A DNA stretch of 64,000 nucleotides from Phyllobates terribilis. Lineage: Eukaryota. Shown here one piece after another: positions 1 to 64,000 of the stretch (positions within the stretch are counted from its first letter, which is position 1; each line of letters starts with the position of its first letter). The stretch lies in contig NW_027362768.1 in NCBI RefSeq assembly GCF_046119375.1, positions 30,566,001 to 30,630,000 on the forward strand, in the 5' to 3' direction. The notes under the pieces were generated by a model. It was given only the letters and a program-made list of their open reading frames with translations. It searched no databases and was not told the origin of the DNA. The position numbers were made by a program, and so were the translations under genes.

Positions 1-1117
<1,117 letters not shown>

Positions 1118-1118
1118 T

Positions 1119-1550
1119 AGGTGTGGAAATTGCAGTAAATGTGACTGGATGGTAGTCTGTAAAACATTCTCAAATTCATCTACGAACAAATCCTTCTCAA
1201 TCAGGGAATTTGGTAATTGTAGATCTAAAGGGGTGGTCTACAAGGCGACATGTACTTGTCCCAAGGATTATGTAGGGAAGACCTTAAGGGAGATGCGGAC
1301 ATGAGTGGGTGAGCACTTGGGAGACATTAGATACAAATGTGACACACCGATTGCACGTCATATGAATGAAATCCATGGGGAACGACTGAAAGAAATATCA
1401 TTTAATATGATCGAATTGATTAGACCCAAGATAAGAGGTGGAAATTTGGATAAAACCATTCTGAGAAAAGAAGCTGAGTGGATATATAGATTACAGTCAG
1501 TATCTCCGAAAGGATTAAATGTACAGCTCTCATATGTATGTTTTTTGTGA
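1119..1550 (+). pseudogene. Penelope-like element (PLE) GIY-YIG endonuclease C-terminus, interrupted upstream by the Tc1
   Basis: Frame from 1119 reads RCGNCSKC...GVVYKATCTCPKDYVGKTLREMRT*VGEHLGDI...LRKEAEWIYRLQSVSPKGLN, the VVY/YVGKT GIY-YIG pattern typical of PLEs. One in-frame TGA at 1302-1304. Confidence 0.88.
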
Positions 1551-2435
1551 AGTATCCCCTCGCCGTGTCTCCCACTGGACATACTCCCCATACTCCATGA
1601 CCCTGCTCTTTAAGTCTGGTGGTCTCCTTGACCTCCGCCTCATTATGGGCTTATTTCTATAAATTGTCTTTCTCTATGTCCTCAACTTTGAGGAATTTCT
1701 ATTATGGAATTGATATGTATCTTACATCTAATTTTGGTAATGTGTATCCACCTCTATATCTTTATTGGATGGATAACTAATTAGCTGGCCCTAATGATTT
1801 GTCTTTACATTCTCTCTCCACACATGGACAAATGTCTCCTACAGACAGAATCATCTTGACTGATATGGCGTGTTGATATCTGTATTCTATTGCTCTATGT
1901 CAGCCCTTGGCAATGTGATTAGTAGCCATAAGTAGGCAGTCAATTTTTTTGACATGATAAACTGTACCATCATGCCTTCAGTAACTGATTGCTATGCACT
2001 TGCTATTTCGGCAATCACCGCAACTATATTATAGACCACCGCAGCGCTATGCTATCAGCGCCTGTGGTTAGGATGGACAACATGTGCTGGGGGCTGTGCG
2101 CCTGCGCGTGGGGTCTGACCGGATGTATTGCGCTCCACGCTGGAACGCAACTGCTACTTCCGGTCTGGATGTGTCGTACTAGCACATGCGCACTCTATTT
2201 AACAACTCAGCCTCCAGTGCTTGCGGGATCAACATGTGCAATAGAGTCCGGAGGTACATAAGACCATATGGTTGGGATATTTGTCTGTAATGAGTGGGCG
2301 GATGTCAATGATGAATATCTCATCTGTGTATATATTTAAATAGAACCATATGGTGAAGGACCATAGCCTGCCACAATCCATTATGCACTGCTGAATCAAG
2401 CATCACTGCTCTTTCTCTGGACACTTTACTACCTG

Positions 2436-2476
2436 GCCTCCTGATGAACCGATAGGACGGGGAAATGCGTTGAGGC
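2436..2476 (+). ncRNA. Minimal hammerhead ribozyme motif in PLE pseudo-LTR (decayed)
   Basis: gcctc CTGATGA a ccg-atagga-cgg g GAAA tgcgtt gaggc; stem I gcctc/gaggc. The expected GAAACGCGT is mutated to GAAATGCGT. Confidence 0.7.
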
Positions 2477-2959
2477 AGTTCCCAGATTTATGAGATAAGT
2501 TCTAACAATATTATGCATGGATAAATGTACCTGTGTGTTATCTCAGTGCTGTAACTATAGTGTATTAGAATAGGCAGTCACCTTTTTCTGTATATAGCTC
2601 ACCATCTTAGGGCGGAACAGGGAATGGTAGGGACAGCCGCCGAGGAACAGGGGCGCCAATATCGTTGTCATAGAGTGCCAACCCATATGCTAGGCAGGAA
2701 CTGATCAGGCTTTTACCAGGTCGAGTTAAGTGTATTATATACTATCGGTGCCTGATTGGGCTTATTCAAATCCTGTAGGGATGTTGGTTTTTTCTTCATC
2801 ATTGTCTTTTTTCAGTCACAATATTGTGACTGAGATAGATCCTTTCTATCACAAAAGGATTTTTTTTTGGTGTTTTTAATATTGATTAATAAAATTGAGT
2901 TTTAGAGGATTTATGTTCACATTCAAAATGACTGGGCACTACAATATATGGGCACTACA

Positions 2960-5040
2960 ATGTACTGGACACTTTAATGGCAGTTTGCAATTTTCATCCA
3001 GCAACATCCACTGCTCCTTGTTTCTGGAAAACACCCAAGGAGTCAAAATCATCACTACATGTGTAGATAAATTCCCAAAGAGGTATGATTTCCAAAACGG
3101 GTTCTCTTGAGGGGGGATTCTGCTGTTATAGTACTTAGATGCTCTTTATATGGAGTCCGCAAACTATCCTAGGAAAATCTGTGCTCCAGAAGGCAAATAG
3201 CTCTCCGTCCCTCCCGAGTCTTGCTGTTTGCCTAAGCAGTACTGTACAGCCACATATTAGGTATTTCTACATTCAGCAGAAATAGTGGGACAAATTTTGG
3301 TGCCATTTTTACCCATTTCACTGTGTGAAAATGTGAAATCTGGGGCCAAAACAAAATTTTGGTGATAAAAATTGAATTATTTTTTCTTCACTGCCCAATG
3401 GTATAAAATTCTGTGACACACCTGTGGTGTCAATATGATCACTGCACCCATAGATGAATAAACTGGAGGGTGTAGTTTGTAAAATTAGATCACTTATGGG
3501 GGTATTTCTGATATTCTGGCACCTTAGGGGTTCTTCCATTGTGACATGACACCCTCAAAGCATTCCAGCAAAATCTGAACCCCAATATGGTGAGAGTGCA
3601 CAACTAATTTTGGGGTCCATTTTCTCTCACTATCCTTGGGAAAATGAAAAAATATGGGGCTAAAACAACATTTTTGCGGGAAAAATATATATTTTTCATT
3701 TTCACAGATCAACATTGTACAATTCTATGAAGTACCAGAGGGTTCAAGGTACTCACCACTTGTCTAGATAAATTCCTTGAGGGGTATAGTTTCCAAAATG
3801 GGGTCACTAGTGGGGGGTTTCCACTGTTTAGGCACATCAGGGGCTCTCCAAATATGACATGACATCCTCAGACCATTCCATTCAAGTCTGCTTTCCAAAA
3901 CATCATTCCTTACTTTCTGAGCCCTGCCGTGTGCCCAAACAGTAGTTTTCCCCCACATATCAGGTATCTGCGTACTCAGGAGAAATTGCACAACAAATTT
4001 TGGGTTCCATTTTCTCCTGTTACCCTTGTGAAAGTCAAAATAAATGTGGGCCTAAAAAAGTATTTTTGTGGGAAAAATGTGATTTTTTTATTTTCAAGGC
4101 TCTACATTGTAAACTTTTGTGAAGCACCTGGGGGTTCAAGGTGCTCATCACACATCTAGATACATTTATTGAGGGGTCTAGTTTCCAAAATGAGGTCACT
4201 TGTGGGGGATTTTTAAAGTTTAGGCACATCAAGCGCTCTCCAAACGCGACATGGTGTCTGCTAATGATTCCAGCAAATTTTTGGGTTCAAAAAGTCAAAT
4301 GGCGCTCCTTCCCTTCGAGCCCTGCCATGTGCACAAACAGTAGTTTTCCTTCACATTTTGGGTATCGGCGTAGTCAGGAGAAATCTCACAACAAACTTTA
4401 CTGTGCATTTTCTCCTCTTACCTTTGTGAAAGTAAACAACTTGGAGCTATAGTAAAATTTTGCTGAAAAAAAAGTAAAATGTTCATTTTTTTCTTCCACA
4501 TTCCAACAGTTCCTGTGAAGCACCTGAAGGGTTAGCAAACTTCTTGAATGTGGTTTTGAGGACTTTAAGGGGTTCAGTTCTTAGAATGGTGCCACTTTTG
4601 GGTATTTTTTGTCATATAGGCCCTCCAAAGTCACTTCAAATGTGATGTGGTCCTTAAAAATGTTTTTTTAAATTTTGTTAGAAAAATGAGAAATTGCTGA
4701 TAAATTTTTAACCCTTATGACTTCCTAACCCCCAAAAAATTATGTTTCAAAACTGATGCAGATGTAAAGTAGACATGTGGTAAATGTTATTTATTAACTA
4801 TTTTGTGTAACATAACTCTCTGGTTTAAGGGCAGAAAAATTAAAAGTTTTAAAATTGCAAAATTTTCTACATTTTCACCAAATTTCCAATATTTTCACAA
4901 ATACACGCAAGTCATATCAAACAAATTTTACCACTACCATGAAGTACAATATGTCTCTAGAAAACAACTTAATAAAACTATTACTTCATGAAGTGACACT
5001 GGTCAGAATTGTAAAATTTGACCTGGTCATGAAGGTATAA
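2960..5040 (+). mobile_element. Degraded non-autonomous TTAA-type DNA transposon (same family as 34589-42791)
   Basis: Repeated internal blocks TTCCAAAATGGGGTCACTTGTGGGG...TTTAGGCACATCAGGGG; degenerate right end GGTCATGAAGG near 5026. Boundaries approximate. Confidence 0.7.
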
Positions 5041-5222
5041 ACAGGCCACAGTGTGAATTTGCACCTACACATTGCACCTATATCAACAGGTGTGCTGGCC
5101 CATTTCTTCTACTTTACATATACACATATTAATAATAAAACATTTTCATGGGAGTACTTTTTTAAGGACTGTAGTATGAGACAGATATGATCAGTGCTCA
5201 TTTATTTTATGTCATGTTGCAG

Positions 5223-5408
5223 CCTCTGATGAAAGAGTCAAGTGTCCACCCCCACCACAACCTATGAATATACAAGTCATAAAGCACAAAAATGACTATT
5301 TCAGTGGAGACAAAGAAACTATAAAATGCAAGCCTGGTTTTCAGCTTTATGGCACACAATTTGTAACTTGTAAAAATGGACAATGGACATCACCACCTCA
5401 ATGTGTTA
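5223..5408 (+). CDS. Exon encoding one sushi/CCP domain of a complement factor H / F13B-like gene
   Basis: Pyrimidine tract then AG at 5221-5222; GTAAG donor at 5409; 186 bp, phase 1-1. Translates SDERVKCPPPPQPMNIQVIKHKNDYFSGDKETIKCKPGFQLYGTQFVTCKNGQWTSPPQCV (4 Cys plus the conserved Trp). Not in the ORF track. Confidence 0.9.
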
Positions 5409-5974
5409 GTAAGTTCTGAACTTATTTATTCTAATATATTGTATACCATAAAAAGCCTTCTTGGTTGCACCTATTCTGGCATTAAAGACTGTGAGATCCA
5501 GCAACAATTTACTTAATTATCTATGAAATAGGCCAATCTATTGCTTCTAGGCACTATAGAGTTCAAGTCCTCTTCCTCTCTGAAGAAGCAATTTGCATAT
5601 TAAATTTCCCAGAGGAGCAGGGGCGTATCCGGGGGAGGGGCAGGGGGACGCAGTCTGGCCGCCTAATGCGGTGGTCCAATGTGTCTCCCCTGGCGGCAGC
5701 ATTCTGCCTGCCCCGGACCGGGATTTGGCCGTTCTCTGAGCGGGCATCAAGCTTACAGCCCGCTCAGAAAAGCTGCAGTGTGCCGGCTCCCAGCATTGTA
5801 CTTGCGTCTTGCTGACACAAGTACAAATGAAGCTCTGACCGTCGATTACAGCAACGTCAGCAGCATGATGTGATCATGCTGCTGACGACACTCACCGGCG
5901 CCCACAGGAGGGATAGAGCAACAGTGGTAAGTGCTCGTGTGGTTATGGAGCTGAAGATTCAGATGGGGGGGGCA

Positions 5975-6370
5975 TAGTTATTAATTGTATGGGGGGCATA
6001 GTTATTAATTGTGTAGCGGGGGTATTCATTGTGCAGGGGGTATTTATTTTGCACGGGGGTATTTATTGTGCAGGTGGAGTAATTGTGCAGGGGGTAATTA
6101 TTGTGCAGGGGGGCATAATTATTAATTGTGCAGGTTGGTATTTATTGTGCAGCGGTATTAATTGTGCAGTGGGCATATTTATTAATTGTGCAGGGGGCTA
6201 CTGTGCGGGGGGGCTATTTATTAATTGTGCAGGGGGCTATTAATTGTGCAGAGGGGCTATTAATTGTGCAGGGATCTATTAATTGTGCAGGGGGCATATT
6301 TATTAATTGTGCAGGGGGGCTATTAATTGTGCTGGGGGCATATTTATTTATTATGCAGGGGCCATATTTA
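5975..6370. repeat. Degenerate minisatellite (ATTAATTGTGCAGGGGG-like, about 18-20 bp) inside the hAT element
   Basis: Many visible imperfect tandem copies. Confidence 0.85.
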
Positions 6371-7206
6371 TTCAGTGTGAGGGCAAATTTAATCTATGGG
6401 GAGCGAGTGGGGGGTGGGTGCAGACACATTAATGGTAGCGAGGGGGAAAATGTGTGTGGACACAGTATGTGGAGTGTGGGTGATGGGATGTGTGCGGACA
6501 CAGTATGGGGAGTCCGGGGGGATGTGTGAGGAGGAAATATTAGGAGGTAGGGGAAAACGTGTAAGGAGACTATTGAGGGGAATAGTGTGAAGAGACAGTA
6601 TGGAGGAAGAAAAGTGTGAGAGGGCACAGAATAGAGTCTGAGTAGTGGGTGGGCGATAGCATGGGGGGACAGTGTAAGGTCACAGCCAGGAGGGAACAGT
6701 ATGCTAAGTAGGGGGGGGTGTGGTGAGGGGTGAGTATGATGAGGGGGCACAGTACAGAGACTGAGCCCTATAGGGGGAACACAGTGTGAGGACAGTGTGA
6801 AGAGGGGCCAAGTATGGTAAGGAGAGGGACAGTGTGGGGATCATATTTTGTGCAGGGAATATAGTGAGGGGTAATTGTATATTCAGGGGCTCAGTGTATG
6901 GCAGATATTTTTATTCAGGAGCATTATAATGACACTGTATCTTTAAGGGCATTGTGTTGGGATGTGCTGCAGAAGACCGGAGAAGATGGAAGTCTGCAGA
7001 GACGAGGTATTGATGAGAAAACTCATCATGGCGCCTGGACAAGATGAAGAAGAAAAGAAAGAGAATGACTCCAGAGACAACATAATCTATAAGGTACCTG
7101 GATGGTAATGTTTTTTATGATGCTGACTTTTTTTTATGTTTATTTATGTTAGGAGCATAAAAGATGTTGTCCACATTTATGATGAGTCTGCAGTAATTCT
7201 ATGTGA

Positions 7207-7427
7207 CTACAGACTTCTGAATTCTCACAGTGCGCACTGCACACTGTCAGGATTCTCTCATGTCGGCGATTTCTATACATGCGGTCACGTGCTGACTAGA
7301 CATGCGTGGCCTCACTCAATGACAATCACATACTTGTGGTGACATGACCGTCCACTGTTGCCACCGGCAAGGGAGAATCCTAAAAGTCTGCAGTGCATGC
7401 GCTGTGAGAATTCAGAAGCCTGCAGTC
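7207..7427. mobile_element. Palindromic MITE remnant
   Basis: Arms GACTACAGACTTCTGAATTCTCACAGTGCGCA / TGCGCTGTGAGAATTCAGAAGCCTGCAGTC. Confidence 0.6.
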
Positions 7428-7676
7428 ATATACAGTGACTGCAGACTTTCATCTCAAACCTGGACAAGCCCATTAATTTTTTTTAAATAAAGCCCTGTAG
7501 CCAATCCTAACAGCGTGTAATATACTCACTGTCAGGATTGAACTCTGCTTGGTGGTTCCATCACATGGCCACTTCATTCATATGAGATTTTTATACTTAC
7601 GGTCAAGTGACAACAAGCTTTTCCTCCTGCTTCTCTCAGAGAGAATTAGGAAGAGCAGCTCGTCGGCATGTGACTA

Positions 7677-7881
7677 AGGCCACGGCCCCACTATCAGTAT
7701 TTGGTCAGTATTCGGTCAGTATTTTTTCTCAGGAGTGGGAGACAAAACCGGGTGAGGAACAATCAGAGAAAAGGTATAATAGAAATAAGTCACCAATTCT
7801 GCATTTATCACCCACTCCTTGTCTTGGCTCCCACACCTGAGAAAAAATACTGACTAAATACTGATAGTGGGGCCGTAGCCC
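7677..7881. mobile_element. MITE (Harbinger-like termini)
   Basis: TIR GGCCACGGCCCCACTATCAGTATT / AATACTGATAGTGGGGCCGTAGCC, flanked by TA. Confidence 0.75.
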
Positions 7882-8224
7882 TAGTGTGCAAATCGCATAT
7901 GTGCTGGGGAAGAAGCGGGGGAAAGGCGGGCGACAAACTGAATTCTTGTCTCGGTTGCTAGAAGACCTAGATACACCTCTGCAGAGGAGCATTGCACGGC
8001 AAATAAGCCTCCTTACCTTTGCATGCCAGAGCCAGTATGTCACTCTCCACAAGGAGAAACATTACCCCTTAGATCTCAGTCCAGAGCCTCACACCCAGCC
8101 AAATCAGTTCTCATACTTTGCACTGATGAGGGCCAACAGCCCGAAACACTGTGTCTGCAAATTTACATTCTGATTTGACTTTTATCCTAAGTCATATTGC
8201 AAGACTCGTTAAAGGGTCAAATTG

Positions 8225-8404
8225 TGACTTGTAGGATTGCTGCTTCCAATAGGTGGAGCTATAGAGTACAAGTCCTCTTCCTCTCTGAAGATGCAATTTT
8301 CATATTAAATTTCCCAGAGGAACATTGCACGGCAAATAAGCCTCCTTACCTTGGCATGTCAGAGCCAGTATGTCAGTCTCCACAAGGAGAAACGTTACCC
8401 CTTA
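8225..8404. repeat. Short interspersed repeat; second copy at about 5553-5617 + 7982-8071
   Basis: Shared sequence CTATAGAG...AAGTCCTCTTCCTCTCTGAAG...CCCAGAGG...CACAAGGAGAAAC..TTACCCCTTA. Confidence 0.7.
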
Positions 8405-9499
8405 GCTAAAAAAAATGAAAGATATGCTATTTGATGGTTACACTAGAAGAGAACAAGTAACTGGGATTTGATGACAAGAAAGAGAATTACAGAAAACTGA
8501 ATAGCAGAAATGGTGTTTGTTTGCGAGAGGATGAATTTCCAACATAATTACCATTATAATTTCACACCAATGTAATCTTCATTAGAGATGAGCGTTGTTC
8601 TACTCGAACTGTTCGCCAATCTCAAATTCGAGCTGTTTTGGGCGGTGTTCGAGCCGTTCGGCGAACACGAACAATTTGAGAAAAATTCGGCTGTTCGAGG
8701 TTATGTTCGATAACTGTTCGTGCACCAAAATCATAACTGGATTTTTTCTCAGTAATGATGAAAATTAATGTTAATACGCAGTTTGAGTGTACAGCGGGGT
8801 GGGGGGAGGGGCAGGGGATGGATCTCTGCAGGAACAATGAAGATCTCCATTTTTTTTTCTCTTTCCCGCAATTACAGTGGGGAGGTGCAATCTGTCAGCC
8901 TATCAGCAGCGCACACACGGAGCGAAGTGCTTTTTTTCACACAAGCAAGGGAATGTGTCATTGGCAGTGTATGTCACATGTCCTTGCCCTATAAGACCAA
9001 GCCATTTTCCCCGTCGCCACCATTTTCTCACTGCTGCAGCTGCGTGTTAGACGGCACCGCTGTTGCTGTGTGCGCTATACCTTGTTAATTTCAAGCCAAT
9101 TTTCGCACAAATCTACAGATAGCTTGGGAGTAGGGAATAGTTGTGATTGCAGTCCTTTTAAGGACTAGGTTACAGCATTTCCTACGACTTTTATCAGGCA
9201 GGTCTGTGCTCTTAAATAGATAGATTGTGGGAGTAAAGACTAATTGTAATTGGAGTCCTTTTCAGGACTAGGTTACATCAGTTCCTATCAGTTTTTGCCA
9301 GGCAGGTCTGTGCCAGTGCTGTGCAAGTTTTTTTCACAGCATTTGGCTGAATCTAGCAAAGCTAATCCTTTTTGGCCTATTGCAGAGTGTGTTAGTCAGT
9401 GGAGTAGCCTATCTGTGTTGCAAGATATACCACCTGTGTATAGAATACCAATTTTTTTACTGCACCTAGTGAAGTAAAATCTTTTGGGCATAGCATCAT

Positions 9500-10106
9500 T
9501 CTATTAGTCCATCTATACTGACCTCCATCAGGTTGCAAATTGAATATAACTTTTTTCTGCATCTAGCTCTGAAAAAATATTGGGCTTCTAGCTGTGTGTG
9601 GGACTTGTTCTATTAATCCATCTATACAGACCTCCATCAGGTTGCAAACTGAATATATTTTTTTCTGCATCTACCTCTGAAAAAATATTGGGCTTCTAGC
9701 TGTGTGTGGGACTTGTTCTATTAATCCATCTATACAGACCTCCATCAGGTTGCAAACTGAATATATTTTTTTCTGCATCTAGCTCTGAAAAAATATTGGG
9801 CTTCTAGCTGTGTGTGGGACTTGTTCTATTAATCCATCTATACAGACCTCCATCAGGTTGCAAACTGAATATATTTTTTTCTGCATCTACCTCTGAAAAA
9901 ATATTGGGCTTCTAGCTGTGTGTGGGACTTGTTGTATTAGTCCATCTATACTGACCTCCATCAGGTTGCAAACTGAATATATTTTTTTCTGCATCTACCT
10001 CTGAAAAAATATTGGGCTTCTAGCTGTGTGTGGGACTTGTTCTATTAATCCATCTATACAGACCTCCATCAGGTTGCAAATTGAATATAATTTTTTTCTG
10101 CATCTA
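9500..10106 (+). repeat. 108-109 bp tandem array, about 5.6 units, upstream of the copy A transposase
   Basis: Unit starts at about 9500, 9609, 9717, 9825, 9933, 10041. Confidence 0.93.
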
Positions 10107-12120
10107 ACCCAGCCAATAGTTTTGGCCTAATACCACAGTTTGGCCACTCAGCTCTGCTCGGTTCCCATCCATTGTTTTTTTGTGCAAACAACTCCAGAGT
10201 TGTGAATTAGTTAACCACCAAAATGAGTGGAAAAAGGCCTGCTGCTGGTGGAAAGGGGAATAGGCATGTTGGGAAGGGGAAAAAAGGTTGTGTCCGTGGG
10301 GTAGGTGTTAAAGCAACAGTAACATCTGCAGAAGAAAGACCATCTTCCAGCCAAACTAAAATGTCTACTTCTTTTAGCGGACAATGTGATAAGATCCCTT
10401 TCTTACGGCCACGCCAATCGCTACAAATTCCAGATGAGGCACAAAAACAGCAGGTGCTTCAACGGATATCAAGTGCTCCTTTAAGTGGGCTCTCCTCCAC
10501 ATCAACTTCAACATCACAAATACGCCAGTCCTCAAAGGTGTCACCCCAATCGCACTTGCTTCCTCACAGCTCCCAAATCTCCAGCTGCCCGTCTGAGTAT
10601 GAGGTAGAACAGATGGTTGAGTCTGCAGAGCTGTTTACTCATACTATAGCCTGGGAATCAGAGGTCGACTCCAGCGCTTCTGTGAATCCAGACGAGGAAA
10701 TGATCTGCACTGATGCCCAGAATCTTTATGAGTCGGATCCAGGACCAGACGCAGAAGGTTCTGACCATAATGTAGACCCTCATTCCCAAACTGTAACTCC
10801 TGTTGGTGGAGACAATGAGGAAGACGATGATAAGACTCAAATACCTGATTGGAGCGACAACTTTAGTTTTTTGTCAGGGCAGGAACAGGTTGGCTCTGAG
10901 GACGACGGGTGTGATAACGCACAGGGTGATGATGATGAGGTTGGAGATCCCACTTACTGTCAACCCACAGTCAGCCAAGAGATGAGGTCAGCAGAGGAGG
11001 TGGAGGAAGATGCTAGTGACGACGAGGTCAGGTTGCGCCTTCCTGGACAGAGACGTAGTACTGGAAGCACGTCAACAACTGCATCCTCAAACACAACTCT
11101 GCCTCTCTCCACAAGTCGTGGTGGCTCTTCAGGTCGCATGGGTGCTAAGCCTTGCATAGCCTGGGCATTTTTTCAGATCAATAAAGATGACCCAACTCGT
11201 GTTTAGAGATGAGCGTTGTTCTACTCGAACTGTTCGCCAATCTCAAATTCGAGCTGTTTTGGGCGGTGTTCGAGCCGTTCGGCGAACACGAACAATTTGA
11301 TAAAAATTCGGCTGTTCGAGGTTATGTTCGATAACTGTTCGTGCACCAAAATCATAACTGGATTTTTTCTCAGTAATGATGAAAATTAATGTTAATACGC
11401 AGTTTGAGTGTACAGCGGGGTGGGGGGAGGGGCAGGGGATGGATCTCTGCAGGAACAATGAAGATCTCCATTTTTTTTTCTCTTTCCCGCATTTGCAGTG
11501 GGGAGGTGCAATCTGTCAGCCTATCAGCAGCGCACACACGGAGCGAAGTGCTTTTTTTCACACAAGCAAGGGCATGTGTCATTGGCAGTGTATGTCACAT
11601 GTCCTTGCCCTATAAGACCAAGCCATTTTCCCCGTCGCCACCATTTTCTCACTGCTGCAGCTGCGTGTTAGACGGCACCGCTGTTGCTGTGTGCGCTATA
11701 CCTTGTTAATTTCAAGCCAATTTTCGCACAAATATACAGATAGCTTGGGAGTAGGGAATAGTTGTGATTGCAGTCCTTTTAAGGACTAGGTTACAGCATT
11801 TCCTACGACTTTTATCAGGCAGGTCTGTGCTCTTAAATAGATAGATTGTGGGAGTAAAGACTAATTGTAATTGGAGTCCTTTTCAGGACTAGGTTACATC
11901 AGTTCCTATCAGTTTTTGCCAGGCAGGTCTGTGCCAGTGCTGTGCAAGTTTTTTTCACAGCATTTGGCTGAATCTAGCAAAGCTAATCCTTTTTGGCCTA
12001 TTGCAGAGTGTGTTAGTCAGTGGAGTAGCCTATCTGTGTTGCAAGATATACCACCTGTGTATAGAATACCAATTTTTTTACTGCACCTAGTGAAGTAAAA
12101 TCTTTTGGGCATAGCATCAT

Positions 12121-14166
12121 TCTATTAGTCCATCTATACTGACCTCCATCAGGTTGCAAACTGAATATAATTTTTTTCTACATCTAGCTCTGAAAAAATA
12201 TTTGGGCTTCTAGCAGTGTGTGGGACTTGGTCTATTAGTCCATCTATACTGACCTCCATCAGGTTGCAAATTAAAAATAATTTTTTTCTTCATTTAGCTC
12301 TGAAAAAATATTTGGGCTTCTAGCAGTGTGTGGGACTTGTTCTATTAGTCCTTCTATACTGACCTCCAGCAGGTTGCAAATTGAATATAATTTTTTTCTG
12401 CATCTAGCTCTGAAAAAATATTTGGGCTTCTAGCGGTGTGTGGGACTTGGTCTATTAGTCCATCTATACTGACCTCCATCAGGTTGCAAATTAAAAATAT
12501 TTTTTTTCTGCATCTAGCTCTGAAAAAATATTTGGGCTTCTAGCAGTGTGTGGGACTTGGTCTATTAGTCCATCTATACTGACCTCCATCAGGTTGCAAA
12601 TTAAAAATAATTTTTTTCTTCATTTATCTCTGAAAAAATATTTGGGCTTCTAGCAGCGTGTGGGACTTGTTCTATTAGTCCATCTATACTGACCTCCATC
12701 AGGTTGCAAATTAAAAATAATTTTTTTCTGCATCTAGCTCTGAAAAAATATTTGGGCTTCTAGCAGTGTGTGGGACTTGGTCTATTAGTCCATCTATACT
12801 GACCTCCATCAGGTTGCAAATTAAAAATATTTTTTTTCTGCATCTAGCTCTGAAAAAATATTTGGGCTTCTAGCAGTGTGTGGGACTTGGTCTATTAGTC
12901 CATCTATACTGACCTCCATCAGGTTGCAAATTGAATAAAAAAAATTTCTGCATCTAGCTCTGAAAAAATATTTGGGCTTCTAGCGGTGTGTGGGACTTGG
13001 TCTATTAGTCCATCTATACTGACCTCCATCAGGTTGCAAATTAAAAATAATTTTTTTCTGCATCTAGCTCTGAAAAAATATTTGGGCTTCTAGCAGTGTG
13101 TGGGACTTGGTCTATTAGTCCATCTATACTGACCTCCATCAGGTTGCAAATTAAAAATAATTTTTTTCTTCATTTAGCTCTGAAAAAATATTTGGGCTTC
13201 TAGCAGTGTGTGGGACTTGTTCTATTAGTCCTTCTATACTGACCTCCAGCAGGTTGCAAATTGAATATAATTTTTTTCTGCATCTAGCTCTGAAAAAATA
13301 TTTGGGCTTCTAGCGGTGTGTGGGACTTGGTCTATTAGTCCATCTATACTGACCTCCATCAGGTTGCAAATTAAAAATATTTTTTTTCTGCATCTAGCTC
13401 TGAAAAAATATTTGGGCTTCTAGCAGTGTGTGGGACTTGGTCTATTAGTCCATCTATACTGACCTCCATCAGGTTGCAAATTAAAAATAATTTTTTTCTT
13501 CATTTATCTCTGAAAAAATATTTGGGCTTCTAGCAGCGTGTGGGACTTGTTCTATTAGTCCATCTATACTGACCTCCATCAGGTTGCAAATTAAAAATAA
13601 TTTTTTTCTGCATCTAGCTCTGAAAAAATATTTGGGCTTCTAGCAGTGTGTGGGACTTGGTCTATTAGTCCATCTATACTGACCTCCATCAGGTTGCAAA
13701 TTAAAAATATTTTTTTTCTGCATCTAGCTCTGAAAAAATATTTGGGCTTCTAGCAGTGTGTGGGACTTGGTCTATTAGTCCATCTATACTGACCTCCATC
13801 AGGTTGCAAATTGAATAAAAAAAATTTCTGCATCTAGCTCTGAAAAAATATTTGGGCTTCTAGCGGTGTGTGGGACTTGGTCTATTAGTCCATCTATACT
13901 GACCTCCATCAGGTTGCAAATTAAAAATAATTTTTTTCTGCATCTAGCTCTGAAAAAATATTTGGGCTTCTAGCAGTGTGTGGGACTTGGTCTATTAGTC
14001 CATCTATACTGACCTCCATCAGGTTGCAAATTGAATAAAAAAATTTTCTGCATCTAGCTCTGAAAAAATATTTGGGCTTCTAGCGCTGTGTGGGACTTGG
14101 TCTATTAGTCCATCTATACTGACCTCCATCAGGTTGCAAATTAAAAATAATTTTTTTCTGCATCTA
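12121..14166 (+). repeat. 110-bp tandem array, about 18.6 units, with 880-bp higher-order duplication
   Basis: TCTATTAGTC starts every 110 bp from 12121 to 14101. The variant pattern of units 2-9 (12231-13110) recurs as units 10-17 (13111-13990). Confidence 0.95.
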
Positions 14167-14282
14167 ACCCAGCCAATAGTTTTGGCCTAATACCACAGTT
14201 TGGCCACTCAGCTCTGCTCGGTTACCATCCATTGTTTTTTTGTGCAAACAACTCCAGAGTTGTGAATTAGTTAACCACCAAA

Positions 14283-17200
14283 ATGAGTGGAAAAAGGCCT
14301 GCTGCTGGTGGAAAGGGGAATAGGCGTGTTGGGAAGGGTAAAAAAGGTTGTGTCCGTGGGGTAGGTGCAGAAGAAAGACCATCTTCCAGCCAAACTAAAA
14401 TGTCTACTACTTTTAGCGGACAATGTAATAAGATCCCTTTCTTACGGCCACGCCAATCGCTACAAATTCCAGATGAGGCACAAAAACAGCAGGTGCTTCA
14501 ACGGATATCAAGTGCTCCTTTAAGTGGGCTCTCCTCCACATCAACTTCAACATCACAAATACTCCAGTCCTCAAAGGTGTCACCCAAATCGCACTTGCTT
14601 CCTCACAGCTCCCAAATCTCCAGCTGCCCGTCTGAGTATGAGGTAGAACAGATGGTTGAGTCTGCAGAGCTGTTTACTCATACTATAGCCTGGGAATCAG
14701 AGGTCGACTCCAGCGCTTCTGTGAATCCAGAGGAGGAAATGATCTGCACTGATGCCCAGAATCTTTATGAGTCGGATCCAGGACCAGATGCAGAAGGTTC
14801 TGACCATAATGTAGACCCTCATTCCCAAACTGTAACTCCTGTTGGTGGAGACAATGAGGAAGACGATGATAAGACTCAAATACCTGATTGGAGCGACAAC
14901 TTTAGTTTTTTGTCAGGGCAGGAACAGGTTGGCTCTGAGGACGCCGGGTGTGATAACGCACAGGGTGATGATGATGAGGTCAGAGATCCCACTTACTGTC
15001 AACCCACAGTCAGCCAAGAGATGAGGTCAGCAGAGGAGGTGGAGGAAGATGCTAGTGACGACGAGGTCAGGTTGTGCCTTCCTGGACAGAGACGTAGTAC
15101 TGGAAGCACGTCAACAGCTGCATCCTCAAACACAACTCTGCCTCTCACCACAAGTCGTGGTGGCTCTTCAGGTCGCATGGGTGCTAAGCCTTGCATAGCC
15201 TGGGCATTTTTTCAGATCGATAAAGATGACCCAACTCGTGTTATCTGTAACATTTGTCAGCAACAGCTAAGTAGAGGCCAAAAAATACATAGTTTGAGTA
15301 CTTCATGCATGAACCGGCACATGGACATGAAGCATAAGTTGCAGTGGGAAGCTCAGTGTGCTACAATGCGGTCTAGCCGGCCGGGCCAACCACCGTCTGC
15401 CATATCTTGTGCATCCGCGGCCTCTTCATCCTCTGTGACTGGGGGGACAGCAGTCACACCTGTTTTGGGGCGCAGACCTGCCACCTCTTTACCCGCAACA
15501 GCCAGCGTGATTGGCAGGTCATCATTTTCTTTGGAGGTGGTAACACCAGCTGGTCTTGAGCGCTGTCCGACATCGATAGCACCACCTTTGGATCAAGGCA
15601 ACCTAACATGTCCGCCTGCATCTTCCTCACAGACCGGCAGTTTGCCGGGGACACCCTTATCAACCCCGTCTAAGCACAATAGCCAGCCCTCGGTCCCTCA
15701 GATGTGGACAAGTAAAAGACCATTTCCTCCTAGCCATGAGAAAGCTAAGAGGTTGAATTTCACCATCTGCAAGCTCTTGGCTACAGAAATGCTGCCTTTC
15801 CGCCTGGTGGACACAGAGGATTTTCGAGACCTTATGTCCGTCGCAGTGCCCCAGTACCAGATGCCCAGTCGGCACTACTTCTCAAAGAAAGGTGTGCCTG
15901 CGCTCCACCAGCATGTCGCACACAACATCACCGCTTCTTTGAGAAACTCTGTGTGTGACAGGGTGCATTTCACCACAGACACTTGGACGAGTAGGCATGG
16001 ACAGGGGAGTTACATGTCGCTGACTGGGCACTGGGTAACTATGGTGACAGCAGGACAAGGGGCTGCTGTCCAAGTCTTGCCGTCCCCACGAGTTGTGCGT
16101 CAATCCTCTTTATGTCATTTTACCTCCACTGCTTTTGCCTCCTCAACCTCCTCTCGGTCTTCCACCTGCACCCAAAGCCTGTCTGGTCATGCCACAAGCT
16201 TTCTAACTGCGCAGAAGGGATCCTGCACACCTCCTTACTATGCTGGCAGTAGGGCTCAACGTCATCAGGCGGTTTTTACATTGAAATGTCTGGGAAATGT
16301 GAGTCACACAGCTGAGGAGTTGTGGTCAGCTCTGGAGAACCAATTTCATGAATGGTTGTCTCCACTGGACCTGAAACCAGGGAAGGCCGTGTGCGACAAT
16401 GCTGCAAACCTGGGTGCGGCCCTTCGCCGGGGCAATGTCACACACGTGCCTTGTATGGCTCACGTGTTGAACCTGGTTGTCCAGCAATTTTTAGCCCACT
16501 ATCCCAGACTAGATGGCCTTCTGCAGAGGGCACTGTCGCTGTGTGCTCACTTCCGCCGTTCGCATCCCGCAGCTCAGCGACTTACATCTCTACAGAAGTC
16601 GTTGGGCCTGCCACTTCACCGGCTAAAATGCGATGTGCCTACCCGGTGGAATTCAACTCTGCACATGTTGCAGCGACTGTGGCAGCACCGACAAGCCCTG
16701 GTGCAATACGTTCTGACGTATAGCCTGGGCCAACGAGATTCAGAGGTGGGGCAAATCACGCTGGAGGAGTGGTCTCAGATCAGGGACCTATGCACCCTTC
16801 TGCACAGTTTTGAAATGGCGACGAAGATGTTTAGTGCTGACGATGCCATTATCAGCATGACTATTCCGGTGATTTACATGCTGGAGCACATGTTAAACAG
16901 AATTCGGAGTCAGGTGGTGGCACAAGAGGAGGTGGAGGAAGTAGAGGAGGAGGAGTTGTATGCGGAAGGGCTAACATCTGCAAGGTCCAGACGGTCGGCA
17001 GCACCAGGGCGGCAGGCATGTGAGGGTGGGGGAGATGATTTTACCAGGGCGCATGGTAGCAGCCAAACTAGTGAGGAAGGTGCAGGAGCCCAGGAAGAAG
17101 TGGAGGACGAACTGATGGAAGACTCATCAGATGAGGGAGACCTTGATCACATTTCTGTTGTGCGAGGTTGGGGGGAGAGGACAGAGGAAGGAAGCATGAT

Positions 17201-17963
17201 TGTTACCTCGCCACCAACACAACAGGGACTTGGTGCTCCTGGATGCGCAACACACATGAGTGCCTTCTTGCTGCACTACCTGCAACATGACCCTCGAATT
17301 GTGAGAATTGGAAATAATCCTGACTACTGGGTTGCCACACTGTTAGATCCCCGGTACAAAAGTAAATTTGCAGAAATTATTCCTGCCATAGAAAGGGATG
17401 CACGCATGCAGGAGTATCAGCAGAGACTGTTGCAGAATCTTACATGTGCTTTTCCACAAAATACCAGTGGTGCACGTAGTGAATCTCACAGTTCCAACTT
17501 GCCAAACGTGGGACTGTCAAGTGTTCAGCACTCAAACCGTAACAGAACCACAGTATCTGCTGGTAACATCAATTTTGCGGAATCATTTCACCACTTTTTT
17601 ATCCCATCCTTTGCAAGGCCACAGGAGACAAGAAGTCTGACACATAGTCAACGCCTAGAGACGATGGTACAGGAGTATCTCCAAGTAAACCTTGAAGCCA
17701 CGACTGTGTCACTGGACCCTTGCTCTTTTTGGGCTTCCAATCTGGATAAATGGCCGGAGCTAGCCACTTACGCCTTGGAGATCTTGTCATGCCCCGCAGC
17801 CAGCGTTCTGTCTGAACGTGTGTTCAGCGCTGCTGGTGGTGTGCTGACAGATAAGCGCACGCGGCTCTCCACTGATAATGTAGACAGACTCACGTTCATA
17901 AAGATGAACAAATCATGGATCCGAAACGACTTTTCTACCCCTGTGTCATCCTGGGGAGAGTAA
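14283..17963 (+). CDS. Intact hAT-superfamily transposase (ZBED-like), 1226 aa
   Basis: Acidic low-complexity N-terminus; BED zinc finger (WAFF..CNIC..HMDMKH); TTDTWTS, VCDNAAN, CMAH (CxxH), DVPTRWNST; C-terminal dimerisation motif CPAASVLSERVFSAAGG. No stops or frameshifts. Confidence 0.95.
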   Translation: MSGKRPAAGGKGNRRVGKGKKGCVRGVGAEERPSSSQTKMSTTFSGQCNKIPFLRPRQSLQIPDEAQKQQVLQRISSAPLSGLSSTSTSTSQILQSSKVSPKSHLLPHSSQISSCPSEYEVEQMVESAELFTHTIAWESEVDSSASVNPEEEMICTDAQNLYESDPGPDAEGSDHNVDPHSQTVTPVGGDNEEDDDKTQIPDWSDNFSFLSGQEQVGSEDAGCDNAQGDDDEVRDPTYCQPTVSQEMRSAEEVEEDASDDEVRLCLPGQRRSTGSTSTAASSNTTLPLTTSRGGSSGRMGAKPCIAWAFFQIDKDDPTRVICNICQQQLSRGQKIHSLSTSCMNRHMDMKHKLQWEAQCATMRSSRPGQPPSAISCASAASSSSVTGGTAVTPVLGRRPATSLPATASVIGRSSFSLEVVTPAGLERCPTSIAPPLDQGNLTCPPASSSQTGSLPGTPLSTPSKHNSQPSVPQMWTSKRPFPPSHEKAKRLNFTICKLLATEMLPFRLVDTEDFRDLMSVAVPQYQMPSRHYFSKKGVPALHQHVAHNITASLRNSVCDRVHFTTDTWTSRHGQGSYMSLTGHWVTMVTAGQGAAVQVLPSPRVVRQSSLCHFTSTAFASSTSSRSSTCTQSLSGHATSFLTAQKGSCTPPYYAGSRAQRHQAVFTLKCLGNVSHTAEELWSALENQFHEWLSPLDLKPGKAVCDNAANLGAALRRGNVTHVPCMAHVLNLVVQQFLAHYPRLDGLLQRALSLCAHFRRSHPAAQRLTSLQKSLGLPLHRLKCDVPTRWNSTLHMLQRLWQHRQALVQYVLTYSLGQRDSEVGQITLEEWSQIRDLCTLLHSFEMATKMFSADDAIISMTIPVIYMLEHMLNRIRSQVVAQEEVEEVEEEELYAEGLTSARSRRSAAPGRQACEGGGDDFTRAHGSSQTSEEGAGAQEEVEDELMEDSSDEGDLDHISVVRGWGERTEEGSMIVTSPPTQQGLGAPGCATHMSAFLLHYLQHDPRIVRIGNNPDYWVATLLDPRYKSKFAEIIPAIERDARMQEYQQRLLQNLTCAFPQNTSGARSESHSSNLPNVGLSSVQHSNRNRTTVSAGNINFAESFHHFFIPSFARPQETRSLTHSQRLETMVQEYLQVNLEATTVSLDPCSFWASNLDKWPELATYALEILSCPAASVLSERVFSAAGGVLTDKRTRLSTDNVDRLTFIKMNKSWIRNDFSTPVSSWGE

Positions 17964-18039
17964 AAGCTTGATGATTGGTTAAAATCACCCTACCAACCGT
18001 TTTAAGCTTTCAAATTACTAATCATGTTTATCTGTATCT

Positions 18040-18288
18040 TGACTGGAAAATAATTTGGGCTTTGTAGCAGTGTGCAGCACTGATCCTATTAGGCCATCTA
18101 TAATAAGCTTCACCAGATTTAAAATTAAAAATAATTTTTAGCTGCATCTAGCCCGGAAAATAATTTTGGGGCTCCGAGATGCGCAAGACACATAAGTGCC
18201 TTCTTGCTGCACTACCTGCAGCATGACCCTCATATTGTCAGAATTCGAAGTAATCATGACTACTGGGTTGCCACACTCTTAGATCCCC
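18040..18288 (+). pseudogene. Cargo: diverged single 110-bp unit followed by a relic fragment of a related hAT transposase
   Basis: 18040-18172 resembles the upstream tandem unit. 18177-18288 parallels 17241-17350 (SAFLLHYLQHDP..DYWVATLLDP). The relic resumes at 19663-19731, paralleling 17442-17510. Confidence 0.85.
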
Positions 18289-19662
18289 CAAACTTTTCGA
18301 TCAACCTTTTCATTTTAATAAAGACCAAAAAAATGGTCATTTTTGAAATTATAAGCATTAGCAGGTTGTTAGAAACTGAAATCAAACAGTTTTTAACTCA
18401 AAACTTTATTCTAGGTGATGTTACATTTTCACATAGGACCCCTTGTTCGAAAGGAGCTTCTGAACTCTCTCGTCCATTGAATTTGTCAGGTTTTGGATGG
18501 TTTCTGCTTCAATTGTTTTGCATGAGGACAGAATACCCTCCCAGAGCTGTTGCTTAGATGTGAACTGCCTCCCGCCATCATAGACACTCCTTTTAATGAT
18601 GCTCCAAAGGTTCTGAATGGGGTACAGGTCAGGGGAGCATGGGGGTCACACCATAAGTTTGTCCCCTTTTATGCCCATATCAGCCAGAGATGCAGATGTT
18701 TTATGTGCAGCATGAGATGGTGCATTATCATGCAGAAAAATGATCTTGCTGTGAAATACACGGTTCTTCTTCTTGAACCATGGCAGGAAGTGCTGTTTGA
18801 GAAAATCCACATACATTATGGAGTTCATCTTTAGCGCCTTCAGGGATCCTAAAGGGGCCGACAATCTCTCTCCCCATGATTCCAGCCCAAAACATTACTC
18901 CACCTCCTCCTTGTTGGCGCTGTAGCCGTGTTTGCGTGGGGTGTCCATCAACCAGCCATCCTCCACTCCATTCATCTGGACCATCGAGCGCTGCACGGCA
19001 CTCATCCGTGAACAAAACAGTTTTGAAATCAGTCTTCATGTAATGTTTGGCCCACTGGAGCCGTTTCTGCTTGTGTGAAGTGGATAGAGGAGGTCGACAG
19101 GATGGCGTATGCACAGCTGCAAACCTCTGAAGGACCCTGCATCTTGTTGTTCGGGGGACGTTGGAGGCACAAGCAGCTTCAAAAACTTGTCTGCTGCTAT
19201 GACAAGGCTTTTTTGCCGCTGCTCTTTCAACCTGACGTAATTGCCTGTAGGAAAGAGTCCTCAATTTGCCCTTATCAGCACGCACACGTGTGTACTGTGA
19301 ATCAGCTACATACTTCTTGATTGCCAAGACACTTCATCCTGATCATCGCACAATGTTGATTGTAGTCATGCCTTGACCTAAACACTCCACAATTTGTTGC
19401 TTCTCAGCAGCCGACACATCCTTTTTCTTTCCCATTTTGGCAGAAAATGTAGGCTACTTAATAATGTGAGACAGCCTTCTTAAGTAGTCTTGCCTTTCAT
19501 TGGACACACCTGCCAAACTAATTAGCACAGGTGTCTGCAATTGCTTACAGTGATATAAAGAGCCCTGACACACATCACCATCAATGAGTTTAACTGACAA
19601 ACAAACAAATTCTTCCCTTATCACTCCTAAACACTTTTTGCATAATAATTTGGAACGCGGTG
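18289..19662 (-). mobile_element. Cargo: dead Tc1 element (also 25493-26866 in A and 54398-55771 in C)
   Basis: TA + CACCGCGTTCCAAATTATTATGCA terminus at 19662; MGKKKDVSAAEK start near 19435; FTDECR, VMFWAGI, HDNAPSH motifs. The third catalytic motif reads SPDLYPIQNLWS (E>Q); frameshifted; other end truncated. Confidence 0.92.
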
Positions 19663-19734
19663 TACATGTGCTTTTCCACAAAACACCAGTGGTTCACGTA
19701 GTGAATCTTACAGTTCTAACTTGCCAACCGTGGT

Positions 19735-21555
19735 CTGTATGGAATTGTTCAATAAAGGGCCCAAAATTAAGATAACATAGATGGGAGAGGTCTCTATGAA
19801 TAGGAATTCCTAAGTATTTGATACCCTGTGAGGGCCAGGCAAAGGGAAAGTTGGACTGGATGGAATCCTATATGGATTTAGGGAGGGAGACATCGAGGGC
19901 CTCAGACTTCGCTGCATTGATTTTAAAATTTTACCATGTAACAAAGTGATCTATTTCAGCCATAACAGCAGGGATGGATATATGTGATTGAGTGATATAT
20001 ACTAGGACATCATCAGCAAATAGAGAGCACTTGTACTCGGTGCCTCCCACCTCAATCCACCTAATATTGGGGTTATGGCGAATTGATGAGAGCAGGTGCT
20101 CCGTCACTAGGATGTATAAGAGAGGGGACAGAGGACATCCCTGCCTTGTCCCATTGGTGATTGTGAAAGGTGATGAAAATGTTCTGACGCACCCCCTGGG
20201 CCTTGGGACACCCGGAGCCGGACCCTTTTTGGTGGATGCTGGTGGTTGTAGTCTTCGTGGCGGCGATCCGGTTCCGTGGCTCAGGGCGGTCAAACCAGTG
20301 GCGGAACTATTTATGTGGTTTTGATGTTTAAATGTCCGACTACGCCACCCGTGGATTGCGGTCAGAGTGAACCGCCGCTACAGGGCAGACCGCTAAGGCT
20401 GGTGTTGTGGGTGCAGCAGAGCGTAGCATAACTCCCCACGGGAGGAGTATAGCCTCAGGGCAGTGTATGCGGAGGATGGGGGTGATGGTGCAGGGCAGCA
20501 GCAGTAACGACACGGAGTCAGTGATGCAGTTCAGGGCCTTTACTCACAGTTCTTATTATCCAGACCACGTCTGCAGGTAACGGCTGCCCACGTCGTACTG
20601 TGCTCACCAGGTGAGGGGCTCAGACAACTCCCAGATAACTTTGGAGCGCTTCACAGGACCCCCTTTGTGTGTCCTTTGTCTGGCCTTTCTTACCAACACT
20701 TCTGTCCGGCTGCCTCGGGCCTCCTCTTGGTAAACTTGGCGCCAGTTTCCCTGACCCTATGTGGTGCCTTCCTAGCGGGTGGAGCAAGGGGCTGCGCCAC
20801 ATAAAATGTCAGAGCCTCCGGTTTCTAGCTGAGGGTCGTTTCCTGCCTCCACTAGTTCGGGGACCGGTCTCCCCCTTTGGCCTGACCCCTCCACGCAGGT
20901 GGATTCGGGCGTGCGGTGGCGACTCGCCCGTCCGCACCCCTGGGATCCCTTCATTCCTCGTTCCTGGAGCCTTCTCCGCTCCTCTTCCTTCCTTCTCCCT
21001 CTTGCAGGCCTGGGACTCTGTTACTAGGCCCGCCTCCGGAGCAGAGCTCATGCAGAGCCCCTGCTCCCTGCCACTTCTGCTCAGACTTCTCTGCACTGAA
21101 CTAAGATGGTGCCCACCTTTTATACTCCCTTCTCAATGCACCCAGGAACTGCTTCCTCCCTGCTCCTGCACTGCAGGGTTCCCCTTCCTCAGTGTTCCCT
21201 CCCCCCACTCCAGCCAGGGACAGGGACTGTCGTGCCCATCTCAGGGGCATATTGGTCGCCCTGCCCCACGGCAATGTGGTGTAATGCATGCAGGTGTCGG
21301 GTCCTGATCCACACTCCATCCTTATCTGAGAGTGAGATATCACACCTCTGGGTGAGGTGCAATACGTCTGTAGCAACCGAGCCCTCGGTGCTACAGTTCC
21401 ATTTATCTTCAGCCTAGGTGACGTATTGTGATACAGGGCCGTGATTTTGGCTATAAAAGGGTCCCCTAGACCCCTACCCCAAGCTTTTTAAGAGAATCAT
21501 ATATGGCGTGCCAGGAGACTCTATGGAATGCTTTCTCAGCATCCAACGAGAGTAT
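19735..21555 (-). mobile_element. Cargo: L1/Tx1-clade reverse transcriptase fragment split by a solo LTR
   Basis: Removing 20185-21395 restores LSLDAEKAFHRVSW...DPFIAKITALYHNTSPRLKINGTFSSPFTITNGTRQGCPLSPLLY...LFADDV...KYLGI. Present in all three copies. Confidence 0.9.
20185..21395. mobile_element. Cargo: solo LTR-like element (also 27389-28586 in A and 56294-57400 in C)
   Basis: Termini TGACGCACC...GGTGCTACA (TG..CA, imperfect short inverted repeat); 4-bp TSD GTTC at 20181-20184 and 21396-21399. Confidence 0.85.
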
Positions 21556-21666
21556 CTGCTTACAAATTTTTAACTGCATCTAGCCCAGGAAATACTTTGT
21601 GCCTAGTAGCAGTGTCTGCTAGTCAGCGGATTATCCCGGCTGTTAAGCAAGCTACACCACCTGTAG

Positions 21667-21937
21667 TTTGGACACTTGATTTTTTCAAAGGAAATGCTTC
21701 GGGACCACGGGATACTTAGTGAAGAGCATCAGGAGGCACCCCAAGGCATAGAGGCTGGGACTGGCACTAGGATGCCTTGCGGTGGACAGCCGAGCTCGAT
21801 CCTTATAAAAGCTTTTTAACTGCAGCAGCTTTAGTGGACGCTACTGGAGCTGGAATTACGCGGCTGCTGGCATGAGACTTGCCCTCCAATAGATCCTTGT
21901 AAATGGATTTAAAGTGTATTCATTCAAATTAGAGGGA
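21667..21937 (-). pseudogene. Cargo: degraded 18S rRNA fragment, copy B
   Basis: GCTTTTTAACTGCAGCA..CGCTACTGGAGCTGGAATTACGCGGCTGCTGGCA..AGACTTGCCCTCCAAT.GATCCT..GGATTTAAAGTG is the reverse complement of the universally conserved SSU segment around GTGCCAGCAGCCGCGGTAA. Similarity continues through V4 to TTTGAAAAAAT. About 85% identity in the core by eye, against a remembered vertebrate 18S. Confidence 0.9.
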
Positions 21938-24900
21938 CAATTTAAATTAAAAAGCTTAGAGCTGCCTCCACCACAGGGGGGCTCGCTCGACCCACCAGCG
22001 GACAGGCACCAGTATTGGGAGAGGGGGGCTGGCCGTCAGGGTTCACCGCGGCTCTGGCACAAACCCGGCGACACGGAGGTGGCACGGGCAGGAGCGGACT
22101 GGCCGTCTCGGCTTCTCACTTTTTGGATTTTAGAAGGGCATGACATGCCTATATCTGTGTCTCCCCCTCCTTTTACTCCTCCACCTCTTTTCTTTTCGCA
22201 TGACTATATGTACTTGTCACTTTTCCATGTGTTAGTTGTGTCTTCTGAGCAGTTTGTCAGCTTTTGGACACCTTTGAAGGTGTTTTCTATGTGTTTCTAT
22301 GTGTTTTTGTTTGCCTGCCATTGGTTTTAACGGTGTTCGAAGGTGTTCGACGAACAGTTCGACGAACAGTTCGGCGAACACACGGGTGTTCGACGAACCG
22401 AACCGAACTCGAACACTACGGGGGTGGCTCAACACTACTCGTGTTATCTGTAACATTTGTCAGCAAAAGCTAAGTAGAGGCCAAAAAATACATAGTTTGA
22501 GTACTTCATGCATGAACCGGCACATGGACATGAAGCATAAGTTGCAGTGGGAAGCTCAGTGTGCTACAATGCGGCCTAGCCGGCCGGGCCAACCACCGTC
22601 TGCCATATCTTGTGCATCCGCGGCCTCTTCATCCTCTGTGACTGGGGGGACAGCAGTCACACCTGTTTTGAGGCGCAGACCTGCCACCTCTTTACCCGCA
22701 ACAGCCAGCGTGATTGGCAGGTCATCATTTTCTTTGGAGGTGGTAACACCAGCTGGTGTTGAGCGCTGTCCGACATCGATAGCACCACCTTTGGATCAAG
22801 GCAACCTAACATGTCTGCCTGCATCTTCCTCACAGATCGGCAGTTTGCCGGGGACACCCTTATCAACCCCGTCTAAGCACAATAGCCAGCCCTCGGTCCC
22901 TCAGATGTGGACAAGTAAAAGACCATTTCCTCCTAGCCATGAGAAGGCTAAGAGGTTGAATTTAACCATCTGCAAGCTCTTGGCTACAGAAATGCTGCCT
23001 TTCCGCCTGGTGGACACAGAGGATTTTCGAGACCTTATGTCCGTCGCAGTGCCCCAGTACCAGATGCCCAGTCGGCACTACTTCTCAAAGAAAGGTGTGC
23101 CTGCGCTCCACCAGCATGTCGCACACAACATCACCGCTTCTTTGAGAAACTCTGTGTGTGACAGGGTGCATTTCACCACAGACACTTGGACGAGTAGGCA
23201 TGGACAGGGGCGTTACATGTCGCTGACTGGGCACTGGGTAACTATGGTGACAGCAGGACAAGGGGCTGCTGTCCAAGTCTTGCCGTCCCCACGAGTTGTG
23301 CGTCAATCCTCTTTATGTCAAAGTTCCTCCACTGCTTCTGCCTCCTCAACCTCCTCTCGGTCTTCCACCTGCACCCAAAGCCTGTCTGGTCATGCCACAA
23401 GCTTTCTAACTGCGCAGAAGGGATCGTGCACACCTCCTTACTATGCTGGCAGTAGGGCTCAACGTCATCAGGCGGTTTTTACATTGAAATGTCTGGGAAA
23501 TGTGAGTCACACAGCTGAGTAGTTGTGGTCAGCTCTGGAGAACCAATTTCATGAATGGTTGTCTCCACTGGACCTGAAACCAGGGAAGGCCGTGTGCGAC
23601 AATGCTGCAAACCTGGGTGCGGCCCTTCGCCGGGGCAATGTCACACACGTGCCTTGTATGGCTCACGTGTTGAACCTGGTTGTCCAGCAATTTTTAGCCC
23701 ACTATCCCAGACTAGATGGCCTTCTGCAGAGGGCACGGTCGCTGTGTGCTCACTTCCGCCGTTCGCATCCCGCAGCTCAGCGACTTACATCTCTACAGAA
23801 GTCGTTGGGCCTGCCACTTCACCGGCTAAAATTCGATGTGCCTACCCGGTGGAATTCAACTCTGCACATGTTGCAGCGACTGTGGCAGCACCGACAAGCC
23901 CTGGTGCAATACGTTCTGACGTATAGCCTGGGCCAACGAGATTCAGAGGTGGGGCAAATCACGCTGGAGGAGTGGTCTCAGATCAGGGACCTATGCACCC
24001 TTCTGCACAGTTTTGAAATGGCGACGAAGATGTTTAGTGCTGACGATGCCATTATCAGCATGACTATTCCGGTGATTTACATGCTGGAGCACATGTTAAA
24101 CAGAATTCGGAGTCAGGTGGTGGCACAAGAGGAGGTGGAGGAAGTAGAGGAGGAGGAGTTGTATGCGGAAGGGCTAACATCTGCAAGGTCCAGACGGTCG
24201 GCAGCACCAAGGCGGCAGGCATGTGAGGGTGGGGGAGATGGTTTCACCAGGGCGCATGGTAGCAGCCAAACTAGTGAGGAAGGTGCAGGAGCCCAGGAAG
24301 AAGTGGAGGACGAACTGATGGAAGACTCATCAGATGAGGGAGACCTTGATCACATTTCTGTTGTGCGAGGTTGGGGGGAGAGGACAGAGGAAGGAAGCAT
24401 GATTGTTACCTCGCCACCAACACAACAGGGACTTGGTGCTCCTGGATGCGCAACACACATGAGTGCCTTCTTGCTGCACTACCTGCAACATGACCCTCAA
24501 ATTGTGAGAATTAGAAATAATCCTGACTACTGGGTTGCCACACTGTTAGATCCCCGGTACAAAAGTAAATTTGCAGAAATTATTCCTGCCATAGAAAGGG
24601 ATGCACGCATGCAGGAGTATCAGCAGAGACTGTTGCAGAATCTTACATGTGCTTTTCCACAAAATACCAGTGGTGCACGTAGTGAATCTCACAGTTCCAA
24701 CTTGCCAACCGTGGGACCGTCAAGTGTTCAGCATTCAAACCGTAACAGAACCACAGTATCTGCTGGTAACATCAATTTTGCGGAATCATTTCACCACTTT
24801 TTTAGCCCATCCTTTGCAAGGCCACAGGAGACAAGAAGTCTGACACATATTCAACGCCTAGAGACGATGGTACAGGAGTATCTCCAAGTAAACATTGAAG

Positions 24901-27900
24901 CCACGACTGTGTCACTGGACCCTTGCTCTTTTTGGGCTTCCAATCTGGATAAATGGCCGGAGCTAGCCACTTACGCCTTGGAGATCTTGTCATGCCCCGC
25001 AGCCAGCGTTCTGTCTGAACGTGTGTTCAGCGCTGCTGGTGGTGTGCTGACAGATAAGCGCACGCGGCTCTCCACTGTTAATGTAGACAGACTCACGTTC
25101 ATAAAGATGAACAAATCATGGATCCGAAACGACTTTTCTACCCCTGTGTCATCCTGGGGAGAGTAAAAACTTGATGATTGGTTAAAATCACCCTACCAAC
25201 CGTTTTAAGCTTTCAAATTACTAATCATGTTTATCTGTATCTTGGCTGGAAAATAATTTGGGCTTTGTAGCAGTGTGCAGCACTGATCCTATTAGGCCAT
25301 CTATACTAAAGCTTCACCAGATTTAAAATTAATAATAATTTTTAGCTGCATCTAGCCCGGAAAATAATTTTGGGGCTCCGAGATGCGCAAGACACATAAG
25401 TGCCTTCTTGCTGCACTACCTGCAGCATGACCCTCATATTGCCAGAATTCGAAGTAATCATGACTACTGGGTTGCCACACTCTTAGATCCCCCAAACTTT
25501 TCGATCAACATTTTCATTTTAATAAAGACCAAAAAAATGGTCATTTTTGAAATTATAAGCATTAGCAGGTTGTTAGAAACTGAAATCAAACAGTTTTCAA
25601 CTCAAAACTTTATTCTAGGTGATGTTACATTTTCACATAGGACCCCTTGTTCGAAAGGAGCTTCTGAACTCTCTCGTCCATTGAATTTGTCAGGTTTTGG
25701 ATGGTTTCTGCTTCAATTGTTTTGCATGAGGACAGAATACCCTCCCAGAGCTGTTGCTTAGATGTGAACTGCCTCCCGCCATCATAGACACTCCTTTTAA
25801 TGATGCTCCAAAGGTTCTGAATGGGGTACAGGTCAGGGGAGCATGGGGGTCACACCATAAGTTTGTCCCCTTTTATGCCCATATCAGCCAGAGATGCAGA
25901 TGTTTTATGTGCAGCATGAGATGGTGCATTATCATGCAGAAAAATGATCTTGCTGTGAAATACACGGTTCTTCTTCTTGAACCATGGCAGGAAGTGCTGT
26001 TTGAGAAAATCCACATACATTATGGAGTTCATCTTTAGCGCCTTCAGGGATCCTAAAGGGGCCGACAATCTCTCTCCCCATGATTCCAGCCCAAAACATT
26101 ACTCCACCTCCTCCTTGTTGGCGCTGTAGCCGTGTTTGCGTGGGGTGTCCATCAACCAGCCATCCTCCACTCCATCCATCTGGACCATCGAGCGCTGCAC
26201 GGCACTCATCCGTGAACAAAACAGTTTTGAAATCAGTCTTCATGTAATGTTTGGCCCACTGGAGCCGTTTCTGCTTGTGTGAAGTGGATAGAGGAGGTCG
26301 ACAGGATGGCGTATGCACAGCTGCAAACCTCTGAAGGACCCTGCATCTTGTTGTTCGGGGGACGTTGGAGGCACAAGCAGCTTCAAAAACTTGTCTGCTG
26401 CTATGACAAGGCTTTTTTGCCGCTGCTCTTTCAACCTGACGTAATTGCCTGTAGGAAAGAGTCCTCAATTTGCCCTTATCAGCACGCACACGTGTGTACT
26501 GTGAATCAGCTACATACTTCTTGATTGCCAAGACACTTCATCCTGATCATCGCAAAATGTTGAGTGTAGTCATGCCTTGACCTAAACACTCCACAATTTG
26601 TTGCTTCTCAGCAGCCGACACATCCTATTTCTTTCCCATTTTGGCAGAAAATGTAGGCTACTTAATAATGTGAGACAGCCTTCTTAAGTAGTCTTGCCTT
26701 TCATTGGACACACCTGCCAAACTAATTAGCACAGGTGTCTGCAATTGCTTACAGTGATATAAAGAGCCCTGACACACATCACCATCAATGAGTTTAACTG
26801 ACAAACAAACAAATTCTTCCCTTATCACTCCTAAACACTTTTTGCATAATAATTTGGAACGCAGTGTACATGTGCTTTTCCACAAAACACCAGTGGTTCA
26901 CGTAGTGAATCTTACAGTTCTAACTTGCCAACCATGGTCTGTATGGAGTTGTTCAATAAAGGGCCCAAAATTAAGATAACATAGATGGGAGAGGTCTCTA
27001 TGAATAGGAATTCCTAAGTATTTGATACCCTGTGAGGGCCAGGCAAAGGGAAAGTTGGACTGGATGGAATCCTATATGGATTTGGGGAGGGAGACCTCGA
27101 GGGCCTCAGACTTCGCTGCATTGATTTTAAAATTTGACCATGTAACAAAGTGATCTATTTCAGCCATAACAGCATGGATGGATATATGTGATTGAGTGAT
27201 ATATACTAGGACATCATCAGCAAATAGAGAGCACTTGTACTCGGTGCCTCCCACCTCAATCCACCTAATATTGGGGTTATGGCGAATTGATGAGAGCAGG
27301 TGCTCCGTCACTAGGATGTATAAGAGAGGGGACAGAGGACATCCCTGCCTTGTCCCATTGGTGATTGTGAAAGGTGATGAAAATGTTCTGATGCACCCCC
27401 TGGGCCTTGGGACACCCGGAGCCGGACCCTTTTTGGTGGATGCTGGTGGTTGTAGTCTTCGTGGCGGCGACCCGGTTCCGTGGCTCAGGGTGGTCAAACT
27501 AGTGGCGCAACTATTTATGTGGTTTTGATGTTTAAATGTCCGACTACGCCACCCGTGGATTGCGGTCAGAGTGAACCGCCGCTGCAGGGCAGACCGCTGA
27601 GGCTGGTGTTGTGGGTGCAGCAGAGCGTAGCATAACTCCCCACGGGAGGAGTATAGCCTCAGGGCAGTGTATGCGGAGGATGGGGGTGATGGTGCAGGGC
27701 AGCAGCAGTAACGACACGGAGTCAGTGATGCAGTCCAGGGCCTTTACTCACAGTTCTTATTATCCAGACCACGTCTGCAGGTAACGGCTGCCCACGTCGT
27801 ACTGTGCTCACCAGGTGAGGGGCTCAGACAACTCCCAGATAACTTTGGAGCGCTTCACAGGACCCCCTTTGTGTGTCCTTTGTCTGGCCTTTCTTACCAA

Positions 27901-28857
27901 CCCTTCTGTCCGGCTGCCTCGGGCCTCCTCTTGGTAAACTTGGCGCCAGTTTCCCTGACCCTATGTGGTGCCTTCCTAGCGGGTGTAGCGAGGGGCTGCG
28001 CCACATAAAATGTCACAGCCTCCGGTTTCTAGCTGAGGGTCGTTTCCTGCCTCCACTAGTTTCGGGTACCGGTCTCCCCCTTTGGCCTGACCCCTCCACG
28101 CAGGTGGATTCGGGCGTGCGGTGGCGACTCGCCCGTCCGCACCCCTGGGATCCCTTCATTCCTCGTTCCTGGAGCCTTCTCCGCTCCTCTTCCTTCCTTC
28201 TCCCTCTTCCAGGCCTGGGCCTCTGTTACTAGGCCCGCCTCCGGAGCAGAGCTCATGCAGAGCCTCTGCTCAGACTTCTCTGCACTGAACTAAGATGGTG
28301 CCCACCTTTTATACTCCCTTCTCAATGCACCCAGGAACTGCTTCCTCCCTGCTCCTGCACTACAGGGTTCCCCTTCCTCAGTGTTCCCTCCCCCCACTCC
28401 AGCCAGGGACAGGGACTGTCGTGCCCATCTCAGAGGCATATTGGTCGCCCTGCCCCACGGCAATGTGGTGTAATGCATGCAGGTGTCGGGTCCTGATCCA
28501 CACTCCATCCTTACCTGAGAGTGAGATATCACACCTCTGGGTGAGGTGCAATACCTCTGTAGCAACCGAGCCCTCAGGGTGCTACAGTTCCATTTATCTT
28601 CAGCCTAGGTGACGTATTGTGATACAGGGCCGTGATTTTGGCTATAAAAAGGTCCCCTAGACCCCTACCCCAAGCTTTTTAAGAGAATCATATATGGCGT
28701 GCCAGGAGACTCTATGGAATGCTTTCTCAGCATCCAACGAGAGTATCTAATTACAAATTTTTAACTGCATCTAGCCCAGGAAATACTTTGTGCCTAGTAG
28801 CAGTGTCTGCTAGTCAGCGGATTATCCCGGCTGTTAAGCAAGCTACACCACCTGTAG

Positions 28858-29128
28858 TTTAGACACTTAATTTTTTCAAAGGAAATGCTTTGGGACCATG
28901 GGATACTCAGTGAAGAGCATCAGGAGGCACCCCAAGGCATAGGGGCTGGGACTGGCAGTAGGATGCCTTGCGGTGGACAGCCGAGCTCGATCCTTATAAA
29001 AGCTTTTTAACTGCAGCAGCTTTAGTGGACGCTACTGGAGCTGGAATTACGCGGCTGCTGGCATGAGACTTGCCCTCCAATAGATCCTTGTAAATGGATT
29101 TAAAGTGTATTCATTCAAATTAGAGAGA
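28858..29128 (-). pseudogene. Cargo: degraded 18S rRNA fragment, copy A
   Basis: Near-identical to 21667-21937. Confidence 0.9.
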
Positions 29129-30323
29129 CAATTTAAATTAAAAAGTTTAGAGCTGCCTCCACCACAGGGGGGCTCACTCGACCCACCAGCGGACAGGCAC
29201 CAGTATTGGGAGAGGGGGGCTGGCCATCAGGGTTCACCGCGGCTCTGGCACAAACCCGGCGACACGGAGGTGGCACGGGCAGGAGCGGACTGGCCGTGTC
29301 GGCTTCTCACTTTTTGGATTTTAGAAGGGCATGACATGCCTATATCTGTGTCTCCCCCTCCTTTTACTCCTCCACCTCTTTTATTTTCGCATGACTATAT
29401 GTACTTGTCACTTTTCCATGTGTTAGTTATGTCTTCTGAGCAGTTTGTCAGCTTTTGGACACCTTTGAAGGTGTTTTCTATGTGTTTCTATGTGTTTTTG
29501 TTTGCCTGCCATTGGTTTTAACGGTGTTCGAAGGTGTTCGACGAACAGTTCGACGAACAGTTCGGCGAACACACGGGTGTTCGACGAACCGAACCGAACT
29601 CGAACACTACGGGGGTAGTTGTCCACTACTTTTACAATGATGCCCCCGCCGATCAGCTGTTATCGGTGCTGGCGGCAGCCGCCACCGGCTACAGGTACTT
29701 ACTTGCGATGCTTGGCTGTTTAGTTGTAGTGGCCACCGCGGGATACAACATCAGCCTCCCATTGAATTGAATAGGAGGCAAAGGTGAAGAAAGCTGACTG
29801 GACACATTGTCATGCTCTGGGTTTTGAAAATAACATCAATACAAGAAGAACTAAAGAATATAAGTAATACAAGGGGGTAGAAAAATAATGCCTAATTGCT
29901 GGGTACATGAAAAGAAAATTATGAATATAACTCCTGGACACTGAAAGTGCAACACCAGGAAGGAATAGTGGTGGAATTATGGAAATCACAGGATGGATAG
30001 ACATGCTAATGATGTGAAAAAATGCAAACAAAATATTCAAAACATCTTGATTTACTCATTATTGACAATGAGCTCTACACGCAACAATACACTTAAATGC
30101 CTTAGGATGCCATCAGTGAAGTCAATGGCTGTCAGAGGAATGGTAATTTACTTTGCTGCACTCCATAGGCTCTGTGCTTCTTTGGGGCAACTTCCCATCG
30201 AGTTAACAGCAAATCCAGAGACAAATTGTTTCCAAGGCACCAGAGAGATAATTTCATTCCTTTATTTATCCACATGCATCATAAAAGCAATGTTTCGGCC
30301 ACAAGCATAAGCATACTTACTTA

Positions 30324-30480
30324 CAGTACAGACCAAAAGTTTGGACACACCTTCTCATTTAAAGATTTTTCTGTATTTTCAAGACTATGAAAATTGTACA
30401 TTCACACTGAAGGCATCAAAACTATGAATTAACACATGTGGAATTATATACTTAACAAAAAAGTGTGAAACAACTGAAAA
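30324..30480 (+). mobile_element. Tc1 terminal-repeat fragment
   Basis: TA + CAGTACAGACCAAAAGTTTGGACACACC, truncated after about 155 bp. Confidence 0.75.
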
Positions 30481-33420
30481 TCATAATCACATTTACTGTG
30501 TGATTGCAGCAAAATCTAAAAAAAAATATATGAATTTGCTATTGCTGTAATCGCACCGACCCAATGGATAAAATCATCTTATCACTTATACCACACAGTG
30601 ACCCACACAAAAATAAAAATAAGAATTATTCCTGTACTGCCTTCTATTTGTACATTCTGCCTCTCAAAAATCCGAATAAGGCTTGGGTCACATTTATCCT
30701 GTGCTCTCCGCTGAGCGCTAATGTCGGGGTTTCTGTGTAAATCCCAAAAATGCGATTAAGACTAAACCTCTGATGGAAACCGTCACTGATGAGGCAGATG
30801 GAGTCACTTTGGACTCTGTCTGCTCTCTGTTCCAGCAGTGTTCCATTTTTTTAAGCGTCTTTTTAGCGCACAAGTGTGGTTGACCCCAGTTCTGTGCACG
30901 CTTAAAAGGATGGATACCACCGGAGAAGAAGCCAAACGGACTCCAAAGTGTCTCCATCTGCCTCATTATAGTGAATGGTTCCGTTGGGAATTTTGGATCG
31001 CATTTTTGTGGCATTTACACGGAAATCCCGCCATAAGTGCTCAGTGTATAACACAAGATTGTGATCCCAGCCTTATTCTGGAAGCGTCAAAAAATGTTAT
31101 GATCCCCAAAATGTTGCCAATAAAAACCTTAGCATATTCCGGACAAAGCCAGCCCCCACTCAGGTCCGTCATCTGTCACTGAAACTATAGGGGGTTCCTA
31201 TGTTGCTGGTAGAACAGACTCTGGAAAAGTGAAGGCTCGTGACCGTTCAAGTAAAATCCAGTGAAATCAGCACTCCCAAATCCAAATACCCCATCTTCTG
31301 ATCCCCACTGTGGCTAAACTATGGAAGGTGACCACGTGTTTGGCCTCATTGTAGTGAAGAGAGCCCAATTAACAATATACTGGGTGCATGTCTCCAGAAG
31401 CACAAGCTGGGCACTATGTGTGGGGGTGCTACAATATATGGTGGCACTGCACTGCATGGGGCACAATGTATGGGCATTAAACTGGCAGATTTGCAAATAG
31501 TTGCTGCAACCGTAGATGAATTCATTAAGAGACACAATTTCTACAATGGGGTCACTTTTGGGGCTTTTCTGCTGTTCTGGTACCTTAGTGGGCCACGCAA
31601 ATGTCGCCCATAAACTATCTAGGGATCCAAAAGCCAAATAGTGCTCCTTCCATCTCAGCCCTGACGTGTGGCTAAACAGTTGTTTCTGATGACATATAGG
31701 GAGGGCATCATCACTTTTGGGAAAAATTGTGCAATAAATTGTGGGGACCAGTTTCACATATTAACCCTTGAGTAACTGACAATTTTTCAACAGATAAAAA
31801 ATTTACATTTTTACCACAAAAATGTTATACTTCCACGTCAAAATGTTACAAAATTCTGTGAGGCACTTGTGGGTTCAAAATACTCCCTATATTCCTAGAT
31901 GAATTACTTAAGCAGTGAATTTTCCAATATTTGGTCACTTTTGGGGGGTGCCTGCTAATCTGGCCCCTCAGGGGCTCGGCTAATGGAGCCCACAATTTAG
32001 TCAAATGGAATCTCCATTCTAAAAGCCAAGTAGCGCTCATTCCTATCCAATCTCTGCCATGTGCTCAGACAGTAGTGTACAACCACATATGGGTTATTGC
32101 CACATTCAGTAAAAATTGCATAACAGATTATGGTGTCCATTTTCTCCCATTACCCCTGGTGGAAATGATAAATTTGGTACTAAAACAGTATTTTAGTGGA
32201 ATAAATGTAATTTTTTGATTTCATATCTAAATTTTATAAAGTTTTGTGAATCATCTGTAGATTAAAAATGCTCAGTACACCCTTAGATGAATTCCTTGAG
32301 GGGTCTAGTTTCCAAAATGGGGTCACTTGTGGGGATTTTCTGCTGTTTTGGCACATCAAGAACTCTGCAAATGTGACATGGCATTCACAATACATTCCAA
32401 GCAGACTTATTCTTCAAAATCAAATAGCGTTCTTTCCTTTCAGAATCCTGTCATGTGCCCAAACAGCGGTTTTAACCTTCGTGTTAGGAAGAAATTGCAT
32501 AACAAATTATGGGGTCTGTTTTTTCCTATTATCCTTGTAAAAATTACAAATTTGGGGCTAAAACAACATTATAGCAGAAAAAAATCAATTCTCCATTTTC
32601 ACATCCACATAATAAAAAGTTATGTTATGTACCTATGCATTCAACAAGCTCAACACACCCCTAGATGAATTCATTGATGGGTCTAGTTTCCAAAATGTGG
32701 TCACTTGTTGAGGTTTCTGCTGCTTTAGTACCTCAAGGGCTCTGCAAATGAGACATGGTGTCTGCAATCTATTTTAGCTAAATTTACATTCCAAATACCA
32801 AATGTCGCTTTAACTTGACAATCTAATTGTATCAAATTATGGGTAGTACTTGTTAGTTCAAAATGTTCACTATATACCTGGATAAAATCCTTGAGGGGTG
32901 TAGTTTCCAAAATGGGGTCACTTGAGGGGATTTCTGCTGTTTTGGTGTCTTAGGGGCCGTGCAAATGCGACATGGTGCCCGCAATCTATTTCAGCCAATT
33001 TTGTGTTTCAAAATCAAATAGAGCTCCTTCCCTTTTGAGATTTACCGTTTGTCCAAAGAGGTTTCTAACCACACGTGGGGTATCAGCGTGCTCAGAACAA
33101 ACTAGGTAACAAATTGTGAGATCCATTTTCGTGTGCTAATCCTTGTAAAAGTGGAAAAATTGTGACTATAGCAGCATGTTAAAGTAAAAATTAAAATTTA
33201 CTTTTTTTCATTCCACTTTGCATTAATTTCTGTGTAGCACCTGAAGGGTTAAAAAAATTCCTGACACCAGTTTTGGAGTATTTAAAAATTGTTTTTAAAA
33301 TTGTATAACTTGTAGTCAGTTTACCATATTTAGCTAATTTAAATCTGAATAGGTCCCTAAAGAAACAGCCTTTGTAAATTTCTGAAAAAATGAGAAATTG
33401 GTACCAATCTTTTAACCCTT
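30480..33420 (+). mobile_element. Older degraded copy of the TTAA-type non-autonomous family
   Basis: Diverged TTCCAAAATGGGGTCACTTG blocks, collinear with 35850-37900. Boundaries approximate. Confidence 0.65.
30679..31073. mobile_element. MITE (Harbinger-like termini); related degraded piece near 59085-59280
   Basis: TIR AGGCTTGGGTCACA / TGTGATCCCAGCCT, flanked by TA. Confidence 0.7.
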
Positions 33421-33424
33421 CTAA

Positions 33425-34000
33425 TGTAATAATATCCCCCATCATGTACCTCTGCCTGGTATAATGTCTTCCATCCTGTGACCCTTCTGATAAGAATGTT
33501 CGCCATCCTGGACCCCTTCCAGTAATATTGGCCAAATCCTGGGTCCTTTTGTGCTATAATGACCCCTATCCTGAGCCTCTTTTTGGAATAATATCCACAT
33601 CCTGGCTTTTTCCTGGTATAAAGTGCCCCATCCTGGGCCCCTTTCAGTAATAATGCCCCCCATCCCACTGTAATATCCCCATTCTGGCCCTCTCCAGTAA
33701 TATATGTCCCCCATGCTGGGCCCCTTCCTGGTATAATGTCCCCCATTCTGGTATAATATTCCTCATCCTGGGCCTCTTCCAGTAATAATATCCCGCATCC
33801 TGGGCCCCTACCAGTAATTAGGTACCCCATCCTGGTAATAATGTCACCCATGTTGGTAAAATGTCCCCCATCATGGGCATCTTTCTGGTATAATGTTCAC
33901 CATCTTGGTATAATATCCACATTCACTCCCCTTCCAGTGATAATGTTCCCCATCCTGGTATAATGTTCCACCTCCTGGGCCCATCCTGTAATAATATTCA
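33425..34000. repeat. Degenerate minisatellite (ATAATGTCCCCCATCCTGG-like)
   Basis: Visible imperfect tandem units of about 19-20 bp, with CCCCTTCCAGT spacers. Confidence 0.8.
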
Positions 34001-35940
34001 ATGTTCTGCTCTAAGACATTAATAAAAAAACAACAAAGAAAAGCAATTCTTCTCACTGTCTCCTATTCCTCTATCGATGATAAGCGGCGTCCTCCTCTAT
34101 AGCTGGCGCAGAGGCCTGCAGCTGACTTCGACTTGCCTGCTATGAGAAATGTGTGAGATCGCAATGGTTAAGCCCCTGCATATAATATATTGAAAGTGGG
34201 TTAACAATTCTGCTATTATTTTTCAGAGTTTTATATTATGATATTTACTGTGCTGTAAACAACACCTGGCAATATGTTTCTTCAGGTCAGCATGATTGCA
34301 ATGATTCCAAATTAAGAGTATTTGCACATGGTGTCTTTTTCACATGTCCTCCAAAAATGACAGCAAAGCTGCCAGTTAAGCCACCTCAGGGAATTGACCA
34401 CTAGTGTTTTCCTGAAATGTCTTTGCTGGGAATACTTGGTGGTTGCATCGGCATCTAAAAGACACCATGTGCACATAAATTTATAAGTTTTTTTTCATAT
34501 TTAAGGCTATGTTCTCATGATGAGTTTAGTAAGGTTTTGAAGCTATGATTTTGCTACTCAATAAATGCAGCATTACAGTTCCAATTAACCCATTTAAAGC
34601 CCAAGATGTACTAATACGTATCTGCGCCTTGGGCTTTAAGAGCCTGATACGTATTAGTACGTATTTGCGATCACGCCCGCACACAAGCTGTGTGGGCACC
34701 ATCGCCGCCGGATGTCGGCTGATTGTCACAGCTGACACCAGGTGCTATGTGCTAGGAGTGGTCCCGCACCGCTCCCGGCACCTTAACCCCCGCAATGCTG
34801 CGATCGAAGTCGATCGCAGCATTGCGGGGGCAAGGGGAGGTGATCGTGATACTCACCTCTCCTGCCGGCCCCCAGCGCTGTCTGCCGCAGCTTCCCGAAT
34901 GTTGCCATGACGACCCGATGTCGTCATGACAACATCCGGGTCACCAGACAGCAGGAAGATATTTTGGTCATGCGCAGTGCATGACCAAAGTATCTTCTGC
35001 ATCTGCAGAGCTGACAGCCTGTATAGCACAGGGATGGTTTTTTAAAAAAAGTGAATTTTTTTTTTAAAAAATTGTAAAAATATATATAAAAAAATACACC
35101 AAAAATAAAAATATAATGTAACTATCAATAAATATTATTATGAAAAAAAAAAAACACAATAAAAGTACACATATTGGTATCCGGAATGACCTGACCTATA
35201 AAACTGTCCCACTAGTTAGCCCCTTCAGTGAATACAGCAAAAAAAATGAATAAAAAACTAAGCAAAAAAACAATGCTTTATCATCATACCGGCAAATAAA
35301 AAGTGGAATAACACACGATCAAAAAGATGGTACTGCTGAAAACGTCATCTTTTCCCGCAAAAAACAAGCTGTCATACAGCTCCATCAGCCAAAAAATAAA
35401 AAAGTTATAGCTCTCAGAATAAAGCCATGCAAAAATAATTTTTTCTATTAAATAGCTTTTATTATGTAAAAGCGCCAAAACATAGAAAAACGATATAAAT
35501 GTGGTACCGCTGTAAACGTACTGACCCGAAGAATAAAGCTACCTTATTCATTTTACCACACGCGGAACAGCATCAAATTTTAAAAAAAAAACAATTCCTG
35601 AATTGTTGGTTTTTGTTTATTCTGCCTCCCAAAAATTGGAATAGAAAGTGATCAAAAAATGTCACGTGCCTGAAAATGGCACCAATAAAAATGTCAACTC
35701 ATCCCGCAAAAAACAAGCCATCACATGATTCTGTCTGCCAAAATATGGAACAATTATAGCTCTCAAAATATGGCAATGCAAAAACTAGATTTTACAAAAA
35801 AATGCGTCTTTTAGTGTGTGACAGCTGTCAATCATAAAAACATCATATGATTCTGGTATCACTGTAATTGCACCTACCCGAAGAATAAAGCCGTTTAATT
35901 ACTTATACCGAATGAGGAACGGCGTAAAAAATAAACTCTC

Positions 35941-36135
35941 GGGTTAGGGTTAGGGTTGGGGTTAGGTTTGGACTAGGGTTAGGGTTAGGGTTGGGCTAGG
36001 GTTGTGCTACGGTTAGGGTTGGGGTCAGGGTCGGGCTAGGTTTGGGGTTAGGGTTGGGCTAGGGTTGTGCTAGGGTTAGGGTTGGGGTTAGAGTTGGGCT
36101 AGGGTTGGAGTTGGGGTTAGAGTTGGGATAGGGTT
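35941..36135 (+). repeat. Degenerate telomere-like (TTAGGG/TTGGGG) tract inside the element
   Basis: gggttagggttagggttggggttagg...; the mirror tract is at 41146-41326. Confidence 0.9.
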
Positions 36136-36186
36136 ACTGTTGGGATTTTTTTCAAAATTAAAAAAAAAAAAGATGACGATATGGCG

Positions 36187-36463
36187 CTACTTAAGTTTGC
36201 ATCGGGTGCTCGGGTATGCACTGAGTATCGCGGGTGCTCGAGTGACTTGCTCGAGTCTCTGCCCCATATGCTTTGCGACCAAAAAAACCTTGCAGGGATT
36301 GCCTGCCATGCACAAGCTATCCCCGCATGTTTTTTTTGGGTGTCTAATAACTGTGAAACATGTGGACGGGGACTCGAACATGTCACTCGAGCACCTGCGG
36401 TACATGGTGCATACCTGAGTACCTGATGCAAACTCAAGTAGCGAGCACTTGCGCTCAAGACTA
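36187..36463. mobile_element. hAT MITE nested in the left TTAA element, one TIR deleted
   Basis: Inverted counterpart of 40789-41088. Confidence 0.8.
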
Positions 36464-39080
36464 ATGACAACTTATTCAATATGATGACCTAATGTTCTCA
36501 AATTCTGTGTCTTACCTCTGGGTTCAAAATGTTCACTATACCCCTTGATAAAATCCTTGAGGGGTGTAGTTTCCAAAATGGGGTCACTTGTGGGGGGTTT
36601 CCACTATTTAGGCACATCAGGGGCTCTCTAAACGCGTCATGGCGTCCACTCTCGATTTCAGGCAATTTTGCGTTCAAAAAGTCACACAGTGCTCCTTCCC
36701 TTCTGAACTCTGCCGTGTGCCCAAACACATTTTCCCCACATATGGGGTATCGGCGCACTCAGGAGAAATTGCACAAAAGTTTTTGGGGTCCATTTTCTCC
36801 TCTTAACCTTGTGAAAATAAAAAAAATTGGGGCTAAAACATCATTTTTGTGGAAAAAGTTAGATTTTTTTATTTTTACGGCTCCATATTATAAACTTCTG
36901 TAAAGGACTTTGGGGTTCAGGGTGCTCACCACACATCTATATAAGTTCCCTGAGGGGTCTAGTTTCCAAAATGGTGTTACTTGTGGGGGATTTCCACTGT
37001 TTAGGCACATCAGGGGCACATCCACTAATTATTCAAGCAAATTTTACATTCAAAAAGTCAAATGGTGCTCCTTCCCTTCCGAATCCTGCCGTATGCCCAA
37101 GCAGTGGTTTTCCCCCACATATGGGGTATCTGCTTACTCAGGAGAAATTGCACAACAAACTGACTGCATGGTGCAATTTCTCCTGTTACCCTTATGAAAA
37201 TGAAAAATTGGGGGCTAAAAAACATTTTTGTGGGAAAAATGTGAAAATTTTATTTTTAAGGCTCAATATTATAAACTTCTGTGAAGCATCTGGGGGTTCA
37301 AGGTGCTCACAACACATCTAGATAAGTTCCCTGAGGGGTCTAGTTTCCAAAATGGTGTCACTTGTGGGTGGTTTCCACTGTTTTGGCACATCAGGGGCTC
37401 TCCAAACGCAACATGGCGTCCGCTAATTATTCAAGCAAATTTTAAAATCAAAAGTCAAATGGTGCTCCTTCCCTTCCGAACTCTGCCGTGTGCCCAAACA
37501 GTGTTTTTTCCCCAGATATGGGGTATCTGCGAGCTCAATGGAAATTGCACAACAAATATGGGGTCCATTTTTTCCTGTGAAACCCCTGCGAAAATAAAAA
37601 AAATTGGGTCTAAAATAACATTTTTGTGAAAAAAGTTAAATGTTAATTTTTTTCTTCCACATTCCAAAAATTACTGTGAACCACCTGAAGAGTTAATAAA
37701 GTTCTTGAATGTGTTTTTGAGCACCTTGAGGGTTGCAGTTTTTAGAATGGTGTCACTTTGGGATATTTTCTGCCATAAAGACCCCTCAAAGCGACTTCAA
37801 ATGTGATGAGGTCCCTAAAACAATGGTTTTGTAAATTTTGTTGGAAAAATGAGAAATTGCTGGTCAATTTTTAACCCTTATAGCTCCCTAATAAAAAAAA
37901 AATGTGGTTAAAAAATTGTGCTGATGTAAAGTAGACATGTGGGAAATGTTGTTTATTAATTATTTTGTGTGACATATCCCTCTGATTTAAGGGCATAAAA
38001 ATTCAAATTTTGAAAATTGCAGAATTTTCTAAATTTTTGCCAAATTTCCATTTTTTCCACAAATAAACGCAAGTGATATCGAATAAATTTTACCACAATC
38101 ATGAAGTACAATATGTCACGAAAAAACAAGCTCAGAATCAGGGGGATCCATTGAAGCGTTCCAGAGTAATTACCTCATAAAGTGACAGTGGTCAGAATTG
38201 TAAAAATTGGTCTTGTCATTTACGTACAAACCACCCTCGGGGGTAAAGGGGTTAACCCCTTAAGCACCGAGGGTGGATTGCACGTTAATGACCAGGCCAA
38301 TTTTTACAATTCTGACCACTGTCACTTTATGAGGTAATTACTCTGGAACGCTTCAATGGATCCCCCTGATTCTGAGTTTGTTTTTTCGTGACATATTGTA
38401 CTTCATGATTGTGGTAAAATTTATTCGATATCACTTGCGTTTATTTGTGAAAAAAAAGGAAATTTGGCGAAAATTTTGAAAATTTTGCAATTTTCAAAAT
38501 TTGAATTTTTATGCCCTTAAATCAGAGAGATATGTCACACAAAAGAGTTAATAAATAACATTTCCCACATGTCTACTTTACATCAGCACAATTTTGGAAC
38601 CAAAATTTTTTTTTGTTAGGGAGCTATAAGGGTTAAAAGTTGACCAGCGATTTCTCATTTTTCCAACAAAATTTACAAAACCATTTTTTTAGGGACCACA
38701 TCACATTTGAAGTCACTTTGAGAGGTCTTTATGACAGAAAATACCCAAAAGTGACACCATTCTAAAAACTGCACCCCTCAAGGTGCTCAAAACCACATTC
38801 AAGAACTTTTTTAACCCTTCAGGTGGTTCACAGGAATTTTTTGAATGTGGAAGAAAAAAATGAACATTTAACTTTTTCACAAAAATGTTACTTTAGACCC
38901 AATTTTTTTTATTTTCACAGAGGTAACAAGAAAAAATGGACCCCAAAATTAGTTGTGCAATTTCCCCTGGGCACACAGATACCTAATATGTGGGGAAAAA
39001 ACACTGTTTATGCGCACGGCAGGGCTCGGAAGGGAAAGAGCGCCATTTAACTTTTTGATTGTAAAATTTGCTTGAATTAT

Positions 39081-40720
39081 TAGCGGACGCCATGTTGTGT
39101 TTGGAGAGCCCCTGTGTGCCCAAACATTGGAGCTCCCCCACAAGTGACCCCATTTTGGAAACTAGACCCCCCAAGGCACCTATCTAGATGCATAGTAAGC
39201 ACTTGGAACCCCCAGGTGCTTCACAAATTGATTCGTAAAAATGAAAAAGTGAAAAAAAAACACTTTTTCATTTTTATGAATCAATTTGTGAAGCACCTGG
39301 GGGTTCCAAGTGCTCACTGTGCATCTAGATAGGTGCCTTGTGGGGTCTAGTTTCCAAAATGGGGTCACTTGTGGGAGAGCTCCAATGTTTGGGCACACAG
39401 GGACTCTACAAATGCAACATGGTATCCGCTAACAAATTGAATGGAAAATCGGCTCAAATTGTTAGCGGACCCCAAGTTGCGTTTGGAGAGCCCCTGTGTG
39501 CCCAAACTTTGGAACTCCCCCACAAGTGACCCCATTTTGGAAACTAGACCCCCAAAGGCACCTATCTAGATGCATAGTGAGCACTTGGAACCCCCAGGTG
39601 TTTCACAAATTGATTCATAAATATGAAAAAGTGTTTTTTTTTTCACTTTTTCATTTTTACGAATCAATTTGTGAAGCACCTGGGGGTTCCAAGTGCTCAC
39701 TATGCATCTAGATAGGTGCCTTGGGGGGGTCTAGTTTCCAAAATGGGGTCACTTGTGGGGGAGCTCCAATGTTTGTGCACGCAGTAGCTCTCCAAACGCA
39801 ACATGGCGTCCGCTAACAATTTGAGCCGATTTTTCCTTCAATTTGCTAGCGGACACCATGTCGCGTTTGGAGAGCCCCTGTGTGCCCAAACTTTGGAGCT
39901 CCCCCACAAGTGACCCCATTTTGTAAACTAGACACCCCAAGTCACCTATCTAGATGCATAGTGAGCACTTGGAACCCCCAGGTGCTTCACAAATTGATTC
40001 GTAAAATGAAAAAGTGAAAAAAAAACACTTTTTCATATTTATGAATCAATTTGTGAAACACCTGGGGGTTCCAAGTGCTCACTATGCATCTAGATAGGTG
40101 CCTTGGGGGGTCTAGTTTCCAAAATGGGGTCACTTGTGGGGGAGCTCCAATGTTTGGGCACACAGGGACTCTCAAAATGCAACATGGTATCCGCTAACAA
40201 ATTGTCGGCTCAAATTGTTAGCGGACATCATGTTGCGTTTGGCGAGCCCCTGTGTGCCCAAACATTGGAGCTCCCCCACAAGTGACCCCATTTTGGAAAC
40301 TAGACCCCCCAAGGCACCTATCTAGATGCATAGTGAGCACTTGGAACCCCCAGGTGTTTCACAAATTGATTCATAAATATGAAAAAGTGTTTTTTTTTCA
40401 CTTTTTCATTTTTACGAATCAATTTGTGAAGCACCTGGGGGTTCCAAGTGCTCACTATACATCTAGATAGGTGCCTTGGGGGGTCTAGTTTAAAAAATGG
40501 GGTCACATGTGGGGGAGCTCCAATGTTTGTGCACGCAGTAGCTCTCCAAACGCAACATGGCGTCCGCTAACAATTTGAGCCGATTTTCCATTCCATTTGT
40601 TAGCGGACACCATGTCGCGTTTGGAGAGCCCGTGATGTGCCTAAACAGTGGAGCTCCCCCACAAGTGACCCCATTTTGGAAACTATACCCCTCAAGGATT
40701 TTATTAAGGTGTATAGTGAA
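39081..40720. repeat. Array of four about 380-bp self-palindromic units with alternately flipped loops
   Basis: TAGCGGAC starts at 39081, 39463, 39847, 40219, 40601. Each unit has arms of about 175 bp around an A-run or T-run centre. Confidence 0.9.
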
Positions 40721-40788
40721 CATTTTGAACCCAGAGGTACGACACAGAATTTGTTTACATTAGGTCATCATATTGAATAAGTTGTCAT

Positions 40789-41088
40789 TAGTCTTGAGCG
40801 CAAGTGCTCGCTACTTGAGTTTGCATCGGGTACTCAGGTATGCACCATGTACAGCGTGTGCTCGAGTGACATGCTCGAGTCCCTGCTCCGCATGTTTCAC
40901 GGTTATTAGACACCCAAAAAAAACATGCGGGGATCGCTCGTGCATGGCAGGCAATCCCCGTAAAGTTTTTTTGGCCGCGAAGCATATGGGGCAGAGACTC
41001 GAGCATGTCACTCAAATACCCACGATACTCAATGCATACCAGAGCACCCGATGCAAACTCAAGTAGCGAGCACTTGCGCTCAACACTA
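40789..41088. mobile_element. 300-bp hAT MITE
   Basis: TIR TAGTCTTGAGCGCAAGTGCTCGCTACT / AGTAGCGAGCACTTGCGCTCAACACTA; degenerate 8-bp TSD GTTGTCAT / GTCGCCAT. Confidence 0.85.
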
Positions 41089-41145
41089 GTCGCCATATCG
41101 TCATCTTTTTTCTTACTTTTGAAAAAAATCCCAACCCCATCACAA

Positions 41146-41326
41146 CCCTAACCCCAACCCCAGCCCTAACCGTAGCACAACCCTAACCGTAGCACAACCC
41201 TAACCGTAGCACAACCCTAACCGTAGCACAACCCTAACCCTAGCACAACCGTAACCCTAGCACAACCCTAACCCTAGCACAACCCTAACCCCAAACCCAG
41301 CCCTAACCCTAGCCCAATCCTAACCC
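41146..41326 (-). repeat. Degenerate telomere-like tract with local 17-bp ACCCTAACCGTAGCACA repeats
   Basis: Visible tandem units. Confidence 0.9.
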
Positions 41327-42795
41327 AGGAATTTATTTTTGGCGCCGTTCCTCGTTCGGTGTAAGTGATTAGACGACTTTATTCTTCGGGTCGGTGTGAT
41401 TACAGCAATACCAGAATCATATGGGGTTTTTATGACTGACAGCTGTCACACACAAAAAGACGCATTTTTTGTAAAATCTAGTTTTTGCATCGCCATATTT
41501 TGAGAGCTATAATTTTTCCAGATTTTGGCAGACAGTCATGTGACGGCTCGTTTTTTGCGGGATGAGTTGACGTTGTTATTGGTGCCATTTTCAGGCACAT
41601 GACATTTTTTGATCGCTTTCTATTCCGATTTTTGGGAGGCAGAATAAACAAAAACCAAAAATTCAGGAATTGTTTTTTTTTTTTTATTCTGTTCCGCGTG
41701 TGGTAAAAGTGATAAGGCAGCTTTATTCTTCGGGTCAGTACGTTTACAGCGGTACCACATTTATATCGTTTTTCTATGTTTTGCACTTTTACATAATAAA
41801 AGCAATTTTATAGAAAAAAATATTTTTTAGCATAGCTTTATTCTGAGAGCTATAACTTTTTTATTTTTCGGCTGATGGAGCTCTATGTCAGCTTGTTTTT
41901 TGCGGGACGAGATGTCGTTTTCAGCGGTACCATTTTTATTTATATTCGTCTTTTTGATCGCGTGTTATTCCATTTTTTATTTGGCGGTATGGTGATAAAG
42001 CATTGTTTTTTGCTTCGTTTTTTTTTTTTTTTTTACCGTGTTCACTGAAGGGGTTAACTAGTGGGACAGTTTTATAGGTCAGGTTGTTCCGGACGCGGCG
42101 ATACCAAATATGTGTACTTTTATTGTTTTTTTTGTTTTTTTTTATAATAATGTTTATTGATGGGTACATTATATTTTTATTTTTGGTGGATTATTTTATT
42201 TCTTTTTTTTTTAGATTTTTTTTTTTTTTTTTTTTTTCACTTACTGACAGTTTTTATACTTTATTACTTTGTCCCACTATGGGACTTTCACTTTTTTTCT
42301 CTGATCACCTGCATGGCACAGGAATGCAGCACCATCCCTGTGTCATACAGGCTGTCAGCGCTGGACAGGGAGAAGATTGTTTGGGGATGCACTGCGCATG
42401 TCCAAACAATCTTCCTGCTGTCTGGTGACCCGGATGTTGTCATGACGACATCGGGTCGTCATGGCAACACCCGGGAAGCCTTTGCAGACAGCGCTGGAAG
42501 CCGGAAGAGGAGGTGAGCATCTGCGATCACCTCCACTTGCCCCCGCAATGCTGCGATCGGCTGCGATCAACTTAGATCGCAGCATCGCAGGGCTTAATGT
42601 GCTGGGAGCGGTGCAGGACCGCTCCCTGCACATAGTACCAGGTGTCAGCTGTGACAATCAGCTGACACCCGGCGGCGATCGCGCCCGCACAGCCTGTGTG
42701 CGCGCGCGATCGCGATGACGTACTAATACGGGTCTGGCTCTTAAGTCCCAGGGCACAGACGCGTATTAGTACGTCAGATGTTATTAAGGGGTTAA

Positions 42796-43354
42796 AGGGG
42801 TTTTCCCAAGAACAAAAGTTCATTTTAATCAATAGATCTCGGAATAATAATAATTTGCACAATTGGATGTGTTTAAATAAAATGTCCCTGTGCTGAGATA
42901 ATCTTATAAATGTTCCCCTGCTGTGTACTGTGTAATGGCTGTGTCTAACCGTGTACAGAACATGGTCTGATCATACCACAGCTCCTGGACAGGGGAGGAA
43001 GCAAAAGAGTATACAGACATTACAGCAGGGGATCACAGCTGATTCTTACTTTGAAGTAAAACATTGTTTAAAAACAGGCAGTGAAATTTTTTACCTCACA
43101 AAAAGAATCCGCTGTGATCCCCTGCTGTAATGTCTGTATATTCTTTTGCTTCCTCCCCTGTCCAGGAGATGTGGTATGATCAGACTATGTTCCGTACACG
43201 GCCAGACACAGCCATTACACAGTACACAGCAGGGGCACATTTATAAGATTATTTCAGCACAGGAAAAAATTTTTTAAACACATCCAATTGTGGAAATTAT
43301 TATTATTCCGAGATCTTTTGATTAAAATGAACTTTCGTTTGTGGGAAAACCCCT
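42796..43354. mobile_element. Palindromic T2/Kolobok-type MITE
   Basis: TTAA + AGGGGTTTTCCCA...TGGGAAAACCCCT + TTAA (43355-43358); arms of about 270 bp. Confidence 0.88.
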
Positions 43355-43771
43355 TTAAGTTAATCTGATTTATAGAAATCTCATACCAACTATGCTTTTT
43401 GTACACTGCGTAAACTCACCTGTGGTGCTCTTCTGAAATCAACAACATGTCAAATTCTACACAAGTTTTATGTGTGTATTTTCCCCATAGAATTGCTTTA
43501 GAAAAATGGTAGGTAAAAAACGCTGCAGAAATTAACTTCTAACCAATGAAATCCACACATGACTGTATCAATAAAGGTTTGTCATAGTCAAATACCAGAA
43601 AATATCAAAAACAGAGCAGCTTAATTTAAAACAGGACATAGCAAAAACAAAAAAAAATACAACATCAAAAACGCAAAACAAATGAATGTTAAGAAAATGC
43701 ACTCACAAACACAATGAAAAGACGCAAGTGACCTAATGTCAATCTTCTGGAATGGAAGAAAAATTGTTGCA

Positions 43772-44595
43772 TGATGCGCTTGTAAAGGTGGAGAAGTTGT
43801 CCTGACTCCCTCTCTGAAGATTTAATGTATTTCTGTATTGCAATAACCTGTTTTGTATGTGATCTTACATACTGTATGCAGCAGCAGTTTAGTTAGCCTG
43901 TGGATAGGGTTAACAGTTAGAAGACAGGCCAAGTTGGGAGGAGTTACATGGGCACACAAGAAGCTAACTCCTGGTTGTTAGGCAGTTATCATTAAGCTAC
44001 TGAAGAGATAAGAAGTGTTCTCTAGTAGAGGGCCACAAGTTGGAGAGTGTGTTAGTGACAGAGTATCCAAAACTTTAAGAAGTTCCAAAAACAAGTTCCA
44101 CAGAAACTTAGTGCTACTACTAACAGCCAGAGTGCAGAGATAGAAGGAGAAGTAATAAGAAGGTTGCTTTCATCATCAATGAGTACCTGCCGTAGCATTA
44201 AACAGAGTTGAGGGATGCGTAATTCCCCTAGGCAGCTAGAAGTTGGCTATAGGTCAATGTGTAAAACGGATCCTGGAGGGTTAGAGAAGACCTTGTCCGA
44301 CCATGAAGGAGCACAAGGTGTCTACTGCAACGAAAGATAGAGAAAGTTGAACTCTGAGCTAGAAAACTCCCAGAAGTATACTGTCACTCTGAAATTGCAA
44401 TTTTAACATTAAAATATGCCATATGTAACAGAAGTATGAAACTCTGCCTAATGTAGAAGAAATGTTGAATTATTGCTATGTTTCTATCCAGCATTAAACC
44501 TGTTTGAACCATGCCAGTAAAGATGTTTTTAACTTTTTACAACAAACTCTGGCTTCACTGAATCATTGTGCATTTTAAAGGTCCCCGTATCATCA
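43772..44595. mobile_element. Probable old solo LTR
   Basis: TG..CA ends (TGATG / CATCA) and LTR-like composition; no TSD found. Confidence 0.35.
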
Positions 44596-45834
44596 TACCA
44601 CTTGTGGCCAAGAAGGGATAAGCAGCGAACCCCCACAAATCACGCCCACATTCAACCATTCATTACACGCTTTTTCTTCCATCCTAAAACTGACACCAAA
44701 CAGAAACCAAACACAATCTGTTGATCGATATGCCCCTCTGCATCCCGTTGCATCACTTTTTACATGAATATTCTTTGTCTGTGCCTAAAATGGAACAGAA
44801 AAACAGACCTCCCAGATGGACATATCAACAGAGCCCAAGCAGTGTGCTAATATCTAAGCACTGCGCTCAATGTATACAATATATGAGCGGTGTGTAATGT
44901 ATGCATCTAGTAGATGATTAGTAAGCTGTATTTGTCTAAAATATGAGTGGGGTATGCTGTATGTGCCATAATATATACGCAGTGTGTGTACTGCATGCAT
45001 CTAATATGTGAGCAGTGTATATGTACTGTATGTGTTTAAAACGTAAACAGTGTACAATGTATATGTCTAATATGTGAGCCGTGTCTGCAGCATGTGCCTT
45101 TGGGCCTGAGTGTGCAGTAGTATTGCAGTGTAATACATTAATGAACATGTTCCTGAAAAAATATAGAGAAAAGTTTATTTTTACAAAAATACTTTTTTTT
45201 CTATTGAAAAGCTTTATTGTATAGAAGCAATAAATACAGTACACATTGGTAATGAATGATGTATCTGTAATTCCCTACTATATAAAATTGTCTTGTTTTT
45301 CAACCTGTACTACATAAAATTATCCTGTTTTTCAACCTGTACAGTGGACTCTATGAAAATACAACTTCAATTTCAGTTTTTTTTTTGTTCTTCCAATACC
45401 CCCCAAAAAGGGAAAAAAATGTTCAAAAAGTTCTATCTTGCCCCAAATGGTACAACACAGCTATCAAAGGTAAAAAAAAGTTATGGCTCCTTGTTTCATG
45501 TCGTCATCCCTTGCCTCAACTTCCCTATAGTTACAAACAGTGGCAAACGCCGGGACTTCTCCCAGGTTCCATGCAGAGATTTTAGTGCGGTATAAATCTA
45601 TTGAACTGGATTTCTTTCAGGTTTTTGCTATGTAATTTGACAACCACATGATGTAGGAACAAAGACAAAATTCCAGCCATTCCGAAAATGTAATCTTTTC
45701 TTTCTTGAAGCTTATAGTTGGTTCTGAGATATGTTTTGGTCATTGTCCATGTGCTATATTCAAACTTCTATATGTGATTGTAATAATATATGGCTGTAAT
45801 AATAACAACAACACAAAATTCACAATTTTTCCAG

Positions 45835-46002
45835 GTGACTGCATAATGTGAAAAGAAACAATGTTAAGAAACATTAGATTGGAATACGTTCTTTTAAAAT
45901 TTCAAATGGGAAAAATGTGGATTTTGATTGCATTGGAATATGGTTCGGTCACGGCTGCATGTAAGGATGGTAAGATGCATTACCCCTAATGCATCATCTT
46001 AG
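45835..46002 (+). pseudogene. Decayed sushi/CCP pseudo-exon
   Basis: Acceptor TTTTTCCAG at 45826-45834. Reads DCIM*KETMLRNIRL...YGSVTAACKDGKMHYP*CI, with SNGKNVDFDC in another frame. Same CCP subtype as 58598-58798. Confidence 0.7.
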
Positions 46003-46964
46003 ACCTGTATAGAATACAGCAGGGGTCAGCAACCTGCAGCCCTGCAGTAGAGATGAGCGTTGTTCTACTCGAACTGTTCGCCAATCTCAAATTCGAGCTG
46101 TTTTGGGCGGTGTTCGAGCCGTTCGGCGAACACGAACAATTTGAGAAAAATTTGGCTGTTCGAGGTTATGTTCGATAACTGTTCGTGCACCAAAATCATA
46201 ACTGGATTTTTTCTCAGTAATGATGAAAATTAATGTTAATACGCAGTTTGAGTGTACAGCGGGGTGGGGGGAGGGGCAGGGGATGGATCTCTGCAGGAAC
46301 AATGAATATCTCCATTTTTTTTTCTCTTTCCCGCATTTGCAGTGGGGAGGTGCAATCTGTCAGCCTATCAGCAGCGCACACACGGAGCGAAGTGCTTTTT
46401 TTCACACAAGCAAGGGCATGTGTCATTGGCAGTGTATGTCACATGTCCTTGCCCTATAAGACCAAGCCATTTTCCCCGTCGCCACCATTTTATCACTGCT
46501 GCAGCTGCGTGTTAGACGGCACCGCTGTTGCTGTGTGCGCTATACCTTGTTAATTTCAAGCCAATTTTCGCACAAATATACAGATAGCTTGGGAGTAGGG
46601 AATAGTTGTGATTGCAGTCCTTTTAAGGACTAGGTTACAGCATTTCCTACGACTTTTATCAGGGAGGTCTGTGCTCTTAAATAGATAGATTGTGGGAGTA
46701 AAGACTAATTGTAATTGCAGTCCTTTTCAGGACTAAGTTACATCAGTTCCTATCAGTTTTTGCCAGGCTGGTCTGTGCCAGTGCTGTGCAAGTTTTTTTC
46801 ACAGCATTTGGCTGAATCTAGCAAAGCTAATCCTTTTTGGCCTATTGCAGAGTGTGTTAGTCAGTGGAGTAGCCTATCTGTGTTGCAAGATATACCACCT
46901 GTGTATAGAATACCAATTTTTTTACTGCACCTAGTGAAGTAAAATCTTTTGGGCATAGCATCAT

Positions 46965-47689
46965 TCTATTAGTCCATCTATACTGACCTCCATCAGGTTG
47001 CAAACTGAATATAATTTTTTTCTGCATCTGGCTCTGAAAAAATATTTGGCCTTCTAGCAGTGTGTCGGACTTTATCTATTAGTCCATCTATACTGACCTC
47101 CATCAGGTTGCAAATTAAAAATAATTTTTATCTGCATCTACAGTACCTCTGAAAAAATATTTGGGCTTCTAGCTGTGTGTGGGACTTGTTGTATTAGTCC
47201 ATCTATACTGACCTCCATCAGGTTGCAAACTGAATATATTTTTTTCTGCATCTACCTCTGAAAAATTATTGGGCTTCTAGCTGTGTGTGGGTCTTGTTGT
47301 ATTAGTCCATCTATACTGACCTCCATCAGGTTGCAAACTGAATATATTTTTTTCTGCATCTACCTCTGAAAAAATATTTGGGCTTCTAGCTGTGTGTGGG
47401 ACTTGTTGTATTAGTCCATCTATACTGACCTCCATCAGGTTGCAAACTGAATATATTTTTTTCTGCATCTACCTCTGAAAAAATATTGGGCTTCTAGCTG
47501 TGTGTGGGTCTTGTTCTATTAATCCATCTATACAGACCTCCATCAGGTTGCAAACTGAATATAATTTTTTTCTGCATCTACCTCTGAAAAAATATTGGGC
47601 TTCTAGCTGTGTGTGGGACTTGTTGTATTAGTCCATCTATACTGACCTCCATCAGGTTGCAAATTGAATATAATTTTTTTCTGCATCTA
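46965..47689 (+). repeat. About 109-bp tandem array, about 6.6 units, in copy C
   Basis: Seven unit starts between 46965 and 47624. Confidence 0.92.
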
Positions 47690-47805
47690 ACCCAGCCAAT
47701 AGTTTTGGCCTAATACCACAGTTTGGCCACTCAGCTCTGCTCGGTTACCATCCATTGTTTTTTTGTGCAAACAACTCCAGAGTTGTGAATTAGTTAACCA
47801 CCAAA

Positions 47806-50800
47806 ATGAGTGGAAAAAGGCCTGCTGCTGGTGGAAAGGGGAATAGGCGTGTTGGGAAGGGACAAAAAGGTTGTGTCTGTGGGGTAGGTGTTAAAGCAAC
47901 AGTAACATCTGCAGAAGAAAGACCATCTTCCAGCCAAACTAAAATGTCTACTTCTTTTAGCGGACAATGTGATAAGATCCCTTTCTTACGGCCACGCCAA
48001 TCGCTACAAATTCCAGATGAGGCACAAAAACAGCAGGTGCTTCAACGGATATCAAGTGCTCCTTTAAGTGGGCTCTCCTCCACATCAACTTCAACATCAC
48101 AAATACTCCAGTCCTCAAAGGTGTCACCCCAATCGCACTTGCTTCCTCACAGCTCCCAAATCTCCAGCTGCCCGTCTGAGTATGAGGTAGAACAGATGGT
48201 TGAGTCTGCAGAGCTGTTTACTCATACTATAGCCTGGGAATCAGAGGTCGACTCCAGCGCTTCTGTGAATCCAGACGAGGAAATGATCTGCACTGATGCC
48301 CAGAATCTTTATGAGTCGGATCCAGGACCAGACGCAGAAGGTTCTGACCATAATGTAGACCCTCATTCCCAAACTGTAACTCCTGTTGGTGGAGACAATG
48401 AGGAAGACGATGATAAGACTCAAATACCTGATTAGAGCGACAACTTTAGTTTTTTGTCAGGGCAGGAACAGGTTGGCTCTGAGGACGACGGGTGTGATAA
48501 CGCACAGGGTGATGATGATGAGGTTGGAGATCCCACTTACTGTCAACCCACAGTCAGCCAAGAGATGAGGTCAGCAGAGGAGGTGGAGGAAGATGCTAGT
48601 GACGACGAGGTCAGGTTGCGCCTTCCTGGACAGAGACGTAGTACTGGAAGCACGTCAACAACTGCATCCTCAAACACAACTCTGCCTCTCTCCACAAGTC
48701 GTAGTGGCTCTTCAGGTCGCATGGGTGCTAAGCCTTGCATAGCCTGGGCATTTTTTCAGATCAATAAAGATGACCCAACTCGTGTTATCTGTAACATTTG
48801 TCAGCAAAAGCTAAGTAGAGGCCAAAAAATACATAGTTTGAGTACTTCATGCATGAACCGGCACATGGATATGAAGCATAAGTTGCAGTGGGAAGCTCAG
48901 TGTGCTACAATGCGGCCTAGCCGGCCGCGCCAACCACCGTCTGCCATATCTTGTGCATCCGCGGCCTCTTCATCCTCTGTGACTGGGGGGACAGCAGTCA
49001 CACCTGTTTTGGGGCGCAGACCTGCCACCTCTTTACCCGCAACAGCCAGCGTGATTGGCAGGTCATCATTTTCTTTGGAGGTTACATAGTTACATAGTTT
49101 GTAAAGCCGAATAAAGACTTGCGTCCATCAAGTTCGACCTGTTAGTTCTGTAATTGCTAAAGTTGATCCAGAGGAGGGCAAAAACCCCAAATGATTTAGC
49201 CAATCTTCACCTGAGGAAAAATTCCCTCCCGACTCTGAAACCAGCAGTCAGAATAAATCCCTGTATCAACCTACTATTTTATTCTATTTTTAAGTATATG
49301 CTGAAATCTGCCTGGTATCTAGAAATGCATCCAGTCCCCGCTTGAACTGGTGTAGTGAATCTGACATTACCGTCTCCTCACTCAGTGAATTCCATATTCT
49401 CACTGCTCTTACCGTAAAGAACCCCTTCCTATGCTGGTGCTGAAACCTTTTCTCTTCCAGTCTTAGTGAATGCCCTCTTGTTACCGTAATATCCCTCCTT
49501 TTGAACAAATCCCGGGCAAGATCTCTATACTGTCCCCTAACATATTTGTACACATTTATTATGTCCCCCCTCAACCTTCTCTTTTCCAGGCTGAATAGTC
49601 CTAGTTTTGCCAACCTCTCTGGGTATTGCAGTCCCTCAATTCCCTTTATTAATTTTGTTGCCCTCCTTTGTACCTTTTCAAGCTCATTTATATCCTTTCT
49701 ATATATTGGGGCCCATAACTGAGCACAGTATTCCAAGTACAGACCCCTGTGGTACCCCACTAGTGACGCTTACCCAATCTGAGTATATTCCATTTATAAC
49801 CACCCTCTGCCTTCTATCCTTTAGCCAGTTAGCTACCCACTTGCAGACATTTTCCCCCAGCCCCATCATTCTCATTTTGTATACCAACCTATTATGTGGC
49901 ACGCTATCGAACGCTTTTGAGAAGTCGAGATACACGACATCCACTGGTTCCCCCTGATCTACTCGAGAGCTAACCTCCTCGTAGAAGTCAATCAGGTTTG
50001 TTTGGCAGGAGCGATTCCTCATGAATCCATGTTGGTTCGGGGTTAATAGATTATTAGCGTCAAGATGCTCCATGATTGCCTCATTAATAAAGCCTTCAAA
50101 AATTTTGCCCACAACGGACGTCAGACTCACCGGCCGATAGTTTCCGGTGTTACTTTTTGCTCCCTTTTTGAATATTGGCATTACATTCGCCTGTCGCCAA
50201 TCAAGTGGTACAGACCCAGTCTCAACAGAGTCCTTAAATATAAGATATAACGGTCTGTCTATCACATTACTTAGTTCCCTTAGTACCCGTGGGTGTATGC
50301 CATCAGGTCCTGGTGATTTGTTTATTTTAATGTTTATTTTAATGTTACTGAGGCGTTTCTGTACCCCAGCTTGGGTTAGATTTGTCATACTTAGTGGAGG
50401 ATTAAGCTTGTCACTTCTCATTTCGCCTGTTAGTTCTTTTTCTTTTGTGAAAGTTGACGAAAAAAAATTTATTTAATAGATTAGCTTTATCCTCATCTTT
50501 CTCTATGATTTTGCCTTCATCACTTTTTATCGGTCCAATATTATTCGATTTAATCCTTTTACTATTTATATACGTAAAGAACAGTTTGGGATTTGATCTA
50601 CTTTCCCTAGCAATACGTCTCTCTGTTTCCTCCTTTGCTATTTTTATTTGTTTTTTGCAGGTTCTCGTTTTTTCCTTGTAACACATTAGTGCCTTCTTGC
50701 TGTTTTCCTGTTTTAATCTCTTGAATGCCTCTTTTTTGCTATTTAACGCCCCTTTTACGTTCTTATTCAACCATATTGGTTTCCTCTTATTTCTGGCCCT

Positions 50801-53800
50801 TTTATTCCCATACGGTATATACCTCTCGCACTGAGTATTCAGAATTCTTTTGAAGGTTTCCCATCTACTATTCGTATTTCCTTGATTAAGAACTTTGTCC
50901 CAGTCTATAAGTTGAAGGTTTTCTTTCAGCTGATCAAACTTCGCCCTCCTAAAGTTTAATGTTTTAGTCGTTCCCTTATTGATAACCCTACTGAAGGGCA
51001 TTTTGAAATTGATAATATTATGATCGCTATTACCTAGGTGCCCCCCTATCTGTACCTCAGTTATTCTATCAGGCCTATTAGTCAATATTAAGTCCAACAC
51101 TGCCTTCCCTCTCGTTGGTTCCTGCACTAGTTGGGAGAGATAATTATCCTTGATATTTGTCAAGAACCTTTTTCCTTTCTGCGATCTACAGGTTTCTGTT
51201 TCCCAGTCAATATCCGGGTAGTTGAAGTCCCCCATTACAATCACCTCATTATGTTTTGCTACTTTGTCTATTTGTCCTAATAGCAGTTTCTCATTCTCCT
51301 CTGTTATATTGGGTGGCTTATAGCAGACCCCCAGTAATATTTTATTATTATTTTTTGCCCCCTCTATCTCTACCCACATGGACTCGACCCCCTCTTCTCC
51401 CTCTCCTATATCTTCCCTTAGTCTGGGCTTTAGACGTGACTTTACATATAAGCAGACTCCTCCGCCCTTCCCCTGTTTCCGGTCCCTTCTAAATAAACTA
51501 TAATCTGTTAAATTTACCGCCCAGTCGTAGCTATCGTCTAGCCAAGTCTCTGTTATACCTACGATGTCATACCTCTCCTCCGATATAAGCGCCCGCAGCT
51601 CATCCGCCTTATTGGTCAGGCTTCTTGCGTTGGTCAGCATGCAGGTGGGAACACCAGCTGGTGTTGAGCGCTGTCCGACATCGATAGCACCACCTTTGGA
51701 TCAAGGCAACCTAACATGTCCGCCTGCATCTTCCTCACAGACCGGCAGTTTGCCGGGGACACCCTTATCAACCCCGTCTAAGCACAATAGCCAGCCCTCG
51801 GTCCCTCAGATGTGGACAAGTAAAAGACCATTTCCTCCTAGCCATGAGAAAGCTAAGAGGTTGAATTTCACCATCTGCAAGCTCTTGGCTACAGAAATGC
51901 TGCCTTTCCGCCTGGTGGACACAGAGGATTTTCGAGACCTTATGTCCGTCGCAGTGCCCCAGTACCAGATGCCCAGTCGGCACTACTTCTCAAAGAAAGG
52001 TGTGCCTGCGCTCCACCAGCATGTCGCACACAACATCACCGCTTCTTTGAGAAACTCTGTGTGTGACAGGGTGCATTTCACCACAGACACTTGGACGAGT
52101 AGGCATGGACAGGGGCGTTACATGTCGCTGACTGGGCACTGGGTAACTATGGTGACAGCAGGACAAGGGGCTGCTGTCCAAGTCTTGCCGTCCCCACGAG
52201 TTGTGCGTCAATCCTCTTTATGTCAAAGTTCCTCCACTGCTTCTGCCTCCTCAACCTCCTCTCGGTCTTCCACCTGCACCCAAAGCCTGTCTGGTCATGC
52301 CACAAGCTTTCTAACTGCGCAGAAGGGATCCTGCACACCTCCTTACTATGCTGGCAGTAGGGCTCAACGTCATCAGGCGGTTTTTACATTGAAATGTCTG
52401 GGAAATGTGAGTCACACAGCTGAGGAGTTGTGGTCAGCTCTGGAGAACCAATTTCATGAATGGTTGTCTCCACTGGACCTGAAACCAGGGAAGGCCGTGT
52501 GCGACAATGCTGCAAACCTGGGTGCGGCCCTTCTCCGGGGCAATGTCACACACGTGCCTTGTATGGCTCACGTCTTGAACCTGGTTGTCCAGCAATTTTT
52601 AGCCCACTATCCCAGACTAGATGGCCTTCTGCAGAGGGCATGGTCGCTGTGTGCTCACTTCCGCCATTCGCATCCCACAGCTCAGCGACATACATCTCTA
52701 CAGAAGTCGTTGGGCTTGCCACTTCACCGGCTAAAATGCGATGTGCCTACCCGGTGGAATTCAACTCTGCACATGTTGCAGCGACTGTGGCAGCACCGAC
52801 AAGCCCTGGTGCAATACGTTCTGTCGTATAGCCTGGGCCAACGAGATTCAGAGGTGGGGCAAATCACGCTGGAGGAGTGGTCTCAGATCAGGGACCTATG
52901 CACCCTTCTGCACAGTTTTGAAATGGCGACGAAGATGTTTAGTGCTGACGATGCCATTATCAGCATGACTATTCCGGTGATTTACATGCTGGAGCACATG
53001 TTAAACAGAATTCGGAGTCAGGTGGTGGCACAAGAGGAGGTGGAGGAAGTAGAGGAGGAGGAGTTGTATGCGGAAGGGCTAACATCTGCAAGGTCCAGAC
53101 GGTCGGCAGCACCAAGGCGGCAGGCATGTGAGGGTGGGGGAGATGGTTTTACCAGGGCGCATGGTAGCAGCCAAACTAGTGAGGAAGGTGCAGGAGCCCA
53201 GGAAGAAGTGGAGGACGAACTGATGGAAGACTCATCAGATGAGGGAGACCTTGATCACATTTCTGTTGTTCGAGGTTGGGGGGAGAGGACAGAGGAAGGA
53301 AGCATGATTGTTACCTCGCCACCAACACAACAGGGACTTGGTGCTCCTGGATGCGCAACACACATGAGTGCCTTCTTGCTGCACTACCTGCAACATGACC
53401 CTCGAATTGTGAGAATTAGAAATAATCCTGACTACTGGGTTGCCACACTGTTAGATCCCCGGTACAAAAGTAAATTTGCAGAAATTATTCCTGCCATAGA
53501 AAGGGATGCACGCATGCAGGAGTATCAGCAGAGACTGTTGCAGAATCTTACATGTGCTTTTCCACAAAATACCAGTGGTGCACGTAGTGAATCTCACAGT
53601 TCCAACTTGCCAACCGTGGGACCGTCAAGTGTTCAGCACTCAAACCGTAACAGAACCACAGTATCTGCTGGTAACATCAATTTTGCGGAATCATTTCACC
53701 ACTTTTTTAGCCCATCCTTTGCAAGGCCACAGGAGACAAGAAGTCTGACACATAGTCAATGCCTAGAGACGATGGTACAGGAGTATCTCCAAGTAAACAT

Positions 53801-54071
53801 TGAAGCCACGACTGTGTCACTGGACCCTTGCTCTTTTTGGGCTTCCAATCTGGATAAATGGCCGGAGCTAGCCACTTACGCCTTGGAGATCTTGTCATGC
53901 CCCGCAGCCAGCGTTCTGTCTGAACGTGTGTTCAGCGCTGCTGGTGGTGTGCTGACAGATAAGCGCACGCGGCTCTCCACTGATAATGTAGACAGACTCA
54001 CGTTCATAAAGATGAACAAATCATGGATCCGAAATGACTTTTCTACCCCTGTGTCATCCTGGGGAGAGTAA
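47806..54071 (+). pseudogene. hAT transposase of copy C (47806-49082 + 51647-54071), disrupted
   Basis: TGG>TAG at 48433-48435 and the CR1 insertion. Confidence 0.93.
49083..51642 (-). mobile_element. CR1-clade LINE, 5' truncated, internally deleted
   Basis: APE endonuclease (TNARSL, GITETW, MGDFNYPDIDW, LDLILTN, SDHN); RT (YRPVSLTS, YLDFSKAFD, SGVPQGSVLG); C-terminus LFSLEKRRLRGD; (ACTATGTA)n tail at 49081-49099; AGGT duplicated at 49079-49082 and 51643-51646; +1 frameshift in the A8 run at 50460-50467. Confidence 0.95.
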
Positions 54072-57000
54072 AAGCTTGATGATTGGTTAAAATCACCCTA
54101 CCAACCGTTTTAAGCTTTCAAATTACTAATCATGTTTATCTGTATCTTGACTGGAAAATAATTTGGGCTTTGTAGCAGTGTGCAGCACTGATCCTATTAG
54201 GCCATCTATACTAAAGCTTCACCAGATTTAAAATTAAAAATAATTTTTAGCTGCATCTAGCCCGGAAAATAATTTTGGGGCTCCGAGATGCGCAAGACAC
54301 ATAAGTGCCTTCTTGCTGCACTACCTGCAGCATGACCCTCATATTGTCAGAATTCGAAGTAATCATGACTACTGGGTTGCCACACTCTTAGATCCCCCAA
54401 ACTTTTCGATCAACCTTTTCATTTTAATAAAGACCAAAAAAATGGTCATTTTTGAAATTATAAGTATTAGCAGGTTGTTAGAAACTGAAATCAAACAGTT
54501 TTCAACTCAAAACTTTATTCTAGGTGATGTTACATTTTCACATAGGACCCCTTGTTCGAAAGGAGCTTCTGAACTCTCTCGTCCATTGAATTTGTCAGGT
54601 TTTGGATGGTTTCTGCTTCAATTGTTTTGCATGAGGACAGAATACCCTCCCAGAGCTGTTGCTTAGATGTGAACTGCCTCCCGCCATCATAGACACTCCT
54701 TTTAATGATGCTCCAAAGGTTCTGAATGGGGTAGAGGTCAGGGGAGCATGGGGGTCACACCATAAGTTTGTCCCCTTTTATGCCCATATCAGCCAGAGAT
54801 GCAGATGTTTTATGTGCAGCATGAGATGGTGCATTATCATGCAGAAAAATGATCTTGCTGTGAAATTCACGGTTCTTCTTCTTGAACCATGGCAGGAAGT
54901 GCTGTTTGAGAAAATCCACATACATTATGGAGTTCATCTTTAGCGCCTTCAGGGATCCTAAAGGGGCCGACAATCTCTCTCCCCATGATTCCAGCCCAAA
55001 ACATTACTCCACCTCCTCCTTGTTGGCGCTGTAGCCGTGTTTGCGTGGGGTGTCCATCAACCAGCCATCCTCCACTCCATCCATCTGGACCATCGAGCGC
55101 TGCACGGCACTCGTCCGTGAACAAAACTGTTTTGAAATCAGTCTTCATGTAATGTTTGGCCCACTGGAGCCGTTTCTGCTTGTGTGAAGTGGATAGAGGA
55201 GGTCGACAGGATGGCGTATGCACAGCTGCAAACCTCTGAAGGACCCTGGATCTTGTTGTTCGGGGGACGTTGGAGGCACAAGCAGCTTCAAAAACTTGTC
55301 TGCTGCTATGACAAGGCTTTTTTGCCGCTGCTCTTTCAACCTGACGTAATTGCCTGTAGGAAAGAGTCCTCAATTTGCCCTTATCAGCACGCACACGTGT
55401 GTACTGTGAATCAGCTACATACTTCTTGATTGCCAAGACACTTCATCCTGATCATCGCACAATGTTGATTGTAGTCATGCCTTGACCTAAACACTCCACA
55501 ATTTGTTGCTTCTCAGCAGCCGACACATCCTTTTTCTTTCCCATTTTGGCAGAAAATGTAGGCTGCTTAATAATTTGAGAGAGCCTTCTTAAGTAGTCTT
55601 GCCTTTCATTGGACACACCTGCCAAACTAATTAGCACAGGTGTCTGCAATTGCTTACAGTGATATAAAGAGCCCTGACACACATCACCATCAATGAGTTT
55701 AACTGACAAACAAACAAATTCTTCCCTTATCACTCCTAAACACTTTTTGCATAATAATTTGGAACGCAGTGTACATGTGCTTTTCCACAAAACACCAGCG
55801 GTTCACGTAGTGAATCTTACAGTTCTAACTTGCCAACCGTGGTCTGTATGGAGTTGTTCAATAAAGGGCCCAAAATTAAGATAACATAGATGGGAGAGGT
55901 CTCTATGAATAGGAATTCCTAAGTATTTGATACCCTGTGAGGGCCAGGCAAAGGGAAAGTTGGACTGGATGGAATCCTATATGGATTTGGGGAGGGAGAC
56001 ATCGAGGGCCTCAGACTTCGCTGCATTGATTTTAAAATTTGACCATGTAACAAAGTGATCTATTTCAGCCATAACAGCATGGATGGATATATGTGATTGA
56101 GTGATATATACTAGGACATCATCAGCAAATAGAGAGCACTTGTACTCGGTTCCTCCCACCTCAATCCACCTAATATTGGGGTTATGGCGAATTGATGAGA
56201 GCAGGTGCTCCGTCACTAGGATGTATAAGAGAGGGGACAGAGGACATCCCTGCCTTGTCCCATTGGTGATTGTGAAAGGTGATGAAAATGTTCTGACGCA
56301 CCCCCTGGGCCTTGGGACACTCGGAGCCGGACCCTTTTTGGTGGATGCTGGTGGTTGTAGTCTTCGTGGCGGCGACCCGGTTCCGTGGCTCAGGGCGGTC
56401 AAACCAGTGGCGGAACTATTTATGTGGTTTTGATGTTTAAATGTACGACTACGCCACCCGTGGATTGCGGTCAGAGTGAACCGCCGCTACAGGGCAGACC
56501 GCTGAGGCTGGTGTTGTGGGTGCAGCAGAGCGTAGCATAACTCCCCACGGGAGGAGTATAGCCTCAGGGCAGTGTATGCGGAGGATGGGGGTGATGGTGC
56601 AGGGCAGCAGCAGTAACGACACGGAGTCAGTGATGCAGTTCAGGGCCTTTACTCACAGTTCTTATTATCCAGACCACGTCTGCAGGTAACGGCTGCCCAC
56701 GTCATACTGTGCTCACCAGGTGAGGGGCTCAGACAACTCCCAGATAACTTTGGAGCACTTCACAGGACCCCCTTTGTGTGTCCTTTGTCTGGCCTTTCTT
56801 ACCAACACTTCTGTCCGGCTGCCTCGGGCCTCCTCTTGGTAAACTTGGCGCCAGTTTCCCTGACCCTATGTGGTGCCTTCCTAGCGGGTGTAGCGAGGGG
56901 CTGCGCCACATAAAATGTCAGAGCCTCCGGTTTCTAGCTGAGGGTCGTTTCCTGCCTCCACTAGTTTCGGGGACCGGTCTCCCCCTTTGGCCTGACCCCT

Positions 57001-57671
57001 CCACGCAGGTGGATTCGGGCGTGCGGTGGTGACTCGCCCGTCCGCACCCCTCATGCAGAGCCCCTGCTCCCTGCCACTACTGCTCAGACTTCTCTGCACT
57101 GAACTAAGATGGTGCCCACCTTTTATACTCCCTTCTCAATGCACCCAGGAACTGCTTCCTCCCTGCTCCTGCACTACAGGGTTCCCCTTCCTCAGTGTTC
57201 CCTCCCCCCACTCCAGCCAGGGACAGGGACTGTCGTGCCCATCTCAGGGGCATATTGGTCGCCCTGCCCCACGGCAATGTGGTGTAAAGCATGCAGGTGT
57301 CGGGTCCTGATCCACACTCCATCCTTACCTGAGAGTGAGATATCACACCTCTGGGTGAGGTGCAATACGTCTGTAGCAACCGAGCCCTCAGGGTGCTACA
57401 GTTCCATTTATCTTCAGCCTAAGTGACGTATTGTGATACAGGGCCGTGATTTTGGCTCTAAAATGGTCCCCTAGACCCCTACCCCAAGCTTTTTAAGAGA
57501 ATCATATATGGCGTGCCAGGAGACTCTATGGAATGCTTTCTCAGCATCCAACGAGAGTATCTAATTACAAATTTTTAACTGCATCTAGCCCAGGAAATAC
57601 TTTGTGCCTAGTAGCAGTGTCTGCTAGTCAGCGGATTATCCCGGCTGTTAAGCAAGCTACACCACCTGTAG

Positions 57672-57942
57672 TTTAGACACTTAATTTTTTCAAAGGAAAT
57701 GCTTCGGGACCATGGGATACTTAGTGAAGAGCATCGGGAGGCACCCCAAGGCATAGGGGCTGGGACTGGCAGTAGGATGCCTTGCGGTGGACAGCCGAGC
57801 TCGATCCTTATTAAAGCTTTTTAACTGCTGCAACTTTAGTGGACGCTACTGGAGCTGGAATTACGCGGCTGCTGGCATGAGACTTGCCCTCCAATAGATC
57901 CTTGTAAATGGATTTAAAGTGTATTCATTCAAATTAGAGAGA
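57672..57942 (-). pseudogene. Cargo: degraded 18S rRNA fragment, copy C
   Basis: Near-identical to 21667-21937. Confidence 0.9.
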
Positions 57943-58597
57943 CAATTTAAATTAAAAAGCTTAGAGCTGCCTCCACCACAGGGGGGCTCGCTCGACCCAC
58001 CAGCGGACAGGCACCAGTATTGGGAGAGGGGGGCTGGCCATCAGGGTTCACCGCGGCTCTGGCACAAACCCGGCGACACGGAGGTGGCACGGGCAGGAGC
58101 GGACTGGCCGTGTCGGCTTCTCACTTTTTGGATTTTAGAAGGGCATGACATGCCTATATCTGTGTCTCCCCCTCCTTTTACTCCTCCACCTCTTTTATTT
58201 TCGCATGACTATATGTACTTGTCACTTTTCCATGTGTTAGTTGTGTCTTCTGAGCAGTTTGTCAGCTTTTGGACACCTTTGAAGGTGTTTTCTATGTGTT
58301 TCTATGTGTTTTTGTTTGCCTGCCATTGGTTTTAACGGTGTTCGAAGGTGTTCGACGAACAGTTCGGCGAACACACGGGTGTTCGACGAACCGAACTCGA
58401 ACACTACGGGGGTGGCTCAACACTACCCTGCAGCTGTTGGGAAAATGTAACTACCAGCAGGACATGATGGCAGATAACATTTCACAACAGCTGGAGTATC
58501 GCAGGTTGCTGACCCCTTGTCTACAGCTACACTTTTTGTCATCACTTGTAGTTTAAGACTTCTTTATTAGTTTCTATTTCTGCTTCATGTTTTTCAG

Positions 58598-58798
58598 ATT
58601 TTGACTCATGCCAACTGTCAATGGATAAAATTGTACAGAATAATTTGGTCATATCTAAGAGTGTATCTATTGGGAAAGCCTATAACAATGGTGATTATAT
58701 CCTCTCTCGATGTAAAGCCAATCATTATCGTGCATCCCCAACTTTGAAAGTGGAATGTTTAAATGGTGAAATAATCTATCCAAAATGTACTCAGGAAA
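58598..58798 (+). CDS. Exon encoding one sushi/CCP domain (factor H CCP20 / F13B-like subtype)
   Basis: Acceptor TTTTTCAG ending 58597; GTAAG donor at 58799; 201 bp, phase 1-1. Translates FDSCQLSMDKIVQNNLVISKSVSIGKAYNNGDYILSRCKANHYRASPTLKVECLNGEIIYPKCTQE. Confidence 0.88.
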
Positions 58799-59299
58799 GT
58801 AAGTATATTGTTTTCTGTGTTTAGTTAAACTTTTTAGACATTAGTAAAAAAACACTTAAGGAGAGACCTGTCAGTCTAAGGGATGGGGTCGGGGAAATAT
58901 CACTTGGGACTGGACACTTGGAAAAGTCATCTGATACATTTAGTTCACGGCAGGCATTTCAAAGTATGCTTTTTTTCTGAAACACTGCAGTGTTTCAGAG
59001 TTCAGTGGGAAACATACACGACTGCAATAACACAACCAGTGTCTAATTCTTACTGGGATGGTTCCGTCACTATGAAACTACTGTAAGGATCAGTTTAAAT
59101 CTGTGAAATATGCATATACTGCACATCGGGGTTTCCATTAAATCTTCTAAAAACAGGATTTAGACAGAACCCTTGATGAAACCATTCACTGCAATGAGGC
59201 AGATTGAGTCACTTTAGACTCCATCTGGCCTTTTTCCAGGTGGTCGCCCATCTTTTTAGGAATACACAAAAGTTCAATTGAAAAAAAGAGAGAAGAAAA

Positions 59300-60230
59300 G
59301 CGCGCTGTGTGAAGGACCAGATGGACAATTTAAGAGTTGAAGACAGCCAAGAGGCCACTCAGCTGCTGGGGTTGTGCACCCCTGCACAACTCCGGTGACT
59401 GCCACAAGATGGGGAGAGGAGACAAGGTGAGCCTCACTGCGTGGTGCAGGCCGGTGAGCTTGCCACGTGCTGTGTGCTGCGGACAGCTGGCTGTGCCCGC
59501 CACTTCCGGGTTGGCCGCAACCTCGTGACTCAGGACTGAATGCGCGTCAGCGCAGGTCCTGTGAGTCTGGGAGAAGGCGGCACCCTTGTCGCAGGTCCTC
59601 AATTAATGAGTGAGATGGTTGCAGGGATGATTGGGAAAATGATCCAAAAAGCTGCTCCTGACGCTGACCCCCAAGAGGGATTAAAAACTATGTGAGGAGA
59701 AAAAAAGAGTGTGGTCTATGGAGCGCTGGAGTGATCACTGGAACAGGCAGATTGGGGCTAAAAACATTTAATAAGCCCTTTCCACAATGTGTTTCGATAG
59801 TAAACTATCTTCATCAGGTGGTACAAGGGTATGAGCATAGAATAAAATATATATAGATAAAGCTTCACAATAATAGGTTGGTATACTAATTGGTCTTACA
59901 ATGATTGGTTAAACTGCTGATTAATTGAACCTGAGTTCACAAGGAACACTTCATGTGCCGGTGTGTATGTGCCTTAAAGCCGCACATAGACAACCTTCAC
60001 ATGAATTCAAAGATCAAGAACACATTGGATAAGACGTGAAATATAGTAATACATATTAATAAACAATATGAAAAAATACATTATTAGTATAAAATACACA
60101 CACAAAAAAATTCAAAAGATAAAAATTTTGTTGTGTTGTGACATATGAAAATAATGATGAAGGAAAAAGAGAAGAGAGGGAAAAGGGGGGGGGGGTAGAA
60201 TGAGTGGAAACAATATGAAGGGGGAAGGAC
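59300..60230 (-). mobile_element. Probable PLE pseudo-LTR, inverted relative to the adjacent PLE ORF
   Basis: Contains a minus-strand hammerhead motif and abuts the + strand PLE RT. Boundaries approximate. Confidence 0.55.
59782..59821 (-). ncRNA. Minimal hammerhead ribozyme motif (decayed)
   Basis: Minus strand: ccac CTGATGA a gatag-ttta-ctatc GAAA cacatt gtgg. CGCG has decayed to CACA. Confidence 0.75.
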
Positions 60231-61490
60231 AAAATCACTAAGAGCTGATCACATTTTCAAGGGCCAAATTCAGACCTTCAGGGGCTAATGTGCCCAATTT
60301 GAAAATTCAAAAAACTTTACCTTCACAGAACCCCCCTCCCCCACAACTAATTCAGAGGTTGAACCAGTGCATGTAGATGTACATGGATATTCGAGTAAAT
60401 TCTGTCCATTACATCATAAAGGTTCTCATATTGAAACATTTCAACAACTCATTCTAAAGGACATTCGGTCCTTTGAGCATCTAAAAATTAGGGATAATTT
60501 AAGTCCTGGTGAAAGACGGGCCATTACTTCACTGAGGAACAATCAAAATCTTATCATTAAGAGTGCAGATAAGGGGGGTGTAGTATTAATGAACAGAGGC
60601 TGGTATCTTGGGGAGGGAAGAAGAATCTTGAATGATTATGATTATTATGAAACGTTATCCCATGACCCTTCGGTTTGATATTCCTGAAATACAAGGAACT
60701 TATTAAAAACGCACATGCTAATAGTCTTTTTAAAAAAAAGAGAAGAAATTTTTAGATATAACACAATTCAGGGTCCCCTTCTTCTATTTCCTCCCCAAGA
60801 TACACAAAAGCCCTACAAACCCCCCCGGCCGCCCAATCATCTCGGGAATTGGTTCTATTACTAGCAATCTCTCCCATTATGTTGATCTCTTTCTTCAGAA
60901 ATATGTCCTCAAACTTGATGCATACCTGAGAGAATCTTCTCAACTGATTAAGCTCCTAAGAGGTCTCCACCCCATGAACAATTGTCTCATTTTGACCCTT
61001 GATGTCAGTGCCCTTTACAGCAATATGTAAAGAGAGGAGAGAACAAGGCACAATGGGTGACTCAGTATTGCAATTGTTAGAGGGGTGTGGGAATGGCTAC
61101 TAACCTTATGAAGTTGTGCACCTCTGCACAACCCCAGTGTAAAGCTCCACAAGCTCCGCTCTGTTGGTGGCTGTGAGCTAATTCCAGCAGCGTTCACAGA
61201 TCCTGATCTCACGGTGTTGGATCACGTGGTCAGGTTAGTTGCATGTAACGCCGAGATGGACGCCCAGCTTCACCAACACCCCCGGCAGCGTTCCTGAGGG
61301 GTTAGGGCAGCGCATTTTGGAAAACCAGGGTAGTAATTCTAATTAAATTCCTCCCACAGGTGAAAGAACAATTAATTAAAGGCAGCTCTACCGCACCCCA
61401 ACAAGGGGAAGGGACAATCAGTAAATGTGAATAGCAGTACCAGAGCGCCAATAACAGGGCAAAAATATTAAAAGGACTGATTTATTAATA

Positions 61491-61532
61491 CACACAACGC
61501 GTTTCGGTGGACACAGCCACCTTCATCAGGTG
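61491..61532 (-). ncRNA. Minimal type I hammerhead ribozyme motif, core intact
   Basis: Minus strand: cac CTGATGA a ggtgg-ctgtgt-ccacc GAAA CGCG TT gtg; palindromic ACGCGT stem III; GUU triplet. Confidence 0.85.
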
Positions 61533-61533
61533 A

Positions 61534-61575
61534 CACCTGATGAAGGTGGCATTGTCCTTCGAAACGAGTTATGTG
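61534..61575 (+). ncRNA. Inverted, mutated copy of the hammerhead motif
   Basis: cac CTGATGA a ggtgg-cattgt-ccttc GAAA CGAG TT atg; stems I, II and III each carry mismatches. Confidence 0.65.
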
Positions 61576-61848
61576 TATTAATAAATCAGTCCTTTTAATA
61601 TTTTTGCCCTGTTATTGGTGCTCTGTTACCGCTATTCACATTTACATTACAGCAATATATCCCATGAATTGGGGTTGAAAGCGGTCGAACATTTTTTGTC
61701 AACCGATACCAATATTCCAGCTGAGCAAAAGAACTTTCTCAAAACATCTATTATGTTCATACTAAACAATAATGTATTCACTTTTGAAGGGGTGGTTTAC
61801 CGTCAGATAAGGTGCTGTGCGATGAGGACGAGATTCACCCCCAGTTAC

Positions 61849-64000
61849 TAGTGTTGAGCGAACATGCTCGACACTGCTCGGTACTCGCCCGAGCATCACG
61901 CTACTCGGGATGTTCGGCGAGCACCGAGCATTTCTGGGTTACTCGGGCGGGAGCTCGGGTCTCCGCCCTGCATGTTTGGCGCTCTTTACAGAGCCAATGA
62001 ACATGCAGGGATTGCCAGCCAGTCACTGTAATGCTGCAGCCATGTTGGTTGTGGGCATTACAGTGATTGGCTGGCCGCACAGCGTCACCTCGAGTATTTA
62101 AAACCGGGCGCCTCCATCTTGGACACAGTCGCTCCGGATTAGACAGTGTAGGGACAGCGCTGCTGATTTAGGGAGAGATATAAACTGCGAAATAGTTAGT
62201 GTAGGGTCTGTAAAGGCTGCCAGAACAAACAAACAGTCCTTTTCAGGACTAATATCCATCCCAGATACCAGGCATGCAGGCTGTATAGGAGACACAGTGG
62301 TTATACCAGCAAACGCTGCATTACAGTCCTGTGTGCTCCTGTTGCTGAAATTGCTGGACTTAGCACCAGGTGTCGGGGGCCAGGAAAAATCCTTTTTTTT
62401 TCATCTAAATCCTCCTTTTTTTTTCCTCCTTCACACTGTACAAATACCCGTCTTATTAACCTTTTGGTGTCCCCCCCCCCCCCCCAAAAAAAAGGTTGTC
62501 TCTGATTTTTCAGACACAAATATAACTGTTGAAAATAGTCTGGTGTAGGCTAGAGAAACAGAAGTGTTGTTTTGCACTTCCACGGGTCAAATTGCTGTAC
62601 TATCCAGTTTTGGGCCTTTAGTATCTAAAAAAAAAAGCAGTTTGAGTGTGTCGCTCACTGTTCAGCCGCAAATATCTCTATTTAAAAAAGTGTGGTATAC
62701 CCCAGTAAACAATAACTGTGGTTTTGCCATCCCACGGTAAAAAATCTCTATTATTCAGCTTTTGGTAGTTTTTTCCGTAAAGAAAACAGTAGTGTCTCCT
62801 GACTGTTGTGACACAAATATATATCTGTTGAAAATAGTCTTGTGTAGGCCCGACATTTCAGTGTGGTTTCGCAGTTCCACAGGTCAAATCGCTGTACTAT
62901 CCAGTTTTGGGCCTTTGGTATCTAAAAAAAAAGCAGTTTGAGTGTGTCGCTCACTGTTCAGCCGCAAATATCTCTATTTAAAAAAGTGTGGTATACCCCA
63001 GTAAACAATAACTGTGGTTTTGCCATCCCACGGTAAAAAATCTCTATTATTCAGCTTTTGGAAGTTTTTTCCGTAAAGACAAACAGTAGTGTCTCCTGAC
63101 TGTTGTGACACAAAAATATATCTGTTGAAAATAGTCTTGTGTAGGCCCGACATCCCAGTGTGGTTTCGCAGTTCCACGGGTCAAATCGCTGTACTATCCA
63201 GTTTTGGGCCTTTGGTATCTAAAAAAAAAAGCAGTTTGAGTGTGTCGCTCACTGTTCAGCCGCAAATATCTCTATTTAAAAAAGTGTGGTATACCCCAGT
63301 AAACAATAACTGTGGTTTTGCCATCCCACGGTAAAAAATCTCTATTATTCAGCTTTTGGTAGTTTTTTCCGTAAAGAAAAACAGTAGTGTCTCCTGATTG
63401 TTGTGACACAAAAATATATCTGTTGAAAATAGTCTTGTGTAGGCCCGACATCCCAGTGTGGTTTCGCAGTTCCATGGGTCAAATCACTGTACTATCCAGT
63501 TTTGGGCCTTTGGTATCTAAAAAAAAAGCAGTTTGAGTGTGTCGCTCACTGTTCAGCCGCAAATATCTCTATTTAAAAAAGTGTGATATACCCCAGTAAA
63601 CAATACCTGTGGTTTTGCCATCCCACGGTAAAAAATCTCTATTATTCAGCTTTTGGTAGTTTTTTCCGTAAAGAAAAACAGTAGTGTCTCCTGACTGTTG
63701 TGACACAAAAATATATCTGTTGAAAATAGTCTTGTGTAGGCCCGACATCCCAGTGTGGTTTCGCAGTTCCACGGGTCAAATCGCTGTACTATCCAGTTTT
63801 GGGCCTTTGTTATCTAAAAAAAAAGCAGTTTGAGTGTGTCGCTCACTGTTCAGCCGCAAATATCTCTATTTAAAAAAGTGTGGTATACCCCAGTAAACAA
63901 TAACTGTGGTTTTCCTCTTCCACGGTTCTAATCTACTCTTTATTACCCTTTTTCCATTGATAGTGCAAGTGTAAGCTATTTTACTTCATTTACAATGGGC
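61849..64000 (+). mobile_element. Left end of a second hAT family, probably extending beyond the window
   Basis: TIR TAGTGTTGAGCG at 61849; dense CTCGG/CCGAG subterminal motifs; followed by a tandem array. Confidence 0.8.
62500..63915 (+). repeat. About 298-bp tandem array, about 4.7 units
   Basis: TTGAAAATAGTC at 62529, 62828, 63125, 63423, 63720. Confidence 0.93.

Follow-up and report, generated by a model that had tools for sequence, protein, structure and literature searches.

A young, abundant hAT transposon of Phyllobates terribilis whose right arm probably descends from a wrecked sister copy

The window analysed here, a stretch of 64,000 nucleotides, holds several copies of a transposase-encoding hAT element of about 10 kb in which the transposase is followed by pieces of other sequence classes. 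It raises the question of how a cut-and-paste transposon acquired such a load, and how element and load were multiplied together.

The element and its copies in the window

Self-comparison of the window revealed three copies of the family, A, B and C, all on the same strand, and a later insertion in one of them:

8583..29616, plus strand: copy A, with copy B nested inside its transposase; the terminal 12 bp of the 3' end are absent, there is no target site duplication (TSD), and the ORF has an in-frame stop near 23522
11204..22437, plus strand: copy B, a complete element with an intact ORF; 8-bp TSD CTCGTGTT at 11196-11203 and 22438-22445
46048..58425, plus strand: copy C, with two ends and the 8-bp TSD CCCTGCAG; ORF disrupted by a stop and an insertion
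about 49083-51640, minus strand: LINE in the transposase of copy C, with endonuclease and reverse transcriptase

The transposase ORF is thus unbroken in B only, and the LINE in C, which we take to be CR1 or CR1-like, entered that copy after it had landed and is not part of the cargo. In the self-comparison A and B are 98.5% identical across 7.2 kb and B and C 98.9% identical across 5.4 kb. Self-comparison, Pfam and Rfam agree with the initial annotation on three same-orientation copies with one cargo order, and on two ends and distinct 8-bp TSDs in B and C. Its statement that the copies differ only by SNPs and short indels holds for the high identity, but not for a tandem array of 5.6, 18.6 and 6.6 units in A, B and C, nor for the LTR of copy C, which is without about 105 bp. 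The similarity stops at the element ends, and the 300-bp flanks of A and C are unrelated on either side (best local score 8). That B is nested in A is unsurprising, since the family makes up an estimated 5% of the genome, and 2 of 20 sampled 5' ends likewise sit within family sequence. This nesting is also a present-day parallel to the self-insertion proposed below.

The backbone of the element, in the coordinates of copy B, consists of the following:

11204..11214, plus strand: 5' terminal inverted repeat (TIR), 11 bp, matching the 3' TIR at 9 of 11 positions
12121..14166, plus strand: tandem array built of 18.6 units of 110 bp
14283..17963, plus strand: hAT transposase ORF, 1,226 aa
22427..22437, minus strand: 3' TIR

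The length of the 110-bp array accounts for most of the size variation among copies (9.7-12.6 kb). Subterminal motifs of the GTTCG type occur 9 and 12 times per 250 bp in the two ends and 0 times in an internal control. The transposase of B exceeds the Pfam cut-offs for PF02892 (zf-BED) and PF05699 (dimerisation domain), and the columns of the D-D-E, CxxH and RW motifs are conserved with 11 homologues. Its only structural match, by sequence, is Hermes (E 1e-18). Among 19 homologues, 14 carry frog names, 2 carry salmonid names and 3 have none, the nearest named proteins being frog predictions called 'ZBED4/6-like' at 27-42% identity. The 69 distinct flanking 8-mers favour T as second base (61 of them) and A as seventh (58), giving the consensus nTnnnnAn, which is described as an Ac signature (PMC8961557). 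With 8-bp TSDs in B, C and dispersed copies, short TIRs accompanied by subterminal repeats, and a BED finger, DDE triad, CxxH, RW and C-terminal dimerisation domain, the element is a hAT by every feature that its sequence allows to be tested, and Ac-type by target preference. Besides B, 4 of the 13 dispersed copies with two ends, which are those most similar to B, contain the full 1,226-aa ORF, and such copies would supply a predicted-active transposase. The subfamilies described below differ in their ORF by 18 synonymous and 44 nonsynonymous changes, a near-neutral pattern.

Cargo anatomy and abundance of the family

The cargo comprises about 4.4 kb lying 3' of the transposase, in the order initially described:

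18005..18173, plus strand: degenerate 110-bp units, about 75% identical to the 5' array, their number varying between copies
18166..18288, plus strand: remnant 1 of an older sister transposase, 123 bp, 89% identical to 17230-17352 of the element's own ORF
18289..19662, minus strand: dead Tc1, one end intact, the other deleted
19663..19733, plus strand: remnant 2 of the sister transposase, 71 bp, 93% identical to 17441-17511, beginning at the TA target
19734..about 21556, minus strand: internal piece of a LINE reverse transcriptase (Pfam RVT_1), interrupted by the LTR
20185..21395, no strand assigned: solo LTR, 1,211 bp, TG...CA, with the 4-bp TSD GTTC
21565..21664, plus strand: piece similar both to the 110-bp unit and to the 5' arm of the element itself, with 74% identity to 11968-12058
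about 21650..21950, minus strand: degenerate 18S rRNA fragment (Rfam)

The reverse transcriptase piece (19734..21556) is presumably L1, as the initial annotation had it and as its motifs suggest. The 18S fragment matches Rfam RF01960 at 63-72 bits in all three window copies (gathering score 50), and the 3' arm of the element lies after it. It provides about 0.3 of the 4.4 kb, the remainder being Tc1, LINE, LTR and the family's own remnants. The open frames of the cargo are broken, and its Tc1, L1 and 18S pieces come from internal regions and end raggedly. The two transposase remnants flank the Tc1 in ORF order. The intact Tc1 end adjoins a TA that is also present at the equivalent position of the transposase, and the second end was deleted together with 88 bp of transposase, indicating that the Tc1 inserted into an older sister copy and that a deletion followed. 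The cargo thus reads as the decayed right half of such a copy. An 18S fragment shared from early on by every frog hAT of the lineage is not supported, since Rfam gave no match in 14 loci of diverged relatives (with 1.5 kb flanks only), nor in six stretches from four other hAT copies, one of which reaches a 3' end.

Copy numbers were obtained from exact 28-mer counts in the 10.57-Gb assembly, with reversed-pattern controls that each returned 0. The transposase stop was found 57,857 times and the 5' end 49,787 times. After a first 18S-edge 28-mer had given 15,454, better-conserved 28-mers selected from 15 sampled copies returned 59,923 matches at the Tc1 junction and 59,753 in the 18S piece. The LTR junction was found 30,396 times, and both this count and that of the first 18S edge are undercounts, which reflect subfamily variants. 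We estimate about 60,000 copies, and at 8.8-10 kb per copy the family would amount to 0.51-0.60 Gb (4.8-5.7% of the assembly), provided that the majority are close to full length; the cargo alone would contribute about 0.27 Gb, as roughly 60,000 passenger copies of Tc1, LINE, LTR and 18S. Because the Tc1-junction and 18S counts approximate that of the transposase stop, the cargo evidently accompanies nearly every copy, as the initial annotation predicted for copies elsewhere.

The same association was seen in small samples, taken for the most part within the initial 33 Mb of contig C1, a stretch whose density (3.7 per Mb) is below the genome mean (5.5 per Mb). Among the matches listed, 90 of 94 transposase stops had an exact Tc1-junction or 18S match downstream and 40 of 45 LTR junctions on C1 had a 5' end no more than 25 kb upstream. 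In the C1 spacing sample, from which 6 stop and 4 18S rows outside the shared range were excluded, the distance from 100 Tc1 junctions to the 18S motif was of LTR-bearing size in 76, of LTR-less size in 4 and of another size in 9, with no motif in the remaining 11. A DNA search with the cargo returned at least 999 candidates, the best 33 of which were scored, with 99-100% matches distributed across contigs C1-C13. When 19 dispersed loci were extended upstream, 13 had two ends, at lengths of 9.7-12.6 kb, and 12 of these 13 had perfect and distinct 8-bp TSDs. This upholds the view that the cargo of a young hAT, some copies of which encode an intact transposase, was moved by independent transposition events. 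Local hopping, also proposed at the outset, is not supported: distant copies on other contigs, scoring 8013 of 8076 bits against the cargo of B, resemble B more closely than do A and C, which are 0.7-1.0% from it.

The solo LTR was the last cargo item gained

The sequence of an empty LTR site had 26 exact matches, 24 of them with the predicted continuation, and among 12 such loci inspected 11 were elements without the LTR and one was a nested insertion. Two LTR-less copies, L079 and L083, have two ends and matching TSDs. Over positions 18300-20180, LTR-bearing copies (n=13) average 0.6% from their own majority and LTR-less copies (n=10) 1.5% from theirs, and the two majorities are 3.3% apart. 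The LTR-less copies L081 and L083 fall in the young clade and were excluded from the older group; their position indicates that recombination or secondary loss blurs the subfamilies. At 1-3e-9 substitutions per site per year, the rate given in PMC12822217, these divergences correspond to roughly 2-6 million years for LTR-bearing and 5-15 million years for LTR-less copies. The LTR-less subfamily is therefore the older one, and the cargo accreted stepwise, with the solo LTR as its final addition. A contig about 94-97% alike, from a run labelled as another organism, spans the empty LTR site, and depth in that run is zero over most of the LTR; extending about 27 bases beyond the LINE piece, the contig is consistent with an LTR-less element in that organism, short of proof. 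Two contig runs, whose type is presumed, bear on presence only.

All of the 18 usable hand-picked loci begin with the remnant and Tc1, and 12 of them carry the full cargo, 2 are LTR-less and 4 are interrupted. These loci were drawn from the first 100 listed, and an exact LTR junction in just 1 of 15 checked means that the set leans to variants unlike B. A second derivative was recognised in 4 of 20 5' ends without the exact LTR junction. It shares the ends of the element, its transposase is inverted and interrupted (92-93%), and its cargo is made of a tyrosine-recombinase retroelement fragment (Pfam Phage_integrase) and another insertion. Its junction had 2,010 matches, so at least 2,010 copies exist; its layout was common to all five further copies, and 3 of 9 copies seen have an extra LTR at one site, marking a sub-lineage. 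Because this derivative repeats the pattern, accretion followed by amplification has occurred repeatedly. The fixed cargo of the initial annotation is accordingly correct as far as the equality of cargo and transposase counts goes, but does not extend to the LTR-less and differently loaded subfamilies.

Origin of the cargo and its place among known elements

We consider it likely that the family is an amplified hAT with a chimeric right arm, taken from a wrecked sister copy, which subsequently gained an LTR. The enzyme supplied by copies with an intact ORF would bind the short TIRs together with the subterminal repeats and mobilise anything lying between the ends, generating 8-bp TSDs; ends, TSDs and motifs are observed, and activity is predicted from them. 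An older sister copy would have been struck successively by a LINE, a Tc1 and deletions, its arm ending with the 18S fragment, and an active left half may then have adopted the wreck's right end, most likely by insertion into the wreck or recombination with it. Amplification of the chimera would have produced the LTR-less wave, and one founder would have gained an LTR element, of which a solo LTR was left, and given rise to the dominant younger wave, the order being observed and the cause conjectural. No Tc1-free or 18S-free autonomous ancestor was found among the copies sampled, and for that reason we can only infer the fusion step and the early order of cargo gain. The cargo itself is most likely neutral freight.

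The initial annotation had instead invoked capture in the Pack-MULE sense. On such a view, modelled on what has been suggested for Pack-MULEs and Pack-TIRs, foreign pieces were copied into the 3' arm during the repair of a gap or when the template was switched. We regard this as unlikely. The internal, ragged-ended Tc1, L1 and 18S pieces are what it would predict, locus L076, where this L1 piece is linked to other scraps of transposase, suggests patchwork repair, and multicopy Pack-hATs are known in a frog (PMC8277862). A canonical Tc1 end at a TA and a TSD around the LTR are nevertheless marks of insertion, the surrounding matrix is the family's own transposase and repeats, and a host-gene origin applies to the 18S piece only; three of the four cargo classes are transposon debris within the element's own transposase remnant.

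A bolder extension of the sister-copy origin, which we hold to be distinctly unlikely in its entirety, is that the lineage evolves by fusing time and again with decayed copies of itself, that gain of the solo LTR set off a burst which added roughly half a gigabase in a few million years, that the transposase is of high capacity and possibly active, and that some of the 'recent LTR, Tc1, L1 activity' in giant frog genomes is freight. Functional cargo is very unlikely: here the solo LTR, or the 18S-antisense piece, would have boosted transposition or escape from silencing, with the larger and younger burst as the outcome. The 76 to 4 ratio of LTR-bearing to LTR-less copies in the spacing sample, the younger age of the former, and the retention of cargo although shorter derivatives should arise all fit such a role. 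The founders, however, differ at about 3% of other sites too, the cargo frames are broken, a derivative without the same cargo also amplified, and one raw RNA run lent no transcript support (12 reads, 11 of them less than 90% alike, in a run probably not from the same organism). Segmental duplication or an assembly artefact, which copies 98-99.7% identical and three within 50 kb might suggest, has a negligible probability and is refuted by the distinct TSDs, with identity ending at the TIRs, matches across C1-C13, and 95-96% of the element's words present in several independent studies.

The family is notable for its scale and youth at 10 kb, for the readable order in which cargo was gained, and for the false signals it may give in repeat annotation. 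Transposition efficiency is expected to drop above about 6 kb (PMC6431247). A single 10-kb cut-and-paste family that fills an estimated 5% of a genome of 10.6 Gb, its copies differing pairwise by about 1%, goes against this expectation and forms a dated, stepwise record of genome growth. Library-based masking would score its roughly 60,000 Tc1, LINE, LTR and 18S passengers as young bursts of unrelated superfamilies, which bears on studies that relate the size of anuran genomes to recent activity of retrotransposons (PMC12822217). The intact transposase is also a candidate gene-transfer tool.

The element resembles the Ac-family hATs Hermes, hobo and Tol2 in its 8-bp TSD, nTnnnnAn target, short TIRs, BED finger and DDE core, and is unlike them in its length of about 10 kb, 1,226-aa single ORF, variable 110-bp array, 4.4 kb of freight and copy number of about 60,000, the copies being near-identical. 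The contribution of hATs to large amphibian genomes is already documented (PMC11872487 and PMC12822217). We found no description of this family in the open-licence literature searched; supplements or repeat libraries may list it under an automatic name. Several other elements offer points of comparison. Tol2 with Angel is likewise an autonomous vertebrate hAT that spread with an inserted element and has a known empty-site relative (bioRxiv 10.64898/2026.01.12.699174), but Angel is one MITE of about 0.6 kb with two arms of about 300 bp, whereas here four stacked classes occur and subfamilies record the steps. Pack-TIRs carry pieces of host genes and are mostly single-copy in animals, with 4 multicopy cases, among them Pack-hAT-N8_XT with three copies in Xenopus (PMC8277862); most Pack-MULEs measure 1-2 kb and are moved in trans (PMC6431247). 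Our family shares with them the multiplication of sequence between TIRs by repeated transposition with distinct TSDs. It differs in that the cargo-bearing form encodes its full transposase rather than being non-autonomous and mobilised in trans, and in a load that is mainly transposon debris instead of a captured host gene fragment. In MER6 a V-SINE domain within a Mariner MITE was spread as a retroelement piece by a DNA transposon (PMC6887750), and in Xenopus Tx1 inserts into the DNA transposon Tx1D (PMC4494074); unlike the present hAT, these carriers are non-autonomous members of other superfamilies with a single passenger each. The large and abundant pvCACTA1 of common bean, with more than 12,000 elements (PMC4938662), is a plant CACTA with about five times fewer copies. 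Composite elements thus have precedents in Tol2/Angel, MER6 and Tx1, and the mechanism itself is less novel than the scale on which it has operated here.

Repeats in the window

In addition to the copies of the roughly 10-kb main hAT family, the window holds a Tc1-type fragment and several repeats, including arrays of a ~381-bp unit in both direct and inverted orientation, which are probably MITE-type elements.

258-899, fragment of a Tc1-type DDE transposase (DDE_3 match)
3052-5042, 31507-33423 and 36491-40751, arrays of the ~381-bp repeat family
37280-39225 and 34605-42775, large palindromes accompanying these arrays
42792-43358, perfectly centred inverted repeat, 88%, MITE-like
61421-61645, perfectly centred inverted repeat, 92%, MITE-like
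62497-63926, tandem array of a 297-bp unit, 4.7 copies, 96% matches

Main-family parts and insertions elsewhere

At L076, one of the loci elsewhere in the assembly, the ends of the main hAT family and a perfect TSD bound a 5.6-kb non-coding element (1751-7314) with an internally repeated interior unrelated to that family. The same locus holds a third arrangement (7676-9570), in which different transposase scraps are followed by the LINE piece of the main family together with its 18S fragment and its 3' end, and from which the Tc1 is absent.

LTR elements of ~5 kb were found within main-family copies at L054, L060, L061, L062 and L068, and these are 66-74% alike to the cargo LTR. The L068 element has an internal frame of 730 aa that ends in a cold-shock domain, and in which a Pfam search detected no RT.

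A second hAT family

Loci L129-L133 (G000 C4:417.51 Mb, C13:42.52 Mb, C11:499.65 Mb) belong to a separate hAT family with an overall size above 12 kb. Its open frame of 1,141 aa is unbroken in many of the copies listed, and its 3' side carries several kb of minisatellite arrays with units of ~203 bp and ~66 bp.

Follow-up and report, generated by a model that had tools for sequence, protein, structure and literature searches.

Within the RT gene of a decayed Penelope-like element (PLE) lies a 620-bp insert that ends in a long palindrome with two hammerhead ribozyme motifs back to back. Does this arrangement mark a dedicated mobile unit whose RNA makes use of its ribozymes, or is it what one PLE insertion left behind? 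A sequence-only reading of the locus had proposed the former. We examined the insert within the window, the whole 64-kb stretch of DNA analysed here, and in public sequencing runs, and think it probable that it is a dead-on-arrival product of a Neptune-clade PLE, made of two head-to-head, 5'-truncated pseudo-LTR (pLTR) pieces (506 + 113 bp) within a 12-bp target-site duplication (TSD), with the palindrome as a by-product.

Insert boundaries, target site and coding content

The insert (61027-61646) is bracketed by a direct repeat whose identity extends over exactly 12 bp (Table 1); 13-mers no longer match, and the chance of such a repeat at a fixed place is about 1e-7. When the insert and one copy of the repeat are deleted in silico, the host RT frame becomes continuous again through LDVSALYSNI, and the repeat is therefore a true TSD, as the sequence-only reading had it. 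With A or T at 9 of its 12 positions, it points to an AT-rich target.

The insert is non-coding, again as had been claimed: its longest stop-free stretch over six frames is 65 aa, and none of 120 PLE proteins matches inside it at E<1. No further copy of its family was found elsewhere in the 64-kb window. The 6-mers TGTAAA and TTTACA at its ends raised a DIRS or MITE origin, which was rejected, in the light of the general traits of those elements, on the 12-bp TSD, the pLTR homology described below and the one-sided palindrome.

Table 1. Coordinates of the insert, its parts and the surrounding host element in the window.
Feature	Position	Strand	Evidence or remark
Host's inverted 5'-truncated copy: endonuclease end, 3' UTR, decayed hammerhead, pLTR	59285..60336	-	tblastn, hammerhead scan, alignment
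Host Neptune-type PLE, N-terminal part and RT before insert	60325..61026	+	decayed: stops, frameshifts
Left TSD copy	61015..61026	+	exact 12-mer match with 61647-61658
Long piece (506 bp), apparent 5'-truncated Neptune-type pLTR	61027..61532	-	colinear with host pLTR; contig depth step
Left arm, part of long piece	61421..61532	+	1 difference in 105 nt against deepest X8 contig (record 27)
Minimal type I hammerhead	61493..61532	-	core 61529-61523; helix II 5 bp; GAAA 61505-61502
1-nt apex spacer, the inversion junction	61533	.	family depth drops after 61533; native sequence diverges
Short inverted piece (113 bp): right arm 61534-61645 and one extra base	61534..61646	+	decayed hammerhead 61534-61573
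Right TSD copy	61647..61658	+	exact 12-mer match with 61015-61026
Host RT after insert	61659..61848	+	tblastn matches from 104 of 120 proteins; frame restored

The host element and the identity of the insert

The host appears to be a Neptune-type PLE. For its RT 385 relatives were found, the best named ones being mostly frog RT/GIY-YIG proteins, which makes a frog the probable source of the DNA; the part before the insert was matched in tblastn by 92 and by 120 of the 120 proteins used. A Cys-rich linker before GIY-YIG, given as a Neptune/Nematis feature in excerpts of PMC8557442, is present in 56 of the 120 listed host RT relatives, many of the other records being partial; the linker region of the host itself lies outside the window. 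Pfam returned no RT match for the three host fragments, and in ESM Atlas the only matches were to hypothetical eukaryote clusters and DUF8422. The TSD, the RT relatives and the protein matches support the claim that non-coding DNA was inserted here into the RT gene of a PLE and was mobilised by a PLE.

The host is itself arranged head to head, with a plus copy running from about 60325 and a minus copy from about 60336, and the insert repeats this architecture in miniature. In the minus copy the last ~25-29 aa of the endonuclease lie at 60336-60250 and a decayed hammerhead at 59821-59782. The endonuclease remnant gave 14 weak tblastn matches at E<5 (best E 0.005), the best 12 of which all lie no more than 9 aa from the C-terminus.

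On the minus strand, the alignment of the insert with the pLTR of this host copy extends from one end to the other (61536-61029 against 59824-59285) and scores 147.7, which was reached in none of 1,000 shuffles (maximum 107); the maximum in 174 window tiles was 91. Without the ribozyme the score was 118.5, again reached by 0 of 1,000 shuffles (maximum 92). Because of this colinearity the insert appears, as judged from its sequence, to consist of a piece of pLTR from a younger, related Neptune-type family and a short inverted copy of that piece's start, an identity that comes from the homologue behind the endonuclease C-terminus and not from the insert's own parent. The long piece runs from the hammerhead at 61532 to the far 3' end of the family at 61027.

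A third Neptune-type PLE 3' remnant, comprising an endonuclease end, was observed at 1119-1547 (+), and ~900 bp downstream of it lies a decayed GUU-type hammerhead (2433-2490; 2441). With a GUU motif behind this remnant as well, GUU would be the norm for these families. Alignment of the remnant with the insert gave no convincing pLTR match, the scores of 61-80 being within background. On the other side, host RT homology ends at ~61850 at unrelated sequence (61850-64000), probably a later insertion; a tandem array of 297-bp units in ~5 copies occupies 62473-63960.

Copies of the family in public sequencing runs

Part of the insert is contained in 20 of 24 listed public runs, from seven studies and two organisms, none of which holds at least half of its sequence words. 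Contigs of four runs were compared over 60750-61580, with the right junction and the empty-site joint lying beyond this range: X1 and X2 are DNA runs, and X8 and X17 are RNA runs by guess only, from which no expression is inferred. The insert belongs to a high-copy family. In X1 the summed contig depth, which is no copy number, was 1,200-57,900 over the insert against 85-596 over the host RT flank, and in X2 21,100-208,100 against 252-2,372; in both DNA runs it goes up ~100-fold at 61027-61030, on the insert boundary. One X2 contig (record 20) covers 179 nt of host flank without a difference and may come from this very locus, either carrying the insert or lacking it.

Different flanks join the left end of the family at 61027 in X8 and at 61026 in X17, the second organism, which makes this left end a family end. 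Two more ends, at 61414 and 61416, are each present in one X8 contig among the ends listed, and depth is raised over the arm region (~900-2,200 against 74 in X8, less so in X1 and X2, not at all in X17), which suggests a second end class near the stop of the short arm. The two 3' ends in the insert differ by ~390 nt, both being at or near recurrent ends listed, and a short tail may be present among other loose ends of the family.

Very high depth that increases over the arm region is what a non-autonomous family would give, whether pLTR-only, SINE-like or retrozyme-monomer-like, mobilised by Neptune and with the palindrome made anew at each insertion. There are precedents in Xenopus retrozymes, which are pLTR-derived with dispersed monomers (bioRxiv 10.64898/2026.07.22.740005), and in the putative non-autonomous PLEs of Chlamydomonas found in excerpts of PMC8557442. 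We nevertheless consider such a family unlikely: according to PMC4209133 and bioRxiv 10.64898/2026.07.22.740005, pLTR fragments become far more numerous than ORFs through 5' truncation alone, the homologue in the host immediately follows an endonuclease C-terminus and 3' UTR, and there is neither a tandem unit at the locus nor a wrap-around joint among the four joints listed.

Whether the palindrome travels with the family or was made at this locus can be read from the sequence beyond the apex. Past 61532, the contigs of X8 and X17 (two of the four runs, among the loose ends listed) continue with identical, non-palindromic sequence. This native upstream sequence was seen for 26-42 nt and begins with TGACA, the five letters at the apex of the insert. 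Depth falls across the apex from 54,000-89,000 to 27-92, partly as a mapping effect, and one X8 contig contains another opposite-strand head-to-head joint, the geometry of which differs from that of the insert. Since the family continues non-palindromically past the apex and the other joint is built differently, the palindrome looks locus-made. These observations, the fall in depth included, speak against the dedicated unit moving as a 620-bp palindrome that the sequence-only reading had put forward, although both ends of the insert, at or near recurrent family ends, would suit it.

The palindrome arms and their differences

A recount of the palindrome gave the same figures as had been reported before, namely two arms of 112 bp (61421-61532 and 61534-61645) separated by 1 nt, with nine mismatches (61436, 61440, 61447, 61495, 61499, 61507, 61508, 61514 and 61515), six of them inside the ribozyme part. 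The letters at 61423 and 61427 are common to both arms and absent from ~90% or more of the family depth, which fits the copying of both arms from one molecule. The single difference of the left arm from the deepest X8 contig is taken to be 61436, which leaves eight of the nine to the right arm (binomial ~0.04, two-sided, by hand); the differences are also clustered (p=0.03), with two doublets among them. Plain neutral decay from arms that were once identical accounts poorly for this one-sided, clustered pattern. The right-arm excess may have come from error-prone synthesis or repair of the second strand, from a second template or from base-calling error.

Contig coverage is zero at 61562-61580 in all four runs, where right-arm records may be placed on the left arm, and this gap, together with the one-sidedness, clustering and doublets, could be taken to mean that sequencing or assembly of the hairpin produced the right arm, or its differences, in part. 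That is very improbable, given that the unit as a whole is enclosed by a clean 12-bp TSD and a restored host frame, that its right end, mirroring 61421 and near the family ends at 61414 and 61416 in X8, reproduces a natural family end, and that at 61436 the family letter is on the right arm and missing from the left, a state that an artefact of fold-back reads would not produce. The insert's private letters are absent from X1 and X2; these are collapsed contigs, in which hairpins are badly represented and rare variants dropped, and further copies with the same apex are possible.

Hammerhead motifs and predicted RNA folding

The minus-strand motif has a CUGAUGA core, a helix II, a palindromic 15-16 region (ACGCGU) and an NUH site, here GUU, with a putative cut between 61496 and 61495. 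Its helix I is 3 bp at the locus, short of the 4-5 bp of a minimal type I hammerhead; in the family, helix I is 5 bp, as read by eye from the loose-end contig sequence past 61532, and it is shortened here because the palindrome junction cuts it. The plus-strand motif has lost its palindrome and is broken in both helices, I and II, and in loop 3. The full core and ACGCGT palindrome claimed for the minus motif are therefore present, and the plus copy is broken as described, but the 3-bp helix I means that the minus motif cannot be called fully intact.

A structure-aware scan of the window returned three motifs (8123+, 59817- and 61529-), missing the plus copy at the apex, and found no hammerhead in 30 of 30 shuffled windows. 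Rfam returned no hammerhead family at its gathering cut-off or at E<=10, the only hits being miRNA-type hairpins far below cut-off. Elsewhere in the window, a type I hammerhead motif with a 6-bp helix I and a GUC site was observed at 8112-8168 (+), and the surrounding 7982-8405 forms a partial tandem of 333-bp period in which 7982-8072 matches 8315-8405 at 94.5%; this hammerhead repeat looks like a retrozyme-type monomer.

The sequence-only reading also held that the RNA toggles between self-cleavage and a dsRNA that masks the ribozyme. The two motifs are on opposite strands, so that any one RNA has one in sense and the other in antisense, and a dimer in cis is impossible. RNA read through the apex is predicted to be a hairpin throughout (~-170 kcal/mol), in which all ribozyme pairs have probability 0.0, which leaves no two-state choice; for RNA starting at the apex the predicted probability is ~0.09 for helix II and 0.002 for helix I. 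In the predicted co-fold in trans, the palindromic ACGCGU loop pairs between molecules and the active fold does not form. A fixed 620-bp palindromic non-autonomous unit with a toggling RNA might draw on that loop pairing and on a left motif that is nearly intact, but with only 3 bp of helix I, the predicted pairing probabilities and the family's native context against it, we regard it as very unlikely.

The back-to-back ribozyme palindrome is most likely an insertion scar and not a working RNA switch. On the folding model, read-through RNA would form one long hairpin without ribozyme activity, and such hairpin RNA might feed silencing if transcribed. Excerpts of PMC4209133 report poor cleavage by minimal PLE hammerheads even as dimers, and in bioRxiv 10.64898/2026.07.22.740005 eight of nine Xenopus retrozyme dimers did not cleave.

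A proposed course of the insertion

For the dead-on-arrival insertion of two inverted pLTR pieces we propose the following course. A PLE endonuclease would nick the two strands of AT-rich DNA with a stagger of 12 bp. RT would prime at the family's far 3' end (61027), copy ~500 nt of RNA and halt just past the hammerhead, where it would fold back on the nascent cDNA at the tiny native TG-A-CA symmetry. Some 112 nt of nascent cDNA would then be copied as the inverted arm, and the product would be joined to the other target strand near the second preferred family end, where it shares the microhomology TTTAC with the target. The palindrome and second ribozyme would be by-products. We infer the fold-back, the order of events and the autonomy of the parent. 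As an alternative to fold-back, the short arm may have been primed from the second nick, since PLE extension occurs on both target strands in PMC11167929. In the same paper the tail is defined by two internal start sites, and the ribozyme acts with the help of protein and is dispensable for insertion in vitro.

Similar products are on record. Excerpts of PMC3846280 describe head-to-head pLTRs with junction palindromes, 8-10-bp TSDs, solo pLTRs and a secondary insertion into another Penelope copy, with the junction palindromes read as self-priming, and those of PMC8557442 describe inverted 5'-truncated PLE copies.

The apex of the insert lies 4 nt before the hammerhead core. Tentatively, and with the balance of probability against it, this course might be generalised to frog Neptune-type PLEs having two RT start sites ~390 nt apart, a preferential stop and fold-back at the 5' edge of the hammerhead, and an error-prone second strand. 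If that were true, the ribozyme fold would be a structural landmark of integration and not a cutter, and the tail would be ten times the canonical length. As it stands, the insert is of little consequence, a further example of a truncated and inverted PLE insertion, and its value is that of a compact record of PLE integration. Should apexes prove genome-wide to cluster by the 5' edge of the hammerhead, the ends to fall into two classes ~390 nt apart and the fold-back arm to carry an excess of changes, testable rules for head-to-head formation would follow, and a role would be suggested for a ribozyme that, in PMC11167929, insertion in vitro can do without.

Other features of the window

Three copies (97-99% identical) of a 7-kb RT-bearing element, two of them in tandem, were observed at 15234-29630 and 51640-58426; near one end of every copy Rfam identifies an 18S rRNA-like fragment (21838-21957, 28818-29181 and 57632-57995). 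Fragments at 49852-50593 (-) match one PLE-relative protein record (P0119) and may represent another domain of that record, not PLE. A short Cys-containing frame at 58552-58824 (+) may resemble a sushi/complement-control exon, and a degenerate 213-bp palindrome at 7673-7885, 67% self-complementary, is MITE-like.

Comparison with known systems

The non-LTR retrozymes of animals, as represented by excerpts of PMC7229834 and bioRxiv 10.64898/2026.07.22.740005, are like the insert in being non-coding and pLTR-related, with a type I hammerhead and a TSD of more than 4 bp. They are, however, head-to-tail tandems in which same-strand ribozymes release monomers and circles, whereas the insert is head-to-head with one near-intact motif and, as folded in silico, would not be able to release them. 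An origin of the insert as a tandem non-LTR retrozyme was rejected: it contains no internal direct repeat of unit size, its motifs are on opposite strands and one of them passes the scan.

With minimal PLE hammerheads the insert shares the CUGAUGA core, an extra base after position 9, the G10.1-C11.1 pair, the palindromic 15-16 region and a short helix I; it differs from the known ones in its GUU triplet and in a helix I that the junction shortens to 3 bp. Schistosoma has dual hammerhead motifs on opposite strands, as does the insert, and portions of PMC4209133 report opposite-strand dual minimal hammerheads, most motifs being single. The insert's two motifs are adjacent, with cores 7 nt apart, against ~100-700 bp in known minimal hammerheads. 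Within the literature covered, which leaves most subscription papers and Repbase outside, neither adjacent back-to-back hammerheads in frog Neptune stumps nor a 390-nt tail was found.

The inverted-pLTR insertions of the EN+ PLEs Pen2, Pen2a and Pen3a in Adineta vaga, as far as excerpts of PMC3846280 and the scheme in PMC8557442 describe them, likewise have a TSD of about ten bases and an inverted 5'-truncated copy at the 5' end. Also in common are a palindrome at the inverted junction, unequal pLTRs and insertion into another PLE copy (excerpts of PMC3846280). Unlike the Adineta vaga PLEs, the insert is without any ORF, has an arm of 112 bp, is placed in the Neptune clade and probably comes from a frog, and the extra length of its long piece is ~390 nt as against the usual 30-40-nt tail. 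Three traits of an EN+ PLE inverted-pLTR insertion are present nonetheless, with a pLTR containing a hammerhead, a head-to-head 5'-truncated copy with a junction palindrome and a short AT-rich TSD, and the insert works like an inverted-pLTR PLE insertion of known type.
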